Shown: one piece after another, positions 1-64,000 of the stretch
Position numbering within the stretch: position 1 is the stretch's first letter
How the letters are laid out: the number at the start of each line of letters is the position of its first letter
Source: an uncultured Desulfuromonadales bacterium
Lineage (GTDB): Bacteria; Desulfobacterota; Desulfuromonadia; Geobacterales; CAIOGM01
Direction: 5' to 3'
Length of the DNA stretch: 64,000 nucleotides
Assembly: GCA_903929485.1 (NCBI GenBank)
Contig: CAIYUY010000152.1
Span: 15,756-79,755 of the forward strand
Program-made: the position numbers and the translations under genes
Notes under the pieces: generated by a model
What the model saw: the letters and a program-made list of their open reading frames with translations, nothing else
Databases searched by the model: none
What the model was told of the DNA's origin: nothing

Positions 1-1
1 G

Positions 2-487
2 GGGGAGGATATCACCGTCATCTTTGTCAACAACACCACCTACGGCATGACTGGCGGTCAGATGGCCCCCACCACCATGGTGGGGCAGAAGACCTCCACC
101 TCGCCCTATGGGAGGGATCGGGCCAAGGATGGCTCCCCCATCAGGATGGCGGAGTTACTGGCCCAACTGGGGGGGGTCGCCTTCTCGGCTCGGGTGGCGG
201 TGAATACGCCAAAAAACCTCATGGACGCCAAGAAGCAGATAATGAATGCATTTCGCTATCAGGTTGAGGGTAAGGGCTTCTCCTTCATCGAGGCGCTCTC
301 CACCTGTCCCACCGCTTGGGGAGTCACCCCCATTCAGGCTAACGAGCGAATCGGGGGGGAGTTGATAGAATATTTCCCCCTGGGGGTGTATAAAGATACC
401 GCGCAATGGAAACCCCGGATCGCCCCGCCGGCGCCGGTGGAACAGCCGGGCGCACGAGCCTTTCCGGAGTTCATGAATGAAATATGA
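2..487 (+). CDS. korB: 2-oxoacid:ferredoxin oxidoreductase beta (TPP-binding) subunit, C-terminal part; 5' end lies outside the window
   Basis: The frame is open from the window edge. The translation GEDITVIFVNNTTYGMTGGQMAPTT...STCPTAWG resembles the C-terminal half of KorB/OorB-type subunits. It overlaps the next gene by 11 nt. Confidence 0.75.
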   Translation, partial: GEDITVIFVNNTTYGMTGGQMAPTTMVGQKTSTSPYGRDRAKDGSPIRMAELLAQLGGVAFSARVAVNTPKNLMDAKKQIMNAFRYQVEGKGFSFIEALSTCPTAWGVTPIQANERIGGELIEYFPLGVYKDTAQWKPRIAPPAPVEQPGARAFPEFMNEI

Positions 488-1019
488 CCTATTTATTGCA
501 GGTTTTGGTGGCCAGGGGGTGCTCCTTGCCGGAAATCTTCTTTCCTATGCGGCGATCATTGAAGAGAAGAACGTCTCATTTCTTCCAGCCTACGGCGTAG
601 AGAAACGGGGTGGCGCGGCCATGTGTACCGTGGTTATCGCCGATGGAGAAGTGGGATCGCCGGTGATCGGCCGACCGTCCACCTGCGTTTATCTCAATCA
701 GACCTCCCTGGAGCGGTACGGCGCCAAGGTCAAGGATGGGGGTGTCGCCATAATTAACAGTTCGCTGGTGGACGATTCCAGTTGGGATCGGGACGATCTT
801 GAGATCATCCGGATCCCCATGAACCGCATCGCCATGGAGTTGGGTGATCCCCGCATGGTGAACATGGTTGCCGCCGGCGCCTATGCCGCCAAAACCGGTG
901 CGGTGGCGCTGGAATCGCTGGAACAGGCCCTCAAGAGCGTTCTCCCGGAGCGCAATCACCGCTTCATCCCGGCAAATGTGCAGGCCATCAGGGCCGGCGC
1001 GGCAGCGGTGGGGAGATAG
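477..1019 (+). CDS. korC: 2-oxoacid:ferredoxin oxidoreductase gamma subunit
   Basis: 180 aa. The N-terminus IAGFGGQGVLLAGNLL is the typical GxGGQG motif of the pyruvate/2-oxoglutarate oxidoreductase gamma family. It is coupled to the upstream beta subunit gene. Confidence 0.75.
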   Translation: MKYDLFIAGFGGQGVLLAGNLLSYAAIIEEKNVSFLPAYGVEKRGGAAMCTVVIADGEVGSPVIGRPSTCVYLNQTSLERYGAKVKDGGVAIINSSLVDDSSWDRDDLEIIRIPMNRIAMELGDPRMVNMVAAGAYAAKTGAVALESLEQALKSVLPERNHRFIPANVQAIRAGAAAVGR

Positions 1020-1129
1020 ATATGGTACGGCATTTTACCGTGAATTATGATGCTTGAAAAAAAACGACAGAAAGATGAAAAATAGGTTTGACACCGGCGA
1101 GGGGATTTGGTATAAGGTTCTTCTACTTT

Positions 1130-1205
<76 letters not shown>

Positions 1206-1216
1206 AATAAAAACAA

Positions 1217-1250
1217 GGGTTTACGGTGATTCCGTGGACCCTTTTTTTGT
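1217..1250 (+). terminator. Rho-independent terminator after tRNA-Ala
   Basis: Imperfect hairpin GGGTTTACGG-TGATT-CCGTGGACCC followed by a T7 run. Confidence 0.6.
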
Positions 1251-1453
1251 TGTTTTTTCGTTCAAGTAACCTTACGGCACAAAAAACTTCGGAACCGGCT
1301 GCGTGGCACGACGAGCCGTCATACCGAAAGGTTTGACTAACTCTATATCTCACCTCAGTGAAACCATCCAAAACTGTCTGATTATTCTCCGTGTCTCTGT
1401 GGTGAACTGCTTTTCCGGTATTATTCGCGAAGTCGAAGGGGGGAGGATGAGCC

Positions 1454-4408
1454 ATGACAGAATTGCGGAATGAAGGGGGGCGGGATGAGGTGACGGCGCA
1501 GCGTAACTGGCTCCGGGAGCAGATGAACCCCTATTTCTTCGTCGCCATGCAGGATGAACCGGAGGCGCTGGAGATTCTTGTCCGGGAACTGGGGGCGTTG
1601 AAAAGTAACCGGCGCATCCTTCTGGCGGATCGGGATGATGCCTTTATCGTGGCCATGAAGAATCGGCCGGGAACTCTCTATGAGACCCTGCGCCGGATCG
1701 TGGAGCGGGACATCTCCTATGCCCTGTTTGCTCACTCCGCCGCGCCGCTGCCCGGTCTGGAACAGACCCTGGAGATTCAACGTTTTGAATTCCAGCGGAA
1801 GGGGAGCGCCGAGATCCTGGCGGGGAGCCACGCGGTGGCGCCGTCCGGCATCCGGAAGCGGCTCCTGGAGGAGCTGAAGTCGCACTGTCCGGAATTCGAT
1901 TTCCGTGACTTCGACCGGCTCCTGAGAATTCTTTGGCTCAATAACGAGAACTATGTCCGGATCTCCCCCATACCCCGCATCGCCCAGACGCTAAACCTCC
2001 TTCAGCAGGGGGAACGCTCCGGCGGACTTTATCTGGATCTGGAGCCCATGGGGGAGGGGGGGGAATCCAGGGTTCTCTTTGCCGTGGCCAATCCTCCCCC
2101 CAAGGAGTTCCTCCTCCAGACCATGGAACTCTTCAACCTTCTGGATCTTGGTGTCAATCGGGCCTACTGTCTCACCATCAATAACGGAGTCCACCCCTGT
2201 TTCCTGGGCACCTTCTATCTCCGCCCCCGGGACGGTTCAGTCCTGGGGAGAGAATCCGGACTCTTCACCCGCCTGCAACAGGAGCTTTACACGACCCAGA
2301 TCCTGGCGACCAACACCCCTCTCTACCGGGAGTGGGTTACCACCAGGCTCATCTCAGGCGAGGATGCGTCCCTGGTGGCAGCCTTTGGCGCCTTCTGCCA
2401 CGCCAATCTGGCCCATAACCAGCCGGATCGTTTCGGGCTGGACGATGTGCGGGGGGGATTCCATGCCAACCCGGAGATCACGCTCCGTCTGGTCAGGTTC
2501 TTCCGTCTCCGGTTCGATCCGTTCCTCATGGATCGGGATGAACTCTGTTCCCGGGAGTCGGATAGTGTGGAAGAAGCAATCGCCGGTTACGACAGCGGCC
2601 ACCGTTACCTGGATGAACTCCGTCGCTCCGTCTTCAGCTGTTGCCTGATCTTCATCCGCTACACTCTCAAAACCAATTTTTTTGTACGGGAAAAACAGGC
2701 GTTGGCTTTTCGGCTGGATCCGGCCTATTTGAAGAAGCTGGGGAGCGCGGCCATGGCCGATCTCCCTCCGGTCACACCTTATCGGGTCACCTTTTTCTTC
2801 GGCCGCTCCGGCTACGGTTTTCATATCGGTTTCTCCGACATCGCCAGGGGTGGGTGGCGGACGGTCATAGCCCGTTCTCCCGACGACTTTATCACCGGCG
2901 CCACCACCCTCTTCCGGGAGTGTTTCGTCCTGGCTCATACCCAGCAGTTGAAGAATAAGGATATTTACGAGGGGGGCTCCAAGATGGTGATGGTTCTGGA
3001 CGCCTCGGACCTGAGCCGCCGGGAAGGGGAACTGGTGACCTGGAACCTGTACAAGCAGCAGTACGGGGTTATCAATGCCTTTTTGGACATCTTTGTTACC
3101 CATGACGGCCGGGCCACTAATTCTGCCGTGGTGGATTATTACGGCGAAGACGAGCCCATCGAACTGGGACCGGACGAAAATATGCATGACTCCATGATCG
3201 AAACCATTGCCCTCCTTTCCCGGCAACGGGGATACCTCCTGGGGACCGGCCTCATCTCCAGCAAGCGTGTAGGGATCAATCACAAGGAGTATGGGGTCAC
3301 CTCCACGGGGGTGGTGAAATTTGCAGAGATTACCATGGGGGAGTTGGGGATAGATATCCGTAGCGACCCCTTCAGCGTCAAATTCACCGGCGGTCCCAAC
3401 GGCGACGTGGCCGGCAACGCCATGAGACTTATCCTGGAGCGTTCACCCCTGGCGCGGATTGTCCTGATCCTGGACGGAGCCGCCGCCCTCTTCGATCCCC
3501 TGGGGGCTGACCCCGCCGAACTCCGGCGGCTTCTCCTCAGGGAGGATCTTGATGCATATTCCCCCCAGGCGCTTCACCCCGGCGGTTTCATGATTTTTCG
3601 AAGCGGAAGCCGGAAGGAAGGGGTGCGGGAACGGTACCGAAAGGTGAGCCGCACCGTTGCCGGCCTGGTGGAGGAGTGGATCTCCATCGACGAATTTTCC
3701 CGGGAATATGCGGCGCTTCCCTTCACGGTACCGGCTGATCTCTTCATTCCGGCGGGAGGGCGACCGGAAACGATGGATGCCGCTACCTGGGAACAGTTCC
3801 TCCTCTCCGACGGAACCCCCTCCGCCAGGGTCATCATCGAGGGGGCCAACTCCTTCATCACCCCCGAGGCCCGGATCAATCTGCAGCAGCGGGGAGTTCT
3901 TGTCATGCGGGACGCCTCGGCCAACAAATGCGGAGTCATCTCTTCCTCCTTCGAGATCATCGCCAATCTCCTCCTTTCGGACGCGGAGTTTTTGGCGGAA
4001 AAGGAGCGGTACGTGCGGGATGTGCTGGAGATCCTGGAGGCGCTGTCGGAAGCCGAAGCGCGGCTTATTTTGGAGCGCCGTCGGAATAACCCCACACTTC
4101 TCTGCACGGAGATCTCAGACGCCATCAGTCAGGAGATCAACGCCAATTACGCCCGGCTCTTCAGATTTTTTCAGAGCCGCCCTGAGCTCCCGTTGCAACC
4201 TCCCTATCGCCGCGCCATCCTGGGGCATCTCCCCCGGATGCTGCGGGAAGAGCCCCGGTACAGTCGCCGGATACGCCGACTGCCGCAAAAATACCTCTCC
4301 GCCATCCTGGCCGCCCAGATCGGTTCATCCATGGTTTACCGGGAGAATCAGGGGCGAACGGTGGAAGATGAGGTCCGGATCTACTTGGCGCGAAACTTCC
4401 CGCCTTGA
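1454..4408 (+). CDS. Large-form NAD-specific glutamate dehydrogenase (about 110 kDa class, Bac_GDH-like)
   Basis: 984 aa. GGAGGA lies 8 nt upstream of the ATG. Catalytic-core motifs (GGSKMVM, GPDENM, GINHKEYGVTSTG, GGPNGDVAGN) resemble large bacterial GDHs. Confidence 0.6.
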   Translation: MTELRNEGGRDEVTAQRNWLREQMNPYFFVAMQDEPEALEILVRELGALKSNRRILLADRDDAFIVAMKNRPGTLYETLRRIVERDISYALFAHSAAPLPGLEQTLEIQRFEFQRKGSAEILAGSHAVAPSGIRKRLLEELKSHCPEFDFRDFDRLLRILWLNNENYVRISPIPRIAQTLNLLQQGERSGGLYLDLEPMGEGGESRVLFAVANPPPKEFLLQTMELFNLLDLGVNRAYCLTINNGVHPCFLGTFYLRPRDGSVLGRESGLFTRLQQELYTTQILATNTPLYREWVTTRLISGEDASLVAAFGAFCHANLAHNQPDRFGLDDVRGGFHANPEITLRLVRFFRLRFDPFLMDRDELCSRESDSVEEAIAGYDSGHRYLDELRRSVFSCCLIFIRYTLKTNFFVREKQALAFRLDPAYLKKLGSAAMADLPPVTPYRVTFFFGRSGYGFHIGFSDIARGGWRTVIARSPDDFITGATTLFRECFVLAHTQQLKNKDIYEGGSKMVMVLDASDLSRREGELVTWNLYKQQYGVINAFLDIFVTHDGRATNSAVVDYYGEDEPIELGPDENMHDSMIETIALLSRQRGYLLGTGLISSKRVGINHKEYGVTSTGVVKFAEITMGELGIDIRSDPFSVKFTGGPNGDVAGNAMRLILERSPLARIVLILDGAAALFDPLGADPAELRRLLLREDLDAYSPQALHPGGFMIFRSGSRKEGVRERYRKVSRTVAGLVEEWISIDEFSREYAALPFTVPADLFIPAGGRPETMDAATWEQFLLSDGTPSARVIIEGANSFITPEARINLQQRGVLVMRDASANKCGVISSSFEIIANLLLSDAEFLAEKERYVRDVLEILEALSEAEARLILERRRNNPTLLCTEISDAISQEINANYARLFRFFQSRPELPLQPPYRRAILGHLPRMLREEPRYSRRIRRLPQKYLSAILAAQIGSSMVYRENQGRTVEDEVRIYLARNFPP

Positions 4409-4414
4409 ATCAAT

Positions 4415-4915
4415 CTAGAGAATGTGCAGGGTGTCGTCATGGGATGGAGGGATATATTTTCGCTTTAACCCCTGCAGCCCCTGTCGGGTGAAGAGGTTCT
4501 CCATGTTCTCGTCGGCCAGGAGATCACCCATCTCTGCTTCCAGTTGTTCCGGATCGGCGCCTGACTCCAGTCGACGGATCGCCTCCTCCATGGGGCCCAG
4601 CTTCATCCCGGTGGCGTCGGAGAGCTTGCGCATGAACCGCGCCATGGCTCGGGGATCATTTTCGTCCACCCCTTCCATCTCGCCGGCCAAGGAGATCATG
4701 GCCCGCTCCAGTTTCTCATCGTCCATGTCCGGCATGCCGGGGATCGACTCTTCCGATTCCTGCCGATTTTTAGACACGGCAAAGGCCGACACTTGCCGTT
4801 CCAGTCCCGCCCTGCCGCAGCGGGGACAGTCGGGCTGTTTCTCCGTATTCACCCGTCGGGAGAGAAAGTTGAAGATGGTGTGACAGTCGTTGCAATAAAA
4901 TTCATAGACCGGCAT
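4415..4915 (-). CDS. FmdB-family zinc-ribbon protein (CxxC...CxxC) with an acidic C-terminal tail
   Basis: I chose the internal start MPVYEFYCNDCHTIF...CPRCG because GAGGAGG lies about 8 nt upstream. The N-terminus is the classic FmdB/CxxC_CxxC_SSSS pattern. Confidence 0.7.
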   Translation of the reverse strand: MPVYEFYCNDCHTIFNFLSRRVNTEKQPDCPRCGRAGLERQVSAFAVSKNRQESEESIPGMPDMDDEKLERAMISLAGEMEGVDENDPRAMARFMRKLSDATGMKLGPMEEAIRRLESGADPEQLEAEMGDLLADENMENLFTRQGLQGLKRKYIPPSHDDTLHIL

Positions 4916-5392
4916 GGCGCGAGCCTCCTCTTGGTAGTTTTTCTCCCTGGCACTCTTGTGTGGAAACATAATGGCTCACCGGGTTCCGGTCAAGGAAAAA
5001 AAGATCCCATTGGCAAATGGTAATATCCATGCTACGTCAAATAGCCGGTAATAATTTCTGTGTGTCGCGCTTTCGCGTATCGTTACAGAATTGTTACGTT
5101 TTGTGTACGGCTTCAATCAAATGTTTACTCATGGCGCGAGGCCTGCCGGGATATGAGCGCCTGGAAACTGTTGATATCCGGATGAATTTTCATGGCACGT
5201 GAATATAAATCAAGTAACTGGACAGGGATAGCCATGGTGCAAGTTTTGGGCGTATTTATTGCATGAGTGCGTTCGCTCCCCACCGTTGAGTGGGCGTGCT
5301 CAATGAGGCTGTTTCGTTTGTATTCGCGGATAGTCGCCGGTAATTGAACGTTTCCCAAAGGAGAAGAAAATGGTAAAAAAAGGAGAATATGT

Positions 5393-8300
5393 ATGTTGAG
5401 GAAAGTAGTGCTCTGGACTCTCTTGTCGCTCTTGCTCCCCACTCTATCCATGGCGGCGGTAACCCTTTACAAGGTTAAATATGTGGCTTCACCGGTAACG
5501 GGCGGTTCGGTTTCGGCTCCGGACACACGCAACCCGTATCCCACCTCCAGCGCGGCTGGCGCCCGATTCAGGGTAATGCCCAATTTTGGCCAAAAAATCC
5601 TCCTTGTTTCCCTTACCAACCCGGCCGATGGAGTCATCACGTATGATCCCAATTATGTCACCAACGGCTATTTCACGGTGGTCCCCACCAAGGATACGAC
5701 CCTGACAGTCACCTTTGGCGTCGCTCCCTCCGCGGTCTACGCCAACGCGGGTCCGGCCAAGAATCTCGTCGGATTGGGAAGCGGCAAGACGGTCTCCCTC
5801 GGGGGTACCGCCTCCAGCGTTCCCACCATTTCCGGTCTGCTCTTTGCGTACCAATGGACGGTTTCCGACTCCAACGGGCACTTTACCGCTCCCAACAGCG
5901 CGACCACCGGTTTCTATGCCGACGTTCCGGGCTCATATGTACCGGTATTGGTGGTCACGGCAGCCGGTAAAACCAGTGCTCCGTCCCAGACCGTGGTGGA
6001 CGTCGTCACCAACACCAACCTTGATTCCATCGCCTGTATTTCTTGCCACAATGCACGTTCCCCCCTGGTTGTCGCAGGGTACAAATCGTCCAAACATAAT
6101 ACCGGCAGCAACCCCACGGCGCCCAGTTGCCAGAGTTGCCACACCGTCGCCAATCCCACCGCCACTCACCCGGCAAACCTCGTCCCCTTTGCGACTCTGG
6201 GAAATGTCTGCCTCAACTGTCACAACGACGGCTTCGGCAATGTTCCGCTGCATCCGGTGGCCATCGGGGTGCGGCTCTGCATCTACTGCCATGATCCCCA
6301 CACGACAGCGGCCACTGACCCCGACATTCAGGGGACGGTCCACTTCAATAATGTTACCAGCGGTGCGTACCCCGCTTCCTACGTGACGTCCCGCGCCACC
6401 TGCTATGATTGCCATATTGATACGGCAGCCAACGCCACCATTCGCGGTCAGTGGGCCCGGACGGGGCACGCTAACGTGAAAAGCCCCGCCTGGACAACCT
6501 ACGACTTCAAGACCCGGGCCGGCTGCGTCCAGTGCCACACAACCACCGGCTTCATCGCTTACTCCACCGGAAAGGTCACCGGCGCCTGGGGCCTGGCCGC
6601 GGATAAGAGCAAGGAGATGGTTACCTGCGTCGCCTGCCACAATGACGTTCCCGCCGGCGCACTCAGGTCGGTTACTCCCATCAAGCCTTACGCCGATGAC
6701 AGTTACGTGAATCGTAACGTGGGCCCCTCCAACCTCTGCGTGGATTGCCACGGCGGCCGGAATAACGGCAAAAGCGTCAAGAGCGCCGACTTCACCAATC
6801 AGGCATTTGTTTCACCCCACTACATGGCCGCGGCCGGACTCCTTCATGGTCAGGGTGGCTACAACTTCCCCGGTTACTCCTTCTACTCCTCCAACAGCCA
6901 CCGGAAAGTCGGAATCGGCGCCACCATGGGGACCGGTATCGCCGGACCCTGCGTGGCATGTCACATGTCCGCCCCCGCCAAGCATCTCTACAGAGCGGTC
7001 TCCACCGATACCGGCGGCATCATAACAAGCATCGACACAACCCTCTGCGCCAACTGCCACAACAGCTCACTGTCCGTGGAGAGCCTGAAGGCAAATCAGG
7101 CGACATTCGATAACGCCCTCTCCGTCCTTACCGCGGCGCTCTCAGCCAAGGGTTTTGTCTATTCGTCCAATTATCCCTACTTCGTCAACACCAACTGGGG
7201 GGCCGGTACCGCCGGCGCCAACAGCATGGGGGCGGCGTTCAATTATGTCCTCCTCACCCATGAGCCGGCCGCCTACGCCCATAACCCGGCTTATGCCAAA
7301 CAGCTGGCAATGGACTCCATCGATGCAGCCTATCATGACGGGACACTCACCGGCTCCATCGATGATGTCCTCGCCGCACTGGTGGGAGAAGGGAAGATCT
7401 CCCAGGCCCAGGCCGACTCCCTTACCAGCTACAAGTCCGCCGGTAACTGCGCCTCATGTCACACCAACAACACGGGGAGCCATACCAAACATCTGAACTC
7501 CCTGATGGGCGCCAACGCCATCGGTTGTGTCGACTGCCACAAGAACACCGCGGCGTCCAATACGGCCCTGGTTCCGGGAACCACCAAGCATCTCAACGGC
7601 ATGGTGGATGTGATCTTCTCCGGCGCCGGTAGTTACGCCGCCGGGAGCTGCGGCGCCGTCTATTGCCACTCAAACGGCGCCGCAACCTACAGCTCTCCGG
7701 TCTGGGGCGGAAGCCCGCTGAACTGCGGCTCCTGCCATCCCCTGGCGTCACTGCGGGGAGCTCACGCCGCCCACATCGGCGGAGTCATCCCGGCCTACGG
7801 CGATACCGCCAACTCCTCCACCGCCGCGGAATATCGCTTCGGTTGCGGTAGCTGTCACCCCACCGACATTGCCGGTCATGGCAACGGTCATATCGACGTG
7901 ACCCTCGTGCCGACGAATGACGGCACGTTACGGAGCAAGAATGATCCCGCCGTTCTCATCGGCGGCATCGGCAACAGCGGCAGCGGCATCACCGGCGCCT
8001 CCGGCGCCACGGTTGTCTGCTCCGCTGCCTACTGCCACAGTAATGGTGGCGTCGGCGCCGCCCTGGTCTATGTCGCTTCTCCCAACTGGTACGGCGGTTC
8101 CTATTCCGGCGACAGATGCGCCATGTGTCATGGCAATGCTCCCGCCACCGGCGCCCACGGCAAGCACGGGGTCGGCATCCATTCAGGTCTCATCTCCGAC
8201 AGCGACGGGAATCTTATTCCGGCCGGCGCGGCCCCCGGCACGGTGTCCGGCCATGGTGACCCTGTTCAGTCCACCACCATCAGCTGCGGCACCTGCCACA

Positions 8301-8674
8301 GCGCCACGGTGACCAACAGCGCCAACGACAAGGGGGCTGCCTGCAGCTCCTGCCATACCGCCATTGCCAAGGGAACACCCGTTCTGGACAAGACCATGCA
8401 CCTTAACGGCACGGTGAATGTGGCGTTCAAGGATGTGAAGATCATCACCAAGGCCCAGATCGAACCGGCAAGCTTCGGCGTTTATTCCACCTGCTGGACC
8501 AGAACCGGTTCCTCCTACAAGGTCGGCGCCGGCTCATTTGATACCGCCCGGAGCAGCCTGAATCAGGCGACTTTCGCCGGGGATAAGAGCTGCGCCAATG
8601 TGGCCTGCCACAACGGCGGCACTCCCAAGTGGAGCGACAAGCTCCATTGCGTGAGCTGCCATTCGGCGCTCTGA
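5393..8674 (+). CDS. Secreted multihaem c-type cytochrome: 18 CxxCH plus 3 CxxxxCH motifs, with an N-terminal Ig/PKD-like region
   Basis: Signal peptide MLRKVVLWTLLSLLLPTLSMAAV. I counted the haem motifs by hand in the translation. The C-terminal third carries three CxxxxCH...CxxCH pairs (CGAVYCH/CGSCH, CSAAYCH/CAMCH, CANVACH/CVSCH), the pattern of the Geobacter C4xCH/C2xCH domain family. Confidence 0.9.
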   Translation: MLRKVVLWTLLSLLLPTLSMAAVTLYKVKYVASPVTGGSVSAPDTRNPYPTSSAAGARFRVMPNFGQKILLVSLTNPADGVITYDPNYVTNGYFTVVPTKDTTLTVTFGVAPSAVYANAGPAKNLVGLGSGKTVSLGGTASSVPTISGLLFAYQWTVSDSNGHFTAPNSATTGFYADVPGSYVPVLVVTAAGKTSAPSQTVVDVVTNTNLDSIACISCHNARSPLVVAGYKSSKHNTGSNPTAPSCQSCHTVANPTATHPANLVPFATLGNVCLNCHNDGFGNVPLHPVAIGVRLCIYCHDPHTTAATDPDIQGTVHFNNVTSGAYPASYVTSRATCYDCHIDTAANATIRGQWARTGHANVKSPAWTTYDFKTRAGCVQCHTTTGFIAYSTGKVTGAWGLAADKSKEMVTCVACHNDVPAGALRSVTPIKPYADDSYVNRNVGPSNLCVDCHGGRNNGKSVKSADFTNQAFVSPHYMAAAGLLHGQGGYNFPGYSFYSSNSHRKVGIGATMGTGIAGPCVACHMSAPAKHLYRAVSTDTGGIITSIDTTLCANCHNSSLSVESLKANQATFDNALSVLTAALSAKGFVYSSNYPYFVNTNWGAGTAGANSMGAAFNYVLLTHEPAAYAHNPAYAKQLAMDSIDAAYHDGTLTGSIDDVLAALVGEGKISQAQADSLTSYKSAGNCASCHTNNTGSHTKHLNSLMGANAIGCVDCHKNTAASNTALVPGTTKHLNGMVDVIFSGAGSYAAGSCGAVYCHSNGAATYSSPVWGGSPLNCGSCHPLASLRGAHAAHIGGVIPAYGDTANSSTAAEYRFGCGSCHPTDIAGHGNGHIDVTLVPTNDGTLRSKNDPAVLIGGIGNSGSGITGASGATVVCSAAYCHSNGGVGAALVYVASPNWYGGSYSGDRCAMCHGNAPATGAHGKHGVGIHSGLISDSDGNLIPAGAAPGTVSGHGDPVQSTTISCGTCHSATVTNSANDKGAACSSCHTAIAKGTPVLDKTMHLNGTVNVAFKDVKIITKAQIEPASFGVYSTCWTRTGSSYKVGAGSFDTARSSLNQATFAGDKSCANVACHNGGTPKWSDKLHCVSCHSAL

Positions 8675-8686
8675 TGACGTGAACCT

Positions 8687-8713
8687 GCCGGCCCGCGAAA
8701 AGAGCGGGCCGGC
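8687..8713 (+). other. Intercistronic GC-rich hairpin between the two cytochrome genes
   Basis: Perfect 10-bp stem GCCGGCCCGC/GCGGGCCGGC with a 7-nt loop GAAAAGA. No U-tract follows. Confidence 0.5.
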
Positions 8714-8767
8714 TTCACCGTAAACGTATCCCTAATTACTCAATACGACAAAAGAGGGTCGATCACC

Positions 8768-11700
8768 ATGGGCAAAGTCATTACGAAAAAAATCAGAGGA
8801 ATGGGATGGATGGCGAGGATCGGTCTGGTGCTCCTCTGCACCCTGCTGACCAGCGTCTTCATGCAGCAGGGATGGTACAAGCCGCTGGCCTCGGAAGCGG
8901 CAATCAGTGTCCAGCAGGCCTGGAGCACCGTCTATAACGGCACAGCCACTCCGGGAACGTACGCGTATCCCATCACCTCCGGTCCCAACAGGACCCTGGT
9001 CGTCGGAGTCTCCACCGTGGTCACCGCCACCACCGCCTCGCAGAGCTGCACCGTCACCTGGGGTGGGAAGCCGCTGGCGCTTGCCACGGGGAATGCCGCA
9101 ATCTCCGCCCAGCAGCACACCTACCTCTTTTACCTGGGTGAGGCGGATATCGCCGCGGCGTCGGGCTCGTCTCTCGTCATTGCCGTCACCGGCGGCACGG
9201 CAGCCTACAGTAACGTCTACGCCGGCGTCTATAACGGAGTGGACCAGGGTGCTCTCACGAAGATGGGGAGCTTTAACAACGGAACGACTACTACTTCCAC
9301 GATCGGTCCCCTTTCTCCCACGCTGACCCTCGCCACCGGCGACCTGGCGCTGGAACTTGTTAACCTGACTCGAACCGGCAGCGCCACCGCCCGGACGATC
9401 AGCAGCTGGGCCACCGGCTGGGCCGGCATTATTGCCAATACCGGCGCCAACAGCAGCAACTATGCCGTAAACACCAACATCGCCGGCAGCTCGACGGTGG
9501 GAACCACCTCCTCTTCTCATACGGCCAGCAGCTCCACGCTGGGCGCCATGTCAGCCCTGATCATCTCGCCGGTGGCCGGTGCGCCGGTCATAACCTCCGT
9601 CTCCCCCGTCTCCGTCAACATCGGCGATCCGGCCACCACCGTCACCATCACCGGCGCCGGTCTCACCGGTACCTCCTCCGTGACCTTCAGCGGGACCCTG
9701 GTTACCGCGGGGAGCCCCACTGTCGTCAGCGACACCCAGGTGACCGTGCCGGTAACCGCCGCAGCCGGAGCCGCCGCCGGCGACCGGACGGTGACGGTGA
9801 CCACACCGGTGGCGACCGGTTCCAAGCTGCTGACCGGTTTCGCCGTCAGCAACTTGCCGGCCCCCACCGTCACCGGCATCTCCACTCCCATCCTCGGTCA
9901 GGGAGGGAGCGCCCAGAACGTCACCATCACCGGCGCCAACTTCGTTAGCGGCGCCGGTCTCGCCTCAACCTTCGGCGCCGGCGTCACCGTGAACTCCACG
10001 AGCTATGTCAGTGCGACTCAACTCACCGCCAACATCACGGTGACGACTTCGGCCACCGTCGGATTGCATGACGTGGTCGTCACCAATCCCGATACCAAGT
10101 CCGGCGCCGGCACGGGTCTCCTCACGGTGAACGCCCGGGCCACTGTTCTCCTGACCTCCCCGTTCTCCGGTCTCCAGGGAGTAACGAACCAAGTCGTGAC
10201 GCTCTTCGGCACCGGCTTTTATCCCGGCGCGGGCTTGGCGGCTGTTTTCAGTGGCGCCGGTATTACCGTCAACTCAATAAGTTATGTGGATATGAATCAC
10301 CTCGGCGCCAACATTTCGCTGAGCGCAACGGCAGCCACCGGCGCCCGTACCATCACCGTCACTAATGGCGATACCGGGATCTCCGCTGCCGGTGGTTCTT
10401 ATACGGTGCTTGCTTCTACCGGCGCCGTCTCGATTTCTTCCCTCACTCCCTATGCAGTCGGTCAGGGGGTCAGTAACGCAAATGTTCAAATCTATGGCGC
10501 CGGTTTTGATCCTGCCGCCACCGTCACCTTCAGCAGCAGCAGAGTAACACTCAACTCCACCACCTTTATCGACTCCACGCACCTTACCGCCAACATTACA
10601 ACCAGCACCTCTTCCGCTCAGAGCTCCAACGTCACGGTGACCAATCCTGCCAGTGCCGGAAGCGGGACGTTTACCGCCACCGCCGGCTTCTACATCAACA
10701 GCCGTCCGACAATCACCTCGGTGACCCCCACCACCGGGCTCGCAGGTAACGCCTATGACCTGACCTTCGTGGGGACCGGCTTTCAGGCCGGGGCCGTAGT
10801 AGCCATCACCGGATCGGGGGTAACGATCAGCAACGTGAACGTGACCAGCGCCACCAGCATGACGGCCCATATGGTCATCGGCGCCACCCCCACCTACGGG
10901 CTTCAGACCCTCACCATCACCAACCCCGATCTTGGGTACAACACCATCTCCTTCAACGTGGCCAGCCTGACCTCGCCGGCAATCACCTCCATTTCCCCCA
11001 ACGTCATTGGTCAGGGGGCCACCGGGGTGAATGTCACCATCAACGGCGCCAACTTCGTCAGCGGCGCCACGGTGCTCTTCGGCGCCACCGGTAATACCAA
11101 CTTCACCACCAACTCGGTGACCTTCATCAGCTCCACCCAGCTGATCGCCAATCTTACTGTCGGGACAGGAGCGACGGTGGGGACCAACAACACCACTGTC
11201 ACCGTGACCAATCCCAACAGTGAAGCCGGTCTTGCCTCGCTTCTCAGCATCACTGCCCGTCCGGGGACGACGACGTTTACACCCACCATCGGGACGTTGG
11301 GAACCACCTTCGACATCGCCATCGTCAGCACTACTTTGGCGGCCGGCCCCGGCTTCGGCGTCACCGTCAGCGGCGCCGGTGTGACGGTGAACAGCTTCGC
11401 CTTACTCAGCGCCACGTCGGCCACCGCCAACGTGACCATCGACGCCGGCTATCTTGTGGCTCCCCTGGGAAGCCGGGTCATCACTCTCTCCAATGGCGAC
11501 TACGGCGCCAGGACCGGCACCCTGACCGTGCGCGGGCTTGTCCCCACGGTCATCGCCGCGACTCCCGCCATTCGCCAGGGGGCTGTCAACCAGAACGTGA
11601 CGATCACCGGGACTAACTTCTACCCCGGCGCCGTCGCCACCTTCAGTAACGCCGGTGTTACCGTCAACTCCACCACCTTCGTCGATCCCGCGACGGTAAC

Positions 11701-14341
11701 AGCCAACATCTCCGTGGACGGCGCCGCCGTCATCGGTAGCAGCAACATCACCGTCACCAACGCCGATACCCAGGCCGCAACGGGGACCGGAATCTTTACG
11801 GTGTCCGCCGCGCCTACCGTCACCTCCAACTCCCCTCTGACCGGTGGCCGGGGGGCGACCCTGGATGTTACCATCAACGGCGCCGGCTTCGTTTCCGGCG
11901 CCTCGGTTGTCTTCAGCGGCACGGGCATCACGGTGAACTCCGTCAGCGGCAGCGGTTCCAGCCTCACGGCAAACATCACCATCGCAGCAGACGCACTCCT
12001 GACTACCCGGAGTATCACGGTAACCAACCTGGACGGCAGCAACGCAGCCGGCGGCGCTTTCACGGTCCTCCTGCCGGTCGCCACCACCACTGCTCCCCTT
12101 ACCTTCGGTCAGGTCACCGAAACGAGTATCACGGTTTTGGCGCCCTACACCAATGACAGCAACGGTAACAATGCCTGCACCATCCTCTGGGGTACCGCTC
12201 CAGGGTCCTATACCAACAGCGCCGCTGCCGTGCGGCAGTCGGGATACTTTACGGCAACTCTCACCGGTCTCACCGGCGGGGTTGATGGAGAAGGTAAGGC
12301 TTACTATTTCCAGGTAACTTTCAGCGATGCCGACGGCGTCATCGGCGCAAACCCGGTTGCCGGGGTGCAATCCACCAAGGCCCGGCTGTTGATGCATAAC
12401 AGTGAAAACCTTAATTCAGGTAAATGGTCACAGGGGTGGGGTGTCACCGGCGGCAAGTACGGTGTGTTCACCTGCTCCACCTGCCACAGCGAGAACACCA
12501 CCAACAGCAAGATGATTGCCGGTTCCATCCAGACCCCCTCCCTGGAAAACTGGAGCTCCTCGGGGAGCAGCACGGTCGCTCCCGTTGTTTTCACCAAGGT
12601 CATGGGGGTCGATGCTCCCCACGCCACCTCCGATAAGGTTTGCGAAGTTTGTCACAGTCGCACGAGCCACCATCTCTACAACAACCCCGCTGCCAACCAT
12701 GAGGGGACCAAGGCCTGCACCGACTGCCATAGCCACAAACAGGGCTTTCTCACAAATTGCATCGATTGCCACTCTACCCCCCAGGGTAACCGTCGTCAGG
12801 TCGTGGGGAATGGTGGAGACTTCTTCTCCAACATGACCACCCATGTGAAGAGCTCCAGCATCAGCTCGCTCTCCTGCATGGCCTGCCACGACACCAATGG
12901 TCACAGATCCTTCGGCGATGGCGTCAGCGTCAAGCTGCGGAACGCCAACGGCGGCGCCTCCGTCGTGTACGACGGCACCTCCGCCACCGCCTCGGCAGTG
13001 AAGGACACCTGTATCTCCTGTCATGACGCCAACGGCGCTTCCGCCTACGGCGCTAACGCCCGGTCGCCCTTCGCCCCCTCCGGCGACACCAAGGCGCCCG
13101 CCGATATCAGCCAGTACTGGCCGGCAACGGGGGGAGCTCATAATGTCAACATGGTCTGCTTCAACTGCCATGGCAATTCAAAGGGGGTTGACGGGAGTAC
13201 CGTCAATCCGAAATATAACGGCCATGCTTCGGGAACCAAGCATATTCTCCAGGATCAGGCCTACGACGTGGTGAATCCCAATAACTACTGCTTCAATTGT
13301 CACAATGCGGCTTCCACCAATCCGAACAAGTCGTCAAAAAACATTGCCGGACAGATGGCTCTGGCTTCCAGGCATACCACCGCCAAATGCTTCGACTGCC
13401 ATGGCGCCGAGAGCAATAGCGTCAACAGCATGCATTCCCTGCGCGCCGGTTCACAGGTGAACTCTACAACCATCGCCAACAATATTTCCAATGCCGACGG
13501 CAGGAGCATGACTTGGTCCGGGACCAAGTGGGGTGGCGCTTCAGCTTCCACTCCTCTGACTTCGGGGACGGTAACCGCGGAATATCAGATCTGTATTAAA
13601 TGTCATGCCGCAACCGGCTCCGGCACGACCCCCGACGTTCCCGGGGTCGGTACCGCCGCCGCATCCCTCACCAATCTGGCTCTGGAGTTCAATCCCAACA
13701 ACGCTTCGGGCCACCCGGTCGTCACGGGACTGAACAATTACCGCAACTCCGTCGCCCCCAAGGCGCTGGCCGCAGCCACCATGAAGGCCCCCTGGAATGT
13801 GAACCTGGGGACCCAGGTCATGAGCTGCACTGACTGCCACGCCACCGACAGCGCCGGGGCCAAGGGGCCCCACGGCTCCTCCGTGAAATGGATGCTGGCC
13901 GGCGCCAACAAGGCATGGCCCTACACCACTGCCGCCGCCAACGGCACCAGCAGCGGCACCTTCTTCCGGATCGCTACCTACAATACCGGTGACGGTACGG
14001 CAAACGGCCTCTTCTGCCTCAATTGCCACACGATCAATGCCTCCAACAACTGGCATGCGAACTCCAATCTCGCAACCAGCGGCGGCGAACATACCTCCAG
14101 TACAACCGGTCCTCCGGTTTGCGTCAACTGTCATATCAGGGTCCCCCACGGCGGCAAGATCGCCCGTCTCCTCCAGACGACCAATGCTCCCGGGCGTTAT
14201 CAGGCCGGTGGTATTGCCGGTACGCCGCTCTTCACCCAGTGGGGCCCCACCACGGGAACCATCAAAGGGACGACCATGAGCAGCAGCAACTTCAACAGCT
14301 CATGCAATGAGCACAGCGGTACCGGCGGAGAAGCCTGGTAA
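8768..14341 (+). CDS. Giant surface protein: signal/anchor, unknown about 230-aa domain, nine IPT/TIG-like Ig repeats, one FN3-like domain and a C-terminal 13-haem c-type cytochrome domain
   Basis: 1857 aa. AGAGGG RBS upstream. Hydrophobic N-terminus ARIGLVLLCTLLTSVF. The repeats have the consensus P.IT..SP....QG.....VTI.G..F..GA...FSG.GVTVNS......T.LTANI........G...ITVTN.D. I counted 13 CxxCH motifs between about 12468 and 14130. Confidence 0.85.
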   Translation: MGKVITKKIRGMGWMARIGLVLLCTLLTSVFMQQGWYKPLASEAAISVQQAWSTVYNGTATPGTYAYPITSGPNRTLVVGVSTVVTATTASQSCTVTWGGKPLALATGNAAISAQQHTYLFYLGEADIAAASGSSLVIAVTGGTAAYSNVYAGVYNGVDQGALTKMGSFNNGTTTTSTIGPLSPTLTLATGDLALELVNLTRTGSATARTISSWATGWAGIIANTGANSSNYAVNTNIAGSSTVGTTSSSHTASSSTLGAMSALIISPVAGAPVITSVSPVSVNIGDPATTVTITGAGLTGTSSVTFSGTLVTAGSPTVVSDTQVTVPVTAAAGAAAGDRTVTVTTPVATGSKLLTGFAVSNLPAPTVTGISTPILGQGGSAQNVTITGANFVSGAGLASTFGAGVTVNSTSYVSATQLTANITVTTSATVGLHDVVVTNPDTKSGAGTGLLTVNARATVLLTSPFSGLQGVTNQVVTLFGTGFYPGAGLAAVFSGAGITVNSISYVDMNHLGANISLSATAATGARTITVTNGDTGISAAGGSYTVLASTGAVSISSLTPYAVGQGVSNANVQIYGAGFDPAATVTFSSSRVTLNSTTFIDSTHLTANITTSTSSAQSSNVTVTNPASAGSGTFTATAGFYINSRPTITSVTPTTGLAGNAYDLTFVGTGFQAGAVVAITGSGVTISNVNVTSATSMTAHMVIGATPTYGLQTLTITNPDLGYNTISFNVASLTSPAITSISPNVIGQGATGVNVTINGANFVSGATVLFGATGNTNFTTNSVTFISSTQLIANLTVGTGATVGTNNTTVTVTNPNSEAGLASLLSITARPGTTTFTPTIGTLGTTFDIAIVSTTLAAGPGFGVTVSGAGVTVNSFALLSATSATANVTIDAGYLVAPLGSRVITLSNGDYGARTGTLTVRGLVPTVIAATPAIRQGAVNQNVTITGTNFYPGAVATFSNAGVTVNSTTFVDPATVTANISVDGAAVIGSSNITVTNADTQAATGTGIFTVSAAPTVTSNSPLTGGRGATLDVTINGAGFVSGASVVFSGTGITVNSVSGSGSSLTANITIAADALLTTRSITVTNLDGSNAAGGAFTVLLPVATTTAPLTFGQVTETSITVLAPYTNDSNGNNACTILWGTAPGSYTNSAAAVRQSGYFTATLTGLTGGVDGEGKAYYFQVTFSDADGVIGANPVAGVQSTKARLLMHNSENLNSGKWSQGWGVTGGKYGVFTCSTCHSENTTNSKMIAGSIQTPSLENWSSSGSSTVAPVVFTKVMGVDAPHATSDKVCEVCHSRTSHHLYNNPAANHEGTKACTDCHSHKQGFLTNCIDCHSTPQGNRRQVVGNGGDFFSNMTTHVKSSSISSLSCMACHDTNGHRSFGDGVSVKLRNANGGASVVYDGTSATASAVKDTCISCHDANGASAYGANARSPFAPSGDTKAPADISQYWPATGGAHNVNMVCFNCHGNSKGVDGSTVNPKYNGHASGTKHILQDQAYDVVNPNNYCFNCHNAASTNPNKSSKNIAGQMALASRHTTAKCFDCHGAESNSVNSMHSLRAGSQVNSTTIANNISNADGRSMTWSGTKWGGASASTPLTSGTVTAEYQICIKCHAATGSGTTPDVPGVGTAAASLTNLALEFNPNNASGHPVVTGLNNYRNSVAPKALAAATMKAPWNVNLGTQVMSCTDCHATDSAGAKGPHGSSVKWMLAGANKAWPYTTAAANGTSSGTFFRIATYNTGDGTANGLFCLNCHTINASNNWHANSNLATSGGEHTSSTTGPPVCVNCHIRVPHGGKIARLLQTTNAPGRYQAGGIAGTPLFTQWGPTTGTIKGTTMSSSNFNSSCNEHSGTGGEAW
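9581..12072 (+). repeat. Nine tandem, diverged Ig-like (IPT/TIG-type) domain repeats of about 92 aa, inside CDS 8768..14341
   Basis: I delimited the repeat boundaries by hand from the recurring P(A/T)(I/V)T..(S/T)P ... TVTN.D pattern. Divergence at the amino-acid level argues against recent duplication or an assembly artefact. Confidence 0.8.
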
Positions 14342-14419
14342 CGCTCATCAGCCCCTCCGGGAGATGATATTCCGGAGGGGCGCACTCTTCTCCCACCTCA
14401 TCGGTATTACTCGTAATGA

Positions 14420-14447
14420 AAGCCGGGGTTGACTCCCCGGCTTTTTT
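14420..14447 (+). terminator. Rho-independent terminator after the giant cytochrome gene
   Basis: AGCCGGGG-TTGACT-CCCCGGCT followed by a T6 run. A second 10-bp hairpin without a U-tract sits at 14351..14381. Confidence 0.75.
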
Positions 14448-14483
14448 ATGAACAAAACGGAAATCAAAGCCGGAGCGCGAACC

Positions 14484-15026
14484 ATGCGTAAAACTACCCT
14501 GATCATCTTTCTTTTCACCACCGCTCTGTTTGCCGGCTGTAAAGAGGCTCCACCGGGCAAGGGGGGGGCAGTACAACCCCAACGTACATCCGGTGGCGCC
14601 GTCACCGAGATCGTCCACCGAAGGATTGCCCGCTATAATCAACTTCTCAGCGAGGGGTACAAGAGTATCAACATGACCTCGCTGCAGGAGGTGACGACTC
14701 CGGAGTTGGCGGAAAAAGCCTATTATCATATGGCGGCCATCGGCGAGGGGAACAGCCGGATGGTGTCGGAGTTGAAAAAACTCGATTTCGTGGAGACTCT
14801 CTGCTCTAGTGCCATCACCTGTCGGGTTGTCACCAGGGAGCTGTGGGATTACTCCTATGAAGAGATCAAGAGCGGCAAGAAGGTCTACGAGGTGAAGGAT
14901 TACCTCTATGATGTGCGGTATCTGCTGGAGAGCCGGCAGGGAAGGTGGGTCATAACGGAGATCACCGCCACCGGCGAAGATCGCAAGGAGGTCCCCTCAT
15001 GGAAAGAGCTACTCAAAAAAAGGTAA
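14484..15026 (+). CDS. Putative lipoprotein, unknown function
   Basis: I chose the start MRKTTLIIFLFTTALFAGC because the longer ORF would begin inside the terminator T-run. The lipobox is LFAGC. I recognised no family. Confidence 0.55.
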   Translation: MRKTTLIIFLFTTALFAGCKEAPPGKGGAVQPQRTSGGAVTEIVHRRIARYNQLLSEGYKSINMTSLQEVTTPELAEKAYYHMAAIGEGNSRMVSELKKLDFVETLCSSAITCRVVTRELWDYSYEEIKSGKKVYEVKDYLYDVRYLLESRQGRWVITEITATGEDRKEVPSWKELLKKR

Positions 15027-15066
15027 TATCTAACGACCGCGACCATGGTGGCGAGGGAAGCAGTGC

Positions 15067-15864
15067 ATGCCTGAGCTGACCGTCCGCCGCTGTTGCGCCA
15101 TCTTCGCCATCGTTGCTTTTTTTGCTGTTGTCGTCATCGCCGCTCTCCACCGTCTGGGGAGTGAGAGCAGGGTGGTGGGGAAGAGCGGATTGATAGGCTC
15201 GCCGGACATTGTCAAATTAATGGCTGATGATCCTTCGGAGGCGTACCGGATCTGGAAGGAGTTCGGCTACCGGGGCCGAATAATCGTTTATCTGGCGGAT
15301 CGATGGGAAACGTGTAATCCCGATGAAATGATACCGGCGCCATTGGCTCGACCGTACCCCCTGTCTCTGGTGAATCCGGCACGGTTTCTTGAGGAGAACA
15401 ACCTGAACGGCGCTACGTTTCTCTATATCGCTTCCTTGAATAGGATTACCCGGAAGATCGTGGCGCTTCTCCCCCCCGGGGAGATCAGCAGGATGGTGGG
15501 AGCGACCAAGAGAGGGAAGGATTTTCAGATTACATCCAGCGGTATTGATGATTCCCGGCAAGGTTTTCCGCGACGATTCACCACTGTCGACCATTTTGCC
15601 GGCAGTGGAGAGCCCGTGCTTCTCTACGTGGGGGCATCCTGTCTTCGCGCGGTGGAGCCCGAGGAACTTTACCGTCTCTTGATCAAATCCGGAGTTACTA
15701 CTGACTGCGTCATCCTTTGTCGGGAAAAAGGGAAAGATTCGGTGTCTCCGGTTGAAGTAGCCAAACTCCACCGCTTTGCTCGGCTCATGGGCTTGAGAAC
15801 CCTTTCGGGAAGCCGGGGCGCCACCCGGTACGTAGCTCCCATGGCCGCGGTACCGGCATCATGA
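15067..15864 (+). CDS. Hypothetical protein with a single N-terminal transmembrane anchor
   Basis: 265 aa. GAGGGAAG RBS upstream. Hydrophobic segment CCAIFAIVAFFAVVVIAAL. The stop overlaps the next start (ATGA). I recognised no family. Confidence 0.5.
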   Translation: MPELTVRRCCAIFAIVAFFAVVVIAALHRLGSESRVVGKSGLIGSPDIVKLMADDPSEAYRIWKEFGYRGRIIVYLADRWETCNPDEMIPAPLARPYPLSLVNPARFLEENNLNGATFLYIASLNRITRKIVALLPPGEISRMVGATKRGKDFQITSSGIDDSRQGFPRRFTTVDHFAGSGEPVLLYVGASCLRAVEPEELYRLLIKSGVTTDCVILCREKGKDSVSPVEVAKLHRFARLMGLRTLSGSRGATRYVAPMAAVPAS

Positions 15865-17189
15865 AAATTGTTACCTTTCCCCACTGGAAGCCCCGGCTGC
15901 CGGCGGGAGTCACACTGCTATCTCTGATTCTGAACGGCATCCTCCTGTCACGGCAGCCGGTTTCCCTGGATGATTTTCACGTGGCGCTCTCCGCCATCAA
16001 TTTTACGGAATCCGGACAGCTGGGCCCGACCATGTGGAATCATCCGGTGTTGCGTAACCTCCTGGTCTACGGGACCATGAAGCTGTTCGGCACCGGAGTC
16101 CTCGGTGTGAAAGGGGTGTCTCTTCTCCTGGGAACCCTCTGCACTCCCCTGGTGGCCCTGGTGGCCCGGCGGATCTTTCGAGATGAGCGGATCGCCCTCA
16201 CCGCGGCTCTTCTCTGGGCTGTTGACCCCCTGGTCATCGATTTCTCCCGCCAGGGTATCAACGATATCTATCTGGCCTTCTTCCCCTTGCTTGGCATCTA
16301 TCTGGCCTATCGTTTTCGAGAAACAGCCAACTCGGCGTGGCTGTTGGTTTCGGGGATAGCCTTCGGTCTGGGGTTGGCTTCCAAGTGGAGCGCCCTGTTC
16401 CCTTTGACGGCGACCTTTGTTCTGATCATCGTCACCATCGCTGGGGGAGCGGGGGGGATGCGGGAGAGGTTGGCTCGTTATTGTCATGTGACGGCCCTCC
16501 TCCTGGTGATTCCGGCCTTGGTTTATCTGCTGACTTTTGTCCCCTGGTTTGCCCGGGGGTACACTCCGGCGGAGTGGCCGGCGCTCCAGCGGAGCATGTT
16601 TCTGGAGACCTCTCAACATGCGGGGTACAAGCCCAAACTGTGGGACGACCGGGACAACCGGGCCTGGAAGTGGTTCGTCGTCCCGTCGCTGTTCGTCGAC
16701 CCTTTCATGAATCTGGACCACATTTGGGGAGATGAAGAGGTGGTAGTGACTCCGGAGAAGAACGTAACGGTGGTCCTGGGGGTCGCAAATCCCCTGGTCT
16801 GGCTGCTGACGCTCCCGGCGATTTTTTTCCTGCTCCGCCGAGGAATTCGCCAGCGGGATGAAGGGAGAGTGTATCTGGTTGCGTTGTTTTGCTGCTCTTA
16901 TCTCCCCCTGATTCTGTCGCCGCGCCCCATCTGGTTGAATACCGCCCTTTCGGTTCTTCCTTATGCTATCATGGCTGTCGGGGGTCTGATTTGGACTCTG
17001 GCTGACCGTCTCCAGCGACCGGGGCGCGGTGTTGCACTTTATCTGCTCCTGGTTCTCCTCGTTGCTTCGCCGCTGTATCCGTTGGCCATCGGCAAGGGGA
17101 TGAGAATACCTTTTTTCAGGGAGTACCTGGCAAGTCGCTATCTCGTGCAGTTCAAAGAGAAGATGCCTCATACGCCGTCACAGCCATGA
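15861..17189 (+). CDS. GT39/PMT-like (GT-C fold) phospholipid-carrier-dependent glycosyltransferase
   Basis: 442 aa and polytopic. An acidic pair (SLDDF) sits in the first loop. The layout HP.LRNLL.YG..KLFG ... ARRIF ... DP..IDFSRQGINDIYL resembles bacterial protein O-mannosyltransferase/ArnT-type enzymes. Confidence 0.6.
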   Translation: MKIVTFPHWKPRLPAGVTLLSLILNGILLSRQPVSLDDFHVALSAINFTESGQLGPTMWNHPVLRNLLVYGTMKLFGTGVLGVKGVSLLLGTLCTPLVALVARRIFRDERIALTAALLWAVDPLVIDFSRQGINDIYLAFFPLLGIYLAYRFRETANSAWLLVSGIAFGLGLASKWSALFPLTATFVLIIVTIAGGAGGMRERLARYCHVTALLLVIPALVYLLTFVPWFARGYTPAEWPALQRSMFLETSQHAGYKPKLWDDRDNRAWKWFVVPSLFVDPFMNLDHIWGDEEVVVTPEKNVTVVLGVANPLVWLLTLPAIFFLLRRGIRQRDEGRVYLVALFCCSYLPLILSPRPIWLNTALSVLPYAIMAVGGLIWTLADRLQRPGRGVALYLLLVLLVASPLYPLAIGKGMRIPFFREYLASRYLVQFKEKMPHTPSQP

Positions 17190-17208
17190 CGTTATCCGGA
17201 CTACATTC

Positions 17209-18525
17209 GTGAAACCAGCCAAATTCCTTACCGCACGCTCCACCGTCATGACGCTGTTGATTGCCGTCAGTTCGGCGCTCCTCCTTACCTGTTTTCTGCC
17301 GCAACGGAGCTCCGGTGACGGAAATATTCCCCCGTGGGTCGGTCGACTGCCGGAGCAGTTCCATTTTCTCTCCTCACTGCTTGGCCTGGACAACATTGTT
17401 GGCGCCGGCTGGTTTGCATTTTTGGTCGGGCTCTTTTCATGTTCACTCATCTTCTCCACCTTGGCCCAGTACAAAACCGCCATGTCTCAGGCCCGGCGAC
17501 TTCCCTCGGGGTCCATACCGGACGAGAGTATCCGCCTCAAACTGTCGCCCTCGCTTCTTGCCCAACGTTTACAGACGGCGGGATACCGCTTGGCCGGCAG
17601 CGGGGAGGGCGTAGAGAGGTATGTGAAAAACCGCTGGGGTTACTGGGGAAATTTTCTGATTCACCTGGGATTGGTCACCGTGGTTCTCTTCTCCCTGGTT
17701 TATATCGTGACCCGGCATCGGGTGTTGCTGCGGCTTACCGGGGGTGAGATGACGTTGCTCACCCCCGGTAATTTTGTCGAAATGAAGGGGGTCATGCCGC
17801 TTCAGCGCCGCCTTCCCGCCGGCATCTCCTTGATCCGGTTGGAACCCCGTTTCTGGAAAAACGATAAACTGGAATTTCTGAGTTCCGAACTTTCATTCAC
17901 CGACCGTCCCGGTAGTCAGCCTCGGCGGGTGGATGTTGCCCTCTGTGACAAGTCCCAGTACGGTCCCTTTATCGTCTACCAGATGAATGCCTACGGTCGC
18001 GCTTTTGATCTCTTGTTCGAATCACCGCGGGGAGAGAGACATGGACAGCGTTTTTTTCTGCCGTATCCTCCCAGTCACATGAAGGCCGGCTATGGCGATA
18101 CGGCGCTGGAAGGGACCGATCTCCTTCTCAAGGGAAAGTTCTACACCGATTCAAAACGCCAATCCATGAAGCTCAACTCTCCACCTCTTTATCTGCGTCT
18201 TCAGCGAGGACAGGAACTCCTGGGGGAGGTAACTCTTCAGCCGGGTGCCGCCAAGGTGTTGGGTCCTCTCAAGGTCACGTTGACCCGTTCTTCCTGGTGG
18301 ACTGATATCCTCCTGGAAGGGAGTCGCGGCACGACCGGTATTTTTGCCGGCTTTGCCGTCATTCTGGCGGGGGTGCTTATCTCCTACTGTCTTGTCCCCC
18401 GAGAGATCATTGTCAGGGAATCCGGCGGAACGCTTCATCTCCAGCAGGTGGCGCGGCGTTTCGCCCTGTTTTACCGTGAAGAGTTTGCAGATATCATACA
18501 GGCACGACAATCAGGAGAATCATGA
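17209..18525 (+). CDS. resB: Cytochrome c biogenesis protein ResB/Ccs1 (System II)
   Basis: 438 aa with a GTG start. The topology and the WGYWGNFLIHLGLVTVVLF segment are typical of ResB. The stop overlaps the ccsA start. Confidence 0.7.
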   Translation: MKPAKFLTARSTVMTLLIAVSSALLLTCFLPQRSSGDGNIPPWVGRLPEQFHFLSSLLGLDNIVGAGWFAFLVGLFSCSLIFSTLAQYKTAMSQARRLPSGSIPDESIRLKLSPSLLAQRLQTAGYRLAGSGEGVERYVKNRWGYWGNFLIHLGLVTVVLFSLVYIVTRHRVLLRLTGGEMTLLTPGNFVEMKGVMPLQRRLPAGISLIRLEPRFWKNDKLEFLSSELSFTDRPGSQPRRVDVALCDKSQYGPFIVYQMNAYGRAFDLLFESPRGERHGQRFFLPYPPSHMKAGYGDTALEGTDLLLKGKFYTDSKRQSMKLNSPPLYLRLQRGQELLGEVTLQPGAAKVLGPLKVTLTRSSWWTDILLEGSRGTTGIFAGFAVILAGVLISYCLVPREIIVRESGGTLHLQQVARRFALFYREEFADIIQARQSGES

Positions 18526-19352
18526 ACGGTTCATTGGCAGTTGTCGTAGGAATTCATTGGGGAGCGGTTATCCTGTATGTCCTGGCGACGATCATGTTCA
18601 TCGTCGGGCAGTTTTTTGAAAAACCACGGTTTGTCCGTCGGGGGCTGCAGGTAGCCGTACCCGGTCTGCTGCTCCATGGCGCCGGTTTGCTTATCTGGTG
18701 GCGGATGGTGGGCCATGGTCCCTATATCGACCGTTTCGAGGTTCTCTCGTCCAACGCCTGGATTCTGCTCTGCGCCTTTCTCCTGTTCAGTATACCGTAT
18801 CCTCGTTTGAAGGGGGTTGGCATCATCGTCTTTCCCGCCACCTTCATTCTTGTGGCTCTGGGGCTCTTCTTCAATCCGGAGATCAAGACACTTCCTCCAA
18901 CCTTTAGGAGTGTCTGGCTGGTGCTGCATATCATCTTCTACAAGATCGCCTTCTCATCCATCATCATCGCCTTTGCCTATTCGCTTTTCTTTCTTCTGAT
19001 CAAGCGAAATCGACTGAAACGGCTGGTTCGGGTGCTTCCGGATCTCCCCGGAATCGACATGTATGCGTACCGTTTCGCCGGCTTCGGATTTACCTTCTGG
19101 GCCATCGGCATGCTGGCCGGCTCCATCTGGGCGTATCAATCCTGGGGGAGCTTCTGGAACTGGGATCCGGTTCAAACCTGGTCGTTGGTCACCTGGGGGG
19201 TATTTGGCATCTATCTTCATTTGCGACGCTTTTTTGCCTGGCAGGGGGAGCGGGCGGCCTGGCTCTACACCGTCTGCTTTGTTCTCACCATTGTCTCGCT
19301 CTTTTTGACGCCCCTGTTCCAGTCGTCTATTCATGCGGAATATTTTAAATAG
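18522..19352 (+). CDS. ccsA: Cytochrome c biogenesis haem-handling protein CcsA/ResC (System II)
   Basis: 276 aa. Tryptophan-rich WWD-type motif WAYQSWGSFWNWDPVQTWSLVTW followed by LHLR. Confidence 0.85.
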   Translation: MNGSLAVVVGIHWGAVILYVLATIMFIVGQFFEKPRFVRRGLQVAVPGLLLHGAGLLIWWRMVGHGPYIDRFEVLSSNAWILLCAFLLFSIPYPRLKGVGIIVFPATFILVALGLFFNPEIKTLPPTFRSVWLVLHIIFYKIAFSSIIIAFAYSLFFLLIKRNRLKRLVRVLPDLPGIDMYAYRFAGFGFTFWAIGMLAGSIWAYQSWGSFWNWDPVQTWSLVTWGVFGIYLHLRRFFAWQGERAAWLYTVCFVLTIVSLFLTPLFQSSIHAEYFK

Positions 19353-19361
19353 GTTATTCCT

Positions 19362-20408
19362 TTGACCCTCAGCAGAGCATTGAAACTTGTCAGGGTGTTC
19401 CGGAGGATGAGCCTCCGCCAGCCTACTTTTGTCAGTTACAATATCTCCAACGTCTGCAACGAAGCCTGCCCCATGTGCTCGGTCTGGCAACGTGGCAGTG
19501 TCAAGGAACTCTCAGTTTCCGATATGGAGAGGATTTTTCTCGACTTGAAGCGGTTCGGTTTCATGGTGGCCGAGATATCCGGAGGCGAACCGTTCCTGCG
19601 CCGTGATCTCTTTGACGCCTTCGCCATGTTGGATCGGATCGGTTTTTTGTATACGACCGCCACCAATGGGACCTTGCTGACCCCTGAATCCATCAAGCGA
19701 CTGAGCTCGTGCCAGGGGTTGTTGCAACTGGCGGTGAGCATCGACTCCCTGGATCGTGTAACTTACCAACGTTTGCGGGGAAGAGACCTGCTGCCGAAGC
19801 TTCTGGAGAACATCGACCTGCTGGCCCAAGCAGGACTACCCATGCCGGTGAAGCTCAACCTGGTTATGAATCGTTTCAACTACCGGGAAACGATGGCCAT
19901 ACTCGCCTATGCCGCGTCGCGTAAACTTGCTCTTTCGGTCTTTCCCGTAAATCTGGGTGACGGTTTTCTGCATCGCTCCAATCCTCATGAATATCTTCCC
20001 AACCCGGTGGAACGGCGGGAGATGGCCGAACTCTTCAGGGAACTGGCGAGGATGAGGAGGAGAGGGGAGTCGCTCTGGGAATACAGCGGGTTCTATGAAA
20101 AAGCAGCGGATTATGTGGAAGGTCGACCGGTGGGACCCTGTGACGCGGGTGCTCTTTATATGGATCTGCATGCGGGGGGTGATATCTCGGTCTGCGTCGA
20201 TCAACCGGTGATAGCGGATCTCCGCGGCAACAGCATAGCGGATATCTGGCCTAAGCTCATGGCACAGCGGGAAGCGGTGCTCAGTTGTTCAACGACAACC
20301 CCCTGTTTCTATACGTGTACCTACAATATTTCCATTACCGCCAGAAACGAAGCATCTTTTTTTCGGGAAACAGCTTCTGTCGCCCTACGACGCCTGGTGG
20401 GGGTCTGA
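19362..20408 (+). CDS. Radical SAM enzyme with a C-terminal SPASM/twitch-like Cys cluster
   Basis: CxxxCxxC motif (NVCNEACPMC). GGEPFL SAM-binding motif. The C-terminus reads GPCDAG...GDISVCVD...CSTTTPCFYTC. The TTG start is uncertain. It begins 9 nt after the ccsA stop. Confidence 0.7.
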   Translation: MTLSRALKLVRVFRRMSLRQPTFVSYNISNVCNEACPMCSVWQRGSVKELSVSDMERIFLDLKRFGFMVAEISGGEPFLRRDLFDAFAMLDRIGFLYTTATNGTLLTPESIKRLSSCQGLLQLAVSIDSLDRVTYQRLRGRDLLPKLLENIDLLAQAGLPMPVKLNLVMNRFNYRETMAILAYAASRKLALSVFPVNLGDGFLHRSNPHEYLPNPVERREMAELFRELARMRRRGESLWEYSGFYEKAADYVEGRPVGPCDAGALYMDLHAGGDISVCVDQPVIADLRGNSIADIWPKLMAQREAVLSCSTTTPCFYTCTYNISITARNEASFFRETASVALRRLVGV

Positions 20409-20543
20409 AGAAATTCGGACGGTTATTGAAGATAGTTGCATACAAAGTTGAAAACATATGCTAGAATGCGCTGTTCTTTAAAGTATGACCCCCTGGGTTT
20501 TTAGAGCGTTGGGGGTTTTTTAATGGAAGTGAGGTGAGTTAGA

Positions 20544-20744
20544 GTGATTATTGCCGTTCATAACAATGACATCGAGAGGGCGCTGCGCGACCTCAAGCGG
20601 ATGGTACAGCGTGAAGGGCTCATGCGTGAGCTGAAACGCCGCACTGCCTATGAAAAACCGTCCATCAAGAAAAAACGGAAAAGCCTGGAAGCTGAGCGCC
20701 GTCGTCGTAAGGCCCTGCGTCGGAAGAGACCGGAGAGAGATTAG
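20544..20744 (+). CDS. rpsU: 30S ribosomal protein S21
   Basis: 66 aa with a GTG start. DIERALRDLKRMVQREGLMRELKRRTAYEKPS and a basic tail are typical of S21. GAGGTGAG lies upstream. Confidence 0.85.
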   Translation: MIIAVHNNDIERALRDLKRMVQREGLMRELKRRTAYEKPSIKKKRKSLEAERRRRKALRRKRPERD

Positions 20745-20862
20745 GTTCTAGGTTCTAGGTTCTAGGTTCAAGGTTCAAGGTTCAAGGTTCAAGGTTATCC
20801 TTTCACCTTTCACCTTTCACCTTTCACCTTTCACCTTTCACCTTTCACCTTTCACCTTTCAC
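20742..20862 (+). repeat. Back-to-back heptanucleotide tandem arrays: 4x TAGGTTC, 3x AAGGTTC and AAGGTTA, then 9x CTTTCAC
   Basis: Counted base by base. The first unit contains the rpsU stop codon. The arrays lie between the stop and the terminator at 20909. Confidence 0.95.
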
Positions 20863-20908
20863 GCAGTTAACAATTGCTGTTCCCGGAAAAAGACGACACA
20901 ATGTGTAG

Positions 20909-20936
20909 GCCCCGGAAAAGTTCCGGGGCTTTTTTT
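20909..20936 (+). terminator. Rho-independent terminator downstream of rpsU and the repeat arrays
   Basis: 9-bp stem GCCCCGGAA/TTCCGGGGC with loop AAG, followed by a T7 run. Confidence 0.8.
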
Positions 20937-20966
20937 CATTCGGAGCACCGAAAAAGAAGGAAACGT

Positions 20967-22280
20967 ATGCATTTCAAAAAGTTTAACCTCCATCCCCATG
21001 TTACGGCCGGTGTCACTGCCGCCGGTTACGTCACTCCTACCCCCATTCAGGACCAGGCAATTCCTCCGGTCATGGCGGGGCGTGATGTCATGGGGTTGGC
21101 TCAGACGGGAACCGGCAAGACCGCCGCCTTTGCCTTGCCGATCCTCCATCGGTTGGAGCAGGGAGAGCGTGGTGTTGTCCGTGCCCTCATCATCGCCCCA
21201 ACCCGTGAACTGGCGGAACAGATTAACGAGGCCATCACCGATCTGGGAAGACAGACCCGCCTGAAGAGCATGACTGTCTATGGCGGCGTCAATATTAATC
21301 CGCAGATGGACAAGCTGAGACGGGGAGTGGAGATTGTCGTTGCCTGTCCCGGTCGGCTTCTCGACCATATCTCCCAAGGGACCATCGATCTGTCTCGTCT
21401 GGAGATTCTGGTGCTGGACGAGGCCGATCAGATGTTCGACATGGGATTTTTACCCGACATCAAGCGGATCCTGGCCAAACTTCCCCGGCAGCGACAGACC
21501 CTTCTCTTTTCCGCCACCATGCCCACGGCAATCCGGGGGTTGGCCAGGGAGATCCTCAGCGACCCGGTTACGGTTCAGGTGGGACATACCGCGCCTCCCG
21601 TGACGGTAAGCCACGCCCTCTATCCGGTGGAGCAGCATATCAAGACCCCGCTGCTCCTGGAACTTCTGCATCATACCGACACCGACTCAGTGTTGATCTT
21701 TACCAGGACAAAGCATCGCGCCAAACGGTTGGGGGAGCAGTTGGAAAAGGCCGGCTACAAGGCTGCATCCCTGCAGGGAAACCTTTCCCAGAACCGACGG
21801 CAGGCAGCCCTGGACGGATTCCGTGACGGCACGTTTCAGATCCTGGTGGCCACGGACATTGCCGCTCGGGGGATCGACGTCTCCCTCATATCTCATGTGG
21901 TCAACTACGATATTCCCGATACTCCCGAGGCCTATATTCATCGTATCGGTCGTACCGGACGGGCTGCCAAGAGTGGTGACGCCTTCACCTTGGTGACTTC
22001 CGAGGATACGATGATGGTGAAGGCCATAGAGAGAACCCTCAATGCTCCCCTGGAGCGGCGGACCGTGCCGGGTTTCGACTACGCTGTTCCGGCTCCTCGC
22101 AAGGATGTGGAATTTGCTCGCCCTCCCCGGGAACCACAGGTTCGCAAACCTGCCGGTGACAAGAAGGGGGCCGCTCCCAAGACAAACAGTTCCGTCAGGC
22201 CTCGCAGCGCCGGTTCCGGCGCCCATACCGCCGCCGCTCCCTCCCGGAACGCCACCGGTCAAACCCGTCGCCCGCGATAA
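20967..22280 (+). CDS. rhlE: DEAD-box ATP-dependent RNA helicase (RhlE-like)
   Basis: I chose the start MHFKKFNL, which has GAAGGA upstream and lies after the terminator. Motifs present: AQTGTGKT, PTRELA, DEAD, SAT, HRIGRTGR, plus a basic C-terminal tail. Confidence 0.85.
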   Translation: MHFKKFNLHPHVTAGVTAAGYVTPTPIQDQAIPPVMAGRDVMGLAQTGTGKTAAFALPILHRLEQGERGVVRALIIAPTRELAEQINEAITDLGRQTRLKSMTVYGGVNINPQMDKLRRGVEIVVACPGRLLDHISQGTIDLSRLEILVLDEADQMFDMGFLPDIKRILAKLPRQRQTLLFSATMPTAIRGLAREILSDPVTVQVGHTAPPVTVSHALYPVEQHIKTPLLLELLHHTDTDSVLIFTRTKHRAKRLGEQLEKAGYKAASLQGNLSQNRRQAALDGFRDGTFQILVATDIAARGIDVSLISHVVNYDIPDTPEAYIHRIGRTGRAAKSGDAFTLVTSEDTMMVKAIERTLNAPLERRTVPGFDYAVPAPRKDVEFARPPREPQVRKPAGDKKGAAPKTNSSVRPRSAGSGAHTAAAPSRNATGQTRRPR

Positions 22281-22338
22281 ACTACTCGCGCAGAGACGCA
22301 GAGACGTAAGGTGGTTTGTAAAAAAATAACCAACCGTC

Positions 22339-22409
22339 TGTCATCTTGAGCAACGCGAAGATACCGTTATCGAAGTCAAGCAGATTCTTCGCTATCGCTC
22401 GGAATGACA
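22339..22409. repeat. Imperfect palindromic intergenic element
   Basis: Arms TGTCATCTTGAGCAACGCGAAGA and TCTTCGCTATCGCTCGGAATGACA. Related direct repeats flank it: CGCAGAGACGCAGAGACG at 22289..22306 and CGCAGAAACGCAGAGAACG at 22458..22476. Confidence 0.7.
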
Positions 22410-22500
22410 AATTTTGGAATTTGAGGGTATCGTCTTTGTTGCGAAGCACCTGAATGTCGCAGAAACGCAGAGAACGTCAAATGATAGTTCCTTATACGAA

Positions 22501-22541
22501 ACGAGCCGCACCCCCAAGGGGAGTGCGGCTCGTTTTCATTT
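22501..22541. terminator. Bidirectional terminator between the convergent rhlE and fumarase genes
   Basis: 11-bp stem ACGAGCCGCAC/GTGCGGCTCGT. T-rich runs flank it on both strands. Confidence 0.7.
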
Positions 22542-22547
22542 TACGCT

Positions 22548-22583
22548 AAAACCTCAACCTCAACCTTTACCTCAACCTGTCTC
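22548..22583 (-). repeat. Hexanucleotide AGGTTG-type tandem repeats directly after the fumarase stop codon
   Basis: The minus strand reads AGGTTG AGGTAA AGGTTG AGGTTG AGGTTT. They sit between the stop (22584) and the terminator, the same stop/repeat/terminator layout as rpsU. Confidence 0.8.
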
Positions 22584-24209
22584 TCAAAGCCCCAGTTGCT
22601 GGAAAAAGTCGTTTCCCTTGTCATCCACAAGGATGAAGGCCGGGAAATTTTCCACTTCGATCTTCCAGACTGCTTCCATCCCCAGTTCCGGGAAGTCGAT
22701 GCACTCTACCTTCCTGATGTGTTCCTCGGCCAGTACCGCAGCCGGACCGCCGATGGAGCCAAGGTAGAAGCCGCCGTGCTTATGACAGGCGTCGGTCACC
22801 TGTTGGCTCCGGTTCCCCTTGGCGATCATGATCAGACTGGCCCCCTTGGACTGGAGCAGATCCACATAGGAGTCCATTCGTCCCGCTGTGGTAGGACCGA
22901 AAGAACCGGAGGGTTTCCCTGCCGGGGTCTTTGCCGGACCGGCGTAGTAGATGGGGTGAGTGAGAAGGTATTCCGGAACCGGTTTGCCCGAGTCCAGGAG
23001 TTCCTTGAACTTGGCGTGAGCGATATCGCGCCCCACCACGATGGTTCCGTTCAGCAGGAGTGGTGTGGAGACGGGGTGTTTGCTCAGTTCGGCCAGGATC
23101 TCCTTCATGGGGAGGTTCAGGTTTATCTTCACGCCATGGCTATGCTTGCCCCGGTATTCCTTTGGAATCAGGCGACCCGGATTGCGGTCCATCTCTTCCA
23201 GAAAGAGACCGTCCCGGGTAATTTTTGCCTTGATATTCCGGTCCGCGGAGCAGGAGACCGCCATCCCCAGCGGACAGGAAGCTCCGTGTCGTGGAAGCCT
23301 GATGACCCTGATATCATGTGCGAAGTGTTTTCCGCCGAACTGGGCGCCGATACCCAGCTTCCGGGCCGCTTCGAGAAGTTTCGCTTCCAGTTCCAAGTCA
23401 CGGAATGCCTGGCCATGTTCGTTCCCGCTCGTGGGGAGGCCATCCAACTCCTTGGCGGATGCCAGCTTTACGGTCTTCATGACTGCATCGGCGGAGGTAC
23501 CCCCCACCACGATGGCTATATGATAGGGGGGGCAGGCGGCTGTCCCCAGGTACTTCATCTTGTCGATGATAAATTTTTCCAGCTTCTCCGGAGTGAGGAG
23601 CGCCTTGGTCTCCTGGAAGAGCATGGTCTTGTTGGCGGACCCACCACCCTTGGCCATGAAGAGAAACTTGTAATAGTCACCGTCGGTGGCCATGATGTCA
23701 ATCTGGGCAGGAAGATTGGTCCCGGTGTTTATTTCCTCATACATGTCCAGAGCCACGGTCTTGGAGTAGCGGAGGTTTTCTGTTGTATAGGTCTTATATA
23801 TCCCCTTGCTGAGCCACTCTTCATCCCTGACGCCGGTCCAGATCTGCTGACCCTTTTTGGCCAACACCAGTGCCGTGCCGGTATCCTGGCAGGTGGGAAG
23901 TTCGAAGTTTGCGGAGATCTCGGCATTCCGGAGGAATGCCAGTGCAACACCCTTGTCGTTCATGGAAGCTTCGGGATCGGAAAGAATAGCGGCAACCTGC
24001 TCGTTATGAGCGGGGCGAAGCAGAAAAGCGACATCACGCATGGCTTCGTTGGCCAGGATGGAGAGCGCCTCGGGACAGACCCGGATCATATCCTTGCCGG
24101 CGAACTTTTCCACGAGGATATACTTCTCCGATCCTTCGATCTTGCGGTACGTTGTCTCGTCCTTGGCCAGGGGGAACGGTTCCTGGTACTGAAATTCAGG
24201 AGTTGCCAT
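22584..24209 (-). CDS. fumA: Class I (Fe-S) fumarate hydratase
   Basis: 541 aa starting [14 protein letters not shown], with AGGAGA upstream. It looks nearly collinear with E. coli FumA/FumB as I remember those sequences ([50 protein letters not shown]). Confidence 0.9.
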
Positions 24210-24243
24210 AATAAGTGATTCTCCTTTCAAAAATTATAAAACT

Positions 24244-24270
24244 GTGAATGGTGAATGGTGAAGGGCGAAC
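24244..24270. repeat. Short heptamer array GTGAATG GTGAATG GTGAAGG (reverse complement of the CCTTCAC family)
   Basis: Read directly. It lies 35-60 nt upstream of the fumA start, in the divergent intergenic region. Confidence 0.8.
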
Positions 24271-24382
24271 AAATCGGTGGCATGGTAGAGAAAATCATGC
24301 TGAAAGTCAAATGGTGAATGAACCGGAAATCGTTTTAGGCTATTTGCCGAAGTTCGTGATTTGCGAGTTTGAGCCGGATATT

Positions 24383-24418
24383 TCAACCTGAAACCTTGAA
24401 CCTTGAACCTGTGATCCT
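24383..24418. repeat. Heptamer array TCAACCT GAAACCT TGAACCT TGAACCT (reverse complement of the AGGTTCA family)
   Basis: Read directly. The unit matches the array after rpsU but in inverted orientation. Confidence 0.8.
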
Positions 24419-24545
24419 TGCCTCCTTCCTTTTAGTTCTTGATACGCAGTTGCCGCCGATATATAGTGCTGTCTTCAATTCGGGACCGGACCGCGATCCG
24501 GCGTCTCCCGGTTCGTTCAAGGAGAGCATTTCAAGGAGATTTGCA

Positions 24546-27515
24546 ATGAAGAAGTGGGCTGCGCTCATCGTTTCCGTATATCTGTTCGTAATTTTTCCGA
24601 CGGTTGCTCCTCCCTCCGCTGTTGCTTCCGGCGCCGGTCTCTGGGCGGATCTCTCCACTCCCCAGGGATTACCCGCCGCGGATACGACCGCCACTCAGTC
24701 CGGACAGGTTCAGAACAGCTATGGGGCGTCGTCCGGATCGTACTCTTCCGGCACAAACGCAGTTTCGCCTAGTTCCGCGTCATCCGGCGCCATGCGACCG
24801 ATGTCCGGCAGCTTCACCCCCGGTGCGGTTCAGGGAGCACAGAGCGGCCCCGGATTCTCGAACAACAACACAGCATTCGCGGATTTGTCTCAAACGATGC
24901 CGCCAACGCTGACTCCGGTCACGAATTCGCTCTTCGACTGCCTCCAAAACCCGGCTGAACGCTCTTTGTCGTCCAGTTCATCGCAGTTTCCGCAGCAGCT
25001 CTCTTCACCGTTTGCGCAACAGTTCTCTTCACCGTTTCCGCGGCAGTTTTCCCGGCAGTTCCCTCAGCAGCTGTCGCAGCAAATCCCTCAGCAATGTCAA
25101 CAGCAGATTCAGCAGCAGTGCCGGCAGCAGTGTCAGAAAACACCCCTGCCGCTTCAGCAAAAGTGTCAGTCACAGTGCCGGCAACAATTACAGCAACAAC
25201 TGCTGCAGCAGATGCAGCAGATGGGTGAAAGCGGCGGCAGTCAAGGTGGCGCAGCGGCTGAACTCTCCACACTGGAACGTTCAATGTCCGGCGTGGAGCG
25301 CGACCCCAACGATCGGCAGAAACCTATCCCCTTCGCCGTCAACAATATTTTTCAGTACGGTTACAGCTTCTTTCAGGGGGGAACTCCGTTCAGTCCGCTT
25401 ACCGATATCCCCGTGGGGCCCGAATACGTTATCGGCTCCGGGGACCGGATCATCCTGACTGCTTGGGGAAGTCTGGAGGGGACCTATGAACTGGAGGTCA
25501 ACAGAAACGGTGAGATTGCTCTTCCCAAGGTGGGGACCATAAAGCTCCAAGGTGTTACCTACGGTCGTCTTCCCCAGGTCCTCAAATCGAACCTGGCCCG
25601 GGTCTTTAAGGATTTCCAGCTTTCCGCCACGCTGGGTCGGACGAGGCTTATCAAGGTCTACCTTGTTGGCGAGGTTGTCTCACCCGGTGATTATTCCATC
25701 TCCTCCCTGGCCACCGTAATCAACGCACTGGGCGCCGCGGGCGGACCCACCAAAAACGGCAGCCTCAGGAACATACAGATCAAGCGGGGGGGGGCGGTGG
25801 CGGAGGGAGTGGATCTCTATGATTTTTTCCTGAAGGGGGACAAAAGCCGGGACGTCCGCCTGCAACCCGGCGACACTATCTTCGTCCCCTCCATCGGTCC
25901 GGTGGCCGGGATTGCCGGGAATGTCCGTCGGCCGGCCATCTATGAATTGAAGGACGAGAAAACGCTGAAGGAACTCATCGCCCTGGCCAACGGCATCAAT
26001 CCTTCGGGTTATCTCCAGCGGGTTCTGATTACAAGAACTGTTCCCCATGAAAAGACAGTCGCCAAGGATTTCAGTCTTGATCCCGCCTTGGGCGCCTCTC
26101 AGGATGACCTTACCGCCGGTATCGTCGTCAAGGATCAGGACTATGTCAAAATTTTCCCCATCGACACCACCCTGCGCGGCTATATCCGATTGGATGGCTA
26201 TATTCTCCGGCCGGGTGACTATGCTCTGCGCCCGGGGATGAAAATAAGCGAACTCCTCAAAAAAGAGAACCTGCTCCCGGAGTATGCCGAAGGGAGCGCC
26301 GAACTGGTTCGTCTCATCCCCCCTGATTACCATCCTGAGTATCTCTCCTTCAGCCCGGCAAAGGCCTTGAGCGGCGATCCCCTTCATAATCTCGATCTGT
26401 GGGAGTTTGATAAAATACGGATCTTCTCTCGCTGGGAACTGGAGGAGGTGCCGAGAGTGCGGGTGTACGGGGAGGTGCAGAAACCGGGCGATTACCGGCT
26501 CATGCGTAATATGACCGTCCGCGATCTGCTCCTCCAGGCAGGCAATCCTAAACTGACTGCTTATCTTGCCAAGGCCGATATCGTTCGAACCAAAAGCGAC
26601 GGTGTCAAGGTTACATCATTCCCGGTCTCTTTTAATATCGGCGAGGCGCTCAAGGGGAATTCCCGGGAGAACATTCTTCTGGAGAGTCTTGACGAGCTGT
26701 ATGTAAAGCGGATACCAAATTGGCTGGAGGAGACCGAGCGTTATGCGACCATCAAGGGAGAAGTCCTCTTCCCCGGAACGTATCCCATCTTCAAGGGGGA
26801 ACGTCTGGCGGACCTGATCAAGCGGGCCGGAGGTTATACCGACAAGGCATACCTTTTTGGCGCCAAGTTTACCCGTCAGTCGGTTCAGAAACTCCAGCAG
26901 GAGCGACTGGAGGAGGTGATGGCCAAGATGCAGAATAATATCGTTAAAACGGAACAGGATCTTGCGGCGACGGCGACCAAGGACGAAATGGCGGCGGCAA
27001 AGATAGCTCTGGACGAGCTCAAGTCTTCCATGCAGAAGATACAGATTGCCAAGGCCGAGGGGAGGGTCGCCATCAAACTGGAACCGCTGGATAAGATGCA
27101 TGAGAGTCCCCATGATCTGGAATTGCTGGGGGGGGACGTCCTGGATATCCCTCAGTCCACCATGGCGGTTACCGTTCTTGGCGAGGTGGCCAGCGCCACT
27201 TCCACGATCTGGCTTCCCGGCAAGGATGTCTCCTATTATCTTGAAAAAGCCGGAGGGGTTACCGATAACGCCGATTCCGACGAAATGTACGTGTTCATGG
27301 CTGACGGTAGTGTTCGCGGCAAGATGAGTGACGGGATGTTCTCCATCTTCCGGTTGGGAGGGTTCCTCTCCACCAAGCTCCATCCCGGCGATACCCTGGT
27401 TGTGCCTCAAAGGCTGGAACGTATTTCCTGGATGAAGGAGATCAAGGATATTGCGACGATTCTCGGCAATCTTGCCGTTTCCGCCGGGGTGCCGTTGGCG
27501 ATCTTCAAGAGGTAG
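24546..27515 (+). CDS. Large polysaccharide export protein (Wza-like Poly_export domain plus multiple SLBB domains) with a Gln/Cys-rich N-terminal insert
   Basis: I chose the start MKKWAALIVSVYLF, which has AGGAGA upstream and a signal peptide. YVIGSGDRIILTAWG...NGEIALPKVGTIKLQGVT is the Poly_export signature. Repeated P.DGD...VP segments are typical of SLBB. Confidence 0.75.
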   Translation: MKKWAALIVSVYLFVIFPTVAPPSAVASGAGLWADLSTPQGLPAADTTATQSGQVQNSYGASSGSYSSGTNAVSPSSASSGAMRPMSGSFTPGAVQGAQSGPGFSNNNTAFADLSQTMPPTLTPVTNSLFDCLQNPAERSLSSSSSQFPQQLSSPFAQQFSSPFPRQFSRQFPQQLSQQIPQQCQQQIQQQCRQQCQKTPLPLQQKCQSQCRQQLQQQLLQQMQQMGESGGSQGGAAAELSTLERSMSGVERDPNDRQKPIPFAVNNIFQYGYSFFQGGTPFSPLTDIPVGPEYVIGSGDRIILTAWGSLEGTYELEVNRNGEIALPKVGTIKLQGVTYGRLPQVLKSNLARVFKDFQLSATLGRTRLIKVYLVGEVVSPGDYSISSLATVINALGAAGGPTKNGSLRNIQIKRGGAVAEGVDLYDFFLKGDKSRDVRLQPGDTIFVPSIGPVAGIAGNVRRPAIYELKDEKTLKELIALANGINPSGYLQRVLITRTVPHEKTVAKDFSLDPALGASQDDLTAGIVVKDQDYVKIFPIDTTLRGYIRLDGYILRPGDYALRPGMKISELLKKENLLPEYAEGSAELVRLIPPDYHPEYLSFSPAKALSGDPLHNLDLWEFDKIRIFSRWELEEVPRVRVYGEVQKPGDYRLMRNMTVRDLLLQAGNPKLTAYLAKADIVRTKSDGVKVTSFPVSFNIGEALKGNSRENILLESLDELYVKRIPNWLEETERYATIKGEVLFPGTYPIFKGERLADLIKRAGGYTDKAYLFGAKFTRQSVQKLQQERLEEVMAKMQNNIVKTEQDLAATATKDEMAAAKIALDELKSSMQKIQIAKAEGRVAIKLEPLDKMHESPHDLELLGGDVLDIPQSTMAVTVLGEVASATSTIWLPGKDVSYYLEKAGGVTDNADSDEMYVFMADGSVRGKMSDGMFSIFRLGGFLSTKLHPGDTLVVPQRLERISWMKEIKDIATILGNLAVSAGVPLAIFKR

Positions 27516-27728
27516 CGGGATAGTGATTCCGTGCGGGGGAGAAACTTTCTCCGGAAGGCAAATAGATTATTGGTAATATTCATAAAATAGGGTATAGTTG
27601 TGAACGATGGTAAACATGTGGCGTGAGCGTCTTTATGTAGAGAGCGGTAGCGGAACCAGGAGTAACGTAATTTTATCGGGCGGGTCAACCTACTAAAAAA
27701 ACGCGGCGAGACACCTAAAGGAGAAATC

Positions 27729-28484
27729 ATGAGACACTCGGAAAGCAGGGTAGGATTCAGGGGAGCTATCACCTCTTTATTGGTGATGGTATCTGTAATG
27801 GCGGCCTCCGGCAGCGCAGTGGCGGCAAACAAGTTGATTGTGCAGGATAACTCCGTGGTCCCTGTGGACAAGTTTGTGGTGACCGATACGGGGAAGATCG
27901 GTGTGGGGACAAATGCTCCCAACACGGCGGTGCATACCAGTGGCGGCACCTTTCCCGACACCCAGATTCTTTCCAGTTATGTGGGAACGGGGGGAGCGAA
28001 CGGTGCTACCGGAGCCGGCGGCTTCCTGGCGTACAGAAATAATGTTTCCACCACAAACGGCGGTCTCCCCCTGGCCAATGACAGGATCGGGTACATGTTG
28101 TTCGGTTCCTATGCTCCGGATGGGGTGACTCCGCATAACGCCGCGGGCCTTGTGGCGTACGCTGAATCCGATTGGACCAGCACGACATTTCCTACGTATT
28201 TCCTTTTCGAAGTTGCGACAAACCCTGCTACTCCGGTTGGCAGCGGTCGCGTGGAGCGGATGAGAATCAATAGCTCGGGTAATGTGGGGATCGGGACGAA
28301 GAGCCCTGCTCAACGGCTTGAGGTCAACGGCGGCGTTCGTCTGAATACGCTGGATGTGAAGCCGGCATGCACCGCCGCCACTCGCGGGACCTTCTGGTTT
28401 GAGCAGGCAGCCACCGATATCCTCTATGTGTGCGCGCAGTTGAACGGCGGGACACCCCTCTGGAGAACCGTTACTCTTAATTGA
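27729..28484 (+). CDS. Secreted hypothetical protein with two G.IGVGT/GNVGIGT motifs and a C-terminal Cys pair
   Basis: AAGGAGA RBS upstream. Signal peptide ...VMAASGSAVAA. Motifs GKIGVGTNAPNTAVH and GNVGIGTKSPAQRLEVNG. I am not confident of any family. Confidence 0.55.
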   Translation: MRHSESRVGFRGAITSLLVMVSVMAASGSAVAANKLIVQDNSVVPVDKFVVTDTGKIGVGTNAPNTAVHTSGGTFPDTQILSSYVGTGGANGATGAGGFLAYRNNVSTTNGGLPLANDRIGYMLFGSYAPDGVTPHNAAGLVAYAESDWTSTTFPTYFLFEVATNPATPVGSGRVERMRINSSGNVGIGTKSPAQRLEVNGGVRLNTLDVKPACTAATRGTFWFEQAATDILYVCAQLNGGTPLWRTVTLN

Positions 28485-28625
28485 GTTTTTTTGTAGATCA
28501 AGACTTGGTAGATTGATCCCCATGATGATAGTTGTGGGGATCAATTTATCTGTAGCTCTAGTTATTGCCCAACGGACGGCTGATGATGCCCCGAAATGTC
28601 CCTTTCATTTAATCGTGGAGTTTCA

Positions 28626-29885
28626 ATGCCTTCGTCGATAGTGACCGACTCATCTCCTCTTGCAACACAATCACGATCCCCTGAAAATAAAATCTCTTCC
28701 GATGATTCACAACATCCGGCCCCGGATCTCGCTGTTGTAGAGTTCCTGGATTATCTGGAGGTTATCGTGAAATATCGAAATTTGGTCCTGCTCACAACCG
28801 GCGTGGCGCTCATTGTTTCCCTTGGGATCGCCTCGGTAATGACGCGGATGTACAGTTCCACCGCGCTCATCCTTCCGCCTCAGCAGGAGTCCGGCATGAT
28901 GAGTATGATGGGAGGGGGCGCCATGGCCAGCTTGGCCGGTGACCTGCTGGGGAAGGGGACTCCGGCCGATCTTTACGCTAAAATACTCGATAGTGAAGTC
29001 GTAAAGGACGCCATCATAGATCGCTTCCATTTCATTGCGGAAGAAAATACGGGCTACCGTATTTTTGCCTATGGCAAACTCAGCAAAAAGGTGCTCATTG
29101 AAGTCGGGGCAAAAGACGGGATTATTTCCATAACCGTGGAAGATAAAAATCCCAAACGGGCGGCCGACATGGCTAATGCCTATGTGGAGGAACTTGGTAA
29201 TCTTGTGGCGCGGCTTAACATTACCGGCGCCTCAAATAACAGGGTTTATCTTGAGGAGCGGCTGGCCAAGGTCAAGGTGGATTTCGACAAGAGTTCCGAT
29301 GCGCTTAAAGGATTTCAGTCCGAGCATAAGACCGTTGACATATCCGAGCAGAGCAAGGGAACCATCAGGGAAGTCGCCGAACTGGAAGGTCGGCTCGCGG
29401 CTGAAGAGGTTAAGCTTGCCGCCATGAGACGTGTCTTGACGGATTCCAGTCAGGATATTAAAAACCAGCAGGCAGTGATCGGTAACATCTCCGTGCAGAT
29501 CGCCAAATTCGAAGGGAGCAAGAGGGGCGGCTCCCTGCCGGGAATCGGCTCGGTCCCCGCCATGGGTCAGGAGTACCTTCGTCTTACCCGTGAGTTCAAG
29601 GTGCAGGAGACCCTCCTGGAACTTCTGACCAAGCAATTGGAATTCGCGAAACTGAGTGAGGCGAAAAATATCGCCACCCTGCAGGTGATTCAGAAAGCCC
29701 GGGAGTCCGATAAGAGTATCAAGCCGAGCAGGCGTAAATTCGTCATGATGGTCACTGCCGCCGCTTTCGTCCTTTCCATACTCCTGGCTTTTGCCCTGGA
29801 AAGCATTCATATGATGGCGGCCGTCCGGAAGAAGCGGATTCACGGCTTGTTTCGGCGATTTGCGGGTTTAAAAAGAGCTGCCTGA
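28626..29885 (+). CDS. wzz: Polysaccharide chain-length determinant (Wzz/PCP family) without a kinase domain
   Basis: Wzz N-terminal pattern (DYLEVIVKYRNLVLLTTGVALIVSLGIA...YSSTALILPPQQ), a coiled-coil middle and a C-terminal TM segment. I chose the second ATG because GGAG lies 6 nt upstream; the alternative start is 28596. Confidence 0.7.
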   Translation: MPSSIVTDSSPLATQSRSPENKISSDDSQHPAPDLAVVEFLDYLEVIVKYRNLVLLTTGVALIVSLGIASVMTRMYSSTALILPPQQESGMMSMMGGGAMASLAGDLLGKGTPADLYAKILDSEVVKDAIIDRFHFIAEENTGYRIFAYGKLSKKVLIEVGAKDGIISITVEDKNPKRAADMANAYVEELGNLVARLNITGASNNRVYLEERLAKVKVDFDKSSDALKGFQSEHKTVDISEQSKGTIREVAELEGRLAAEEVKLAAMRRVLTDSSQDIKNQQAVIGNISVQIAKFEGSKRGGSLPGIGSVPAMGQEYLRLTREFKVQETLLELLTKQLEFAKLSEAKNIATLQVIQKARESDKSIKPSRRKFVMMVTAAAFVLSILLAFALESIHMMAAVRKKRIHGLFRRFAGLKRAA

Positions 29886-29940
29886 CGGCGTTTGAAAATA
29901 AGAAGGTGCAACAGACAGATAACATCCAAGGTGAGTCTCC

Positions 29941-31485
29941 TTGTCACAACTCCGCAGCGGAATAGCCCTCAGCTTCGTATCAATATTTTTGACGAACGGC
30001 ATCAGCCTGCTCTTCACTCCCTATCTGCTGGGCAAGCTTGGCAAGGCTGAATATGGTCTTTACATTCTTGTCGGTTCTTTGATCGGCTATCTCGGGCTGC
30101 TGACCTTCGGCATGGGGAACACGCTGGTCCGCTATATTGCTCGCTACCGGGCGGTGGACGACAAAAAGAGTGAAGAAAATCTTCTTGCCATGGCTCTGAT
30201 TATTTACGGCGTCATGAGTCTGCTGGTCTTTTTGTCCGGTTGCGGTATCTGGTCTTTTTTGCGTGACATCTTTCCCAAACTGACACCGGGTGAACTTGTC
30301 AAAGTCAGACAGATGTTTGCGTTACTGGTTGTATCCACGACCATAACCTTGCCCAGCGCCGTGTTAATTGCGGTGCAGACCGCCTATGAACGGTTCGTCT
30401 TCCTCCGGAGCGTCGTTATCGTTTCCGGTCTGGCTCGAACGGTTGTGCTTTTGTTGCTGCTTTTTCTCGGCTACAAGTCGGTCGCCATCGTCATCGTGGA
30501 TGTGGTGATAAACCTGACCGTTCTCCTGGTGAATCTCGTCTACGTTCTCGGAGTCATGAAGTCACGTATTCGGCTCTCCCATTTTGATGTGCCGTTGCTC
30601 AGGGAAGTGTCAACCTTTTCGTTCTGGATCTTTCTGCATCTTATCATGGATCAGTTGTACTGGAAATTCGGCCAAACCATACTGGGTATAACTTCCGGCG
30701 CCGTGGCCGTTGCAGTCTTTGCCGTCGGCATTCAATTGGCCTATTACTTCATAACTCTGTCCAATACCATCTCCGGTGTTTTTTTGCCTCGAGCCGCCGC
30801 CATGGATGCGGTTAACGCCACCAATGAAGAGATGACCGATATGATGATCAAGGTTGCTCGGTTTCAGTTTCTGGTAATGGGGCTTGCGCTGGTGGGATTT
30901 CTGACGCTGGGACGTCTTTTTATCATGAATTGGCTGGGACCAGGCTATCTGACTGCCTGGTCCATAGCGATCGTCATCATTATTCCTCTTTTTTTGCCGC
31001 TCATGCAGAACTTCGGGATCTCAATTTTGCAGGCAAGGAACAGGCATGCTCCCCAATCGTTGATCTATGCCTGCATTTCCATCGTAAATGTTATTATCGG
31101 CTACTTTCTGTCGCGACTCTACGGTGGTGTCGGCATGGCCATCGGCACCTCTCTCTCCCTGATCATGGGGCAAGGCATAGCCATAAATCTTTATTATCAT
31201 TTCCGGATCGGACTGAATATCCCCCGGTTCTTCAGAGAGTTGTCCAGCGGCTTGCTTCCGGCGATTCTGTTCAGCGCGGCTCTCGGTCATGGGGTCTCCC
31301 TGCTTCCCGGTGATAACTGGTATGGATTCATCTGTAAAGCGGTATTCATAGCCCTGATCTACGCTTTTTCCATGTGGTTGTACGGCGTTAATGTTTCTGA
31401 AAAATACGAACTCCGTTCCTTGCTGAAAGCAGTTTTGGGCGCAGTGAGCGGCGGAAAAATAATCATCGCCGTGAAGCCCGGCTAG
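29941..31485 (+). CDS. wzx: Oligosaccharide flippase (Wzx, MOP superfamily)
   Basis: 514 aa and highly polytopic. TTG start with AGGTGAG upstream. The N-terminus resembles polysaccharide biosynthesis (Polysacc_synt) proteins. Confidence 0.65.
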   Translation: MSQLRSGIALSFVSIFLTNGISLLFTPYLLGKLGKAEYGLYILVGSLIGYLGLLTFGMGNTLVRYIARYRAVDDKKSEENLLAMALIIYGVMSLLVFLSGCGIWSFLRDIFPKLTPGELVKVRQMFALLVVSTTITLPSAVLIAVQTAYERFVFLRSVVIVSGLARTVVLLLLLFLGYKSVAIVIVDVVINLTVLLVNLVYVLGVMKSRIRLSHFDVPLLREVSTFSFWIFLHLIMDQLYWKFGQTILGITSGAVAVAVFAVGIQLAYYFITLSNTISGVFLPRAAAMDAVNATNEEMTDMMIKVARFQFLVMGLALVGFLTLGRLFIMNWLGPGYLTAWSIAIVIIIPLFLPLMQNFGISILQARNRHAPQSLIYACISIVNVIIGYFLSRLYGGVGMAIGTSLSLIMGQGIAINLYYHFRIGLNIPRFFRELSSGLLPAILFSAALGHGVSLLPGDNWYGFICKAVFIALIYAFSMWLYGVNVSEKYELRSLLKAVLGAVSGGKIIIAVKPG

Positions 31486-31535
31486 AGTTCCTTTCATATC
31501 GTTTCCGGTAAAAGGCCGGCACTGAAAGCAGAGAC

Positions 31536-32741
31536 ATGGTTCCATTGGATGATAGTAAAGAAAACTGCACGGGATGCGGCGCATGTGCTGCTTATTGTCC
31601 ACACCTGACAATGTGCATGGATGAAGAGGGGTTCCGCTACCCGCGGGTTGATATGGCGGGGTGCAGTGAATGTGGTCGCTGTCAGCACCTCTGCCCCATG
31701 GTGACGGGTGATGGAACGGTTTTAAAACACCACGCATGGGTGGCTGGGGAGATTTCCGGCCAAAGCTCTTATCCGCAGGTCTATGCCGCCTGGAACAAAA
31801 ATGAGCTCATACGTGGAGAGAGTTCGTCCGGTGGTGTTTTTACCCTGCTTGCCCAGGGGATACTCCAGAGGGGAGGGGTCGTGGTCGGCGCCGGATTCGG
31901 CCCCCGGTTGCAGCTTTGTCACATGGCGGTAGATACGGCGGATGATCTCAAGCTCTTGCGTGGCTCAAAGTATCTCCAGAGCGATATGGTGGATATCATC
32001 GGAGGGATAAAGAGCTTCCTTGACAGGGGGAGAGAGGTTCTTTTCTCCGGAACTCCGTGCCAGGTTGCCGGACTTAACTCCTCTGTCGGCGGGGCGCATG
32101 AACTCCTTCTGACCTGCGATCTGGTTTGTCATGGGGTTCCATCGGACAGATTATTTCGTAACTATATTCAAGAACAAGAAGCCGCCCATGGCGCCGCGGC
32201 ATTGGGCATCTCCTTCAGGGACAAGAAGAGCGGCTGGAAGCGGTACAGTGTCACCATTAAATTTGCAAACGGCGCTGTTTATGAAAAATCGTCGGACGAA
32301 GATGGTTTCATGAGGCTTTTTTTGAGCGATCTCTCCCTTCGCCCCTCATGCTATGTCTGTCCTTTCTCCACCATCCCGCGCCAGGGAGATATTACCCTGG
32401 GTGATTATTGGGGTGTCGCCGCCGCCCATCCGGGAATTGATGACGATGGCGGAGTCACTCTCGTTCTGCTTAACTCCGTTCAAGGTCTGGAGGCGTTCGA
32501 AACATTGGCGGACCTTATGACTGTTTATCCCAGTGATATCCGTAAGGGAGTCGCCGGCAATCCCTGCATCATTCGCCCTGTTTCCATGAGTCCCGGCCGC
32601 CGGCGCTTCATGCAGGATTTGGGTGATCTCTCCATGGCGGAATTGTGCGCTCAATATCTCCTCCCACCCTCGTGGGGGGAGCGCGGTACTGCACGGATGA
32701 AAAGATTCCTTTCCCGTGCAAGGAATTTGTTGTATTCATGA
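31536..32741 (+). CDS. FrhB-like (coenzyme F420 hydrogenase beta family) protein with two 4Fe-4S ferredoxin motifs
   Basis: CTGCGACAAYCP and CSECGRCQHLCP. This family is commonly encoded next to polysaccharide pyruvyl transferases. Confidence 0.65.
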   Translation: MVPLDDSKENCTGCGACAAYCPHLTMCMDEEGFRYPRVDMAGCSECGRCQHLCPMVTGDGTVLKHHAWVAGEISGQSSYPQVYAAWNKNELIRGESSSGGVFTLLAQGILQRGGVVVGAGFGPRLQLCHMAVDTADDLKLLRGSKYLQSDMVDIIGGIKSFLDRGREVLFSGTPCQVAGLNSSVGGAHELLLTCDLVCHGVPSDRLFRNYIQEQEAAHGAAALGISFRDKKSGWKRYSVTIKFANGAVYEKSSDEDGFMRLFLSDLSLRPSCYVCPFSTIPRQGDITLGDYWGVAAAHPGIDDDGGVTLVLLNSVQGLEAFETLADLMTVYPSDIRKGVAGNPCIIRPVSMSPGRRRFMQDLGDLSMAELCAQYLLPPSWGERGTARMKRFLSRARNLLYS

Positions 32742-32810
32742 AGGACTCGGCAATCCGCCGGTTATCTTATTTTGGCGTCCATGGGCGCTGAATACACGGA
32801 AGTGGTGTTG

Positions 32811-34031
32811 ATGAGCGGTAAACTTTTTATACTCGCGGGAAACGGCTCCTATGAAAATAGAGGTTGCGAGGCTATCATACGCGGCACTGTTGAAATACTT
32901 CGCCGTCACTTTGACGATCCGAAATTTCTAGTCTGTAGTCACTTCAGCTCCATGGGACAGCTCCTGGAGCAGCAGCGGAACGAATTCGACCCGGCTCTGC
33001 GGCATGTGGCCGTTCAAAGGCTCTTGCCGTCTCGGTCGCTCTTGCTGAACAGGGTGAGATCCCTGCTTCATCAAAAATTCCCACGATTGCGGCAGCGATT
33101 TCTTTACCGTTCGATCAAGGAGAGCATCGCCGGCGCCTGCGCCATCCTTTCCGTGGGGGGGGATAATTATACCCTTGATTATGGTATTCCCACCCTCTTC
33201 ACGGATCTTGACGACCATATCGTCACAACAGGGGGAAAAATAATAATTTGGGGATCGTCCGTGGGCCCTTTCAGTCGGATTCCCGCCTATGAAAAGTACA
33301 TGGCCGAGCATCTGAAATGCATTACCACTATTTTCGCGAGGGAGACGGCGACCATAAGCTATCTGCGGACTCTCGGGATAGAGCGTAATGTCGTTAAAAC
33401 GGTGGACCCAGCTTTTGTCATGAAGGCTCAAATGCCCCCTGATTGGGCCGAATATGGGGATCTGTCGGGAACCATCGGCTTGAACCTCACCCCGCTCATG
33501 GCAAGATATTGCTCCCAAGGGGACGAAACCCTATGGCTAGGGCGCGCTGTGGAGATCGTTGCGGCCGTGGAGAGGGAATTCGCCCATCCGATTCTGCTCA
33601 TTCCTCATGTGTTTGAGTCAGGTTCCGATGATTGGAGTTTCCTGGAGAAGGTCCGTCTGGCTGTCGGATCAAGGAGGGTGACTCTTTTGTCCGGCCACTA
33701 CCGCGCAGCCGAACTGAAATGGTTTATTTCTCAACTGTTGCTCTTGGCGGCCGCCAGGACACACGCCACAATCGCCGGTTTTTCCAGCTTTGTTCCCACT
33801 ATCAGCTTCGCGTACAGTATTAAAGCGACCGGCCTCAACCAGGATATTTACGGCAATCAAGATTTGTGCTTATATCCGGACGCGATACATGCCGATACGG
33901 TCTGTGACAAAATCAGCCGTGTCATTGATCGGAACAGCAACCTGAGGGCGCTGCTGGTGGAACGGGTGACACCGATGTTTGACGAGGCGTTCAACTCGGG
34001 GCAGTTGTTGAATGAAATTATTGGGTTATGA
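32811..34031 (+). CDS. Polysaccharide pyruvyl transferase (CsaB/WcaK-like)
   Basis: N-terminus LFILAGNGSYENRGCEAIIRG and the overall layout are typical of PS_pyruv_trans. The start is uncertain (ATG 32811 or TTG 32772). Confidence 0.65.
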   Translation: MSGKLFILAGNGSYENRGCEAIIRGTVEILRRHFDDPKFLVCSHFSSMGQLLEQQRNEFDPALRHVAVQRLLPSRSLLLNRVRSLLHQKFPRLRQRFLYRSIKESIAGACAILSVGGDNYTLDYGIPTLFTDLDDHIVTTGGKIIIWGSSVGPFSRIPAYEKYMAEHLKCITTIFARETATISYLRTLGIERNVVKTVDPAFVMKAQMPPDWAEYGDLSGTIGLNLTPLMARYCSQGDETLWLGRAVEIVAAVEREFAHPILLIPHVFESGSDDWSFLEKVRLAVGSRRVTLLSGHYRAAELKWFISQLLLLAAARTHATIAGFSSFVPTISFAYSIKATGLNQDIYGNQDLCLYPDAIHADTVCDKISRVIDRNSNLRALLVERVTPMFDEAFNSGQLLNEIIGL

Positions 34032-34699
34032 TAGGTAGTCGGATGGAGCCGCGGCTTTTTTGTCAAAAAATCATCCAAAAAATGAGGAGCTATCTTCTTC
34101 TAAGTTTGTCTCGATCCGGAACGCTGCGTGGAAAAAAAGTCTATTGGAATCTGCGTGCTCATGATATTCACCGCACGTGGGGGGAAGGGCGCAACGATTT
34201 TCCCGTTCTCCGGCGGATTCTGGAGGTAGTCAAGCCGCTGAAGCTTCTGGATATCGGTTGCGGCAGCGGGAGGTGTTTTCCCTTATATGAAGAAGTGGGT
34301 ATCCCCGAGGTTTTAGGCCAGGATATTTCCTCAATCGCCCTGGAAATCTGCGGGAAGAGATACCCCGGAGCACCATATGGGACTGCCTGCTGCGAGATAA
34401 CCGATCTGCTCTTCGGGGAAAATCATTTTGATCTCATAGTTTCCACCAGGGTGCTGGCTGCTGTTTCACCATCAATGATTGCCGGAACTATCTCTCATTT
34501 ATGCAGGATCGGTCGTGCTATCTATTTGAATGAAATGACCGAAACCGACTATGTGGGACCGTCAACCTACTGGTTCAAACATGATTACGACGACCATATG
34601 AGGGATAATCATTTCTTGGCTTCCATGAAAGGTACGATCACCATTATTGAAAACGGCCAAACCCATCTGCAAAGTTGGGTTTTGTATTCCAAAAATTAG
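34028..34699 (+). CDS. Class I SAM-dependent methyltransferase
   Basis: Motif I LLDIGCGSGR. ATGA overlap with the upstream stop. Confidence 0.7.
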   Translation: MIGSRMEPRLFCQKIIQKMRSYLLLSLSRSGTLRGKKVYWNLRAHDIHRTWGEGRNDFPVLRRILEVVKPLKLLDIGCGSGRCFPLYEEVGIPEVLGQDISSIALEICGKRYPGAPYGTACCEITDLLFGENHFDLIVSTRVLAAVSPSMIAGTISHLCRIGRAIYLNEMTETDYVGPSTYWFKHDYDDHMRDNHFLASMKGTITIIENGQTHLQSWVLYSKN

Positions 34700-34700
34700 A

Positions 34701-35582
34701 GTGGCTAACGTATCGGTAATCATACCTACCTACCGTAGGGCGCGACTGCTGGGAGAAGCGCTAAAAAGTGTGCTGGAGCAGTCATTCACTGATTTTGAAG
34801 TGATAATCGTTGATGATCATTCGGAGGATGACGGCGCAACCCTGAAAGTTGTCAAGGCCTTCGGTGAGGCGCGTTTCAAGTACGTTTATCTTCATGCCAA
34901 CAGGGGGCCCGCCGGCGCAAGAAATGCCGCCTTACCCCACTGTCATGGAGAGTTTCTCTCTTTTCTGGATAGCGACGATCTGTTCAGACCTTGCAAACTT
35001 GAGAGTCATGCTGCTCTTTTGCGGGCTAATCCCCACGTGGCCATGGTCTATTCGGACGAGTATGTGGTAACGAACGATGGTCATCTCTCGGCGGGAGCTG
35101 TCAGGGGGAATCGAATCCTCCCCTCCGGCTTCATTGCCAAGGAGTTTTTCATGGAGAGTTTTATCGCTACCATGACGGTTACCTTGCGCCGAGCGGTTTT
35201 TGCTGAAATGGGGGGATTCGATGAAACTCTCGCCTGGAACGAAGACGATGATCTCTGGTTCAGGATAATGATGAAGTATCCGGTGATCTGCTCGGAATAT
35301 GTTTCCGGAATACGGCGCCTTCATGATTCGAATATGAGCAGGGACAGAGATAGGATGGTGTGGCATCAGTTGCGCTGCATAGCCAACTATATCAACGTGT
35401 ATGCCGACTTCATGCACGTAAACCATGATCTGGCAGTCGGTCGGCTGAAATCCATCCTCCGTTCCTATCTCCTGGGGAAGCTCGGTAGCCGTCGGCTCCC
35501 CAGCCCGACTCTCCTCGCCTTTTATCTGAGAACGACACGTCAGCTTCACGGCATGAAGAGGAAGGAGCGTTTACCCGCATGA
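34701..35582 (+). CDS. Family 2 glycosyltransferase
   Basis: VSVIIPTYRR...EVIIVDDHSED...DSDD. I chose the GTG start directly after the upstream stop. Confidence 0.75.
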   Translation: MANVSVIIPTYRRARLLGEALKSVLEQSFTDFEVIIVDDHSEDDGATLKVVKAFGEARFKYVYLHANRGPAGARNAALPHCHGEFLSFLDSDDLFRPCKLESHAALLRANPHVAMVYSDEYVVTNDGHLSAGAVRGNRILPSGFIAKEFFMESFIATMTVTLRRAVFAEMGGFDETLAWNEDDDLWFRIMMKYPVICSEYVSGIRRLHDSNMSRDRDRMVWHQLRCIANYINVYADFMHVNHDLAVGRLKSILRSYLLGKLGSRRLPSPTLLAFYLRTTRQLHGMKRKERLPA

Positions 35583-36754
35583 AAGAGCCTGCTTTGCCGG
35601 GAAATAAGCCTGTTGTCGCTCATTCCGTTGCCGGTTGGCTCCCGCTTACCATGACCTGGGTGTACAATCAGGTTCAACGGATGGTCGATTTTGATTCCAT
35701 GATCCTGACAAATTCCATCCAAAATAGTGAACAGTTTCCATGGCATTCCATTTATTGCGAGGAAAGGGCCTTGCAAAAAATCGCCTTCAAGATCGCACGT
35801 AAGTTGAAGATGAGAACGTATCCCTTTATCCACGACTCCGCCATAAAAATTCATAAACCGAGTATTCTTCATTCCCATTTCGGTGATCAAGGTTGGCGCG
35901 ATCTGGCCATGGCAAAAAAACATGGGATGGCGCATCTGGTGACTTTCTATGGGTATGATGTGGGGATGCTTCCGACTCAGCACCCTGTTTGGAAAAAGCG
36001 GTATCAGGAACTGTTCAGGAACGCTGATCTTTTTCTCTGCGAGGGGCCCCATATGGCCGAATCGTTACGAGCCCTCGGTTGCCCTGAGGATAAGGTTAAA
36101 GTACAGCGTCTCGGGGTAGATCTGAAAAAAATTCCTTTCGCGCCGCGTACAATCGGGAAAGATGGGGTTGTAAGGATTCTCATCGCCGGCACGTTTCGTG
36201 AAAAAAAAGGGATACCGTATGCCCTGGAGGCCATCGCTCTCTTGAAGGATACGTACCCCACCCTACAGGTAACGATAGTCGGAGATTCCACGGGGCTGGT
36301 GCGAGAGGAGAGTGAGAAGAGAAACATCCTGGATGTTATTCGTCGGCATGAGCTTGGGCACATCACGCAACTGCTTGGTTTTCAGTCTCACGAGGAGTTG
36401 ATGAAGCTTGCCTATGATCATCATCTTTTTCTTTCACCAAGTGTTACCTCCGCGGATGGTGATACCGAAGGGGGAGCGCCGGTAACCATCATTGAAATGG
36501 CGGCGTCAGGCATGCCGGTAATCAGCACCACGAATTGTGACATTCCGTTTGTTCTGGGTGAATCGAACAGATTGCACCTCGTGCCGGAACGAGACGCCTC
36601 CTCTCTGGCGGATAAGGCTCTGGAGTTCATACTTCGGATGGAAAAAAAAGATTTCGGATTGGCGCATGAAAACAGAGCGTTTATCGAAAGAGAATTGAAT
36701 ATCCTCTTGTGCTCAACCAGGTTGAGTGCTATCTATGCAGCGCTGCTCCGTTAG
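35579..36754 (+). CDS. GT4-type (GT-B) glycosyltransferase
   Basis: The C-terminal E.G.P.T..EMAASGMPVIST pattern is typical of Glycos_transf_1. ATGA overlap with the upstream gene. Confidence 0.7.
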   Translation: MKEPALPGNKPVVAHSVAGWLPLTMTWVYNQVQRMVDFDSMILTNSIQNSEQFPWHSIYCEERALQKIAFKIARKLKMRTYPFIHDSAIKIHKPSILHSHFGDQGWRDLAMAKKHGMAHLVTFYGYDVGMLPTQHPVWKKRYQELFRNADLFLCEGPHMAESLRALGCPEDKVKVQRLGVDLKKIPFAPRTIGKDGVVRILIAGTFREKKGIPYALEAIALLKDTYPTLQVTIVGDSTGLVREESEKRNILDVIRRHELGHITQLLGFQSHEELMKLAYDHHLFLSPSVTSADGDTEGGAPVTIIEMAASGMPVISTTNCDIPFVLGESNRLHLVPERDASSLADKALEFILRMEKKDFGLAHENRAFIERELNILLCSTRLSAIYAALLR

Positions 36755-36802
36755 CCGGCGCAAGCGACAAACCTAAACAACTCCCATTGAAGTACGCCAC
36801 CC

Positions 36803-38071
36803 ATGTCACTAAAAAAAATCCTGATAATAGTCTATGACTTCCCCCCGGAGATCGGAGGCGGCGGAGTCATGAGAACGGTAAAATTGGTCAAGTATCTTCC
36901 GGAAACAGGTTGGCGTCCCATCGTGCTGACTGTTGACCGAAATGATACCTGGATGCCTGACAGGGATCTGCTTGACGAAACATCATGCGCCAGGATTTAT
37001 CGTTGTCGGGATCAGATCGGGAAATATAATTCCAAGGGCGCCGTCGGTGACGAGGTTGACTCACCACCCCGTCCCACGCCGGCAACTACCTATAAGACGA
37101 AATTCAAGGAATTATTCAAGAGCGCTCTTGTTCCGGACAAAAGAGTCGGTTGGTTGCTACCCGCCGTAATGCTTGGCTTGAAAATAATTAAAAAGGAAAA
37201 TATTGATATAATTTACGCCACCTCTCCGCCGCAGACTCCTCTGCTGGTAGGCTGTTTTCTGGCTATCCTAACCGGGAAAAAACTTGTGATCGATTACAGG
37301 GATGCCTGGAGTAGCAATACATTGTTTCAAAGCAGGTACGGTTATCATAATTATATAAATGATAAACTCGAAAAATTCATATTAAGAAGATCAGCGCTCA
37401 TCATAACAACAACAACGCAAATTGAGAACAAACTCCTTCCTAAAACGTCAACTCCCATCGTGACTATTCCCAATGGGTTTGATCCGGAGGATTTTGTTCA
37501 TCTAACTCCGGCTCCGTTGGCGGAAGGAAAGGTGAATTTGGTTTGTCTCGGCGGCTTTTCCGGTTTTCGTACCTCCCGCTTCTTCGTAAGGGGAGTGGCC
37601 GAGCTTGATGGGGAAATAAAGAAAAAATTGGCGGTTCATATCATCGGACAAAGTAGTCCCGAAGAGTCAGCTCTTTTGCGCGGCATTGGCGACATGGAAA
37701 TTAACCTGATAGGGTCCATGACTCACGGGGAAGCATTGCGTTATCTGCTGTCCGCGGACCTGCTGATGCTTTTTATCTTCAAGGAAGAAGACAGTCAGGC
37801 GGCGATACCGGGCAAAGTATATGAATATCTTGCCGCTAAAAAACCGATAATCGCTTTTTGCGACGGACAAAGCGCCTTGGCGAACCTCCTCTCCCAGCTT
37901 GGCGTGAAGCATATCGTCACGCCTGACAATATTCAAGAAATAGTCGGCGCATTGTCCCAGGCGGTAACCGATTCCGTCCCCCTGGAAGTCGACTATCCTT
38001 GCAGCCGATTTGATCGGAAAGAAAACGTGCATCTTTTAGCCGAGAAATTAAATAAAATGATGGACAGATAG
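36803..38071 (+). CDS. GT4-type glycosyltransferase
   Basis: The N-terminus ILIIVYDFPPEIGGGGVMR resembles the Glyco_trans_4 donor-binding fold. The segment is AT-richer than its surroundings. Confidence 0.6.
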   Translation: MSLKKILIIVYDFPPEIGGGGVMRTVKLVKYLPETGWRPIVLTVDRNDTWMPDRDLLDETSCARIYRCRDQIGKYNSKGAVGDEVDSPPRPTPATTYKTKFKELFKSALVPDKRVGWLLPAVMLGLKIIKKENIDIIYATSPPQTPLLVGCFLAILTGKKLVIDYRDAWSSNTLFQSRYGYHNYINDKLEKFILRRSALIITTTTQIENKLLPKTSTPIVTIPNGFDPEDFVHLTPAPLAEGKVNLVCLGGFSGFRTSRFFVRGVAELDGEIKKKLAVHIIGQSSPEESALLRGIGDMEINLIGSMTHGEALRYLLSADLLMLFIFKEEDSQAAIPGKVYEYLAAKKPIIAFCDGQSALANLLSQLGVKHIVTPDNIQEIVGALSQAVTDSVPLEVDYPCSRFDRKENVHLLAEKLNKMMDR

Positions 38072-38081
38072 GGCGCCGTAT

Positions 38082-39356
38082 ATGAATCAAAAATTCAACA
38101 TGGCGGCAAACATGACCTTGATCGGTCTGTTTTTTCATACATTCGTCGTGGTCCACTTTCTGCCGCATCTGCTTGGCTTATCCCAATCTTTTGCCTCGTT
38201 TTTAGCTTTATGGAAAGAGGCGGCGCTGCTGCTTTTGGCGGTCGGTATTGTTTTTAACCGAATCAAGAGCAAGCAGCGGATAATTTTGACCAGAAGTTCC
38301 CTGCTGATTTTATTGTATTTCCTGTACGCGCTTTTCTACGTTTTCGTTGCCGATAACCAGACCATCGGTTTTTATGGACTGCGCAATGAGTTCGAATATT
38401 ACTGTATGTTTTTCATCGGCTGCAACCTGAATCGCGAGGCGAAGGATATTGAGAAATTCTTGAAATTAATACTGTACTCGGCAACGGGCATTGCCGTCTG
38501 GGGTATACTTCAGCCTCTGTTTTTCGGCGAAACCTTCATGCTGCACCTGGGATATGGGAGCGGCGGCAGATTGAGTCCGTCATTTTACATAACGAATTAC
38601 TTTTTCCAGCGCGCCGTTTCCACGTTCGGATCTCCCAATGAGCTTGCGGCTTTTCTCATGATTGTCATGCTACTTCTTATTCCCTGCAAGCTTTATGCAA
38701 GAATGAAAGTAACTAGCGCGCTGTTTTATCCCTGCGTGGCGCTGATCGGCTGTTGTTTCATGTACACGCTTTCTCGAAGCGGCTGGGTCGGTTTTTTTGT
38801 CGCTCTTCTTTATCTTGCCTATGAACTCAGGAACAGAAAAATCTATTACTTTTTTTTTGCAATGATCGTCATTGGCGCCATTACCGCGACCTTCACGGGG
38901 GTTATTGAATATTTGATGCGCACCATCACCATGGAGGACTCCTCCGCCATCAGGCATCTGGAAGTATATTCGGAAAGCCTGAAATTCATGTTGCAACATC
39001 CCTTGGGTATCGGGATCGGCATGGCCGGACCAAAATCCCAGGTTTTTCTGAAGGATAAATACTTGAACAGCGAAAGCTCGTATTTTGTCGTCATGTATGA
39101 AACCGGTCTTGTGGGAATATCGCTTCTTTTGGGTATATTCGCCACCATCATCATGGATTTGAAAAAATATGTCATGACCACGCGAGACGCGGATGACAGG
39201 CTGTTTTCCATAACCGTCATTGCGTCATTCATTGCAGTACTGGTTCAATACCTGTTTCTCCCCACGATACAAGAGCTCGCTATTCCATCTTTTGTCTATT
39301 ATCTGTCAGGCATGGCTATCCGGTTGAATCATGACAGGAGCCACGCCCATGCATAG
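38082..39356 (+). CDS. wzy: O-antigen/EPS polymerase (Wzy / O-antigen ligase-like family)
   Basis: 424 aa with about 10 or more TM segments. The Wzy_C-like core is YTLSRSGWVGFFVALLYL. AT-richer composition. Confidence 0.6.
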   Translation: MNQKFNMAANMTLIGLFFHTFVVVHFLPHLLGLSQSFASFLALWKEAALLLLAVGIVFNRIKSKQRIILTRSSLLILLYFLYALFYVFVADNQTIGFYGLRNEFEYYCMFFIGCNLNREAKDIEKFLKLILYSATGIAVWGILQPLFFGETFMLHLGYGSGGRLSPSFYITNYFFQRAVSTFGSPNELAAFLMIVMLLLIPCKLYARMKVTSALFYPCVALIGCCFMYTLSRSGWVGFFVALLYLAYELRNRKIYYFFFAMIVIGAITATFTGVIEYLMRTITMEDSSAIRHLEVYSESLKFMLQHPLGIGIGMAGPKSQVFLKDKYLNSESSYFVVMYETGLVGISLLLGIFATIIMDLKKYVMTTRDADDRLFSITVIASFIAVLVQYLFLPTIQELAIPSFVYYLSGMAIRLNHDRSHAHA

Positions 39357-40275
39357 AATTACAATTATAATCGTCAACTGGAATACCGTTTATCTCCTCA
39401 AGCAGTGTTTGGATTCGGTGGTGAGTTGCTCCGATGATTCATGCAGGATAATGGTGGTGGATAATGCATCGGATGATGCGAGTGTTTCGGTAGTCACTAC
39501 TTTTTTCCCCCAGGTGGAGCTCATAACCAATAGCGAAAATCTCGGGTTCGCCGGAGGTAACAACATCGCCCTCGGATCAACGGATACCGAATACGTTGTA
39601 TTGCTGAATTCCGATACGATTTTATCGCCTGACTGCGTTGCACTGATGCTTGAGTTCATGGATACCCGTCCCGGCGTCGTTGCCTGCGCCCCTGCTCTTC
39701 GTTTGCCCAGTGGAAAACTCCAGACCGGCGGGGGAGGTTTTGAACTTACCCTTATCACCGCTTTCAACTATTTTCTTTGCCTGTCCAAATTGTTTCCCTT
39801 TCTCTGCAAGGGCTTTTATATAGACCAGGCAACCTACGTCAAGCTGCGGCAACCGGTGAAGGTCGGATGGTTGGCGGGTACATGCCTGATGGTCCGGAAG
39901 TCCGCCATTGATGACGTCGGCGGGCTGGATGACGGGTATTTCATGTATGCCGAGGATGCGGAATGGTGTGACCGGCTTCGCACCAGGGGGGATATTTACT
40001 ATCTTCCCGGTTTGGAGATCGTGCATTACCAGGGGGCAAGCTCCAAGAGTCGCGGCGCCGTGTCCACGGAGTGGCTGGAGGCGACGTGCAACTATTTCCT
40101 TGCGAAACATGGTGTTGTTAAAACGTCTGTTTTCAGGGTCATTCTTGTCGCCGGCTTTTTGCTCAGATTTGCAGCCTACTTCTTTATGAGCTTTTTTGAT
40201 GACGGTTATAGGGGGAATGCCGACGCCATGAGGGCGTTTCTGGTTTTTTCCGCCCGTTGGGAGATGAAATCGTGA
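39349..40275 (+). CDS. Family 2 glycosyltransferase
   Basis: ITIIIVNWN...VVDNASDD...NLGFAGGNN...MYAEDAEWC. Confidence 0.75.
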   Translation: MHRITIIIVNWNTVYLLKQCLDSVVSCSDDSCRIMVVDNASDDASVSVVTTFFPQVELITNSENLGFAGGNNIALGSTDTEYVVLLNSDTILSPDCVALMLEFMDTRPGVVACAPALRLPSGKLQTGGGGFELTLITAFNYFLCLSKLFPFLCKGFYIDQATYVKLRQPVKVGWLAGTCLMVRKSAIDDVGGLDDGYFMYAEDAEWCDRLRTRGDIYYLPGLEIVHYQGASSKSRGAVSTEWLEATCNYFLAKHGVVKTSVFRVILVAGFLLRFAAYFFMSFFDDGYRGNADAMRAFLVFSARWEMKS

Positions 40276-41381
40276 GGGTTCTTTTTCATTCGCGGACCAC
40301 ACTGTTTTCCGTTCCCGGCGGAGATACGGTGCAAGTCCTGAAGACCAAGGAGTATCTGGAAAAGCTGGGTGTTTGCGTCCATATCGCAACCGGCGGTGAA
40401 CCGGATCTTTCCGGCTATGATCTCGTTCATCTTTTTAATCTCGTCCGCCCGCAGGATATTCTGATTCAAACCAGGAGAGCACGAAAGCAGGGTAAAAAAA
40501 TCGCATTATCGACGATCTATGCCATCTATACCGAGTATGATCGCTCCGTGCGAGACGGCGTGGCCGGATTTTTATCCAACCATTTTTCAACATCTTCACT
40601 GGAATACATGAAAACTATTGCCAGAGTCGTTAAAAATAAAGAATTCCATGAAGGGACTTGGCGCTATCTGGCTTGTGGCCACCGGAAATCTCAGTGCGAG
40701 ATTTTGGCGTCAATCGATCTGCTCCTGCCCAATTCGGCCAGCGAGTTTAAAAGAGTTTCCCATGATTTTCCCTCGGCTCATAATGGGGTCACTCTGATTG
40801 TTCCCAATGCCGTCGACGTGGCGCTCTTTAATCCCGGTGAAACAGTTGTTTCCCCAGAGGCTGCCAAATACGAGGGATGTATCCTGTGCGTCGCTCGAAT
40901 CGAAGGGATTAAATCTCAACTCAATCTTGTCCGCGCCATGAAGGGGTTGCCTTGGCAGTTACTTCTCATCGGCAAACCGGCTCCCAACCACCTTGACTAC
41001 TATGAAAAGGTAGTGAAGGAGGGGGGGGACAACGTTCATCTGCTGGGTCAGATCGATCATGAATTGTTGCCCCAATATTACAAGATGGCCAAGGTGCATG
41101 CCCTGATCAGTTGGATGGAAACCACAGGGCTTTCATCTCTTGAAGCCGCCTGCATGGGGTGCAACCTTGTTATTACCGAAAAGGGGGACACCAGGGATTA
41201 TTTCGGAGATTATGCTTATTACTGCGACCCGGAATCGGTGGATTCCATTCGCGCTGCGCTTGTAAGAGCCTATGAAGCCCCGGTAAATCCGCTGTTACGG
41301 CGGCGCGTTCTGAATAATTTCACCTGGGAACATACGGCTAGGAAAACCCTGGAAGGATACTCTCTTGTCCTTAACGATTAA
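40272..41381 (+). CDS. GT4-type glycosyltransferase
   Basis: GTGA start/stop overlap. The N-terminus VLFHSRTTLFSVPGGDTVQ and the C-terminal E..GLSSLEAACMGCNLVIT are typical of the family. Confidence 0.65.
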   Translation: MRVLFHSRTTLFSVPGGDTVQVLKTKEYLEKLGVCVHIATGGEPDLSGYDLVHLFNLVRPQDILIQTRRARKQGKKIALSTIYAIYTEYDRSVRDGVAGFLSNHFSTSSLEYMKTIARVVKNKEFHEGTWRYLACGHRKSQCEILASIDLLLPNSASEFKRVSHDFPSAHNGVTLIVPNAVDVALFNPGETVVSPEAAKYEGCILCVARIEGIKSQLNLVRAMKGLPWQLLLIGKPAPNHLDYYEKVVKEGGDNVHLLGQIDHELLPQYYKMAKVHALISWMETTGLSSLEAACMGCNLVITEKGDTRDYFGDYAYYCDPESVDSIRAALVRAYEAPVNPLLRRRVLNNFTWEHTARKTLEGYSLVLND

Positions 41382-42459
41382 AATCCTCTGTTTGCTGACG
41401 GCGGTCGCCCTGCTGAATGTTTCGCCCTTGGCGGTTCACTGTCATGAATATCGTATCGGAGCTTACTACTTCCCCGGCTGGGAATCCCGCAGTAGTAACT
41501 GGAATGATCTCAAGGGAGCGCCCGGTTCCCGATCGCCGGGGAAAGCTTGGCGGGAGAGGGAGCCGCTGCTTGGTTTTGGTTATCCGGAAGAATCACCCGC
41601 AATTTCGGAAATTCAGATTGATAGCGCTTCTGCTTACGGGATCGATTTTTTTGCCTATGACTGGTACTGGAACGGCGCCTCACCTTATCTGAATCATGCC
41701 GTGGACAATCATATTAAGGCTAAAAACAAGAACAAACTCAAATTTTGCCTGCTCTGGGCAAATCATTTCAGCATACCGGAAACCAAGGAGCAGTTTCTCC
41801 TGATGATCGACTACTGGATAGAAAACTATTTCAAGGATCCGCAGTATCTGGCCATTCAGGGAAAACCGGTGATCATAATTTTTTCTCCTCAACGATTACG
41901 GGATAATGCGGATAAATTCGGCAGCTCCACCAGGGAGCTCTTTGTCGCGGCGAGAAGCAAGGCAATGAAAAGCGGGCTTCCCGGAATTTACTTCATAGGA
42001 GCTACTCCGGCAAACCCCTACTGGGTGAACGGTTATCTGCCGGAGAGCGGCTATGACGCCCTTACCGCCTATAATTACCACTCCGCCGCTTTTCCCGGTT
42101 ATTTCACCGGTAAAGAGCCCAACGCTACTTCCTATGAAGAATTGACGGCGGGTTACGTGAGCCAATGGTCCTGGATTATGAGTCAGTCGAAACTCCCCTA
42201 TTGGGTTCCTCTTTCATCGGGGTGGGATAGCCGTCCCTGGGGTTCGAACACCCCTCACGATAACTCCGCCGGCGCCCCGGAATCTTTCAAGCGGATGCTT
42301 CTGGCGGGTAAGAAAATGATGGACCAACAGCCGGAAAAAAGCATGCGCACGGGAATCATCTATGCCTGGAATGAATTTGGCGAGGGGGGGTATATCGAGC
42401 CGACAAAAAAATGGGGATTCAGGTACCTGCAAGCCATCAAGGATGTATTCGGAAAATGA
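41365..42459 (+). CDS. WbsX-family glycoside hydrolase-like / LPS biosynthesis protein, secreted
   Basis: GAYYFPGWE...YGIDFFAYDWYW resembles the Glyco_tran_WbsX signature. Signal peptide present. TTG start with GGAAGGA upstream. Confidence 0.55.
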   Translation: MSLTIKILCLLTAVALLNVSPLAVHCHEYRIGAYYFPGWESRSSNWNDLKGAPGSRSPGKAWREREPLLGFGYPEESPAISEIQIDSASAYGIDFFAYDWYWNGASPYLNHAVDNHIKAKNKNKLKFCLLWANHFSIPETKEQFLLMIDYWIENYFKDPQYLAIQGKPVIIIFSPQRLRDNADKFGSSTRELFVAARSKAMKSGLPGIYFIGATPANPYWVNGYLPESGYDALTAYNYHSAAFPGYFTGKEPNATSYEELTAGYVSQWSWIMSQSKLPYWVPLSSGWDSRPWGSNTPHDNSAGAPESFKRMLLAGKKMMDQQPEKSMRTGIIYAWNEFGEGGYIEPTKKWGFRYLQAIKDVFGK

Positions 42460-43565
42460 ACATTGCTCTCGTGGGAACACGTGGTGTCCCCGCCGGCTAT
42501 GGCGGTTTTGAAACCTGTGTGGAGGAGTTGGGTCGGCGTTTGGTACAGCGCGGTCATGAGGTTACCGTCTACTGCCGTGACAGCTATTACCGGGAGAAAC
42601 CCGGTGCCTACTTGGGGATGAAACTTGTTTACCTGCCCAATATGAAGAAAAAATCGCTGGACACTCTCTCTCACACCTTTCTTTCGGTTATTCATTCATT
42701 GACTAAAAATTATGATCTGCTCATGGTTTTTAATGCCGCCAACAGCCCGACTCTGCTCCTGCCGCGTCTGCTGGGTCGCCGGATCGCCATCAACACCGAC
42801 GGTCTTGAGTGGAAACGGGGTAAGTGGGGGCCGGTGGGGCGCAGCTATTATAAATTTGCCGAGTGGCTTTCCTGCAAGCTTGCCAACCGGATCGTTACGG
42901 ATTCCATCGGTATCCGGGACTACTATAGGCGGCGGTATGGGGTAGAGGGGGCGCATATCAGTTATGGAGCCTATCTTGAAAATAGCCGTAATCCTGGGCT
43001 TCTTCAATCCCTGGGGGTGTCACCGGGGAACTATTTTCTCCAGGTCACCCGATTCGAACCGGAGAATAATCCCCTCCTGACCATTCAGGCATTCAGGCGG
43101 TTGCAAACCTCGAAAAAACTCGTGGTGGTTGGCGGTGTTCCCTACGAGAGCTCCTACAGTCGCTCCATTGCCGGTGAAGCCGATGAGCGAGTTATTTTGC
43201 CGGGATATATTTATGATCGTGAGCTGTTGAATGAGTTATGGTGTAACTGTTTTGCCTATGTTCATGGCAATGAGGTGGGGGGAACCAATCCGGCGTTGCT
43301 TCAGACCATGGCCTCCGGCTGTTTTACTCTTGCGATCGACGTGCCGTTCAGTCACGATGTCTTGCTGGATGCCGGGATCTATTTTGGAAAGTCACCGGAG
43401 GAGCTGGCGGCGGGAATGCAGTGGGCTTTGCATCATGCCGATGAATTGACTCTGTTCAAACAAAAGGCTGTCCAGCGGATCACTGCGCACTACAGTTGGG
43501 ACCATGTCACGGACCAATATGAAGCGCTCTTTCGCGAGCTCATGGCGGATAAAGGGAATCCTTGA
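42456..43565 (+). CDS. GT4-type glycosyltransferase (DUF1972-like N-terminus)
   Basis: MNIALVGTRGVPAGYGGFETCVEELG is typical of WbaZ/WchF-like enzymes. ATGA overlap with the upstream gene. Confidence 0.65.
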   Translation: MNIALVGTRGVPAGYGGFETCVEELGRRLVQRGHEVTVYCRDSYYREKPGAYLGMKLVYLPNMKKKSLDTLSHTFLSVIHSLTKNYDLLMVFNAANSPTLLLPRLLGRRIAINTDGLEWKRGKWGPVGRSYYKFAEWLSCKLANRIVTDSIGIRDYYRRRYGVEGAHISYGAYLENSRNPGLLQSLGVSPGNYFLQVTRFEPENNPLLTIQAFRRLQTSKKLVVVGGVPYESSYSRSIAGEADERVILPGYIYDRELLNELWCNCFAYVHGNEVGGTNPALLQTMASGCFTLAIDVPFSHDVLLDAGIYFGKSPEELAAGMQWALHHADELTLFKQKAVQRITAHYSWDHVTDQYEALFRELMADKGNP

Positions 43566-43664
43566 GACTCCGGATGCCGTCTCTTGCAGAAGCGCGGAGA
43601 AAACCAACAAATCTTGACAGCGGATTTGTAACGACCTTGCTCCCTGCCCGGTGGCGATTTATAT

Positions 43665-43693
43665 TTGACTCTTGGGGGCAAAGCATTTAATGT
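43665..43693 (+). promoter_or_regulatory. Candidate sigma-70 promoter for the toxin-antitoxin pair, with overlapping direct repeats
   Basis: TTGACT, a 17-nt spacer, then TAATGT. ATTTAATG occurs twice (43685..43692 and 43702..43709), which looks operator-like. Confidence 0.4.
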
Positions 43694-43728
43694 GGTGTCG
43701 AATTTAATGCGTATTCGTGAGGCCTGTC

Positions 43729-44007
43729 ATGTCCATCAGTTTGGCGGAAGACATTCGTTCGGTCACCGATCTTAAGCGGCATACACGTGAGATTCTCGAT
43801 CAAATTCATCAGACCGGGCGACCGGTAGTGCTGACGGTAAACGGTAGAGCTGATTCGGTCATTATTGATGTCAAGGTCTATGAAAAACAGCTGAACGCAA
43901 TGAACCTGGCCCGACTCCTTTCTGAAGCCGAGGCTGAAATATCAAGCGGTCAAACCCGACCGGCCCGTACGTTTCTGGCTGAGTTCAAAAATGCCCGTAA
44001 CATATGA
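43729..44007 (+). CDS. Phd/YefM-family antitoxin
   Basis: SVTDLKRHTREILDQIHQTGRPVVLTVNGRADSVIIDVKVYE is the canonical Phd/YefM N-domain. It overlaps the toxin gene. Confidence 0.8.
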   Translation: MSISLAEDIRSVTDLKRHTREILDQIHQTGRPVVLTVNGRADSVIIDVKVYEKQLNAMNLARLLSEAEAEISSGQTRPARTFLAEFKNARNI

Positions 44008-44314
44008 CGTTGAGATCACCCTTGCCGCGGAGCGGGATGTTGAGGCAATCTGGGACTACCTCTCCGTCGACAGTCCAGGAAACGCCACGGCCTTCATAGT
44101 ACGTCTTGATGATCAGATCGCCACGCTGGAACGAGTTCCCGAGCGCTGTTCATTGATTTTGGAAAACGAACTTCTGGGGACGTCCTATCGTCAGCTGCTC
44201 TTTGGCGCCTACCGCACGATATTCCGCATTACCGGTAAGAGTGTATATATTCTGCGTATCATCCATGGCGCCCGCTTGATTCATGTGTCCTGTTTTGATC
44301 CGGTCAGGCCCTAA
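43991..44314 (+). CDS. parE: ParE/RelE-family toxin
   Basis: 107 aa. ...AERDVEAIWDYL...YRTIFRITGKSVYILRIIHGAR is typical of ParE. Confidence 0.75.
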   Translation: MPVTYDVEITLAAERDVEAIWDYLSVDSPGNATAFIVRLDDQIATLERVPERCSLILENELLGTSYRQLLFGAYRTIFRITGKSVYILRIIHGARLIHVSCFDPVRP

Positions 44315-44455
44315 TGCTGACCTTTTCCTTTGTTTTCCGCGTCTCTTCACGGTAAACCGGTTTCCGGTATTCCTTGCGCCCGATGACACGCGGAGGGCAT
44401 TCTTGGCTCTTTCCCCGTCGCAACCGGACTTCGACCTTTCATAAGCTCTACTGCC

Positions 44456-45862
44456 ATGCTCAAACAAGAAGCCAAATTTTTCCACGGGGTTATCGTAATT
44501 CTGGACTTGCTGGCGCTCACCGGCGCCTTCATTCTCGCCGAGGTGCGGCAAGGGTCCGGTGGCGTGGGGCAATTTGCGCAATATCGCTGGCTCCTGCTCA
44601 TCATTCTCCCTGTCTGGTATCTTGTGATCGCCCGTTTTGGCCTCTACAGCTCACAGAGGCTGCAGTCCCTTTCCTTTATTACCTGGTCCCTGCTCAAGGT
44701 GCAGTTCGTGGCCGTCATTATCTGCGCGTCACTGATGTATGTGCTGGAACCTGGGGGGGTCAGTCGCCTGCTTCTGGGATACTTTCTCCTCTTTTCAACC
44801 TGCTTCCTCCTGGCAACCAAGGTGGGGGGGCGGTTGATCCTGAATCTGTTCAGGAAAATGGGATACAATTATCGCAATATCATCGTCGTCGGCTGCAGTG
44901 ACAAGGCTCTTGATTTTATCCGGATGATCGAGGGGCATCGGCAGTGGGGATTGAACTTCATGGGGATCGTTCGCGTGGCTGAGGATCTCCCCGATGAGAT
45001 CCTTACTCGATACCGATTGTTGGGTCGCCTGGACAATCTGGTGGAGATTTGCAAGGATAATCCCATAGATGAAGTTGTGTTCTGTCTCTCCAAGGAGTAT
45101 CTGAACCAGTTGGATGAGTATGTTCGGGAACTGGAAATTTTGGGTGTCACCGCCAGGATGGTGCTGGATCTCTTCGACCTGCAGAGCTCAAAGACGGAAC
45201 TTAGTTTTTTTCATGACGAGATACCCATCCTGACTTTTCACAGCAAGGTGCTTGATCATAATCAGCTTGTCTTGAAGCGGGCGATGGATATGGGGGGGGC
45301 CATTGTGGGATTGACCTTGACGTTGTCGGCGCTCCCCTTCATCGCTCTCGCCGTCAAGCTTGATTCTCCCGGACCTCTTTTTTTCGGTCAAAAACGGGTG
45401 AGGGAAAACGGGCGACTCTTCACCTGTTGGAAATTTCGCTCCATGTACAAGGATGCCGAGGAGCAGAAAAAGAAACTGCTCCGGCATAATGAAATGTCCG
45501 GCGCCATGTTCAAGATGCAGAATGATCCGAGAATCACCAAGGTCGGCAATTTTCTCAGAAAAACCAGTCTCGATGAACTCCCCCAGTTCTGGAATGTGCT
45601 GCGGGGAGAGATGAGCCTTGTGGGGACCCGTCCTCCTACCCCCGACGAGGTTGCGACCTATGATAACTGGCACCGGCGGCGGATCTCCATCAAGCCGGGG
45701 ATAACCGGGCTCTGGCAGGTGAGCGGTCGGAGTAAGATCGCGGATTTTGACGAAGTGGTGCGCCTTGACCTTCTTTACATCGATACCTGGAGCATCTGGT
45801 CCGATCTGAAAATTATCGGCAAGACCTTTCTCGTGGTGGCCAGACATCATGGTTCCTTTTGA
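44456..45862 (+). CDS. Polyprenyl-phosphate sugar phosphotransferase (WbaP/EpsB-like priming enzyme)
   Basis: N-terminal TM bundle, then the Bac_transf core KRAMDMGGAIVGL...LDSPGPLFFGQKRVRENGRLFTCWKFRSM...DELPQFWNVLRGEMSLVGTRPP. Confidence 0.85.
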   Translation: MLKQEAKFFHGVIVILDLLALTGAFILAEVRQGSGGVGQFAQYRWLLLIILPVWYLVIARFGLYSSQRLQSLSFITWSLLKVQFVAVIICASLMYVLEPGGVSRLLLGYFLLFSTCFLLATKVGGRLILNLFRKMGYNYRNIIVVGCSDKALDFIRMIEGHRQWGLNFMGIVRVAEDLPDEILTRYRLLGRLDNLVEICKDNPIDEVVFCLSKEYLNQLDEYVRELEILGVTARMVLDLFDLQSSKTELSFFHDEIPILTFHSKVLDHNQLVLKRAMDMGGAIVGLTLTLSALPFIALAVKLDSPGPLFFGQKRVRENGRLFTCWKFRSMYKDAEEQKKKLLRHNEMSGAMFKMQNDPRITKVGNFLRKTSLDELPQFWNVLRGEMSLVGTRPPTPDEVATYDNWHRRRISIKPGITGLWQVSGRSKIADFDEVVRLDLLYIDTWSIWSDLKIIGKTFLVVARHHGSF

Positions 45863-45883
45863 CCGGCGGTGCGTCGTGATCTC

Positions 45884-47074
45884 ATGGAAAACGGCGAGGA
45901 GAGTGTGTTCGTGAAGGTGGCGTATTTTCACCACAGTGGGGACCTGTACGGTTCCAGCAAATCACTGCTGTATCTGTTGGGAGAACTGCGCAAGAAGGAG
46001 GTTGATCCTCTGGTGATTCTGGCTGAGGATGGTCCGTTCCGTCAGCTTCTGAAGGAGAAAGGGTTCGCCGTGGAGCTTGTGGAGGAGATTCCCGTGCTCC
46101 GCCGCAAGATGTTGCGCTCTACCGTCGCCCTGTTTAGTTTCTTCTACGGTTTCACGCGCGCTCTTCCCAGGATATGCCGCATCCTGCGGGACAACAAAAT
46201 AGAGCTTATTCATAGCAATGATCTGGTCGTCGGCCTGGCGCCGGGTATGGCGGCGTGGGCGCTGAAGATTCCCCACGTATGGCACGTCAGATCCAACCTT
46301 GGGGAATTCAGACTTTTTTCCTTCCTCATGCGCCGGCTGGTACGCTCTTTCTCCACGGCGCTCATCGGCGTGTCACAGTCAGTCGTGCGGCAGGTGGGAA
46401 CGGGGAGTTCCACGGGAATCCGGCTGGTGTATAACGGACTCCCCCCTGAGATCATCGGTCGCCGACTCCCCTTCGATACCTCGTTTCGTGAGCGCTACGC
46501 TCTTGCGGCTGATGACATCGTCATCTGCTGTGTCGGCAGGATCAACGGTTGGAAAGGGCAGAATTTCCTCGCCCGCGCCGTCGCCTCTATCCGGGACGAG
46601 TTGCCGGACAGTGTTAAATTGCTCCTTGTGGGAGATCCCTATCCCGGTTCCGAGTTTCATCAGAGTCAGCTGGAAGAGCTGATTCAACTCCTGGGTATCA
46701 GGGAGCGGACCACGCAGATAAGTTTTGTCACCGATGTCCGCTCCGTTTATGAGGCCATAGACATCCTGGTGGTTCCCTCGGTTATTCCCGAGCCTTTCGG
46801 GCTTGTCGTCGTGGAAGGTATGACCTATGGTTGCCCCATTATCGCGGCAAACCATGGAGGACCTTCCGAGATTCTTCAGGATCAACGTACCGGACTTCTC
46901 TACGAGCCGGGTGATCTGGCTGGATTGGCCGCGCGAATCCGGCAACTTGTCGCCGATAAAGAGTTGCGCCTGAAATTGGGAGCCAACGCCGTGAAATTCA
47001 TGGAACACTCCTTCTCCATTACCGAAACGGCCGATAGGGTCTACGACACCTACCGTTTCTGCCTGAACAGGTAA
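45884..47074 (+). CDS. GT4-type glycosyltransferase
   Basis: C-terminal PSVIPEPFGLVVVEGMTYGCPIIAANHGGPSEI (E.7E-type motif). The start is uncertain (45869 or 45884). Confidence 0.7.
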   Translation: MENGEESVFVKVAYFHHSGDLYGSSKSLLYLLGELRKKEVDPLVILAEDGPFRQLLKEKGFAVELVEEIPVLRRKMLRSTVALFSFFYGFTRALPRICRILRDNKIELIHSNDLVVGLAPGMAAWALKIPHVWHVRSNLGEFRLFSFLMRRLVRSFSTALIGVSQSVVRQVGTGSSTGIRLVYNGLPPEIIGRRLPFDTSFRERYALAADDIVICCVGRINGWKGQNFLARAVASIRDELPDSVKLLLVGDPYPGSEFHQSQLEELIQLLGIRERTTQISFVTDVRSVYEAIDILVVPSVIPEPFGLVVVEGMTYGCPIIAANHGGPSEILQDQRTGLLYEPGDLAGLAARIRQLVADKELRLKLGANAVKFMEHSFSITETADRVYDTYRFCLNR

Positions 47075-48277
47075 ATGTTTACCCATTCCCTCCAGCTTCG
47101 CTCATCCGGTGATCCCTCCTCACGTGACAACGGGAATCCAGGCGTGGGTATCTTCAAGCTTTGTTACCCTGCTCCTTCGGAGACTTTTATCACCACCCAG
47201 GCCCGGGCGCTTACCGGCTATGCTCCGCTTATTCTCGCCCGTAAGAGAAACGGCGTCACCACCCTCCCCATGCTGGCGGTCAGTGATCATGATCCTTGGG
47301 GGTTCCGCCAGGGATGGCTGGCCCTCACCGGTTCCCCCTCTCTGTTTCTCAAGGACGAGCGTGTCCGGAACCTTGCGCTGGTTCATGCCCACTCCGGCCC
47401 TGACGGGGTCTATGCGTTAAGGCTGGCAGAGCGTTTAGCCTTGCCGTTGGTGGTCACCTATCACGGCCAGGACGCAACGTGCCGGAACTGGCCGTTGTTC
47501 CGATCGCTCCTGGGGGTGACGGTGGCCAGGTATTTCCGGTTTCGACATCGTTTGCAGGCAACGTGCGGTGCAGTCATAGCCGTTTCCGATTTCATCGGGG
47601 AGTGTCTGCTGGCGCGGGGATTGTCGCCGGAAAAGATCCATCGGCTCTACATTGGCGTGGATACGGAACGATTTCGCCCGCTACCGGAAACGCCCGGGGC
47701 CGATAACGAGCAGTATATCCTCAATGTCGCCCGTCATCTGCCGGTGAAGGGGGTGGCTACCTTGTTGCGCGCCTTTGCTCGAATTGCCGGAGAGCACCCT
47801 CGGGTACAGCTTCTGCAAGTGGGCGCCGGTCCTTTGGCGGAGTCGCTGCGTGGGCTTACCAGGGAGCTTGGGATCACCCATAGGGTACGGTTTCTCGGTT
47901 CGCTGTCACACGAGGAGATTCTCCTTCTGATGCAACGAGCGGAGATCTTCGCCTTGTCCAGTCAGACAGTTCGTAGCGGCGCCAGGGAAGCTTTGGGAAT
48001 GGTGCTGAACGAGGCTTCGGCTTGCGGTGTGGCCATTGCGGCTACCCGCTGCGGCGGGATTCCCGAGGCGGTTTTGCACGGTGAAACCGGGCTTCTCTCT
48101 CCGGAGCAGGATGACCGGACCCTGGCTGATAATCTGAATCGGCTCTTGGCCGACGGGGAATTGCGGCGGCGGTTGGGGCTGCGGGGGAGGGAATTTGTCA
48201 GCAGGCAGTTTTGCCTCGGGAAACAGACGGCAAAGCTGGAGCGGCTCTATGATCTGTTGGTTGAAAAAAACAGGTAA
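47075..48277 (+). CDS. GT4-type glycosyltransferase
   Basis: The ATG comes directly after the upstream TAA. The C-terminus reads EALGMVLNEASACGVAIAATRCGGIPEAV. Confidence 0.7.
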   Translation: MFTHSLQLRSSGDPSSRDNGNPGVGIFKLCYPAPSETFITTQARALTGYAPLILARKRNGVTTLPMLAVSDHDPWGFRQGWLALTGSPSLFLKDERVRNLALVHAHSGPDGVYALRLAERLALPLVVTYHGQDATCRNWPLFRSLLGVTVARYFRFRHRLQATCGAVIAVSDFIGECLLARGLSPEKIHRLYIGVDTERFRPLPETPGADNEQYILNVARHLPVKGVATLLRAFARIAGEHPRVQLLQVGAGPLAESLRGLTRELGITHRVRFLGSLSHEEILLLMQRAEIFALSSQTVRSGAREALGMVLNEASACGVAIAATRCGGIPEAVLHGETGLLSPEQDDRTLADNLNRLLADGELRRRLGLRGREFVSRQFCLGKQTAKLERLYDLLVEKNR

Positions 48278-48292
48278 GGGGAGAGGTCAAGG

Positions 48293-49186
48293 TTGAGAAC
48301 GTTACCGCTCGGATTTTCCATCGTTATTCCCACCTTTCGTCGCAGGGATCTGTTGCGGGGATGCCTGGCGTCATGTCTCGAACAGGAGTATCCGCCCCAC
48401 GAAATCATCGTCGTTGATGACGCCTCTCCCGATGATACCGCCGCCATGGTTCGGAGTGAATTTCCCGGGGTGCTCCTGCTCCGGTTGGAGCATAACAGCG
48501 GTCCGGCCACGGCTCGGAATCGGGGGGTTGCCGCGGCAAGTGGTGATGTCATCGTGTTTACCGATGATGATTGTCTCCTCCCTCCGGAGTTTCTTGCCCG
48601 TCTTGCCGACGGCTACCGAACGCACCCCGAGATTGCCGGGGCCGGCGGCTATCTGGATCCCCCAGCGGAACTCCTGGGGGATAACCCCTATGCCCGGTAC
48701 GATTATCATATGACCCACACCTTTTACGGATTTGGACCGGAGCCGGTGGTGGGCGGGGCGGAGTGTCCCGCCGGGGGAACCCACTCCATGTCATACCGTG
48801 CCCGGGTGCTGACGGAGGTAGGTGGTTTTGACGAGTCGTTCGTATCTCCCGGCGGCGAGGATGCGGACCTGAAAAACAGGGTCGTGGAGCGGGGACACAA
48901 CCTCCTTTATCTGCCGGTCAGGGTAGTGCACCGCCGCCGCTACGGATTCAGCGACTTTTGTCGCCAGTATTTCGCTCATGGCCGTGGTTCCTCCCTGTAC
49001 AGGCGCAAGCATCTCGGCGCCGGGAAGGGGGTGAGACGGCACGGTTTTCCTCTCCGTGTGGGTTTGCGCGTTATGGACCTTATTCCTGATCTGTTCCGTA
49101 TCGGACCATCTCTCACGCTGTTGAAGATTGTCGCCGGAGCAGCCGGCTTTGCCGGGAAGCTGTACGAAAGCTATCGCAAGCGGTAG
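48293..49186 (+). CDS. Family 2 glycosyltransferase
   Basis: FSIVIPTFRR...IIVVDDASPDDT...FTDDDC. TTG start with GGGGAGAGG upstream. Confidence 0.75.
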   Translation: MRTLPLGFSIVIPTFRRRDLLRGCLASCLEQEYPPHEIIVVDDASPDDTAAMVRSEFPGVLLLRLEHNSGPATARNRGVAAASGDVIVFTDDDCLLPPEFLARLADGYRTHPEIAGAGGYLDPPAELLGDNPYARYDYHMTHTFYGFGPEPVVGGAECPAGGTHSMSYRARVLTEVGGFDESFVSPGGEDADLKNRVVERGHNLLYLPVRVVHRRRYGFSDFCRQYFAHGRGSSLYRRKHLGAGKGVRRHGFPLRVGLRVMDLIPDLFRIGPSLTLLKIVAGAAGFAGKLYESYRKR

Positions 49187-49196
49187 ACCGCGCTCT

Positions 49197-49320
49197 CCTT
49201 CACCCTTCGACTTCGCTCAGGGCGCCCTCTTTCACCCTTCACCCTTCACCCTTCACCTTTCACCCTTCACCCTTCACCCTTCACCCTTCACCCTTCACCT
49301 TTCACCCTTCACCCTTCGCA
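49197..49320. repeat. Heptanucleotide tandem array: 12 consecutive C(C/T)TTCAC units plus degenerate flanking copies
   Basis: Counted base by base from 49229 to 49312. The array ends in CCTTCGCAGTTAA, the same ...TTCACGCAGTTAA junction seen at 20856..20870. It fills the gap between convergent genes. Confidence 0.95.
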
Positions 49321-49321
49321 G

Positions 49322-50365
49322 TTAAATTATCGCGTGGTGTTCGATCAGCGCCTTGAAACTTCGATGTGCCGTCAGGTAGCGGTTGTCTTCGGCGTAGGTT
49401 GCCGGATAAATGGGGGGCACCTTCAGGTGGTTCAGATCATTGTCCACGTTGACAAAGGTGAAGAGGCAAGAATTGGAAAGCGCCTTGCTGCTCCGGTCCC
49501 GGCTTATCCGTTCGATGTTGGCTTCCACGCAGATGAAGCTGCCGCTGGTATAGACGATGCGGCTGGTGTAGTGGAGTTTGTCCCCCAATCGTACCGGGTG
49601 GAAGAAATTGATCCGGTTCACGGCTGCCATAATGGCGCGATTGGGGATCACCAGTTCAGAGCAGATGGATGAGAGCTCGTAGGCCCTTCGGATCAGATAT
49701 CCGCCGAAAATTTTCTGCGGCACATTCTCCTGTTCCGGATACATCCGCTCCCAGGCGTCGGCCATCAGTTTGCCCGCCTTCAGCCCGGTAAATCCGGCCT
49801 CTTCCTGAGCTTGGTGGAGAGTGCTGATCATGGTGAATTCCTCCCGTGAGGGTGGTTCCGAGACAAGCTCCTGCTCTTTCCGATGCTCCTCGCGACCGGT
49901 AACCGCCTTCCGAGCCCTCCGCAGTTCATTTTCGTCCAGATATTCCAATGGTGGCAACGAAACGCTGAACTCCTGGCCATCCTTCCATGAACGGGCCACC
50001 ATGGTGAAATGGCAGGAGGCGATGTGATTAGCCGGTTCGCCGGGTTGCTCCACCCGGATACCGACGACGATGGATGAACGTCCCACATGGTTGATCCGGG
50101 CTTGGAAGGAGAGATCCCGGTTCACGTCGGCAACGTGGCGGATGAATATGTCGTCGATGGCCGCAGTCACTACCCGTGCCTGGGGGAAGAACCGGTTTAC
50201 GTACTTCAGGGCCGTGGCTTCGGCCACCAGGTCCAGGATCTCCAGAAGAAGCCCGAAGCGGAGATTTCCCTGAATCTGCTCGTTCACCACCATATGACGG
50301 CGGCGAAGCGCCGGGTCGCTTCCAAGGGAGAGCGTCTGATAATGTGATGTTTCGTTGGCGCGCAT
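49322..50365 (-). CDS. Acyl-CoA thioesterase, tandem hotdog-fold (4HBT-type) domains
   Basis: I chose the start MRANETS because AAGGAG lies upstream. It has two hotdog-like halves (...INHVGRSSIVVGIRVE... and ...YTSGSFICVEANIE...). Confidence 0.55.
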   Translation of the reverse strand: MRANETSHYQTLSLGSDPALRRRHMVVNEQIQGNLRFGLLLEILDLVAEATALKYVNRFFPQARVVTAAIDDIFIRHVADVNRDLSFQARINHVGRSSIVVGIRVEQPGEPANHIASCHFTMVARSWKDGQEFSVSLPPLEYLDENELRRARKAVTGREEHRKEQELVSEPPSREEFTMISTLHQAQEEAGFTGLKAGKLMADAWERMYPEQENVPQKIFGGYLIRRAYELSSICSELVIPNRAIMAAVNRINFFHPVRLGDKLHYTSRIVYTSGSFICVEANIERISRDRSSKALSNSCLFTFVNVDNDLNHLKVPPIYPATYAEDNRYLTAHRSFKALIEHHAII

Positions 50366-50576
50366 GGGGACTCCTTTGCCGGTAAATGCGCTCAGTATAC
50401 CCATGTTTCAGGCAAAAGAAAGGAGAAAGAGCCCTCCGTTCAGGGGGAGGTCAGATGAGTAAAAAAAGGGCAGTTTCTCTATTCCGTGCAATAATGAGGC
50501 TGCCGGTTTACTCCATCCTTGTTGTTGCCATCAGGTAACAGTTCGTTTTTAAGTTATTTTTACTGTTTACGCCATC

Positions 50577-50592
50577 TGGCACATCTTGTGCT
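50577..50592 (+). promoter_or_regulatory. Candidate sigma-54 (-24/-12) promoter
   Basis: TGGCAC-ATCTT-GTGCT. GG and GC are at the canonical spacing. It lies 228 nt upstream of the OMP/amt/glnK genes. Confidence 0.55.
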
Positions 50593-50819
50593 AATCAAAC
50601 GATAACATCCGGACGATGACGTTCCCAAGGTGGATAAATATGGCCGATCGAAAGATTTCAGGCAGTAGCGTTTTTTCACCATGCGTAATGTGGGCGGCTT
50701 GATAGCTTTGCACAATATCTCTGAAAGGAGGGTAACAGGCGCAGGGTAATAACATTGGCAAAAAAGATTCTTAACCTCCAACAGTGCATGACTACCTCAC
50801 CACAAAAGGAGCTGAAACG

Positions 50820-51599
50820 ATGAAAAAAATGATCAAAACGGCAGCAGCGGTATTCACCTGTGTCGGCGCTTTTTCGGGTATGGCCTTCGCCACCCCCTCC
50901 ACTCAAATCTGGATTCCTTCGACGGATATCCAGGGATATCAGTCTCTGCACTTGAATCTCGATACCTATTTCCGGGCATCGGGCGTTAGCAAGACGGGAA
51001 GCGTGACAGGACGTGATGCCAATACTATCCTGGTAGGCCCGACGATCGGGGTTCTTCCCTTTGAAAAAATTCAGGCGGAAGTCGGTTTCGATTACGTGGT
51101 AACGGGGACTGAGGCCGGTGACAATTATCCTTTCATGGGGCACTTCAAGGTCGGGACAGCTGAAGATTCGCTCTTCACCTATTCCCCCGCGCTTGCCGTC
51201 GGCATGTACAACATCGGCAACAGCCACAAGTTGGGGATGATGTCCGGACAGAACATGGTGTACGGTCTTGCCGCCAGGACTCTCCCCGTCGTCGGTAGGA
51301 TTTCCGCGGGTGGTTACGCCGGGAGCAAGATCTCCTTTGATGATGGCAGAGGGGCGGATACGGCCCAAAATACCGGTGTTCTCCTCTCCTGGGATCGGAC
51401 CATGACGGAAATCTCCGACAAACTCTGGCTGGCGGTCGATTACCAGGGGGGGAACAACGTCAACGGTTCGGTGAATTTCGGCGTCTCCTGGGCGTTCTCC
51501 AAGAATGTCTCCGTTATCTTCGGTTATGACGTCTACAAGGAGAAGGCTCTGGCTGGAAACAACACCTTCACCACGCAGGTTGATATTAACTGGCCTTAG
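50820..51599 (+). CDS. Predicted outer-membrane beta-barrel protein (porin-like), unknown family
   Basis: AAGGAG RBS upstream. Signal peptide MKKMIKTAAAVFTCVGAFSGMAFA. Alternating amphipathic strands and an aromatic C-terminus (...QVDINWP). Confidence 0.5.
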   Translation: MKKMIKTAAAVFTCVGAFSGMAFATPSTQIWIPSTDIQGYQSLHLNLDTYFRASGVSKTGSVTGRDANTILVGPTIGVLPFEKIQAEVGFDYVVTGTEAGDNYPFMGHFKVGTAEDSLFTYSPALAVGMYNIGNSHKLGMMSGQNMVYGLAARTLPVVGRISAGGYAGSKISFDDGRGADTAQNTGVLLSWDRTMTEISDKLWLAVDYQGGNNVNGSVNFGVSWAFSKNVSVIFGYDVYKEKALAGNNTFTTQVDINWP

Positions 51600-51713
51600 T
51601 ACAACTTAGCGCGGATTGAAAGTGGGGGAGTTTCGGCTCCCCCGCTTATGGAAATTTCACTTATGGAAGGGTCAACGAAGCCCCTTTTAACCAAAAATTG
51701 AAAGGAGTGCAAC

Positions 51714-53764
<2,051 letters not shown>

Positions 53765-53810
53765 CGGTTGGTTATGTAGCTTTGTAACTCCAAGCGGTTT
53801 GAACGCAGGA

Positions 53811-53849
53811 AACAGGCCCCGTTGAACGCGACGGGGCCTGTTGTTTTTT
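53811..53849 (+). terminator. Rho-independent terminator after glnK
   Basis: 12-bp stem AACAGGCCCCGT/ACGGGGCCTGTT with an 8-nt loop, followed by GTTTTTT. Confidence 0.85.
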
Positions 53850-53878
53850 GAGTGTATCCATAAAAGGAGTTATTTATT

Positions 53879-54199
53879 ATGACGCCGGGTGCATGGCTCA
53901 TTTTTCTTGTCGCGGCCATATTGGAAGTTGCCGGAGATGCCGTCATCAGAAAAGGGCTTCGTGGGGGCGCTATCTGGTTTGTCGTCCTCGGATTCCTCAT
54001 GTTGGGGTGTTACGGCGTGACGGTCAACATGGTCAAGTGGGATTTTTCCCGACTTTTGGGGGTGTACGTGGCTCTCTTCGCCCTGGTCAGCGTTCTCACG
54101 GGCCGTTTCGTATTCAAGGAATCGATTCCCCTGACGACGTGGGTGGGACTGGCCATTATTATCGTTGGTGGCGTGGTTATTCAGAGCGGTCAGAGTTAG
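53879..54199 (+). CDS. Small four-TM membrane protein (SMR/DMT-like, YnfA/UPF0060-type)
   Basis: 106 aa with four hydrophobic segments. ILEVAGDAVIRKGL is reminiscent of the family. AAAGGAG lies upstream. Confidence 0.5.
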   Translation: MTPGAWLIFLVAAILEVAGDAVIRKGLRGGAIWFVVLGFLMLGCYGVTVNMVKWDFSRLLGVYVALFALVSVLTGRFVFKESIPLTTWVGLAIIIVGGVVIQSGQS

Positions 54200-54359
54200 C
54201 ACGGTAAATGGGCAACTATTGCGACGCATCCACCTTGTGAGCAGAAACATGAGGTCACCTTGCTTATTTTATTTGCTCATTGCTTGAAATAGAGGCAGAA
54301 ACTGGCTGCTCGGCTATGGAGTCGGTAGCGCAACTAACTGTAATCACGACTTAAAATTA

Positions 54360-54375
54360 TGGCATGCCCTGTGCA
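54360..54375 (+). promoter_or_regulatory. Candidate sigma-54 (-24/-12) promoter
   Basis: TGGCAT-GCCCT-GTGCA, 53 nt upstream of the second glnK. It has the same GTGC -12 element as the site at 50577. Confidence 0.6.
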
Positions 54376-54397
54376 GTTACTGCAACGAGAACAATGA

Positions 54398-54766
<369 letters not shown>

Positions 54767-54811
54767 GATTTGGTGAAGTCAAAAGATACATACATTCAGG
54801 AGGTAAGTACC

Positions 54812-56332
54812 ATGGTACGAAGAGGTATCTGTTCGTCAGCTAAGGGAGCTGTTGATTCTCCCCGCATCTCGTCACGCATGAAAGCCGTTTTTCTTGCCCT
54901 TTCTCTCACACTCGCTTTTGCCGGTTCCGCCGTAGTTCTCCATGCTGAAGATGCCAAGCCTGCTCCTCTCCAGGGGGCGCTCTCCACGACAAAGGGTGCT
55001 ACCACTGTCACCCTTGCGACGCCGGCTGCAGCCCCGGTGGAAGCGCCGAAACCGAAGAATGTTGACCCGGTTCTCAATACCGGGGATACCGCCTGGATGC
55101 TCGTCTCCTCAGCCCTGGTCCTGTTGATGATTCCCGGCCTTGGCTTCTTCTATGGCGGCATGGTCCGGAAGAAGAATGTCCTCTCCACCATGATGCACTC
55201 ATTCGTCGCCATGGGGATTGTGGGTGTTCAGTGGACGGTCATCGGCTATTCACTCTCCTTCGGGCCTGATATGGGTGGCGGGCTTCTGGGCAATTTCAGC
55301 AAGGCTTTGCTTAATGGGCTCATTACTTTCAAGGACGGTAACCCGGTTTACGCCCTCTTTCAGAATGTGCCGACGGAACCCGGCTCAATCCCTGAACTGG
55401 TTTTCGCCATGTACCAGTGCATGTTCGCCATGATCACCGTGGCCTTGATCTCCGGAGCAATTGCCGAGCGGGTGAAATTCTCCGCCTACTGCATCTTCGT
55501 GTTGGCCTGGACTACTCTTGTCTATGATCCCCTGGCGCACTGGGTCTGGATGAGCGACGGCTGGCTCTTTAAGAAGGGGGCGCTGGATTTTGCCGGTGGA
55601 ACCGTTGTTCATCTCTCGTCAGGGGTTTCGGCGCTGGTGTTCCTCTACTTTCTGGGCAAGCGCCATGGCTTCCCCCAAGAGCGTATGGCGCCTCACAGCC
55701 TCCCGTTGACCATGCTTGGTGTCGGTCTCCTCTGGTTCGGCTGGTTCGGCTTCAATGCAGGTTCCGCCATAGTCGGCCCCAACTGTTCCGACGCGGCGGG
55801 CGGTCTTGCCGGTCTTGCCTTCGCCACCACGACCATCGCCCCGGCAGCTGCCGGACTTTCCTGGATGTTCACGGAATGGATCCATGCCGGTAAGCCCTCC
55901 GCCCTGGGTTTCGGTTCCGGCATCGTGGCGGGACTCGTTGTGATAACTCCGGCCGCCGGTTTTGTTCAGCCGGGAGCCGCCCTGATCATGGGGGTCGCAG
56001 CCGGAATCCTCTGTTATTTTGGTGTTCTCATGAAAGCCAAGTTGAAGTATGATGACTCTCTGGATGCATTCGGAGTACATGGCATCGGCGGCACCTTCGG
56101 CGCGCTTATGACCGGTGTTTTCGCCACGGTGGGGGCCAAGGGGCTCCTGCAGGGAGACGTAAAGCAGTTCATGACCCAGGTGATTGCCGTGGCGGCAGCC
56201 GGGGCCTATGCCGTAATCGTAACCCTGGTCATTGCCTTTATCCTGGACAAGAGTATCGGTCTCCGCGTGGAGAAGGAAGACGAGGTGAGGGGGTTGGACG
56301 AAACGACTCACGCGGAATCGGCATACAACTGA
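54812..56332 (+). CDS. amtB: Ammonium transporter (Amt family, second copy)
   Basis: I chose the start MVRRGICS because AGGAGG lies upstream. The Amt core reads DTAWMLVSSALVLLM...DFAGGTVVHLSSG...FGVHGIGG. Confidence 0.85.
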   Translation: MVRRGICSSAKGAVDSPRISSRMKAVFLALSLTLAFAGSAVVLHAEDAKPAPLQGALSTTKGATTVTLATPAAAPVEAPKPKNVDPVLNTGDTAWMLVSSALVLLMIPGLGFFYGGMVRKKNVLSTMMHSFVAMGIVGVQWTVIGYSLSFGPDMGGGLLGNFSKALLNGLITFKDGNPVYALFQNVPTEPGSIPELVFAMYQCMFAMITVALISGAIAERVKFSAYCIFVLAWTTLVYDPLAHWVWMSDGWLFKKGALDFAGGTVVHLSSGVSALVFLYFLGKRHGFPQERMAPHSLPLTMLGVGLLWFGWFGFNAGSAIVGPNCSDAAGGLAGLAFATTTIAPAAAGLSWMFTEWIHAGKPSALGFGSGIVAGLVVITPAAGFVQPGAALIMGVAAGILCYFGVLMKAKLKYDDSLDAFGVHGIGGTFGALMTGVFATVGAKGLLQGDVKQFMTQVIAVAAAGAYAVIVTLVIAFILDKSIGLRVEKEDEVRGLDETTHAESAYN

Positions 56333-56354
56333 TCCGTATCCCCCGTTTTTTTTA

Positions 56355-56393
56355 GTCCGACCGACGCGCCCTTCAAGCCGGAATGCCTGGAGG
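56355..56393 (+). terminator. Probable terminator after amt copy 2
   Basis: 9-bp stem GCGCCCTTC/GGAGGGTGC that includes two G-U pairs, followed by TTTTATT. Confidence 0.45.
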
Positions 56394-56483
56394 GTGCGTT
56401 TTATTAATGGTTTTATTCATCTCTTTTAGTTTTAAAGATACCCTTTAGCTCTCTTCCCTTTTGCGGATCATCCTGGGCCAGCC

Positions 56484-57233
56484 ATGAAAAACAGCATCTT
56501 TCATACCCGATCCGACGCGGATCTTCCCGATAAGGCTTTTCTCGATCTTCTTGCGTTCAACGAAAAGATGGCCGAACTGGGACGGATTTCCGCCGGGATT
56601 ATTCACGAGGTCAACACCCCCCTGTCCGTGATCATCTCCGCGGCGCAACTGGTCATGCAGGAAGAGGGGATGCCCGAGGCGGCATTGGAGATGGTGGAAA
56701 GGATTCAGCAGGAAGCACAGCGTCTGTCACGCATGACCCGCGGAATCCTTTCCTTTGCCCGTCGTGATGACGACAGCGCCGGCGAGATCGATATCTGCCG
56801 AACGATTCATGAGGTCGTAACGTTCCTCAAATATGAAATCGGGAAGCGTTCGGTTCAGGTGGAAGAACTCTACGAAGAACATCTCCCCCTGTTGCCGGGT
56901 GGCGGGAACCGGCTCAGGCAGGTTATTTTGAATCTGACCATGAACGCATTGCAGGCCATGGGACGAGGGGGGAGGTTGAGCATCTCCTGTTCTCTTGGGA
57001 CCAATGGCGGCACGGACATTCGGATCAGTGACACCGGTCCCGGTATCTCTCCCGACAGCATGGCTTTTATCTTCGATCCATTTTACACGACCAAGAAAGA
57101 AGGGGAGGGAACCGGTCTCGGCCTCTTCGTTTCACGGAACCTGGTCACGGAACTGGATGGTTCTCTCTCCGCCCAGAGTCTTCCCGGAGCGGGCACAACT
57201 TTTACCATTACCTTCCCTCCTCCCGTATCCTGA
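56484..57233 (+). CDS. Small cytoplasmic histidine kinase (HisKA plus HATPase_c only)
   Basis: H-box GIIHEVNTPLSVI. N-box LNLTMNALQA. G-boxes DTGPGI and GTGLGL. There is no TM or sensor domain, and no response regulator gene is adjacent. Confidence 0.75.
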   Translation: MKNSIFHTRSDADLPDKAFLDLLAFNEKMAELGRISAGIIHEVNTPLSVIISAAQLVMQEEGMPEAALEMVERIQQEAQRLSRMTRGILSFARRDDDSAGEIDICRTIHEVVTFLKYEIGKRSVQVEELYEEHLPLLPGGGNRLRQVILNLTMNALQAMGRGGRLSISCSLGTNGGTDIRISDTGPGISPDSMAFIFDPFYTTKKEGEGTGLGLFVSRNLVTELDGSLSAQSLPGAGTTFTITFPPPVS

Positions 57234-57407
57234 CGTCAATTTCTTGGTGGACAGCAGTCCTGCTTCACGTTATTTTACCCAAGAGCTTGCGGTTGATTTT
57301 TTTTAGGCGTTCTCGAACATCCTTTTTATTCCCTTGAACAGAATGTACAAAATCGCCATCGTCCCCTTGCGGGGATTGACAGGAAACATGTTATCGTAAC
57401 TACCTTA

Positions 57408-59303
57408 TTGTACTCATTTTTTTTATTGATGTCGTTGACCGGACTGGGCTCATTGCTTAACTTGATGCTTTTTCCCTCCGTCCGAATCGATTGGGGGCTG
57501 AAGGCGGCGTTGGGTTTGTCCCTTGCCGTCGCCATTGGCGGTTTTTTGAACATAGTTAGTGCGATATCCCCATCAACCATAATTATTATTCTTTTTGTCG
57601 GTAGCATACTTTTTTTAGTGACGACGGCTGGAGAGATCCTAGGTTATCATAAGGAAAAAGTTGCCATAATAGATCGTATTCTCCATGACGGATATGGAAA
57701 TCTGGTTATTTCACTGTTTTTAATAGCTTCAATCTTTGTCTGCATGGGATGGTCTGTTTCAGGTCTCTTTAATATTCACGATGATTTTCAAGCGTATTTC
57801 GTATTTCCGCAAAAAATGTTGCAAACAGGTTCCCTGGGTAATGATCCGTTCAGTGAGCGTAGAATCATTTCCGGTTTGGGCGGACAGTCATTTTTACAGA
57901 CCTTGGTTCTTGCTTTTCTTCCCGAGAACAATTTGAATCTGTTGGAGCCTGGAATCGCCATGGTTATTCTGGCGGGGCTCGTCATTGCGGAGGTCAGGCG
58001 TAGCGCTTTGGAGTTGCCGCAGACAATTTTAATATTCATGCTGGTCATATTCGTTGCCCTGCCAAAGGCCAACATCACCTCTTTAGGGACCGGTATTGTT
58101 CTCTTTATTGCTTATTACCGTATTCTTGCGATGTACACGTCGGAATTGAAATCGTCCTTTGCCCGCTGTTTTATGCCGGCATTAATTATTTCATCTCTAT
58201 GCTCATTGAAAAGTTCTTTCATCCCTCCGGTAAGTATCATGTTACTCCTTTTTTTCTTGCCGCTTTTACGTGATTCGACCCAACGGAAAAGGAAAATAAA
58301 AGAGTTACTGCTTGTCATGGTTATCACAATTGTTCTCATCTCCCCCTGGATGCTTTCCCTGTACCGTTCATCCGGTACATTTCTCTATCCTCTACTGGGC
58401 AGGGGGTTCCATGGTTCACGGTACGGAACCTTTTTGTCTCCCACCAGTGGCTTATCACTCTCCGCCATACCGATTCTCCTGCTCAAGTATACCGTTGGCA
58501 ACCCGCTTCTGCTGATCGAGATCATACTCTTTATACTGTTCCGCGTCATGGATAGTCACTTGCCCACCGGTAAGCGGTCATTATTATCCATGGCGGCTGG
58601 GACAATCCTCGGAGCGGAGTTACTCATCATCGCCTTGGGTGGTCTGTCTACCTCCCGTTTCATTTTTCCGTTTGTGTATCCGGCCGTAATCTTGCTGTTC
58701 ATAGCTCTTTTACGTCACCTTAATCAGGGGGGGGGACGGATTTTCCCTTCGTACTTTTCGGTTATTCCCCTATGTTGTCTGGGAATTCTGGTGGGTAACG
58801 ATTATCTGCACAGTTTTAAAATAGTTAGAGAGTTGACTCATGATATGGCTGATTCTCATGGCTCAACTTTTTCTCGTGAAAAAATACGGTACCTGGCCAT
58901 GCAGCAATCCATTCCTCGGGGAGAAACAATTCTGGCTCGTCTTGAGAAGCCCTTTTCCCTTGATTTCAACCGAAATACCGTATTTATCGTCGATTACCCC
59001 GGCGGGCAAAGCCCTCCTCCGGGATTGCCCTTCTTTTCCGGAGGCGAAGCCGTCGCCGCGTATCTCAAGGGCAAATCCATAAGATATGTGGCCTATTCCT
59101 ATGCCAATGAAGCCGGTTTTTCGAAGAAAACAAAGGAATATGCTGATCGACTTCTTTTGACGAAACACCCCTGGGAAAGAACCGAGGCGCTACATACCTT
59201 TGACTTCCAGGATAATCTTATGGAACTTGCCAAAACAAGGAAAAGAATTTATGATGACGGCGATATTTTTGTTCTGGATCTTTTCACCTTCGCCAAGGGA
59301 TAG
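57408..59303 (+). CDS. Large polytopic membrane protein of unknown family with a soluble C-terminal domain of about 170 aa
   Basis: 631 aa with more than 10 hydrophobic segments. AT-richer than its neighbours. The start is uncertain (TTG 57408 or ATG 57429). Confidence 0.5.
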   Translation: MYSFFLLMSLTGLGSLLNLMLFPSVRIDWGLKAALGLSLAVAIGGFLNIVSAISPSTIIIILFVGSILFLVTTAGEILGYHKEKVAIIDRILHDGYGNLVISLFLIASIFVCMGWSVSGLFNIHDDFQAYFVFPQKMLQTGSLGNDPFSERRIISGLGGQSFLQTLVLAFLPENNLNLLEPGIAMVILAGLVIAEVRRSALELPQTILIFMLVIFVALPKANITSLGTGIVLFIAYYRILAMYTSELKSSFARCFMPALIISSLCSLKSSFIPPVSIMLLLFFLPLLRDSTQRKRKIKELLLVMVITIVLISPWMLSLYRSSGTFLYPLLGRGFHGSRYGTFLSPTSGLSLSAIPILLLKYTVGNPLLLIEIILFILFRVMDSHLPTGKRSLLSMAAGTILGAELLIIALGGLSTSRFIFPFVYPAVILLFIALLRHLNQGGGRIFPSYFSVIPLCCLGILVGNDYLHSFKIVRELTHDMADSHGSTFSREKIRYLAMQQSIPRGETILARLEKPFSLDFNRNTVFIVDYPGGQSPPPGLPFFSGGEAVAAYLKGKSIRYVAYSYANEAGFSKKTKEYADRLLLTKHPWERTEALHTFDFQDNLMELAKTRKRIYDDGDIFVLDLFTFAKG

Positions 59304-59327
59304 TTTTCTTGGTCAGTTTTTCTCGGG

Positions 59328-60683
59328 TTGGAGTTGATTCAGGAGATGACAGGGGGAATACAGAGGAAGCCCAATCGTATTCTTCGCTGGGCGAAGGAGG
59401 GGAGCTGGCTCGTTATCGGTCAAATGATAACGGTTCTGGGCTCCCTCGTTCTGGTAAGGGTGGTTACCGAGCATCTTGAACCGACGGAGTACGGTCAGCT
59501 GGCACTGGGACTCACCCTGGTGGGGCTGGTAAAACAGGTTGCCATCGGCGGGATTCTTAATGGTATCGGACGTTACTATTCCATAGCATCCGAGAAAAAT
59601 GAATTAAGTGCCTATGCCGCCGCGGTGTGGCGTCTGGTGAATTGGGCTGCTCTTGCCGTGGCTGCAGCCGGAATCATCGTGATCATCTGTCTCCGGGTGA
59701 CAGGGGAGTCCCGGTGGTCCGCCTTGATTGCTTCCGCCATGGTTTTCGCCCTCATCAGTAGCTATAACGCTGCGTTCAGCGCCATGCAGAATGCGGCCCG
59801 ACAGCGTCGAGTCGTGACCCTCCACGGTGGGTTGGATGTCCTCCTGAAAATTCCCCTGGCGCTGGGACTCCTCTTCCGGCTGGGAAATTCCGGGGCAGTC
59901 GTGGTGACCGGATATGCACTCTCCTCTCTTCTGGTTGTCGTTTCCCAGTGGTGCTTTCTGCGGCGGTTGATTCCGCGAACGGGAAGTGATTTAGCTGCTA
60001 GACGTTCCTGGTTCAGGCAATTATGGTCCTTTTCACTCCCTTTCATGTCGTGGGGTGTTTTTACCTGGGTACAAACGAGTTCCGATCGCTGGTTTCTGGG
60101 GGCTTTTGCTCAGATAACAGACGTGGGGCTCTATGCCGTGCTGTTGCAGCTGGGCTATGCGCCGGTGGCGGTGATTACCGCTGTCATGGTCGACTTTATC
60201 AGCCCGGTGTTATATCAACATTCAGGAGACGCCTCCGATGGTGAGCGTAACCATACCGTTCATCGACTGGTCTGGCGCATCACCTCGTTATGTCTCATCC
60301 TGACGTTGCTACTTTCTCTTTTCACCCTTGGACTGCATGAAGTTATCTTTCGGTATCTCGTGGCGGTCCATTATCGGCAAGCCTCTTATTTGCTTCCCTG
60401 GCTGGTGCTGGCGGGTGGCCTGTATGCCACCGGTCAGGTTTTGTCGCTGAAACTCCTCAGCGAGCTGCGGTCCCACTCCCTGATTCGTGTCAAAATAACC
60501 ACGGCGTTGCTTGGTATCGGACTCAATTGCGCCGGCGCCCGGATGGCCGGATTACAGGGAATCGTGGCTGCCACTGTCGCCTTTGGGGTTACCTATCTTG
60601 TCTGGATGATGGTGCTGACGGCAAGGTCGCCGCGGGAGCCGTCGACAGGGTGTCACGAGAGTCAGAGTAGTGATTTTATCTAA
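59328..60683 (+). CDS. Polysaccharide flippase (Wzx/MOP family), second copy
   Basis: 451 aa and polytopic, with the Polysacc_synt-like pattern. The start is uncertain. Confidence 0.55.
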   Translation: MELIQEMTGGIQRKPNRILRWAKEGSWLVIGQMITVLGSLVLVRVVTEHLEPTEYGQLALGLTLVGLVKQVAIGGILNGIGRYYSIASEKNELSAYAAAVWRLVNWAALAVAAAGIIVIICLRVTGESRWSALIASAMVFALISSYNAAFSAMQNAARQRRVVTLHGGLDVLLKIPLALGLLFRLGNSGAVVVTGYALSSLLVVVSQWCFLRRLIPRTGSDLAARRSWFRQLWSFSLPFMSWGVFTWVQTSSDRWFLGAFAQITDVGLYAVLLQLGYAPVAVITAVMVDFISPVLYQHSGDASDGERNHTVHRLVWRITSLCLILTLLLSLFTLGLHEVIFRYLVAVHYRQASYLLPWLVLAGGLYATGQVLSLKLLSELRSHSLIRVKITTALLGIGLNCAGARMAGLQGIVAATVAFGVTYLVWMMVLTARSPREPSTGCHESQSSDFI

Positions 60684-61572
60684 AAAAGTTATCGTTCGAA
60701 TGCGTGGAGGAGTCGGTAACCAGCTTTTCAGCTATGCCGCGGCCCGCCGTCTGGCGCTTAAGAACGACGCGGAACTGGTCATTGATAATGTCTCCGGTTT
60801 TACTCGAGATCTGAAGTACCGGCGTTGCTATGCACTGCATCGGTTTGGCATACCGGCGCGCCTGGCGTCCCCGGCCGAGAGGTTCTTTCCCTGTGAGCGT
60901 CTGCGACGGCTCTTTGCAAAATTGTTGTCTCGCGGAAAAAACTTCGAGAGCCGCTCCTATCTGGAACAGGAGTTTGAGGATTTCGATCCCCGTCTGCTAT
61001 CCCTTCGATTCCAGGGGGATATTTATCTTGACGGACTCTGGCAAAGTGAATTGTATTTCAGTGACATGGAAGGTATCATTCGGCGGGATCTGCTGATCAG
61101 TCCACCGGAAGATGAGATGAATAGTGCGATGGCTCGCTGTATTGCGGCAAGCCGTAACGCTGTTGCACTGCATGTTCGGTGGTTCCTCCCCCCGGAGGCG
61201 AGGGATACCGTTAGAAATGTTGCCCTCACCTATTACGAACGCGCGGTGGCGCTTGCGCTGGAACAACTGGAGCAGCCCCATTTTTTTATCTTTTCGGATG
61301 ACATCCCCGGAGCAGTAGCGCTCCTTTCCCTTCCGGCCGGGAGTTACACGGTGGTGGGGCATAACAAGGGGGACGGCTTGTCGTACGCCGATCTCTGGTT
61401 GATGACTCTCTGCCGGAATTTCATTACGGCGAACAGTACCTTCAGCTGGTGGGGCGCATGGTTGTCGTCTCACGCCGGCAAACTGGTGATCACTCCCGAC
61501 CCGAAGTTGCTTGATGCAAGGAATTACTGGCGGATGGCCGGACTGCTGCCGGATGCATGGCGGAAGATCTGA
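60670..61572 (+). CDS. GT11 alpha-1,2-fucosyltransferase
   Basis: Motifs GGVGNQLFSYAAARRLA, HVRW, FFIFSDD and ANSTFSWWGAWL match the GT11 signature blocks. Confidence 0.75.
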   Translation: MILSKKVIVRMRGGVGNQLFSYAAARRLALKNDAELVIDNVSGFTRDLKYRRCYALHRFGIPARLASPAERFFPCERLRRLFAKLLSRGKNFESRSYLEQEFEDFDPRLLSLRFQGDIYLDGLWQSELYFSDMEGIIRRDLLISPPEDEMNSAMARCIAASRNAVALHVRWFLPPEARDTVRNVALTYYERAVALALEQLEQPHFFIFSDDIPGAVALLSLPAGSYTVVGHNKGDGLSYADLWLMTLCRNFITANSTFSWWGAWLSSHAGKLVITPDPKLLDARNYWRMAGLLPDAWRKI

Positions 61573-61633
61573 TTTCATACTCTGGTCACAAACGTTTCTT
61601 TCAAAAACTTCAGCCTCACAAAGGTGGTGTCGC

Positions 61634-63304
61634 ATGGTTTCCCTGAGATTTATGCCGGGCGGATGGAGAGTGCTCCGGGTGACGGCATCCGCCCTGCTGT
61701 TTCTGGCGCTCTGTTCCGGCCGGTCATGGGCGCTGGCTTCCAACAACATCCCCCTGTCAAGCCCTGTCTATCAGTTTCTGGATGTACTGACCGGCCTGGG
61801 GCTGATCCGGTCCGAGGTGAAGGGGGTTCGCCCTTACGCCAAGGCGGAGGTGGCGCGGTTGGTACGGGAGGCGGAACAAAATCTGGATAACTCCCCTGAA
61901 ATGGAGACCGATTTTGCCGCCGCTCTCATCAAGCGGGTCAAGGAGTACCTCCCCCGTGAAGTGAAAGCCCGCGAAGAGCCGTCGGAGATTCCCACCTTCG
62001 ATTACAACCTCCTCTCATCGGTGAATCTGCGGTACGTCCATCTGAATGGTCTGCCCCGTTCCTATGACCGTATCGTACGGGATCCGGGACACCAGTCAGC
62101 CTTCGGTTTCATCGGCGGGGACTTGCGACCCGGGTTCTCTCCCTACCTCCGCTCGACCGGCACCGAGGGGACTCCCCTGGTGGTGAATAATGAAGGAGTA
62201 GCTTACCGTCAGGGGAGCAACGGCTCCCTGAATTGGAGTTCCGAACTGTTTGGCGGCGACGTGACCTCTCTGCTGTTCGAACCTACTCTCCTGGCTACCC
62301 CCGGCTTGACGACCATGAAACTTCAGAAAGGGTACCTCAAGCTGGGAGGTGGGGGAGTTGAACTGGAGGTGGGGCGCGACGCCAATTGGTTCGGTCCCGG
62401 CTACCGGGGGGCGCTTACCCTGACCAACAACGCCCAGAACTTCGACATGATCAAACTCTCCAGCCCCGAACCGCTGGACGTGGCCTGGGTCAAAAAGTAT
62501 CTCGGCCTCTTCAAATATTCCCTGATCTTTTCCCGCTTCAATAAGACGACCTTCACGGGGGTTGATCCGCCGGTAACCGGCGCCACCCAGACCATTACCC
62601 GCCAACCGTACTTCCTCGGGGTCAAGCTTGCCCTCAAGCCGGTGCAGTGGTTCGAAATGGGGATTAACTTTGTCCGTCAGTATGGGGGGCCCGGTTTTTC
62701 CGGCGGCACGTCGGTGGCTGATCTCATCTTCGGCGGCGGCTCCTCCAACAAGAGCAATACCATCGCCGGTGTGGATCTCCGGTTCCGGATTCCCTGGCTC
62801 CGGAACACGGAAGTTTATGGCGAGTACGCCGGCGAGGATGCCGCCTCGTTCTGGCCCTTCGTGGAGAGCTATATCGCCGGGATCTATGTCCCCCGGCTGA
62901 CAGCTTCGGGGCGAGACGACCTGCGGCTGGAGTACTACTTTGGGCATCAGATCCTTTATACCGACTTCAAATTTCCCAATGGCTACAGCTATTACGGCAT
63001 GACTCCCGGGGATTCCCAGGGGGGGGGGAGTCAGGACCTTCTGGTCCGCTACTCCCACTGGTTCACGCCGCGCAACAACATGGCGCTGGAGTACATCTAT
63101 ACCGATCGGGGACGTCAAGGGAGGGTCAACGGTCAGGCGGTGGAGATGAAAAATGCCTGGAAGGGGGTTTGGACTTTGCCGCTGTACCGCGATCTGGATC
63201 TGGCTCTCGGTTACGGTTGGGAAAGGGTCCGTAATCCGGACCTGGTGAATGGGGTAAAACGGACGAATCAGCTGGCTACGGCTGCCGTGAACTATCTTTA
63301 CTGA
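61634..63304 (+). CDS. wzi: Capsule assembly outer-membrane protein Wzi family
   Basis: I chose the start MVSLRF because AAGGTGG lies upstream. Signal peptide present. The N-terminal SSPVYQFLDVLTGLGLI helix motif and the beta-rich remainder ending in an aromatic residue are typical of Wzi. Confidence 0.6.
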   Translation: MVSLRFMPGGWRVLRVTASALLFLALCSGRSWALASNNIPLSSPVYQFLDVLTGLGLIRSEVKGVRPYAKAEVARLVREAEQNLDNSPEMETDFAAALIKRVKEYLPREVKAREEPSEIPTFDYNLLSSVNLRYVHLNGLPRSYDRIVRDPGHQSAFGFIGGDLRPGFSPYLRSTGTEGTPLVVNNEGVAYRQGSNGSLNWSSELFGGDVTSLLFEPTLLATPGLTTMKLQKGYLKLGGGGVELEVGRDANWFGPGYRGALTLTNNAQNFDMIKLSSPEPLDVAWVKKYLGLFKYSLIFSRFNKTTFTGVDPPVTGATQTITRQPYFLGVKLALKPVQWFEMGINFVRQYGGPGFSGGTSVADLIFGGGSSNKSNTIAGVDLRFRIPWLRNTEVYGEYAGEDAASFWPFVESYIAGIYVPRLTASGRDDLRLEYYFGHQILYTDFKFPNGYSYYGMTPGDSQGGGSQDLLVRYSHWFTPRNNMALEYIYTDRGRQGRVNGQAVEMKNAWKGVWTLPLYRDLDLALGYGWERVRNPDLVNGVKRTNQLATAAVNYLY

Positions 63305-64000
63305 TGCGATGCCTGGAGGATGCCGTTGTGATGATGCTCCGGGATTTTCCGTTCTACGGGCACTTTCTCCTGGAGTGCCGCAGGGAGCCGGATCCCGGAC
63401 CGTATCCCCTGGGGCTCACCCTGCGAAACGGAGTCCCGCTTCTGACCTGTAACGAAACCGCCCTGTCGACTCTTCACCCAAGGGAGCGACAGGCGCTACT
63501 GGAACACTTGGTCAAGCACCTGATTCATCTCCACATGTCCCGTGGCAAGGGACGCAATGAGCGGAGTTGGGACGTGGCGTGCGATTGCGCCATTAATCCC
63601 ACCATCGAGCATCTGCCCCCTTCGGCGCTTCTCCCGCAGCGGTTCGGTCTGCCTGACGGTCTGGCCGCGGAGGAGTATTACGAGGAACTTTCCCGACGCT
63701 TTGACACCGGCAACCTGGAGGGAAAGGGGTATGGTGATGGCGTCCGGGATGCACGGGGGGCGCAAGGGGAGGGGGAGCAGTCGGCGGAGGGTGAAGGTTC
63801 ACGGGGGGAAGAGACCGTTGACAATCATCGGGGATGGAGCGATGCCGACACCACGCCGCTGCCGTTGGCCCAGGAGGTGGTCCGGAGGATGGTTTCGGAC
63901 GCCTGGCAAAACAGTGGCGGAGAGGTTCCTCCGGATATCAGACCCGTCATTCACCGGCTCCTTGCCCCATCACCCATTTCGTGGCGGCAACTGCTCCGTC
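63304..64000 (+). CDS. DUF2201/VWA-like putative metallopeptidase-domain protein; 3' end lies outside the window
   Basis: This ORF is absent from the supplied track because it has no stop in the window. I translated the frame by hand and found it open to the edge. FYGHFLL...LEHLVKHLIHLHMSRG...WDVACDCAINP resembles the DUF2201_N pattern (HE..H-like helix, W.iA.D.aIN). The start overlaps the wzi stop (TGATG). Confidence 0.5.
   Translation, partial: MRCLEDAVVMMLRDFPFYGHFLLECRREPDPGPYPLGLTLRNGVPLLTCNETALSTLHPRERQALLEHLVKHLIHLHMSRGKGRNERSWDVACDCAINPTIEHLPPSALLPQRFGLPDGLAAEEYYEELSRRFDTGNLEGKGYGDGVRDARGAQGEGEQSAEGEGSRGEETVDNHRGWSDADTTPLPLAQEVVRRMVSDAWQNSGGEVPPDIRPVIHRLLAPSPISWRQLLR

Follow-up and report, generated by a model that had tools for sequence, protein, structure and literature searches.

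Established dedicated haem lyases include NrfI and CcsA1 of Wolinella succinogenes, which belong to System II, and NrfEFG of System I. In Geobacter species four ResB/ResC pairs have been documented, and each pair was proposed to serve the neighbouring cytochromes in G. sulfurreducens and G. metallireducens (Aklujkar et al. 2009); no follow-up to this proposal was found in the literature searched. Another described neighbourhood is the omcE cluster of Geobacter and Geomonas, where glycosyltransferases of families 2, 4 and 39 lie downstream and extra cryo-EM density on OmcE has been read as glycosylation. The locus considered here is a cytochrome-plus-maturase unit of an uncultured freshwater Geobacteraceae bacterium, located in a window of 64 kb (the whole stretch of DNA that was analysed). 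Its features are as follows.

5393..20408, + strand: the locus, eight ORFs (cyt1, cyt2, g1, g2, g3, g4, g5, g6)
5393..8674, + strand: cyt1, secreted multihaem cytochrome, 1093 aa, 18 CXXCH and 3 CX4CH motifs
8687..8713, + strand: GC-rich hairpin GCCGGCCCGC-GAAAAGA-GCGGGCCGGC between cyt1 and cyt2, without a T run, read from the sequence
8768..14341, + strand: cyt2, 1857 aa, 13 CXXCH motifs, all within aa 1236-1785
13550..14338, + strand: cap domain of cyt2, aa ~1595-1857, family-defining, from sequence conservation
14303..14338, + strand: tail of cyt2, Cys1846-N-E-His1849-SGTGG-Glu1855-A-Trp1857-COOH, from family conservation
14351..14381, + strand: first hairpin 3′ of the cyt2 stop, from folding
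14419..14447, + strand: terminator-like hairpin AAAGCCGGGG-TTGACT-CCCCGGCTTT with a T run, 10-bp stem and 6-nt loop
14484..15026, + strand: g1, lipoprotein, 180 aa, lipobox LFAGC, core of the module
15067..15864, + strand: g2, single-pass membrane protein with an alpha/beta domain (AF2 pLDDT 81)
15861..17189, + strand: g3, polytopic GT-C glycosyltransferase of PMT/PMT_2 type, 442 aa (PMT 66.5 bits, PMT_2 65.9 bits)
17209..18525, + strand: g4, divergent ResB/CcsB paralogue, His152 conserved (ResB 30.9 bits, cutoff 24.6, N-terminal part only)
18522..19352, + strand: g5, CcsA/ResC paralogue (Cytochrom_C_asm 119.8 bits)
19362..20408, + strand: g6, cytoplasmic radical SAM enzyme, CX3CX2C (Radical_SAM 74.2 bits)

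The outline given in the earlier note holds in nearly all details. The eight ORFs lie where it placed them, the six genes after the cytochromes follow in its order of lipoprotein, membrane protein, PMT-like transferase, ResB, CcsA and radical SAM enzyme, and its 21 and 13 haem motifs resolve into the counts listed above. The cytochromes are Ser/Thr-rich as claimed (19.3% in cyt1, 25.9% overall in cyt2 and up to 33% in the cyt2 repeat region), and the ATGA overlaps at 15861 (g2/g3) and 18522 (g4/g5) are real. The 9-nt gap between g5 and g6 exists if g6 starts at TTG 19362 and disappears with the ATG at 19407 chosen by gene callers; the TTG is the better start, because ALKLVRVFRRM, encoded between the two, matches the N-terminal extension of the orthologues. 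The terminator expected 3′ of cyt2 was found as a hairpin with a T run, and the g1 ATG (14484) stands 36 nt past that run. For the region with both hairpins the folding energy is -52.8 kcal/mol (z = -6.4 relative to shuffled sequences). The second hairpin was missed by a simple terminator scanner, and we suspect that the maximal stem may consume part of the T run. An EPS/O-antigen-type cluster lies 4 kb downstream within the window.

The two cytochromes differ in architecture. cyt1 has a Sec-type signal peptide (…LSMA/AV), its CX4CH motifs are located in three GSu_C4xC__C2xCH domains, and it matches TIGR01904 (71 bits in 3 stretches) and PF22113 (87.9 bits); no PDB relative was found by sequence. 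In cyt2, a signal or anchor and a beta-rich region are followed by about eight IPT/TIG ‘choice-of-anchor Z’ repeats (aa ~270-1130; NF058597 222 bits in 8 stretches, PF01833 59 bits) and by the 13-haem region (aa 1236-1857). A QH_alpha match of 23.8 bits at aa 264-346 falls inside the Ig-like repeats and is therefore read as reflecting the repeats only. Both proteins resemble the outer-surface decahaem cytochromes of MtrC/OmcA type in matching Pfam Mtrc-MtrF_II-IV (87.9 bits in cyt1, 40.5 bits in cyt2), but the NCBIfam OmcA/MtrC subfamily model reaches 17 bits against a cutoff of 209 and the architecture is different. A non-systematic look at the genes annotated in the window showed no MtrA/MtrB-like partner, porin or outer-membrane conduit partner.

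At its C-terminus cyt2 carries a cap domain, which is previously unannotated and absent from cyt1. It carries four invariant CXXCH motifs within the signatures EYQICFKCH, EFNPNNxSxHPV, MxCSDCH…GPHGS, LFCxNCH and CxxCHIRVPHGGK, and at least 1080 protein clusters share it at E<=1e-30, nearly always at the C-terminus of the protein. It has no PDB relative, and its AF2 model (pTM 0.80) gave no fold match in the PDB. The family usually ends in C-x2-H...E-x-W-COOH; the tail Cys and His are kept in at least 90% of members, 80% end exactly in Trp, and the cyt2 tail is of the single-Cys type.

The earlier note had made its case depend on synteny in relatives, and the six-gene module is indeed syntenic across Geobacteraceae, Desulfuromonadaceae and Anaeromyxobacteraceae, in ~25 GTDB loci (Geobacter, Geomonas, Geomesophilobacter, Desulfuromonadaceae, Anaeromyxobacteraceae) and in metagenome loci. 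The cytochrome-to-next-gene distance in these relatives is 18-480 nt, or the genes overlap. Among 41 metagenome loci that extend for 4 kb or more 3′ of the cap domain, CcsA is present within 8 kb of that domain in 27, where roughly 1-2% of loci would be expected by chance (an estimate, not a computed value); ResB is found in 23, a g1 homologue in 18 and a B12 radical SAM enzyme in 17. The order in Thermodesulfobacteriota and Desulfobulbaceae is cytochrome, ResB, CcsA, an ORF of ~167 aa and the B12 radical SAM enzyme, the ORF being a g1 homologue in Thermodesulfobacteriota only; in Desulfobulbaceae two LuxE genes and a 193-aa ORF precede the B12 enzyme. Thus synteny supports the functional link between cytochromes and operon that had been suggested, but the conserved partner is the C-terminal domain of cyt2, not cyt1.

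As to the pair itself, g5 can be aligned to the CcsBA structures 25vk and 7s9y and keeps the WWD motif WGSFWNWDPVQTW together with His136, His233 and His271. No other gene of the module is as well conserved (80-95% identity), and its score against TIGR03144 (143.7 bits) is below the CcsB equivalog cutoff of 187.6. Sequence comparison places the pair in a clade distinct from the other sampled CcsA copies, with all haem-handling residues kept: identity is 42-95% within the clade (42-54% between g5 and CcsA of the Thermodesulfobacteriota and Desulfobulbaceae loci) and ~30% to other copies. The g4/g5 clade is co-inherited across phyla with the cap-domain cytochrome family. The lipoprotein g1, which matches no Pfam or NCBIfam family, is part of the core and accompanies ResB/CcsA even outside its own phylum; the homologue in locus L088 has 33% identity (E = 2e-18).

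The other genes vary with the tail. Three types can be separated.

C-x(n)-CH: 11 loci, dedicated ResB/CcsA pairs in 0
C-x(n)-C-x(1-4)-H: 17 loci, dedicated pairs in 15
Single Cys: 10 loci, PMT in 7 and g6 in 6

The PMT arm thus occurs in 7/10 single-Cys loci and in 0/17 C-x(n)-C-x(1-4)-H loci; Fisher tests of tail type against neighbours, which are confounded by phylogeny, gave p = 3.6e-6 and 1.4e-4. Tail type correlates with the adjacent accessory genes: loci with a single-Cys tail tend to have PMT and g2 along with the SPASM enzyme g6. The PMT-like gene is always accompanied by g2, for which no known family was matched; g2 shows only a weak resemblance to the arginase fold, the metal ligands being absent. 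In most relatives the module also has a FAD oxidoreductase (of PRK07208/amine-oxidase type) and a BchE-like B12 radical SAM enzyme as its seventh and eighth genes, and both are absent from the 64-kb window.

Set beside NrfI and CcsA1 (with their System I analogues NrfEFG and SirEFG), the locus shows three likenesses: an extra synthase paralogue stands next to a cognate multihaem cytochrome, the WWD and His machinery is kept, and the presumed role is a site that the general enzyme leaves. In contrast, ResB and CcsA are separate genes here and are accompanied by a GT-C transferase, a conserved lipoprotein and either one or two radical SAM enzymes; instead of CXXCK or CX15CH, the candidate unconventional site is the Cys-x2-His…Trp tail at the C-terminus. 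Clusters such as GSU2891-GSU2888 and GSU2881.1-GSU2880 have a like arrangement, combining giant cytochromes, ResB, a conserved hypothetical protein, ResC and a radical SAM enzyme, with an acyl-protein synthetase present or absent after ResC. However, the 2009 tables list none of the PMT-like, g2, SPASM radical SAM or FAD-oxidase genes, and the common C-terminal cap domain and tail went unrecognised there. G. pickeringii and G. grbiciae both carry the conserved module, and in the former the next genes are Iso_dh, Semialdhyde_dh, PseudoU_synth_1, ribosomal L13/S9 and Semialdhyde_dh, a run that presumably matches leuB-asd-truA-rplM-rpsI-argC beside GSU2880 in G. sulfurreducens. The omcE cluster also has extracellular multihaem cytochrome genes near resB/ccsB and GT39-type transferases, but its resB/ccsB is the housekeeping pair beside purHDE that is conserved in Desulfuromonadia, the 4-haem filament subunit OmcE is not related to either cyt1 or cyt2, and the description of that cluster mentions neither g1/g2 genes nor a radical SAM enzyme.

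We consider it probable, by analogy with NrfI and CcsA1, that the module is a substrate-dedicated System II haem lyase to which a lineage-specific modification arm has been added. ResB/CcsA with the periplasmic lipoprotein g1 would form a dedicated cytochrome c synthase for the export of haem and its attachment to cyt2, probably also to cyt1. Two causes of dedication can be proposed. First, the cap domain or tail may hold a site that the general synthase cannot handle; second, ~34 haems may have to be loaded on slowly translocating giant polypeptides. The arm, limited to Geobacterales and Anaeromyxobacter, would comprise g2 and the PMT-like GT-C transferase together with the SPASM enzyme g6, and in relatives also the FAD oxidoreductase and B12 enzyme. 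It would make an additional modification on the periplasmic side: most likely, a sugar carried by polyprenyl phosphate would be O-linked to the Ser/Thr-rich stalk or tail, the donor being tailored in the cytoplasm by the radical SAM and flavin enzymes. Glycosylation by g3 is favoured because its PMT and PMT_2 scores are above cutoff, Asp37 in the first loop is conserved, a sugar cluster adjoins the radical SAM/FAD-oxidase pair in Geoanaerobacter, cyt2 has 26-33% Ser/Thr, and omcE offers a precedent; no PDB relative of g3 was found by sequence. The hairpin at 14419..14447 is probably a partial terminator, leaking some transcripts so that the structural genes would be expressed above the enzymes. 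Once mature, the products presumably carry electrons outside the cytoplasm, displayed on an Ig-like stalk, possibly at the cell surface. Several observations count against this reading: the Cys-His spacing of the tail is variable and unlike any proven haem c site, the operon encodes no polyprenyl-phosphate glycosyltransferase (GT2), the FAD oxidoreductase and B12 enzyme of most relatives are missing from the window, no outer-membrane conduit partner stands among the genes annotated there, with a strong terminator the operon could be transcribed on its own, some loci (L087) carry the whole module but lack a cytochrome within 10 kb, and some cap-domain cytochromes have no CcsA nearby.

It is also possible, though unlikely, that the radical SAM enzymes (SPASM here, B12 with the FAD oxidoreductase in relatives) act on the cytochrome or the haem, the PMT being secondary. 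The product would then be either a new cross-link or cofactor in the Cys…Glu-x-Trp-COOH tail, or an altered haem whose delivery requires the dedicated CcsBA. A conceptual precedent for the tail modification is the maturation of quinohaemoprotein amine dehydrogenase, a periplasmic redox protein in which Cys, Asp/Glu and Trp residues are modified, before export or around it, by the cytoplasmic SPASM radical SAM enzyme QhpD and the flavoenzyme QhpG. The conserved tail and the change of accessory genes with tail type are in keeping with this, as is the B12 enzyme, with 65-85% identity between orders and 405 bits against the model of BchE, which modifies tetrapyrroles; the five conserved Cys at the g6 C-terminus form a partial SPASM motif (some orthologues are recorded with PF13186), typical of peptide and protein maturases, and the C-terminus of a Sec substrate would stay longest in the cytoplasm, within reach of such an enzyme. 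Yet g6 reaches no equivalog or maturase family at cutoff, its best matches are generic (MoaA, NirJ2 and WgkB, 67-81 bits), QhpD is outside the best 25 of the 41 NCBIfam families it matches, and the relatives' flavoprotein is of PRK07208/amine-oxidase type. Moreover, the BchE cutoff of 481 bits is unmet, the window lacks both partner enzymes, and in Geoanaerobacter (L086) the radical SAM/FAD-oxidase pair lies beside a nucleotide-sugar and GT2 cluster, without a cytochrome.

That last arrangement would also suit an arm of g2, PMT and radical SAM enzyme that serves the envelope (lipid A, LPS core or exopolysaccharide) and is only genomically linked to the cytochromes, which we regard as doubtful. 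Lipid A transferases of ArnT type are members of PMT_2 (g3 scores 17.5 bits on NCBIfam ArnT), UDP-galactopyranose mutase is a distant relative of PRK07208-type flavoproteins, and the EPS/O-antigen-type cluster downstream would agree, but the ATGA overlaps indicate tight translational coupling, most Geobacterales loci have the PMT placed after g1 and before ResB, and the arm is confined to single-Cys-tail loci. That the pair is the general housekeeping System II, beside the cytochromes by chance, is very improbable: it retains all catalytic residues and no second copy occurs in the 64-kb window (contig up to 138 kb), but this objection of the earlier note fails on the distinct, co-inherited clade and the sub-cutoff equivalog score, on the four Geobacter pairs and the purHDE-linked copy, and on a second CcsA 9 kb from the module in Geomesophilobacter.

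The composition had been thought perhaps undescribed, and no description was found in the literature searched, although dedicated ResB/ResC pairs in Geobacter were proposed in 2009. Through this locus the puzzle of that year, why Geobacter has several haem-attachment gene pairs, becomes directly testable.

Eight genes lie on the same strand between 5393 and 20408, in the order that an earlier note had given, as ORF listing and translation confirm:

5393..8674 (+), cyt1, giant secreted multihaem cytochrome
8768..14341 (+), cyt2, giant secreted multihaem cytochrome
13550..14338 (+), cap domain, the C-terminal four-haem domain of cyt2
14484..15026 (+), g1, lipoprotein
15067..15864 (+), g2, single-pass membrane protein
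15861..17189 (+), g3, PMT-like transferase
17209..18525 (+), g4, ResB
18522..19352 (+), g5, CcsA
19362..20408 (+), g6, radical SAM enzyme

The two cytochromes are as rich in haem motifs and in Ser and Thr as had been stated. Cyt1 (1093 residues, Ser+Thr 19%) carries 21 motifs, 18 CXXCH and 3 CX4CH, the latter located in three TIGR01904/PF09698 'CxxxxCH…CxxCH' domains. Cyt2 (1857 residues, Ser+Thr 26%) carries 13 motifs, all CXXCH and every one within the last 620 residues, and N-terminal to this haem region lie IPT/TIG 'choice-of-anchor Z' repeats, about eight in number (NF058597, 222 bits). From this Ig-like stalk architecture the cytochromes are presumed to be exposed on the surface and to act as a conduit. 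Two hairpins 3′ of the cyt2 stop codon (region −52.8 kcal/mol, z = −6.4), the second of which (14419-14447) combines a 10-bp GC-rich stem with a T run, bear out the strong terminator proposed there. The start of g1 at 14484 and both ATGA overlaps, one of which couples g4 to ccsA (g5), are likewise where the note had placed them; the 9-nt gap ahead of g6 exists if translation starts at TTG 19362 and is lost with the ATG 19407 of the gene callers, and the TTG start is favoured because orthologues carry a homologous N-terminal extension. The family calls also stand, as Pfam and NCBIfam give PMT/PMT_2, CcsA and radical SAM, with ResB marginal; g1 and g2 have no match in either collection.

A sigma-70 promoter scan found none between cyt2 and g1, and its overall count was no higher than in shuffled sequence. 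GEMM-type riboswitches occur at other Geobacter electron-transfer genes; the riboswitch expected by this analogy 5′ of cyt1 was discarded, Rfam giving no match there at gathering level or at E≤1. The cyt1-cyt2 spacer holds a perfect 10-bp GC hairpin (8687-8713, GCCGGCCCGC/GCGGGCCGGC) without a T run, which may serve mRNA stability or processing and set the cyt1:cyt2 ratio. Elsewhere in the window, a tRNA gene (1130-1202, +, Rfam 63 bits), whose anticodon GGC, read from the alignment, indicates tRNA-Ala, is flanked by 2-oxoacid:ferredoxin oxidoreductase genes and a 984-residue NAD-glutamate-dehydrogenase-like gene. A large exopolysaccharide/O-antigen-type cluster (24369-49200, +) is set apart from the cytochrome operon by rpsU, a DEAD-box helicase and a class I fumarase. 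Its products are a Wza-like exporter of 1048 residues, the N-terminus of which is Gln-rich and of low complexity, Wzz/GNVR, a Wzx-type flippase, an FrhB-like Fe-S protein, a pyruvyl transferase, several GT4 enzymes and a Wzy-like polymerase.

The haem-attachment pair shows the expected features of its family. In g5, WGSFWNWDPVQTW is the WWD region by alignment to the CcsBA structures 25vk and 7s9y, and H136, H233 and H271, together with the WWD Trp and Asp, are kept in at least 95% of 25 orthologues; the protein thus has the Trp-rich WWD domain, the two flanking periplasmic His and the transmembrane His of a CcsA, H271 being P-His2 by position only. Its partner g4 reaches 30.9 bits against PF05140 (cutoff 24.6), over the N-terminal part only, and has, in a gene adjacent to ccsA, the conserved transmembrane His of a ResB/CcsB partner (His152, conserved in 23 orthologues). 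Against TIGR03144, the housekeeping CcsB equivalog, g5 scores 143.7 bits (cutoff 187.6), which is consistent with a divergent paralogue. Within the 64-kb window, the part of this organism's genome covered, there is no second ResB/CcsA copy; one relative's locus (L023) carries a second CcsA.

The earlier note had named a lack of conserved synteny as refuting its reading; the module is syntenic across relatives. About 21 metagenome assemblies contain the same contig. In the nearest genome, an uncultured Geobacter MAG (L006), CcsA shares 95% identity and the radical SAM enzyme 74%, which places the window in an uncultured member of the Geobacteraceae. Orthologues of g6 with 43-77% identity are present in Geobacter, Geomonas, Geomesophilobacter, Geoanaerobacter, Desulfuromonadaceae and Anaeromyxobacteraceae, and when 33 loci were compared by blastp, almost every Geobacterales locus had the same genes. 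G. pickeringii and G. grbiciae share the order giant cytochrome, ResB, CcsA, g1, g2, PMT, radical SAM, FAD oxidoreductase, and Anaeromyxobacteraceae have two neighbouring blocks, [g2-PMT-radical SAM-FAD oxidoreductase] and [cytochrome-ResB-(g1)-CcsA]. The seventh module gene of most relatives is this PRK07208-type FAD oxidoreductase (NF005548, 685 bits), and many have as an eighth a BchE-like B12 radical SAM enzyme (TIGR02026, ~405 bits, cutoff 481); a search for both of these and for LuxE found none anywhere in the window.

More distant loci retain the haem-attachment genes. A Thermodesulfobacteriota MAG encodes, after a cap-domain cytochrome of 449 residues, ResB, CcsA, a g1 homologue (33% identity, E = 2e-18) and then the B12 radical SAM enzyme. 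The two extra LuxE-type genes of a Desulfobulbaceae cap-domain locus give it the arrangement listed for G. sulfurreducens GSU2891-2888. The CcsA proteins of these two loci are 42-54% identical to g5, compared with ~30% for other CcsA copies. Among 41 metagenome loci whose sequence runs on for 4 kb or more past the cap domain, CcsA lies within 8 kb of it in 27, ResB in 23, a g1 homologue in 18 and the B12 radical SAM enzyme in 17; PMT together with g2 is present in 7 and g6 in 6.

Several observations on these loci stand apart. From Geobacterales to Desulfobulbaceae and other Thermodesulfobacteriota, copies of the B12 radical SAM enzyme share 65-85% identity, which is unusually tight for an accessory enzyme; the copy in another relative's locus, L005 (3580-5070), is more divergent (~47% identity). 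Some cap-domain cytochromes adjoin ORFs of ~1000 residues with weak similarity to CcsA, often with a weak g1-like ORF in between; these long ORFs look like fused CcsBA-type synthases, and the cap-domain association may therefore reach lineages that use fused synthases. In a Geobacteraceae MAG (L007, 5932-8626) the module has two PMT-like paralogues in tandem, with 47% and 53% identity to g3. A hemN-like gene 3′ of the module in L087 was considered as a hint of haem chemistry and was discounted because the usual hemW-hrcA-grpE-dnaK genes surround it.

Copies of two gene types in relatives' loci
B12 radical SAM enzyme: L018, 8310-9842; L023, 8155-9717; L087, 8370-9878; L088, 14003-15511; L089, 17234-18742
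ORF of ~1000 residues with weak CcsA similarity: L155, 11531-14812; L163, 13611-16625; L164, 12658-15876

The cytochromes adjoining the module vary widely in size and haem count, and their common part is only the last ~260 residues of cyt2. Four CXXCH motifs are invariant in this cap domain, which also shows several signature motifs and six more conserved His. Searching 1.84 billion representative proteins with a profile (E≤1e-30) gave a family of at least 1080 clusters; of the best 150 matches listed, in proteins of 278 to 4629 residues, almost all have the domain at their very C-terminal end. In the sources checked for names these proteins carry generic labels only. A Cys and a His of the tail (Cys1846…Trp1857-COOH in cyt2) are conserved in at least 90% of the family, whose tails also take the forms C-x(1-9)-CH or C-x(n)-C-x(1-4)-H, and 95 of the 118 complete tails end exactly in Trp. 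Only about a quarter of the family, members without the dedicated genes, have a tail that reads as an ordinary CX(n)CH haem site, and as a general account this was rejected.

Tail type of the cap domain and neighbouring genes (number of loci)
C-x(n)-CH, 11 loci: dedicated ResB/CcsA 0, B12 radical SAM 0, PMT 0, g6 0, Trp end 0
C-x(n)-C-x(1-4)-H, 17 loci: dedicated ResB/CcsA 15, B12 radical SAM 12, PMT 0, g6 0, Trp end 10
Single Cys (cyt2 type), 10 loci: dedicated ResB/CcsA 7-8, B12 radical SAM 5, PMT 7, g6 6, Trp end 10

The accessory enzymes switch with the tail sequence of the cap domain. The dedicated CcsA clade separates loci with two-Cys and single-Cys tails from those with C-x(n)-CH (Fisher p = 3.6e-6, phylogeny ignored), and PMT separates single-Cys from two-Cys tails (Fisher p = 1.4e-4, phylogeny ignored); lacking phylogenetic correction, these values are a strong lead rather than proof.

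The PMT/g2/radical SAM arm is confined to the lineage with the single-Cys tail. The polytopic g3 exceeds the Pfam thresholds (PF02366 66.5 bits, PF13231 65.9 bits) and keeps the first-loop Asp37 in 21 orthologues, as in PMT/GT39-like GT-C enzymes; its score against the bacterial protein O-mannosyltransferase Pmt (NF058602) is 30.2 bits with a cutoff of 800, and it has no sequence relative in the PDB. In g6 and its orthologues CX3CX2C is invariant, and their five invariant C-terminal Cys (C-x12-G-x4-C … C-x5-C-x3-C), set against the 7-Cys SPASM motif, would be a partial form of that motif; PF13186 is on record for a few orthologues only, and g6 attains no NCBIfam equivalog cutoff. For g2 a transmembrane helix and an alpha/beta domain are predicted. 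We assign it no function, because its likeness to the arginase fold is weak (E = 6e-3, TM 0.37-0.48) and the His/Asp metal ligands are not conserved. The Cys pair of g1 was likewise dropped as a thiol-redox motif, the pair not being conserved.

Most plausibly, this arm would add a glycan on the periplasmic face. This reading draws on the GT-C membership of g3, on the GT39-containing clusters tied to OmcE glycosylation in a 2025 preprint, and on one Geoanaerobacter MAG (L086, 1-9801) where the radical SAM and FAD oxidoreductase orthologues are divergently oriented from nucleotide-sugar genes. That cluster comprises an NTP transferase, a GHMP kinase, a GT2, an epimerase, a split transketolase, a second B12 radical SAM enzyme and a dTDP-sugar isomerase, with ResB/CcsA and PMT absent within 10 kb, and its content suggests an unusual branched or methylated sugar. 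Alternatively, the radical SAM enzymes would modify the cyt2 tail or haem. We consider it rather unlikely that the cyt2-family tail (Cys1846-x2-His1849…Glu1855-x-Trp1857-COOH) bears a novel covalent feature installed by ResB/CcsA, g1 and the radical SAM enzymes; such a feature would be haem bound through a non-canonical or single-Cys site, or a cross-link or cofactor made by radical SAM chemistry.

As for the haem-attachment core, a g4/g5-type pair is encoded beside, and co-inherited with, its cognate cytochrome. Candidate unconventional motifs are the 3 CX4CH of cyt1 and the conserved tail Cys1846-x2-His1849 of cyt2, and the core can be likened to the dedicated lyases NrfI (CXXCK) and CcsA1 (CX15CH). 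In the best supported reading, ResB/CcsA/g1 would be a substrate-dedicated System II synthase that services cap-domain cytochromes in the manner of these two. The dedicated assembly line of the earlier note is partly supported: synteny ties the core to cytochromes, and the conserved partner is the cap domain of cyt2, not cyt1. Four ResB/ResC pairs in each of two Geobacter genomes lie beside multihaem cytochromes, and it was suggested that each serves its neighbours, with the purpose left open (Aklujkar et al. 2009); relatives also have a conserved ResB/CcsB-type pair adjoining purHDE. A housekeeping-only role of ResB/CcsA was rejected as very unlikely in view of synteny, clade identity and this literature.

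Neither cyt1 nor the cyt2 haem region has a sequence relative in the PDB, the solved filament subunits (OmcS, OmcE, OmcZ) included. An AF2 model of the cap region (pTM 0.80) gave no Foldseek match in the structure search, the top hit being OmcE (7tfs, E = 6.6, TM 0.14). The score against the OmcA/MtrC decahaem family TIGR03507 is 17.1 bits (cutoff 209), and no MtrA/MtrB-like or porin gene is among the ORFs annotated around the locus. The literature searched for ResB/CcsB with radical SAM, glycosyltransferase and multihaem proteins describes neither the module nor the cap domain, and a search for the GSU2888-2893 cluster found no later work after 2009.

Whereas dedicated haem lyases as a kind are known, the accessory enzymes and the substrate family of this putative one are undescribed. 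One clade of the puzzling Geobacter ResB/ResC pairs is now tied to a specific unannotated domain on giant cytochromes of many phyla, and this tie, together with the tail-linked switching of enzymes, gives hypotheses on the substrate and the site a concrete form. Should the tail or the Ser/Thr-rich stalk prove to be modified, this would bear on how large extracellular cytochromes are engineered and produced in heterologous hosts, and new post-translational chemistry on redox proteins could emerge. If the tail feature is true, it would represent a new mode of cytochrome c maturation in more than 1000 protein clusters across many phyla.

What the first reader, a model, noticed from the sequence alone, without database searches (positions are those of the whole stretch)
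8768..14341. 1857-aa fusion of an Ig-domain stalk (9 IPT/TIG-like repeats plus an FN3-like domain) to a 13-haem cytochrome head
The architecture read from the translation is:
- an N-terminal hydrophobic signal/anchor;
- an unrecognised Ser/Thr/Gly-rich domain of about 230 aa;
- nine diverged Ig-like repeats of about 92 aa (9581..12072);
- one FN3-like module (about 12073..12380);
- a domain of about 650 aa with 13 CxxCH motifs.
A rigid string of roughly ten Ig-fold beads could hold the haem domain well away from the anchoring end. That geometry suits contact with insoluble acceptors or partner cells. The orientation (which end is cell-proximal) is unknown.
Basis: partly seen in the sequence, partly recalled or inferred. 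Interest (0 to 1): 0.85.

Follow-up and report, generated by a model that had tools for sequence, protein, structure and literature searches.

The report
Stalked 13-haem surface cytochrome of Geobacteraceae
This gene is intact and conserved, and encodes a very long secreted protein: an unknown beta-domain, nine Ig-like beads and one FN3 bead, ending in a 13-haem electron-transfer module.

Summary
ORF 8768..14341 (+) encodes 1857 aa:
- a 44-aa leader;
- a 227-aa all-beta domain ("N-dom");
- nine Ig-like repeats (aa 272-1102);
- one FN3 domain (aa 1103-1204);
- a 653-aa C-terminal module with 13 CxxCH motifs.

It is not a mis-join. The identical protein occurs on 21 independent contigs. Colinear orthologues (47-74% identity) keep all 13 motifs.

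- The N-terminal hydrophobic stretch is most likely a cleaved signal peptide, not an anchor.
- The "unrecognised" domain is a recurrent N-terminal module of surface proteins (159 clusters). It has no relative among solved structures.
- In nine relatives the N-dom sits at the opposite end from a C-terminal T9SS sorting domain. This suggests the N-dom is the distal tip and the haem module the cell-proximal base.
- The head also occurs alone, sometimes with a lipobox. Its nearest solved relative is OmcA/MtrC, and the match is weak.

A conserved operon accompanies the gene: a 21-haem partner cytochrome, ResB/CcsA, a PMT-type glycosyltransferase and a radical-SAM enzyme. Cytochrome fusions to Ig or FN3 domains are already reported elsewhere.

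Verdict: a real, uncharacterised, new variant of a known kind. Interest 0.6.

The parts
8768..14341 (+). Whole gene: 1857-aa secreted multidomain c-type cytochrome (stop codon 14339-14341).
   Evidence: ORF listing. The identical protein is on 21 contigs. Colinear orthologues exist.
8768..8899 (+). Leader, aa 1-44: MGKVITKKIRGMGWMARIGLVLLCTLLTSVFMQQGWYKPLASEA. It has a long basic n-region, a 15-aa hydrophobic core and a long c-region. The predicted signal-peptidase I site is A44|A45.
   Evidence: Read from the sequence. A44 is invariant. Relatives with canonical signal peptides end at the same alignment position. The GW[YFLQW] leader motif is present in 18/29 cytochrome-type N-dom proteins against 5/111 non-cytochrome ones. 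Cleavage is inferred, not shown.
8900..9580 (+). N-dom, aa 45-271: an all-beta domain of unknown function. R75 and H117 are invariant; W52, Y122, D159 and Q160 (the GVDQ motif) are nearly invariant.
   Evidence: 159 representative clusters at E<=1e-3. AF2 pLDDT 94.3. No convincing PDB fold match, TM<=0.28. No PDB hit by sequence profile. No Pfam or NCBIfam hit. Conservation from alignment A2.
9581..12073 (+). Stalk: nine tandem Ig-like (IPT/TIG, 'choice-of-anchor Z') repeats. Boundaries are aa 272-364, 365-457, 458-552, 553-645, 646-735, 736-830, 831-924, 925-1014 and 1015-1102. Linkers are very short and only 4.2% of residues are charged.
   Evidence: Pfam TIG and NCBIfam NF058597. Self-profile searches. 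Identity matrix and composition. Orthologues carry 9 or 7 copies, and other head-bearing relatives 2-3.
12074..12379 (+). FN3-fold domain, aa 1103-1204, with invariant Cys1137.
   Evidence: AF2 gives mostly pLDDT about 90 for this part. Foldseek matches are almost all FN3 domains. The Pfam fn3 HMM does not hit. Cys1137 is invariant.
12380..14338 (+). Head, aa 1205-1857: 13 CxxCH motifs plus 17 further invariant His, enough for bis-His ligation of every haem.
   Evidence: Motif positions. Invariance in 12 orthologues and near-invariance in 42 family members. Pfam MtrC/MtrF II-IV domain at 1413-1556 (40.5 bits, cutoff 30) and Cytochrome_C7 at 1285-1336. A profile against the PDB gives OmcA 4LMH at E 1.5e-9. 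The AF2 model of this part is unreliable, pLDDT about 50.
14303..14338 (+). Conserved C-terminal tail C-N-E-H-SGTGG-E-A-W-COOH (aa 1846-1857). The terminal Trp is invariant.
   Evidence: H1849, G1853, E1855, W1857. 70 of 120 head-family hits end in W, against 2 of 97 non-cytochrome TIG proteins ending in any aromatic residue. Its role is unknown.
5393..8674 (+). Co-encoded partner cytochrome: 1093 aa with an ordinary signal peptide, 18 CxxCH plus 3 CxxxxCH (21 haem motifs) and a weak PKD-like N-terminal domain.
   Evidence: A large CxxxxCH-type cytochrome sits immediately upstream in three orthologous loci.
8687..8713 (+). Perfect 10-bp GC-rich hairpin (GCCGGCCCGC-gaaaaga-GCGGGCCGGC) between the two cytochrome genes. 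It has no T-tract.
   Evidence: Sequence. It is not called as an intrinsic terminator. The two genes are probably co-transcribed (inference).
14448..15026 (+). Small protein with a lipobox (LFAGC) and no family hit. It is a conserved neighbour.
   Evidence: Counterparts of 138-205 aa in orthologous loci.
15067..15864 (+). 265-aa protein with an N-terminal transmembrane helix and no family hit. It is a conserved neighbour.
   Evidence: Counterparts of 249-264 aa in orthologous loci.
15861..17189 (+). PMT/PMT_2 (GT-C) glycosyltransferase, 442 aa.
   Evidence: Pfam PMT 66.5 bits and PMT_2 65.9 bits. Present in all three orthologous loci examined.
17209..19352 (+). Dedicated system II cytochrome c maturation pair: ResB-like (17209-18525) and CcsA/CcsB (18522-19352).
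   Evidence: Pfam ResB and Cytochrom_C_asm. TIGR03144 at 143.7 bits, below its cutoff of 187.6. Conserved in orthologous loci.
19362..20408 (+). Radical SAM enzyme, 348 aa, function unassigned.
   Evidence: Pfam Radical_SAM. Only sub-threshold NCBIfam matches. It recurs next to CcsA in orthologous loci and in a locus encoding a paralogous head.

Best explanation
The gene encodes a secreted, cell-surface or extracellular c-type cytochrome built like an adhesin.

Proposed steps:
1. After Sec export the 44-aa leader is cut at A44|A45.
2. Haems are attached in the periplasm. The dedicated ResB/CcsA pair more probably serves the partner's three CxxxxCH sites.
3. The Ser/Thr-rich protein may be O-glycosylated by the co-encoded PMT-type transferase.
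4. The mature protein is a rod of roughly 45-55 nm. From N to C it reads: N-dom tip, nine Ig-like beads, one FN3 bead, 13-haem module.

The 13-haem module is an electron-transfer unit rather than an enzyme, because it has enough invariant His for bis-His ligation of every haem. It is the conserved end of the protein. It exchanges electrons with the co-encoded 21-haem cytochrome and with the cell's outer-surface conduit, so it sits at the cell-proximal base.

The non-conducting stalk projects the N-dom outwards. The N-dom is a binding module of unknown ligand, and it attaches the cell at the site of electron exit to a mineral, a polymer or a partner cell.

Shown: the architecture, its conservation, the operon, the FN3 and N-dom folds, and the module distribution.
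Inferred: cleavage, export across the outer membrane, glycosylation, orientation, binding function and redox partners.
For: Architecture and integrity.

Secreted rather than anchored: relatives carry canonical signal peptides that end at the same position as ASEA|AISVQQAW.

Extracellular:
- The stalk repeat family occurs with T9SS tails, SLH domains and a subtilase.
- The N-dom occurs with Pfam-verified T9SS sorting domains (34.0 and 29.8 bits against a cutoff of 27).
- It also occurs with Ig-like, cadherin-like and Listeria-Bacteroides repeats.

N-dom distal, C-terminus proximal:
- In 125 of 140 complete N-dom representatives the N-dom starts within the first 100 residues. Nine have T9SS-type C-terminal tails.
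- The N-terminal module is swappable: Geomonas Red276 P0012 and P0037 carry different N-terminal domains. The head stays constant.
- Stalk length varies (2, 3, 7 or 9 repeats) with the same 13-haem head.
- Some stand-alone head homologues have lipoboxes, as expected for membrane-surface cytochromes (P0128, P0129, P0137).

Electron-transfer role:
- 13 invariant CxxCH plus 17 invariant extra His.
- An MtrC/OmcA-type pentahaem domain hit.

Functional unit: the operon of partner cytochrome, ResB/CcsA, PMT glycosyltransferase and radical SAM is conserved.
Against: - No experiment or structure fixes the orientation. The argument from T9SS relatives is positional analogy.
- The haem module has no known anchoring signal, and no porin or outer-membrane conduit gene is in the cluster.
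- No porin was seen next to three head homologues either.
- If the N-dom binds the substrate at the far end of a stiff 40-nm stalk, the bound surface would sit far from the haems.
- The very conserved leader is atypical for a plain Sec signal and could mean retention or special processing.
- The head model is low confidence, so haem ligation and a possible open catalytic site are unresolved.
- The route across the outer membrane is unknown.
Confidence: 0.42

Rival explanations
1. One reading: the N-terminal end is the attached end. Attachment would be through a retained leader or through the N-dom binding the cell envelope or exopolysaccharide. The rod then holds the 13-haem head tens of nanometres out, or tethers it in the biofilm matrix. 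There it would trade electrons with minerals, nanowires, neighbouring tethered cytochromes or partner cells by collision (bounded diffusion).
For: - The N-dom is the constant N-terminal module of many proteins with variable C-terminal parts, including cytochrome modules with 8-31 CxxCH. That pattern fits 'common handle, variable payload'.
- The leader is unusually conserved.
- The weak fold resemblances of the N-dom are to jelly-roll or lectin-like domains such as galectin, laminin G and CBM22.
- A Wzx/Wzy-type exopolysaccharide cluster lies 10 kb downstream in this genome.
- Precedent for flexible tethering of haem domains: PgcA (PMC5732950).
Against: - Relatives with canonical cleaved signal peptides share the same mature N-terminus.
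- T9SS-type relatives place the N-dom opposite the anchor.
- The fold matches are not significant (TM<=0.28).
- The exopolysaccharide cluster is not adjacent in the orthologous loci examined.
- An insulating stalk leaves the head without a direct electron path.
Confidence: 0.3
2. The head is a catalytic multihaem enzyme, for example a reductase of a soluble or colloidal substrate, displayed on a stalk. It would not be a pure electron relay.
For: - Weak, below-cutoff matches to NrfB and NrfA-type proteins.
- A conserved Cys-x-x-His tail could provide an unusual ligand.
- Precedent for a pentahaem plus Ig-like domain enzyme: MccSep (PMC13510729).
Against: - The 17 invariant extra His suffice for bis-His ligation of all 13 haems.
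- There is no CxxCK or other catalytic motif.
- The matches to enzymes fall below their cutoffs.
- MccSep is periplasmic and unrelated in sequence.
Confidence: 0.1
3. The protein is a periplasmic or inner-membrane-anchored protein that never leaves the cell. The leader would act as an uncleaved signal anchor and the rod would lie in, or span, the periplasm.
For: - The hydrophobic core of the leader is conserved and the c-region is unusually long.
- No outer-membrane export or anchoring signal was recognised.
Against: - The repeat and N-dom families are typical of surface proteins.
- Ten Ig-fold beads plus two end domains exceed the width of the periplasm (inference).
- An AxA-type cleavage site is conserved.
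Confidence: 0.06
4. The long ORF is an assembly chimera or frameshift artefact.
For: None found.
Against: - The identical protein is on 21 independently assembled contigs.
- Orthologues are colinear over 100% of the length.
- There is no DNA-level repeat that could cause a mis-join.
Confidence: 0.01

Closest known systems
OmcA/MtrC/MtrF outer-surface decahaem cytochromes (Pfam PF22113; PDB 4LMH)
   Same: - Both are multihaem c-type electron-transfer proteins of metal reducers that combine haem domains with beta-domains.
- One MtrC-type pentahaem domain scores above the Pfam cutoff (40.5 against 30).
- OmcA is the best hit of the profile search against the PDB (E 1.5e-9).
   Different: - 13 haems, not 10.
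- No lipobox.
- The family model TIGR03507 does not hit this protein.
- The match covers only part of the head.
- This protein adds a stalk and tip of about 1200 aa that OmcA/MtrC lack.
IPT/TIG (PF01833) and NCBIfam NF058597 'choice-of-anchor Z' repeat surface proteins
   Same: The nine stalk repeats are bona fide members. Relatives use the same repeats in proteins with T9SS tails, SLH domains, a protease or other heads.
   Different: In those proteins the C-terminus is a sorting or anchoring signal or an enzyme. Here it is a 13-haem cytochrome.
Other reported cytochrome fusions to Ig or FN3 domains: OetF of ANME-partner sulfate reducers (PMC10553843), and MtoA-like cytochromes of Dethiobacter with large C-terminal Ig-like domains (PMC10376724). 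From my own knowledge, not checked here: S-layer-domain multihaem cytochromes of ANME archaea.
   Same: They share the concept of an extracellular multihaem cytochrome fused to adhesin-type beta-sandwich domains. The proposed roles are matrix or partner contact.
   Different: - No sequence relationship was tested or is claimed.
- The domain order differs (here the Ig domains are N-terminal to the haems).
- Here there is a ten-bead stalk and a distinct N-terminal tip domain.
- None of those proteins is functionally dissected either.
PgcA of Geobacter sulfurreducens (PMC5732950)
   Same: Both are extracellular Geobacter cytochromes in which non-haem repeat segments space or tether the haem domains. 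PgcA aids reduction of Fe(III) oxides.
   Different: PgcA is small (three haems) and its spacers are flexible Pro-Thr repeats. Here the spacers are folded Ig beads.
MccSep (GSU2937-2936) pentahaem selenoenzyme with an Ig-like stem (PMC13510729)
   Same: A Geobacter multihaem cytochrome joined to an Ig-like beta-sandwich.
   Different: MccSep is periplasmic and tetrameric, has one Ig-like domain at the C-terminus, and has a His/Cys plus selenocysteine active site. None of these features is seen here.

Membership tests
Multihaem c-type cytochrome (general) | Several CxxCH haem-attachment motifs with matching distal ligands, conserved among homologues. | tested here: met
   13 CxxCH, all invariant in 12 orthologues, plus 17 invariant extra His. 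10 of the 13 motifs have both Cys and His conserved in all 42 family members aligned.
Multihaem c-type cytochrome (general) | Covalent haem actually attached. | not testable with these tools
   Needs haem staining or mass spectrometry. A dedicated ResB/CcsA pair is co-encoded.
IPT/TIG (PF01833) / CoaZ repeat (NF058597) | Score above the curated cutoff of the family model. | tested here: met
   TIG 59.1 bits against 20.9, 6 stretches. NF058597 222.5 bits against 30, 8 stretches. Nine copies by self-profile.
IPT/TIG (PF01833) / CoaZ repeat (NF058597) | Ig-like beta-sandwich fold of each repeat. | not tested
The fold is inferred from family membership.
Fibronectin type III domain | Match to the Pfam fn3 sequence model. 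| tested here: not met
   No fn3 hit at E<=0.1.
Fibronectin type III domain | FN3 fold. | tested here: met
   AF2 gives mostly pLDDT about 90 for aa 1100-1204. In Foldseek nearly all of the best 50 matches, including the top two, are FN3 domains (probability 1.00, TM up to 0.72 normalised to the target).
OmcA/MtrC decahaem family | MtrC-type pentahaem domain (PF22113). | tested here: met
   40.5 bits against a cutoff of 30, best stretch aa 1413-1556. OmcA 4LMH at E 1.5e-9 by profile.
OmcA/MtrC decahaem family | Ten haems in two pentahaem domains, and a match to the family model TIGR03507. | tested here: not met
   13 motifs. TIGR03507 is not among the hits for this protein.
OmcA/MtrC decahaem family | N-terminal lipoprotein signal (lipobox Cys). 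| tested here: not met
   The leader reads VLLC24TLL, with Leu at -1 and no lipobox. A conserved AxA-type site lies 20 residues later.
Cytochrome nanowire subunits (OmcS, OmcE, OmcZ) | Sequence relationship to the solved filament subunits. | tested here: not met
   No such chain appears among PDB hits at E<=1, with the single sequence or with the family profile. That these filament structures are in the PDB copy searched is my own knowledge, not checked here.
Cytochrome nanowire subunits (OmcS, OmcE, OmcZ) | Head-to-tail polymerisation with inter-subunit haem stacking. | not testable with these tools
   Needs microscopy. The head model is unreliable.
Type IV pilin-like (class III signal peptide) modular pilins | Short basic leader ending in Gly, then a hydrophobic helix with Glu at +5. 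| tested here: not met
   A ...KIRG|MGWMAR... site would give Ala at +5 and Arg at +6. Lys or Arg at this spot is conserved in orthologues. Considered and rejected.
Surface proteins with C-terminal sorting signals (T9SS CTD, SLH, PEP-CTERM, LPXTG) | A recognisable C-terminal sorting or anchor domain. | tested here: not met
   No such Pfam or NCBIfam hit. The C-terminus is the haem module, ending ...GGEAW.
N-dom family (unnamed) | Significant full-length similarity to the domain of about 230 aa that follows the signal peptide in many surface proteins. | tested here: met
   159 clusters at E<=1e-3, 120 at E<=1e-10. In 125 of 140 complete representatives it starts within the first 100 residues.

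The most novel reading that the evidence does not exclude
Geobacteraceae may have a dedicated class of giant extracellular cytochromes defined by three features:
1. A conserved 45-aa leader.
2. A conserved aromatic C-terminal end (...GGEAW or ...PGG[ST]Y). Together with the leader it would act as a sorting or docking signal for an unrecognised export or attachment route.
3. A previously unseen N-terminal beta-domain that binds exopolysaccharide, mineral or partner-cell surfaces.

Such proteins would be the missing physical link that positions cytochromes outside the cell in conductive biofilms and on minerals. Stalk length (2-9 Ig beads) would set the working distance.
Probability: 0.15. Interest if true: 0.8.

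Novelty: new variant of a known kind. Interest (0 to 1): 0.6.

Why it matters
How metal-reducing bacteria place and hold their cytochromes outside the cell is still poorly understood. So is how they couple adhesion to electron transfer. This family offers a concrete, conserved object to test.

It has a cultured carrier (Geomesophilobacter sediminis Red875). It has a clear modular design: tip, a stalk of adjustable length, and a haem base. It also has a compact accessory operon with a partner cytochrome, a dedicated haem lyase, a glycosyltransferase and a radical SAM enzyme.

The work also brings out a widespread domain of unknown fold class (159 clusters across lineages, including T9SS-bearing ones). 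It further points to two possible sorting signals, the leader and the C-terminal Trp. If the orientation proposed here holds, the protein links an adhesin directly to an electron exit site. Either result would inform models of extracellular electron transfer.

Tried and rejected
- PDB sequence search with the whole protein: only a chance-level hit.
- PDB profile search with the N-dom alignment: nothing.
- Foldseek of the N-dom model: only weak jelly-roll resemblances (TM<=0.28, rmsd about 19 A). I do not treat these as homology.
- AlphaFold2 of the haem head: pLDDT about 50, unusable. The Foldseek hits for that model come almost entirely from its FN3 part.
- Tandem Repeats Finder: no DNA-level repeat.
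- Thioester-adhesin idea for the N-dom (the 'QQAW' motif plus Cys94): rejected. Neither the Cys nor the Gln is conserved across the family, and the fold is all-beta.
- Prepilin-type leader: rejected, no Glu at +5.
- Search for a porin or outer-membrane conduit gene in the cluster, and next to three head homologues: none found.
- Literature searches for this architecture: no paper on the family, only analogous fusions.
- The genome scan did not recover the window's own genome, so the organism can only be placed among uncultured Geobacteraceae/Desulfuromonadales. The cluster look-up gave no names.
- The upstream cytochrome is not a paralogue of the head by BLASTP.
- Not used: the third homologue search and the third fold search, because no pending question justified the cost.
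Full report
**1. The observation**

The window holds one uninterrupted ORF at 8768..14341 on the + strand. It has an ATG start and encodes 1857 aa. An AGAGGG ribosome-binding site precedes it.

The translation carries exactly 13 CxxCH motifs, all between aa 1236 and 1785. Only four Cys lie outside these motifs.

Pfam recognises IPT/TIG repeats (59.1 bits, cutoff 20.9, six stretches). In the C-terminal part it recognises an MtrC/MtrF-type pentahaem domain (40.5 bits, cutoff 30, aa 1413-1556) and a cytochrome c7-like segment. NCBIfam recognises the repeats much more strongly, as NF058597 'choice-of-anchor Z repeating domain' (222.5 bits, cutoff 30, eight stretches).

A profile built from the protein's own repeats finds nine contiguous copies at aa 272-1102. 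They are 24-53% identical, mean 37%. There is no repeat at the DNA level.

**2. The ORF is real**

The identical 1857-aa protein is encoded on 21 contigs from separate ENA, NCBI and Logan assemblies. Full-length colinear orthologues of 47-74% identity exist. A 12-sequence alignment keeps every one of the 13 CxxCH motifs and 17 further His in the head.

A scan of species-representative genomes finds full-length relatives only in Geobacteraceae and Desulfuromonadales metagenome-assembled genomes, Geomesophilobacter sediminis Red875 and a Geomonas strain. It also finds partial, head-only matches in Geobacter sp. and in a few Actinomycetota and Coriobacteriaceae genomes. The window's own genome is not among the representatives, so the source is an uncultured member of this group. 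Available annotations read only 'IPT/TIG domain-containing protein' or 'hypothetical protein'.

**3. The N-terminal end**

The first 44 residues have a long basic n-region, a 15-residue hydrophobic core and a long c-region ending ASEA|A. This leader is unusually conserved among orthologues: MGKVIxKKIxGMSWxAKVSLVLxCTLLTSVFMYQGWYKP.

An exhaustive search with aa 40-272 found 159 protein clusters (120 at E<=1e-10) that hold the same domain of about 230 aa. In 125 of 140 complete representatives it starts within the first 100 residues.

In the many non-cytochrome members an ordinary signal peptide ends with AxA. The mature chain then starts AI(S/T)xxQAW, exactly as here. I therefore read the hydrophobic stretch as a cleaved signal peptide, not an anchor. 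This is an inference.

The domain ('N-dom') is predicted with high confidence as all-beta (pLDDT 94.3, pTM 0.92). It has no convincing match among solved structures:
- by fold, TM<=0.28, with only weak jelly-roll or lectin-like resemblances;
- by sequence profile, nothing;
- in Pfam and NCBIfam, no hit.

R75 and H117 are invariant. W52, Y122 and the GVDQ motif (D159, Q160) are nearly invariant. That suggests a defined binding or active site of unknown specificity.

**4. Stalk and FN3**

The nine repeats follow one another with almost no linker. They are extremely poor in charged residues (4.2%) and rich in Thr, Ser, Gly, Ala and Val.

Orthologues carry nine or seven copies. Other proteins with the same 13-haem head carry two or three. 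Stalk length is therefore an evolutionary variable while the head is constant.

The segment aa 1103-1204 does not hit the Pfam fn3 model. It is predicted mostly at pLDDT about 90 as a beta-sandwich. In Foldseek against the PDB nearly all of the best 50 matches, including the top two, are FN3 domains (probability 1.00, TM up to 0.72 normalised to the target).

From general knowledge of Ig-fold dimensions (about 4 nm per bead), ten beads give roughly 35-45 nm. This is an estimate, not a measurement.

**5. The head**

A search with aa 1205-1857 alone shows that the head is a module in its own right:
- It occurs as stand-alone 13-haem proteins of about 680-770 aa (P0130, P0134 which carries two extra CxxCH, P0144).
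- It forms the C-terminal part of cytochromes of about 950-1100 aa with 11-20 haems.
- It sits behind other N-terminal architectures (P0037, P0059, P0076).

Some stand-alone relatives have lipoboxes (P0128, P0129, P0137).

Its C-terminal half is shared with cytochromes of about 700 aa. Where a source names them, they come from Persephonella and other Aquificota, Campylobacterota and Geothrix.

By sequence profile the nearest solved relative is the Shewanella surface decahaem OmcA (4LMH, E 1.5e-9). Generic c7-type and photosynthetic reaction-centre cytochromes follow. No nanowire subunit appears.

AlphaFold2 cannot model the head without haems (pLDDT about 50). Haem ligation and chain geometry therefore remain open. 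The 17 invariant extra His are enough for bis-His ligation of all 13 haems. That fits a relay better than an enzyme.

The family has a conserved tail, C-x-x-H-x(3-6)-G-E-x-W-COOH. Of 120 head-family hits, 70 end in Trp. Of 97 non-cytochrome TIG proteins, 2 end in any aromatic residue.

**6. Context**

Immediately upstream (5393..8674) lies a 1093-aa cytochrome with an ordinary signal peptide and 18 CxxCH plus 3 CxxxxCH motifs. A 10-bp GC hairpin without a T-tract lies between the two genes, so co-transcription is likely.

Downstream follow:
- a lipobox protein;
- a protein with a single transmembrane helix;
- a PMT/PMT_2 (GT-C) glycosyltransferase;
- ResB and CcsA;
- a radical SAM enzyme.

The same gene set, in slightly different order, surrounds the orthologues in Geomesophilobacter, Geomonas Red276 and a metagenomic contig. 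The one exception is that no radical SAM gene appears within the part of the Red276 locus held here. A CcsA plus radical SAM pair also follows a paralogous head-bearing cytochrome in Geotalea uraniireducens.

From established knowledge, and from memory rather than a check here, dedicated CcsBA isoforms serve non-standard haem motifs in Wolinella. On that basis the local ResB/CcsA pair most plausibly matures the partner's CxxxxCH sites. The PMT-type enzyme may O-glycosylate these Ser/Thr-rich proteins. Both statements are inferences.

No porin-like or other cytochrome gene is in the 64-kb window.

**7. Which end faces the cell?**

My evidence leans the other way.

- The leader is probably removed (section 3).
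- Nine representatives of the N-dom family end in a T9SS-type C-terminal tail; two were verified against Pfam (34.0 and 29.8 bits, cutoff 27). One more has a borderline SLH domain. From general knowledge, T9SS cargo is attached to the cell surface through its C-terminal end, so in those proteins the N-dom would be the far end.
- In the cytochrome-type members the C-terminal position is taken by the haem module.
- Within this family the N-terminal module is the part that gets swapped (P0012, P0037), while the head is constant. That is the usual pattern for the tip and base of an adhesin.
- Folded Ig beads do not conduct. A head held 40 nm out would need some other electron supply.

I therefore favour the haem module as the cell-proximal base and the N-dom as the distal binding tip.

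The reverse orientation is a serious rival at about 0.3. It would be an N-dom bound to the envelope or matrix with the head tethered outside. From the N-dom's point of view the C-terminal parts are the variable payload. The leader is oddly conserved. This genome also has an exopolysaccharide cluster 10 kb downstream, although that linkage is not seen in the orthologous loci.

**8. Comparison with what is known**

The protein works like other extracellular multihaem cytochromes of metal reducers, and it contains an MtrC-type pentahaem unit. It fails the membership tests of the OmcA/MtrC family: 13 haems rather than 10, no lipobox and no TIGR03507 hit.

Fusions of multihaem cytochromes to FN3 or Ig-like domains have been noted before:
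- OetF in sulfate reducers that partner with ANME archaea (PMC10553843);
- MtoA-like proteins of Dethiobacter (PMC10376724);
- a pentahaem enzyme with an Ig-like stem, MccSep (PMC13510729).

Spacer-tethered haem domains are known from PgcA (PMC5732950). I found no paper on this family or this architecture.

**9. Verdict**

The feature is real, conserved and uncharacterised. It is a new variant of a known kind, namely extracellular multihaem cytochromes with adhesin-type domains.

Three aspects are new:
- the ten-bead stalk of variable length;
- the widespread N-terminal domain with no solved relative;
- the pair of conserved terminal signatures (the leader and the C-terminal Trp), together with a compact accessory operon.

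Its anchor-and-head geometry is unproven and, on balance, probably inverted. Interest 0.6.

Noticed in passing
window 8768-8899 (aa 1-44), and orthologues P0002-P0012: The leader MGKVIxKKIxGMSWxAKVSLVLxCTLLTSVFMYQGWYKP is unusually conserved. Its GW[YFLQW] motif is in 18/29 cytochrome-type but only 5/111 non-cytochrome N-dom proteins. It also heads cytochromes that lack the N-dom (P0122, P0125, P0012). It may be a special targeting or processing signal.
   Followed up: partly
window 14303-14338 (aa 1846-1857): The head family has a conserved C-terminal tail, C-x-x-H...G-E-x-W-COOH. Related cytochrome-type N-dom proteins end in ...PGG[ST]Y. 22/29 of those cytochrome-type proteins end in an aromatic residue, against 7/111 non-cytochrome N-dom proteins. 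Its role is unknown.
   Followed up: partly
window 8900-9580 (N-dom): This domain of about 230 aa occurs in 159 protein clusters and has no Pfam, NCBIfam or PDB relative. It occurs with T9SS tails, Ig-like, cadherin-like and Listeria-Bacteroides repeats, and up to three times in one protein (P0241).
   Followed up: partly
window 5393-8674: The partner cytochrome has 18 CxxCH plus 3 CxxxxCH motifs and a weak PKD-like N-terminal domain. A large cytochrome of this type sits directly upstream in all three orthologous loci examined. It is not a paralogue of the head.
   Followed up: partly
window 8687-8713: A perfect 10-bp GC-rich hairpin with a 7-nt loop lies 13 nt after the partner gene's stop codon. 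It has no T-tract. It could be an intercistronic RNA-stability or processing element.
   Followed up: no
window 15861-20408: A PMT-type GT-C glycosyltransferase, ResB, CcsA and a radical SAM enzyme travel with the two cytochromes. Orthologous loci add a B12-binding radical SAM enzyme and a second PMT/TPR protein (L003, L004). This hints at dedicated post-translational maturation.
   Followed up: partly
window 24369-45862 (and probably to about 49000): A Wzx/Wzy-type exopolysaccharide cluster. It contains a very large Wza-like exporter with five SLBB domains (1048 aa), a Wzz/GNVR protein, a flippase, a pyruvyl transferase, an FrhB-like Fe-S protein, several glycosyltransferases, a Wzy-type polymerase and a priming sugar transferase.
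   Followed up: partly
window 6001-14000: GC content rises to 0.60-0.64 and GC skew falls to between -0.12 and -0.19 across the two cytochrome genes. The likely cause is their Thr/Ala/Gly/Ser-rich coding (ACC and GCC codons) rather than foreign origin.
   Followed up: no
P0012 (Geomonas sp. Red276, locus L005); P0013, P0041, P0046: Module swapping within the family. P0012 keeps the leader, seven repeats, FN3 and the head but has a different N-terminal domain. P0013, P0041 and P0046 keep the N-dom, stalk repeats and FN3 but carry a divergent 13-haem head that ends ...CGCNGTGGM or ...CACNSTSTH.
   Followed up: partly
L021 (Geotalea uraniireducens AP027151.1): Three large CxxxxCH-type cytochromes in a row, the last carrying the C-terminal part of the head. 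An NHL/Big-repeat protein precedes them and CcsA plus a radical SAM enzyme follow. This is a related cluster design.
   Followed up: no
window 1-4408: 2-oxoacid:ferredoxin oxidoreductase subunits and a 984-aa NAD-glutamate dehydrogenase lie upstream of the cluster. A zinc-ribbon protein lies on the minus strand at 4415-4969.
   Followed up: no

Follow-up and report, generated by a model that had tools for sequence, protein, structure and literature searches.

Metal and electrode respiration in Geobacter-type bacteria relies on dozens of multihaem cytochromes. Such organisms have been known to encode more than one ResB/CcsA pair, indeed several, since 2009, when each accessory ResB/ResC pair of Geobacter was suggested to be dedicated to cytochromes encoded nearby (Aklujkar et al. 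2009, PMC2700814), so the idea of dedication is not new. In Wolinella succinogenes, the fused CcsBA proteins comprise NrfI, which serves CXXCK, CcsA1, which serves CX15CH, and the general CcsA2 (PMC10663686). In Escherichia coli, the CXXCK site of NrfA has its own System I lyase, NrfEFG (PMC12285233). The architecture by which a CcsA protein is recognized consists of a WWD motif, two flanking periplasmic histidines and a membrane histidine (PMC6299221).

The window, by which we mean the whole 64,000-nucleotide stretch of DNA analysed here, contains a ResB/CcsA pair downstream of two giant cytochrome genes. We propose, with a probability of roughly 0.5, that this pair would act as a holocytochrome c synthase of the split System II type, intact and accessory to the canonical one, and that its dedicated substrates would be the giant PF09698-family multihaem cytochromes encoded beside it. 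Its catalytic activity, the substrates it serves and any specificity we infer from sequence. The features of the locus are as follows.

5393..8674, + strand: 1093-aa multihaem cytochrome, secreted (18 CXXCH and 3 CX4CH sites)
8768..14341, + strand: 1857-aa cytochrome that combines Ig-like (CoaZ) repeats with 13 CXXCH sites in a C-terminal module
14420..14447, + strand: terminator-like hairpin, GCCGGGG-TTGACT-CCCCGGC then T6, read directly from the sequence
14484..15026, + strand: lipoprotein; the open reading frame opens at 14448, and the lipobox (LFAGC) signal peptide starts from the Met at 14484
15067..15864, + strand: single-pass membrane protein of 265 aa, with a 4-nt overlap between its stop and the start of the glycosyltransferase gene
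15861..17189, + strand: PMT/GT-C type glycosyltransferase of 442 aa (PF02366, 66.5 bits; PF13231, 65.9 bits)
17209..18525, + strand: resB-like gene with a GTG start, encoding a ResB/CcsB-like subunit of 438 aa
18522..19352, + strand: ccsA, encoding a CcsA/ResC subunit of 276 aa
19362..20408, + strand: radical SAM enzyme of 348 aa (PF04055, 74.2 bits), starting 9 nt after ccsA

The coordinates of the resB-like gene and of ccsA are exact. The ATG of ccsA overlaps the resB stop codon by 4 nt (ATGA), and the start position of the resB-like gene is common to its orthologues, some of which use ATG. CcsA matches PF01578 at 119.8 bits (cut-off 29.9) and bears the WWD motif WGSFWNWDPVQTW at approximately residues 207–222. 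We assigned its histidines by alignment to the CcsBA structures 7S9Y and 25vk; the counterparts of H136 and H233 in Helicobacter hepaticus CcsBA (7S9Y) are His761 and His858, and by position H136 corresponds to P-His1, H233 to TM-His2 and H271 to P-His2. All three are invariant in the 42 of 42 members of the accessory clade described below, and they are found in canonical proteins too. Against TIGR03144 the protein scores 143.7 bits, under the equivalog cut-off of 187.6; judged by these profile scores, the CcsA at 18522–19352 is a member of the family and not its housekeeping equivalog.

The partner subunit has diverged much further. Its match to PF05140 (30.9 bits, cut-off 24.6) covers the N-terminal 157 residues only, and no NCBIfam model matched the protein; at this score it is barely recognisable by sequence, compared with 256 bits for the canonical ResB of the same genome. 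The predicted topology is nonetheless that of a ResB, with four membrane helices and a beta-rich periplasmic domain, and the AlphaFold (AF2) model (mean pLDDT of 88.4) likewise comprises four long helices and a beta-rich domain. The top Foldseek matches in the PDB are the CcsBA structures 7S9Y (probability 1.00) and 7S9Z (0.99), although the TM-score is low, at 0.25. A candidate for TM-His1 is His152 of the third membrane helix, which 33 of 33 orthologues share. The two subunits thus belong to the same Pfam families as the canonical System II proteins, including Bacillus subtilis ResB/ResC, CcsB/CcsA, H. hepaticus CcsBA (7S9Y and 7S9Z) and the Bacteroides thetaiotaomicron protein (25vk), and they have in common with them the architecture of four histidines and a WWD motif (PMC6299221).

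The first-pass annotation had placed the pair near two giant cytochromes, one of them with CX4CH sites, and this description holds. The 1093-aa cytochrome matches PF09698 (E=1.4e-9) and TIGR01904 (E=4.7e-20 over three stretches), its C-terminal third consisting of CxxxxCH/CxxCH domains. Its three CX4CH sites, at residues 753, 876 and 1067, lie inside these TIGR01904/PF09698 domains and are kept in orthologues of 46–52% identity; they are therefore not chance occurrences. The 1857-aa cytochrome has no CX4CH site, and its CoaZ repeats match NF058597 over eight stretches. The same annotation had put the pair in an operon immediately downstream of the cytochromes. Downstream it is, but three genes and 2.87 kb lie between, together with the hairpin at 14420–14447, which is not among the elements listed by the consensus scan and which separates the cytochrome genes from a six-gene maturation string. 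Because of this hairpin, a single shared operon is not shown, and the transcription of the pair may be uncoupled from that of the cytochrome genes.

The other genes of the string differ in how far they can be assigned to families. The lipoprotein has no Pfam or NCBIfam match, and its homologues adjoin ResB/CcsA in approximately 28 of 40 clade loci. We considered it as a thiol reductase of the ResA/CcsX type and rejected this on the grounds that it has neither a CXXC motif nor a match to a thioredoxin family. The single-pass membrane protein, whose family is not recognised in Pfam or NCBIfam, is syntenic in the closest sub-clade, as is the glycosyltransferase in a sub-clade of 12 tree rows. The radical SAM enzyme, with weak, sub-threshold NCBIfam matches only, is syntenic in the closest orthologous loci.

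A survey of the contigs of this genome identified six CcsA-like genes, and four of the loci are ResB/CcsA pairs. The pair in the window is therefore not the only one; had it been, the earlier proposal of a dedicated lyase would have been refuted. The canonical pair lies on contig C121, where it adjoins a ppcA-like gene, and its CcsA is 80% identical to GSU0614 of Geobacter sulfurreducens. The window ResB is only about 22% identical to its own paralogues, over a mere quarter of its length. Its 438 residues had been described as compact, but the length is not unusual: the other ResB-like proteins of the genome have 453, 452 and 389 residues, which rules out compactness as a sign of specialisation. 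The remaining accessory pairs (contigs C60 and C163) fall in other clades, such that the genome has one member only of the clade to which the window pair belongs.

All 26 CX4CH sites of this genome are found on five contigs, together with 201 CXXCH sites; each of these contigs either has an accessory pair of its own or is graph-linked to one. On the remaining contigs there are 149 CXXCH sites, and CX4CH is absent. Two of the five, C145 and C354, contain 19 of the 26 sites, and their tie to an accessory pair consists of 40-mers shared at contig ends alone and points to the C60 pair, not to the pair in the window. We regard the adjacency of C145 and C354 to an accessory pair as unproven, as the end 40-mers that they share with C60 fit collapsed repeats. 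The 12-haem cytochromes encoded elsewhere in the genome have no private pair.

In a CcsA tree with Helicobacter and Campylobacter jejuni CcsBA as outgroups, the window CcsA falls in an accessory clade of 43 rows (SH-aLRT 100, stem length 1.19), apart from the canonical and hemA-linked CcsA types. The clade includes the three extra copies of G. sulfurreducens, namely GSU0705 and, by map position, GSU2890 and GSU2880, to which the window CcsA is 52–59% identical. The WWD loop is WDPV(E/Q)TW in the clade and WDPKETW in canonical, HemX-type and epsilonproteobacterial proteins. Both subunits are conserved, in intact form, across at least 35 genomes. Several distinct accessory clades co-occur in one genome, and they have separate sets of cytochromes. 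The clade is Geobacterales-specific, with members transferred into Actinomycetota. A scan of genome contigs with a 199-aa fragment of H. hepaticus CcsBA, rebuilt from the alignment of the window CcsA to 7S9Y, listed 80 loci from Campylobacterota and Bacteroidota, with no Wolinella among them.

The closest described counterparts are the accessory pairs of G. sulfurreducens and G. metallireducens (GSU2891/2890, GSU2881.1/2880 and GSU0704/0705), which belong to the same CcsA clade and have the same split two-gene layout. As at the locus in the window, the G. sulfurreducens pairs sit beside giant multihaem cytochromes with CX4CH domains, alongside a separate canonical pair. The glycosyltransferase, membrane-protein and radical SAM genes of the window locus are absent there, and G. 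sulfurreducens has three members of the clade whereas the genome studied here has one. The window copy belongs to the sub-clade of 12 rows (SH-aLRT 99), whose loci encode the lipoprotein, the single-pass membrane protein and the PMT-type glycosyltransferase and, in most cases, the radical SAM enzyme.

Transposon sequencing in G. sulfurreducens separates the two kinds of pair. The canonical GSU0613/0614 received 1.5 and 3.5 insertions per kb and are listed as essential (PMC5585712, Tables S2 and S4), whereas insertions in the clade pair GSU0704/0705 reached 12 and 19 per kb at log2 ratios close to zero, and the pair is dispensable in laboratory growth (PMC5585712). We identified GSU0705 and GSU0614 in these data by their equal gene lengths and a constant offset of 1.9 kb relative to the coordinates of the Tn-seq table. 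We regard all three extra G. sulfurreducens pairs as non-essential, the Tn-seq figures being those for GSU0704/0705. GSU2891 has been detected as a protein (PMC8691401); on the function of GSU2890/2891, GSU2880 and GSU0704/0705, the literature that we found consists of genome, proteome and Tn-seq tables only.

Clade members are strongly associated with PF09698 cytochromes. At least 34 of 40 clade loci have CX4CH-bearing giant cytochromes within a 20-kb interval, and the cytochromes near clade loci total 298 CX4CH and 1370 CXXCH sites, or approximately 4.6 CXXCH per CX4CH. Five closed Geobacter genomes have 125 PF09698 domains between them, of which 79 are no more than 20 kb from a clade ccsA and 110 no more than 60 kb; in G. 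sulfurreducens all of them are (22 of 22 near a clade ccsA). Across 121 genomes of the order, PF09698 occurs in 35 of 35 genomes with the clade and in 45 of 86 without it (Fisher p=2e-8), and CcsA copy number correlates with the number of PF09698 matches (Spearman rho 0.75), although the compared sequences are related and such correlations are not independent of a generally cytochrome-rich lifestyle. Among the genomes with two CcsA-like genes, PF09698 is found in 1 of 26. That genome, G005, carries 14 PF09698 domains, and its two genes are of the hemA-linked and YpjD-like types; we considered it as a counter-example and set it aside because even the canonical pair is missing from its 91%-complete assembly.

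The association is looser in the other direction, as 45 of the 80 genomes with PF09698 lack the clade. The clearest cases are G027 (95% complete, 34 PF09698 domains) and G120 (93% complete, 18 domains), incomplete metagenome-assembled genomes in which we found no accessory pair; their CcsA genes are of the canonical, HemX and YpjD types only, and none adjoins a cytochrome. Conversely, the Actinomycetota assemblies G121 and G122, also incomplete, have clade-type CcsA genes and no PF09698 match, and the cytochrome that precedes the clade members in this group (Coriobacteriia) has 33 CXXCH sites and none of the CX4CH type. Some clade loci are also nearly free of CX4CH neighbours, L103 having 39 CXXCH and a single CX4CH, and L127 and L132 having none. 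A strict correspondence between motif and lyase thus breaks down both ways, with the motif present without an accessory pair in G027 and G120 and the pair present without the motif in G121 and G122. Together with the absence of CX4CH from the 1857-aa cytochrome, these cases argue against strict CX4CH specificity. From the dedicated lyase of the first-pass annotation, what is supported is an extra, divergent, non-housekeeping pair alongside CX4CH cytochromes; what is not supported is the CX4CH motif as its purpose.

These observations bear on how the pair would relate to its neighbours. If it attached haem only or mainly at CX4CH sites that are beyond the reach of the canonical ResB/CcsA, it would be analogous to NrfI and CcsA1, and dedicated lyases for odd motifs do provide the precedent (PMC10663686, PMC12285233). 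Such a role would fit the strong tie of the clade to PF09698 CX4CH domains, both locally and genome-wide, the confinement of CX4CH in this genome to accessory-linked contigs, and the near absence of PF09698 from two-CcsA genomes, where the one exception has no canonical pair. We nonetheless consider it unlikely, given the many PF09698 domains of G027 and G120, the absence of the clade from more than half of the PF09698 genomes, and the Coriobacteriia, L103, L127 and L132 loci; moreover, the nearer cytochrome here offers 13 CXXCH and no CX4CH sites. PMC10663686 cites Kern et al. 2010 under a title that describes unconventional motifs alone as insufficient for NrfI and CcsA1, and we found no solved structure with haem on a PF09698 CX4CH site, the 1093-aa cytochrome itself being without a significant relative in the PDB. 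A bolder version, for which we see similarly little probability, would make the clade a third kind of motif-specialised System II lyase, required for CX4CH, and its 12-row sub-clade a private finishing line for giant surface cytochromes, formed with the PMT-type glycosyltransferase, the radical SAM enzyme and the two envelope proteins. Under that version, G027, G120 and the Actinomycetota exceptions would represent incomplete assemblies or secondary loss of specificity.

Alternatively, the pair could be a general CXXCH synthase without preference that raises supply when polypeptides of 13–45 haems are made, in which case its co-location with the cytochromes could reflect co-regulation for capacity, not specificity. 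Its catalytic residues are all canonical, ordinary CXXCH sites far outnumber CX4CH among the neighbours, the Coriobacteriia homologue serves a CXXCH-only cytochrome, and GSU0704/0705 is dispensable in laboratory growth, all of which would suit such a paralogue. We find this explanation doubtful, because the clade is old and the divergence of the pair, evident in the long stem, the TIGR03144 score and the ResB identity, is more than a dosage copy would need; distinct accessory clades, each with its own cytochromes, also coexist in one genome, and the 12-haem cytochromes elsewhere in this genome do without a private pair. That the pair is no synthase at all, being instead a haem exporter or handler, for example for the adjacent radical SAM enzyme or a glycosyltransferase pathway, or else a decaying duplicate, is highly improbable. 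HemX-type and YpjD-type CcsA-like proteins without a ResB partner do show that the fold is used outside synthases, and the ResB family match is weak, but the subunits are intact in all of the 35 or more genomes, the haem-ligand histidines and the WWD motif are invariant, and cytochrome genes always adjoin the pair. We favor an accessory synthase dedicated to the neighbouring cytochromes. What it is dedicated to is most likely the substrate family, or the co-expression of that family, and not CX4CH spacing by itself.

By homology with CcsBA, such a synthase would receive reduced haem b at a site in the membrane, with His152 of the ResB-like subunit and CcsA His233 as its ligands. The haem would then pass to the WWD site on the periplasmic side, held there by His136 and His271, and thioether bonds would join it to the Cys-Xn-Cys-His sites of unfolded apocytochromes. 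The cytochromes encoded at 5393–8674 and 8768–14341 are both likely substrates, which would mean that the pair acts on the 21-site protein and probably also on the 13-haem protein. In doing so, it would work alongside the essential canonical pair encoded on C121.

Like NrfI and CcsA1 of W. succinogenes, the window pair comes in addition to a general System II synthase, has a cytochrome with a non-standard haem-binding motif encoded nearby, and keeps all of the conserved histidines and the WWD motif. NrfI and CcsA1 are fused proteins whose specificity is genetically proven, however, whereas the window pair is split and known from sequence alone, and the comparative data for it argue against strict dependence on a motif. 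The likeness to NrfEFG is one of concept, in that a paralogous haem lyase is encoded with its cognate cytochrome; NrfEFG, with its CcmF paralogue, is part of another biogenesis system, and the sequence match is marginal (21 bits) and runs via the shared WWD domain only.

The window pair itself is an ordinary addition to the known accessory set. What our analysis adds is that one accessory clade tracks CxxxxCH/CxxCH-domain cytochromes almost one-to-one in genome position, as the complete coincidence in G. sulfurreducens illustrates. This tracking, combined with dispensability in laboratory growth, makes G. sulfurreducens a ready test system, suited to asking whether substrate-dedicated System II isoenzymes exist outside Wolinella and whether CX4CH sites depend on them. 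For the heterologous production of giant cytochromes, co-expression of the cognate accessory pair may matter.

The first-pass annotation had placed a ResB/CcsA pair at 17209-19352, and this interval fits two + strand genes that are translationally coupled. It had also reported CX4CH haem sites, a spacing unusual beside CXXCH, in one of two upstream cytochromes; three are present, all in the 1093-aa protein.

Features of the window around the pair
5393-8674, + strand, secreted cytochrome of 1093 aa with 18 CXXCH and 3 CX4CH sites, the latter inside CxxxxCH/CxxCH domains (PF09698 / TIGR01904)
8768-14341, + strand, secreted cytochrome of 1857 aa with Ig-like repeats, 13 CXXCH sites and no CX4CH
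14420-14447, terminator-like hairpin with a T6 run, between the cytochrome genes and a six-gene string
17209-18525, + strand, resB-like gene, GTG start, 438 aa
18522-19352, + strand, ccsA, 276 aa, its ATG overlapping the resB stop

The ResB-like protein can barely be recognised from its sequence: it scores 30.9 bits against PF05140 (cut-off 24.6), over residues 15-171 only, and no NCBIfam model matches it. Its assignment is backed by His152 in the third membrane helix, which is invariant across an alignment of 33 orthologues, by a confident AlphaFold model from that alignment (mean pLDDT 88.4), in which four long helices surround a beta-rich domain, and by the top PDB fold matches of this model, which are both CcsBA structures and then CcmF, all with low TM-scores. 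CcsA is a clear PF01578 member (119.8 bits). CcsBA proteins carry two periplasmic histidines flanking the WWD domain and a membrane histidine (PMC6299221); His136, His233 and His271 of the window protein fill these positions, and the first two align to His761 and His858 in the solved structure of Helicobacter hepaticus CcsBA (7S9Y). Judged from its sequence, the pair encodes an intact System II synthase of an accessory type known from Geobacter; that it is no synthase at all seems highly improbable.

The window's own genome (99% complete, 369 contigs) holds six PF01578 genes, including those of four ResB/CcsA pairs. The first-pass annotation had held that a sole pair would speak against a dedicated lyase; with four counted, the window pair is therefore not the only one.

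PF01578 genes of the genome, by contig
C121, canonical (housekeeping) pair, ResB 256 bits, adjoining a ppcA-like trihaem gene
C110, hemA-linked HemX-type gene with no ResB partner
C152, the window pair
C60 and C163, two other cytochrome-linked pairs
C364:7589-8485, solo CcsA-like gene, sister to the C163 accessory type

The solo gene on C364 lacks a ResB-like neighbour, and no gene for a cytochrome occurs within 7 kb of it; it is flanked by ORFs of 513 and 409 aa. In a tree of 59 CcsA-like sequences, the window CcsA falls in a Geobacterales accessory clade of 43 rows (SH-aLRT 100, stem length 1.19; hereafter the clade) that includes three accessory copies of G. sulfurreducens PCA. For both genomes, canonical and hemA-linked CcsA types branch elsewhere, and the other accessory types of the window's genome form separate clades, one with C60 and one with C163 and C364. 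The PCA loci at 0.650 and 0.753 Mb are GSU0614 and GSU0705 (gene lengths equal to those in a published Tn-seq table, with a constant 1.9-kb offset); we infer from map position that GSU2880 and GSU2890 are the other two accessory copies, at 3.156 and 3.176 Mb.

The WWD loop of the window CcsA reads WGSFWNWDPVQTW. At this loop (19140-19185, CcsA residues about 207-222), all three accessory clades have Val where other types have Lys, giving WDPV(E/Q)TW or WDAVEVW, whereas canonical, HemX-type and epsilonproteobacterial proteins have WDPKETW. We regard this difference as a peculiarity of sequence and attach no functional meaning to it.

Accessory pairs of this kind have been described before (Aklujkar et al. 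2009, PMC2700814): G. sulfurreducens and G. metallireducens each have four ResB-related genes, every one of them with a ResC/HemX-like partner and located together with genes for multihaem cytochromes. The authors suggested that each pair serves the cytochromes encoded close by. Our literature search found no later functional tests of Geobacter accessory pairs. By Tn-seq, insertions per kb number 1.5 and 3.5 for the canonical GSU0613/0614, which are listed as essential, and 12 and 19 for the clade pair GSU0704/0705, whose log2 ratios are ~0 (Chan et al. 2017, PMC5585712 Tables S2, S4). GSU2891 has been found in proteomes (PMC8691401).

The pair had been described as immediately downstream of the cytochromes, but the hairpin and three genes intervene. 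The hairpin is followed by a tightly packed string (gaps of -4 to 40 nt) encoding a lipoprotein, a single-pass membrane protein, a PMT-type glycosyltransferase, ResB, CcsA and a radical SAM protein. The nearest orthologous loci, in uncultured Geobacter, Geomonas and Geomesophilobacter (CcsA identity 80-95%), have the same module, at times reordered, beside CX4CH-bearing cytochromes. The lipoprotein (14484-15026) is assigned to no family and lacks a CXXC motif; its homologues (25-62% identity) adjoin ResB/CcsA at about 28 of the 40 clade loci (L093-L132), one of them in G. sulfurreducens. It is a possible third conserved component of the accessory system. The membrane protein and glycosyltransferase (15067-17189) accompany the pair across a whole 12-row sub-clade, and the radical SAM gene (19362-20408) does so in most of its loci; the gene set stands before resB in the window and after ccsA in L099, L101 and L132. 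Unlike this sub-clade, the G. sulfurreducens loci are without these three genes.

By position, the clade is very strongly tied to CX4CH cytochromes. We viewed 40 clade loci from about 27 genomes, each in a 20-kb window: at 34 or more of them, cytochromes with CX4CH sites are encoded, as a rule immediately upstream of resB; site totals are 298 CX4CH and 1370 CXXCH. Five closed Geobacter genomes contain 125 PF09698 domains; 79 of them are no more than 20 kb away from a clade ccsA, and a limit of 60 kb takes in 110 (for G. sulfurreducens, all 22). Across 121 genomes of the order, PF09698 occurs in 35 of 35 with the clade and 45 of 86 without it (Fisher p = 2e-8), a p-value that ignores kinship and overstates the evidence because related genomes and clustered motifs are counted as independent. 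The number of CcsA-like genes follows that of PF09698 hits in the same genomes (rho 0.75, kinship again ignored), with PF01578 copy counts raised by 239-aa YpjD-like proteins. These CcsA-like proteins of some Geobacterales (L216 9067-9786, L217 9302-10021), which we take to be of the YpjD-like type, have no ResB or cytochrome neighbour.

Within the window's genome, the 26 CX4CH sites found in multihaem ORFs are confined to five contigs (C152, C60, C163, C145 and C354), and the remaining multihaem ORFs hold 149 CXXCH and zero CX4CH sites. The first three contigs carry an accessory pair; the other two, C145 and C354, have 40-mers at their ends in common with C60. One 40-mer recurs unchanged at the right ends of C60 and C145, and the left end of C145 matches the right end of C354 in reverse complement. 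The CX4CH-rich cytochrome genes of C60, C145 and C354 probably form a single island, broken up by repeats, near the C60 pair.

All three CX4CH sites of the 1093-aa cytochrome are kept in orthologues at 46-52% identity. Its C-terminal module (7526-8674, residues 712-1093) has 3 CX4CH and 7 CXXCH sites and is 44% identical to a 464-aa cytochrome of G. sulfurreducens (L105 18596-19990), so the module exists stand-alone too; the gene for the latter lies about 15 kb from the GSU2890-like gene.

We put at roughly one half the probability that the pair is dedicated to the co-encoded giant cytochromes of the CxxxxCH/CxxCH family. Of the proposed lyase dedicated to an atypical motif, the extra pair and the positional tie to CX4CH cytochromes stand; strict specificity for CX4CH is unlikely. 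Two genomes rich in PF09698 domains, G027 (95% complete, 34 domains) and G120 (93%, 18 domains), have no accessory pair, their CcsA genes being canonical, HemX-type and YpjD-like only, none adjoining a cytochrome. The clade is also absent from 45 of 80 PF09698-positive genomes, although most of these have other accessory types. Conversely, a Coriobacteriia homologue (46% identical) lies directly behind a 1869-aa cytochrome that has 33 CXXCH sites but lacks CX4CH; of the two Actinomycetota MAGs with a clade sequence, neither has a PF09698 hit, and each has other CcsA-like genes. Neighbours are nearly without CX4CH at several clade loci (L103, L127, L132), the nearer window cytochrome has none, and no solved structure shows haem at a PF09698 CX4CH site. 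The title of a Wolinella study, as cited in PMC10663686, calls unconventional motifs insufficient for NrfI and CcsA1, which suggests that these enzymes recognise their cognate protein and not just the motif. We also find it doubtful that the window pair is a non-specific capacity copy.

The two Actinomycetota sequences, L020 (Actinomycetes) and L021 (Coriobacteriia), nest within the clade, which suggests, as far as the tree goes, horizontal transfer into these lineages. The clade-type ResB/CcsA and cytochrome genes of L021 (2936-10702) look like a cytochrome-plus-synthase cassette transferred horizontally.

Follow-up and report, generated by a model that had tools for sequence, protein, structure and literature searches.

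Heptamer arrays in the rpsU 3' untranslated region of an uncultured Desulfuromonadales bacterium: probably one copy of a dispersed class of convergent intergenic repeats

Introduction

The rpsU gene of an uncultured bacterium of the order Desulfuromonadales is followed, from its stop codon onwards, by two adjacent arrays of seven-nucleotide units. These arrays are probably one copy of a dispersed class of convergent heptamer arrays, a copy that was recently expanded by slippage and is passively transcribed in the 3' untranslated region (3' UTR) of the gene. The class, in which GTGAA and GGTTC cores predominate in this genome, is a known and fast-changing kind of bacterial intergenic repeat and not a control device specific to rpsU. 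The original prediction, made from the sequence of the window (that is, the whole stretch of 64,000 nucleotides that was analysed, from the first letter of which all positions are counted), implied just such an rpsU-specific 3'-UTR device. This part of it is not supported: the element is one of about 300 in the genome, and pairs with the same mixture of arms occur in either orientation, so that the element is not peculiar to rpsU.

For rpsU itself, therefore, the arrays matter little: they are a passenger of its 3' UTR, and annotators should not call them a ribosomal-protein regulator. The genome is a rich case for the repeat class, with its roughly 300 elements and at least eight unit families, and places three constraints on any future mechanism, namely a G-first polarity that persists even when families are mixed, the conservation of the unit core without covariation between the arms, and the replacement of one unit family by another between species. 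Reports of heptamer repeats go back to 1990 for cyanobacteria, with Xanthomonas, Geobacter and Beggiatoaceae added later, and no function has become accepted.

The rpsU element and its setting

The gene (20544-20744, plus strand) is an open reading frame with a GTG start, encoding a ribosomal protein S21 of 66 aa (PF01165, 1.2e-19); the genome encodes two such paralogs, and the other, on contig C96, is 44% identical to it. Its TAG stop codon (20742-20744) forms the opening three bases of the first heptamer unit. The G-rich 5' arm, with a GGTTC core, extends over 20742-20797 and comprises four units of TAGGTTC, three of AAGGTTC and one of AAGGTTA, as read from the sequence and by TRF. A junction of 2 nt, TC (20798-20799), leads into the C-rich 3' arm with a TTCAC core (20800-20862), which consists of nine perfect CTTTCAC units and is scored by TRF as 9.1 copies with 100% matches; arms and junction are all on the plus strand. 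The original prediction of eight (T/A)AGGTT(C/A) units from the rpsU stop codon followed by nine CTTTCAC units was correct in both coordinates and counts.

The arrays are separated by a conserved, non-repeat block of 44 nt (20863-20906) from an intrinsic terminator (20907-20937) with an 11-bp stem, seven GC pairs and a T-run. Both block and terminator, again on the plus strand, are kept in a congener (G002) and in a metagenome relative (L091), and the terminator is likely to be the real 3' end of the rpsU transcript. Since the element lies between the stop codon and this conserved terminator, its position suggests that it would be transcribed within the rpsU 3' UTR. The next gene on the same strand (20967-22280) encodes a DEAD-box RNA helicase (Pfam DEAD 1.2e-51, Helicase_C 7e-32), and the radical-SAM gene upstream of rpsU does not adjoin it in relatives. 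Phase variation by a contingency SSR was considered and rejected, the arrays being placed after the stop codon and before the terminator and neither in the coding sequence nor in promoter or RBS spacing.

A dispersed class of heptamer arrays

The assembly to which the window belongs (G000; 5.36 Mb, 369 contigs, 55.8% GC) is of the Geobacteraceae; for a gene neighbouring the element the closest named relative is in an 'uncultured Geobacter sp.' MAG, and Geomonas stands at about 64% amino-acid identity. A genome-wide scan, which had been proposed together with the original prediction, found the same cores forming arrays at hundreds of sites. Perfect period-7 arrays of at least three units number 138, whereas the other periods between 4 and 15 each have 0-47 and a shuffled genome yields a single period-7 array, and backward-read control patterns gave 0-1 matches as compared with 384 and 142. 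In total, TRF returned 398 non-redundant period-7 arrays, which after merging yield 304 elements. Only about 12% of the arrays lie inside called genes, the class being dispersed, multicopy and mainly intergenic.

At least eight unit families are present. The first of the two dominant core families is GTGAA/TTCAC, with units such as CACCATT, CACCCTT, CACTCTT and CACCTTT, and is found at 120 sites on the TTCAC strand and at 129 on the GTGAA strand; the second is GGTTC/GAACC, with units such as CTAGGTT and CAAGGTT and the related CTACGTT, and is found at 63 sites on the GGTTC strand and at 42 on the GAACC strand. Among the smaller families are GGGGACC, CCCCAGT, AATTGAC, AATGTTG and GTTTTAG. Arrays of 9-23 perfect units occur in the class. 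Further members lie in the window itself, all on the plus strand: a G-rich arm of GTGAATG, GTGAATG and GTGAAGG (24244-24270) is followed, 120 nt to its right and hence with the same polarity, by a C-rich arm of AACCTTG units (24392-24420), the reverse complement of the AAGGTTC unit, and a (TTCACCC)x12.4 array (49231-49317) ends in GCAGTTAA, as does the array at rpsU.

Proximity to a stop codon, as in the rpsU element, is common in the class. By our own, crude gene calls, 49% of the elements begin no more than 10 nt from a stop codon, most often at 3-6 nt, whereas uniform placement would give 24%; this excess is a point against the preferred reading. The number of arrays per spacer differs little with gene arrangement (tandem 0.079, convergent 0.060, divergent 0.054), which leaves a terminator function of the class unsupported. 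The possibility of chi-like or replication-oriented arrays was rejected, as the orientation of unpaired arrays is associated neither with local GC skew (p = 0.46) nor with gene-strand bias (p = 0.71).

Two kinds of sequence were seen beside the arrays. A dispersed motif, CCTTCGACTTCGCTCAGGGCGCC, lies immediately to the left of several TTCAC arrays (C152:64940-64985, which is about 49185-49230 of the window, C219:2949, C277:18923, C62:1535 and C196:1157), and REP-like palindromes of the GTAGGGGCG...CGCCCCTAC type adjoin many arrays.

Architecture and polarity of the paired arrays

Within G000 there are 94 pairs of arrays no more than 60 nt apart, and 72% of these, against 20% of random pairings, are reverse-complementary at no fewer than five of the seven positions. 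The canonical GTGAA element, with about 36 copies, reads T-AAAA-CY, (GTGAAnn)x4, the loop GATCAAAGnCTTT, (nnTTCAC)x4 and RG-TTTT-A, its loop being found in either orientation; the canonical GTTC element, with 28 copies, reads AAAACA, (GTTCTAn)x4, GTTTAAAC, (GAACnTA)x4 and TGTTTT. A-tract and T-tract flanks are thus present in canonical family members, and about four units per arm are typical. The order of the arms is invariant in both, GTGAA preceding TTCAC in 36 cases to none and GTTC preceding GAAC in 28 to none. The same is true of pairs that mix families, in which GGTTC precedes TTCAC in ten instances and GTGAA precedes GAACC, the same arrangement on the other strand, in five; the reverse order never occurs. 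The rpsU element is one of these 15 mixed GGTTC>TTCAC pairs. Relative to the flanking genes, five mixed pairs are sense and six antisense, with no preference for the transcribed strand.

In this class, then, a C-rich array comes after a G-rich tandem array of 7-nt units on one and the same strand, and the rpsU copy is a mixed pair in which a GGTTC-core 5' arm is joined to a TTCAC-core 3' arm. When adjacent arrays in G000 are classified by G versus C content, a G-rich array precedes a C-rich one in 63 cases and follows it in two, and this G-first rule is obeyed whatever the arrangement of the flanking genes, with counts of 22:0 and 22:1 for tandem, 6:0 for convergent and 5:0 for divergent spacers. 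The congener G003, over 0.93 Mb, has 21:0, which brings the two genomes together to 84:2. Different families are combined in about a third of the adjacent pairs of G000, and the lengths of the two arms are often very unequal, for example 23 against 4.6 units or 14 against 3.4.

Two general accounts of this polarity were rejected. It is not a generic property of hairpins or terminators, since of 168 terminator-like hairpins 82 are G-first and 70 C-first, nor is it due to selection relative to start or stop codons, since it is equal in tandem, convergent and divergent spacers. Swapping the order of the arms leaves the folding energy unchanged. For mirrored units of canonical GTGAA/TTCAC elements, agreement between the variable dinucleotides is 25.6%, as compared with 20.5% when the unit order is shuffled and 29.8% when the arms of other elements are used, and between neighbouring units of an array variable positions differ about twice as often as core positions. 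Since mirrored variable bases match no more than expected by chance, it is the 5-nt core that is kept and not the exact complementarity of the arms.

A point against the preferred reading is that simple slippage accounts neither for the strict order of the arms, G-rich first, nor for the canonical four units in each of them, the conserved loops GATCAAAGnCTTT and GTTTAAAC and the A-/T-tract flanks; something more specific than simple slippage is shaping the class. One reading, to which we would give little credence, is that each heptamer array is an oriented module in its own right and that the pairs were not selected as the two halves of a hairpin; it draws on the 84:2 polarity, on the free mixing of families and on the mirrored units without covariation. 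Modules of this kind would be compatible with a process that adds G-rich repeats directionally at two 3' ends pointing towards each other, or else with heptad-reading proteins whose sites must be convergent; either, if true, would give a mechanism for a never-explained repeat class of many bacterial phyla.

Were each arm laid down autonomously, by 5'-to-3' addition of G-rich repeats to opposing 3' ends such as those of a break or gap, and the two arms then joined, both the polarity and the mixed-family arms would follow automatically. The polarity in G000 and G003 and in every gene context, set against the 82 to 70 of ordinary hairpins, agrees with such a process, as do the mixing of families, the unequal arms, the mirrored units without covariation and the indifference of folding energy to arm order. 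The argument is, however, purely geometric; no enzyme was found in this analysis and to our knowledge none is known for such directional laying, and copying of whole elements is favoured by the conserved loops and by the canonical form with 4+4 units. We regard this process as highly improbable.

Conservation of the core without covariation of the arms does keep a heptad-reading protein in play. The arrays would then be tandem sites for a DNA- or RNA-binding protein, for instance a nucleoid-associated protein or 'global regulator', and the rpsU copy would be one site among hundreds, which we consider unlikely. Such a protein would suit a conserved 5-nt core with about two variable positions, mirrored units that do not covary, an array orientation independent of transcription and the recurrence of the same cores across the phylum. 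Proteins of this kind are known, in that the omega repressor coats 7-bp heptads, and the ATCAAnnnnTT of the GTGAA-family loop resembles the core of the IHF consensus. The typical number of about four units per arm, which recurs in Xanthomonas (PMC4692102), points in the same direction, and IHF/HU or unknown regulators were proposed by Aklujkar et al. for the repeats of G. metallireducens (PMC2700814). Yet no candidate was found; a homologue of Omega_Repress was absent by Pfam search, although this is a weak negative as the control genomes were silent too. Moreover, several proteins would be required to read the unit families, of which there are at least eight and which are unrelated, the exchange of unit family at orthologous sites (see below) is odd for a specific regulon, and arrays of 9-23 perfect units look like products of slippage and not like tuned sites.

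Predicted fold of the rpsU element

The in-register pairing of the two arrays that the original prediction had put forward is matched by the predicted fold. RNA of positions 20742-20865 is predicted to fold at -38.6 kcal/mol, against -13.95 +/- 2.19 for dinucleotide shuffles (z -11.3), into a hairpin in which in-register AAGGU/ACCUU helices of 4-5 bp alternate with 2x2 or 3x3 internal loops; five of the seven positions pair, the arms of this mixed-family pair not being full reverse complements. Because shuffling is a lenient null for a repeat, chimeras of other arrays of the same two families were used as a second null. By this comparison the rpsU pair, at -0.32 kcal/mol/nt, ranks among the best 4.5% of GGTTC x TTCAC chimeras assembled at random and has a better fold than most mixed pairs, and mixed pairs taken together slightly exceed such chimeras in stability (p = 0.017). 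Against the preferred reading, some selection on pairing is thus possible. The opposite strand has a better predicted fold (-50 kcal/mol), and the element as single-stranded DNA is predicted to fold at -17.3. The array hairpin is followed by GCAGTTAAC, without a direct U-run, the real terminator being situated 45 nt downstream, and against Rfam 15 the best matches of the element scored 15-24 bits with cut-offs of 49-80. If the element is a passively transcribed copy of the dispersed class, as we favour, a long imperfect hairpin would still be predicted in the 3' UTR, and any effect on rpsU, such as a slowing of 3' exonucleases of the kind produced by REP elements, would be incidental to the class, with no gene-specific device involved.

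The original prediction had further pointed to a resemblance of AAGG to a Shine-Dalgarno (SD) core and of CACCUUU to the anti-SD end of 16S rRNA. A cis-regulatory RNA in the rpsU 3' UTR could in principle use the two as SD and anti-SD mimics and so, by their mutual pairing or by binding of ribosomes, tune S21, a protein itself involved in SD/anti-SD use; the element would be placed inside the transcript, upstream of the terminator, and its predicted hairpin is strong. The resemblance is, however, weak. AAGGUUC pairs with the anti-SD tail at only -5.4 kcal/mol, as compared with -16.1 for a canonical SD and -14.4 for the ribosome-binding site of rpsU itself (energies for a generic anti-SD tail, the 16S gene not being in the assembly), and no start codon follows the AAGG motifs or is contained in the arrays. 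On account of these duplex energies, mimicry of SD and anti-SD by the arrays was rejected. Furthermore, the same arm combination occurs at 15 loci by unrelated genes and in either orientation, and the division of mixed pairs into five sense and six antisense argues against any function that needs AAGG first and CACCUUU second in a transcript. The arrays are also absent from L091 and from another genus with the same gene pair, and degenerate in G002. Regulation of this kind, already disfavoured by such sequence comparisons, appears to us extremely improbable.

Turnover at the rpsU site and between genomes

The preferred reading, that of a copy of a fast-changing class, is in keeping with the state of the site in relatives. 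The congener G002, in which S21 shows 97% aa identity and the flanks are the same at about 90-95% identity, has a 5' arm of about six degenerate units (TAGAATC, TAGGTGC, AAGGTTC, AAAGTTT, AAGGTTC, GAGGTTC) and a 3' arm of about five (CCTTTTA, TCTTTTA, CCTTGGT, CCTTTAA, CCTTGAA), which resemble the reverse complement of the 5' arm more closely than they resemble the CCTTTCA of G000. Its predicted fold is -32.7 kcal/mol (z -5.4); that hairpin potential is present in both genomes despite the change in sequence is a point against the preferred reading. On the metagenome contig Ga0194037_1002517 (L091) the downstream block and terminator are kept and 57 nt of unique sequence replace the arrays, and in a member of another genus (G018, S21 71% identical) the order rpsU-terminator-helicase is kept without arrays. 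The proneness to slippage that had been ascribed to the arrays agrees with these differences, since both copy number and unit sequence differ in G002 and the arrays are absent from the two other relatives. Absence or high variability of the arrays in close relatives, as seen here, was also what the original prediction had itself named, there together with a lack of effect on rpsU expression, as speaking against its proposal.

These comparisons suggest a history in which a self-complementary palindrome of the GGTTC/GAACC type arose at the rpsU site within the genus, the partial complementarity of AAGGT and ACCTT being most simply a remnant of that older palindrome. The element would then have decayed in G002, and in G000 slippage would have spread and homogenised single unit variants to give, recently, the perfect 8+9 units.

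A similar instability is apparent genome-wide. G003 has about 81% nucleotide identity to G000, and of 175 orthologous spacers eight carry arrays in both genomes, nine in G000 only, ten in G003 only and 148 in neither, a co-occurrence with an odds ratio of 13 (p = 3e-5); the detector was strict, several of the 'absent' cases being degenerate arrays. Sites common to both genomes often carry a different unit family. Thus (GTTCTAG)4|(GAACGTA)4 corresponds to (GGGGACC)4|(CCGGTCC)3, AATGTTG|CAACATT to AATTGAC|GTCAATT, and one mixed GGTTC>TTCAC pair of G000 to AAAGGCT|AGCCTTT in G003. Such family-swapped sites were seen at C26:29530, C107:40875, C302:14684 and C213:23976 of G000, with the G003 orthologs L040, L042, L085 and L045.

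The cores are widely and unevenly distributed. The pattern (TTCACnn)3 is found in 84 of the 151 genomes of the order and in 82 of the 301 of the phylum, with backward-read controls near zero, and (GGTTCnn)3 in 49 of the 151. Among the 151 genomes of the order TTCAC arrays are densest in G000, where 384 windows match. Within the genus the counts for each core family diverge by as much as about 20-fold, G001 having counts of 17 for TTCAC and 376 for GGTTC and G003 counts of 171 and 93.

Differences in presence between close genomes would also be expected of a non-autonomous MITE- or REP-like mobile element inserted behind rpsU, with the arrays as its subterminal repeats. The fixed architecture of the canonical copies, with their conserved loops and palindromic AAAAC...GTTTT ends, is consistent with this, and a true MITE in G003 bears inverted (GGCTGAA)n arrays in its arms. 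However, comparison of the rpsU copy with L091 and G002 showed neither a target-site duplication nor a terminal inverted repeat, other filled-versus-empty sites showed none either, and arms of mixed family are unexpected from one element family. In addition, G000 has seven Y1_Tnp (RAYT-like) genes and none of them is flanked by heptamer arrays, on which ground a RAYT/REP link was rejected. Insertion of a mobile element at rpsU is accordingly, in our estimate, quite unlikely.

The MITE of G003 is about 150 bp long, with a 12-bp terminal inverted repeat (GTAACTACTCAG), an 8-bp target duplication (CAGTTGTC) and arms of inverted (GGCTGAA)n / (TTCAGCC)n heptamer arrays; it was seen at L075, the ortholog of C173:41431 in G000, and also at L034 and L062, and is absent from the G000 sites. 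An ORF of 300-346 aa with an N-terminal Y1_Tnp (IS200/RAYT-like) domain is present in G000 in five copies near the ends of contigs C30, C202, C228, C3 and C54, and probably represents a mobile element whose multiple copies interrupt the assembly.

Relation to known repeat systems

Searchable literature held no description of GTGAA/GGTTC arrays, matches to the unit sequences being unrelated primers; the class itself has close counterparts. In Xanthomonas campestris and X. axonopodis, GGGAATC heptamers, mostly of four units, are intergenic and number hundreds per genome, and 70-75 pairs are in convergent orientation, a G-rich array on the plus strand preceding one on the minus strand, without strand or replichore preference (Rehm et al. 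2015, PMC4692102). Common to these and to the pairs of G000 are the intergenic 7-nt tandems, four units as the most frequent number and the G-first polarity. What differs are the cores, GTGAA and GGTTC in G000, and the coexistence there of several families that form mixed pairs such as that at rpsU. Since the GTGAA and GGTTC cores lack G-tracts, the G-quadruplex idea does not apply here.

Within the same order, G. metallireducens has inverted pairs of 3-5 tandem hepta- or octanucleotides as well as GGGACCG x4 elements, for which binding of IHF/HU or a global regulator was proposed only (Aklujkar et al. 2009, PMC2700814). These inverted pairs are likewise intergenic, occur there in tens of copies and have a variable inter-arm distance. 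GGGGACC-type arrays occur in G000 and G003 too, whereas the other consensus units of G. metallireducens (GTTGCTYN, TCTCCGTS, MTYCTGA) differ from those of G000.

Heptamer repeats were reviewed by MacGregor (2015, PMC4679880), including the TAACTGA repeats of Beggiatoaceae, cyanobacteria and Bacteroidetes, and work cited there has heptanucleotides as the commonest long SSR unit in bacteria. With the cyanobacterial STRR and TAACTGA repeats the arrays of G000 share an intergenic position, tandem heptamers, a small number of families and a patchy phylogenetic distribution. TAACTGA repeats, however, are mostly direct and in fixed orientation just upstream of start codons, whereas the elements of G000 are mostly convergent and orientation-free. 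One unit that forms arrays in G000, CCCCAGT/ACTGGGG, is presumably the cyanobacterial STRR1 unit.

The REP/BIME sequences of enterobacteria are transcribed extragenic palindromes just past stop codons, able to form 3' hairpins, and in some of them (RIP/RIB) two inverted arms surround an IHF site. Their arms are single imperfect palindromes of 20-40 nt with a GTAG head and are linked to RAYT transposases. The position after the stop codon is alike, but the arms in G000 are tandem heptamers and no RAYT linkage was seen.

Other features of the rpsU locus

Outside the repeat element, a conserved terminator-like hairpin with a U-run (20489-20524, plus strand; ACCCCCUGGG...UUGGGGGU) is present in the rpsU leader, about 20 nt upstream of the start codon. 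No Rfam match was found for it. Its CCCCC/GGGGG stem and U-run are kept in five genomes of several genera, and of the 12 pairs of the stem two have changed in both partners. The hairpin may be an attenuator or else a leader that responds to S21.

The 44-nt block between the arrays and the terminator (20863-20906; GCAGTTAACAATTGCTGTTCCCGGAAAAAGACGACACAATGTGT) is better conserved than the rpsU coding sequence among G000, G002 and one metagenome contig. It contains UUCCCGG, which could pair with the 5' arm of the terminator, and the block may be a candidate antiterminator that controls read-through into the DEAD-box helicase gene.

Downstream of the helicase gene, a hexamer array, (AACCTC)x4.8 (22550-22578), follows another terminator-like hairpin and has the appearance of a relative, with period 6, of the GAACCT units.
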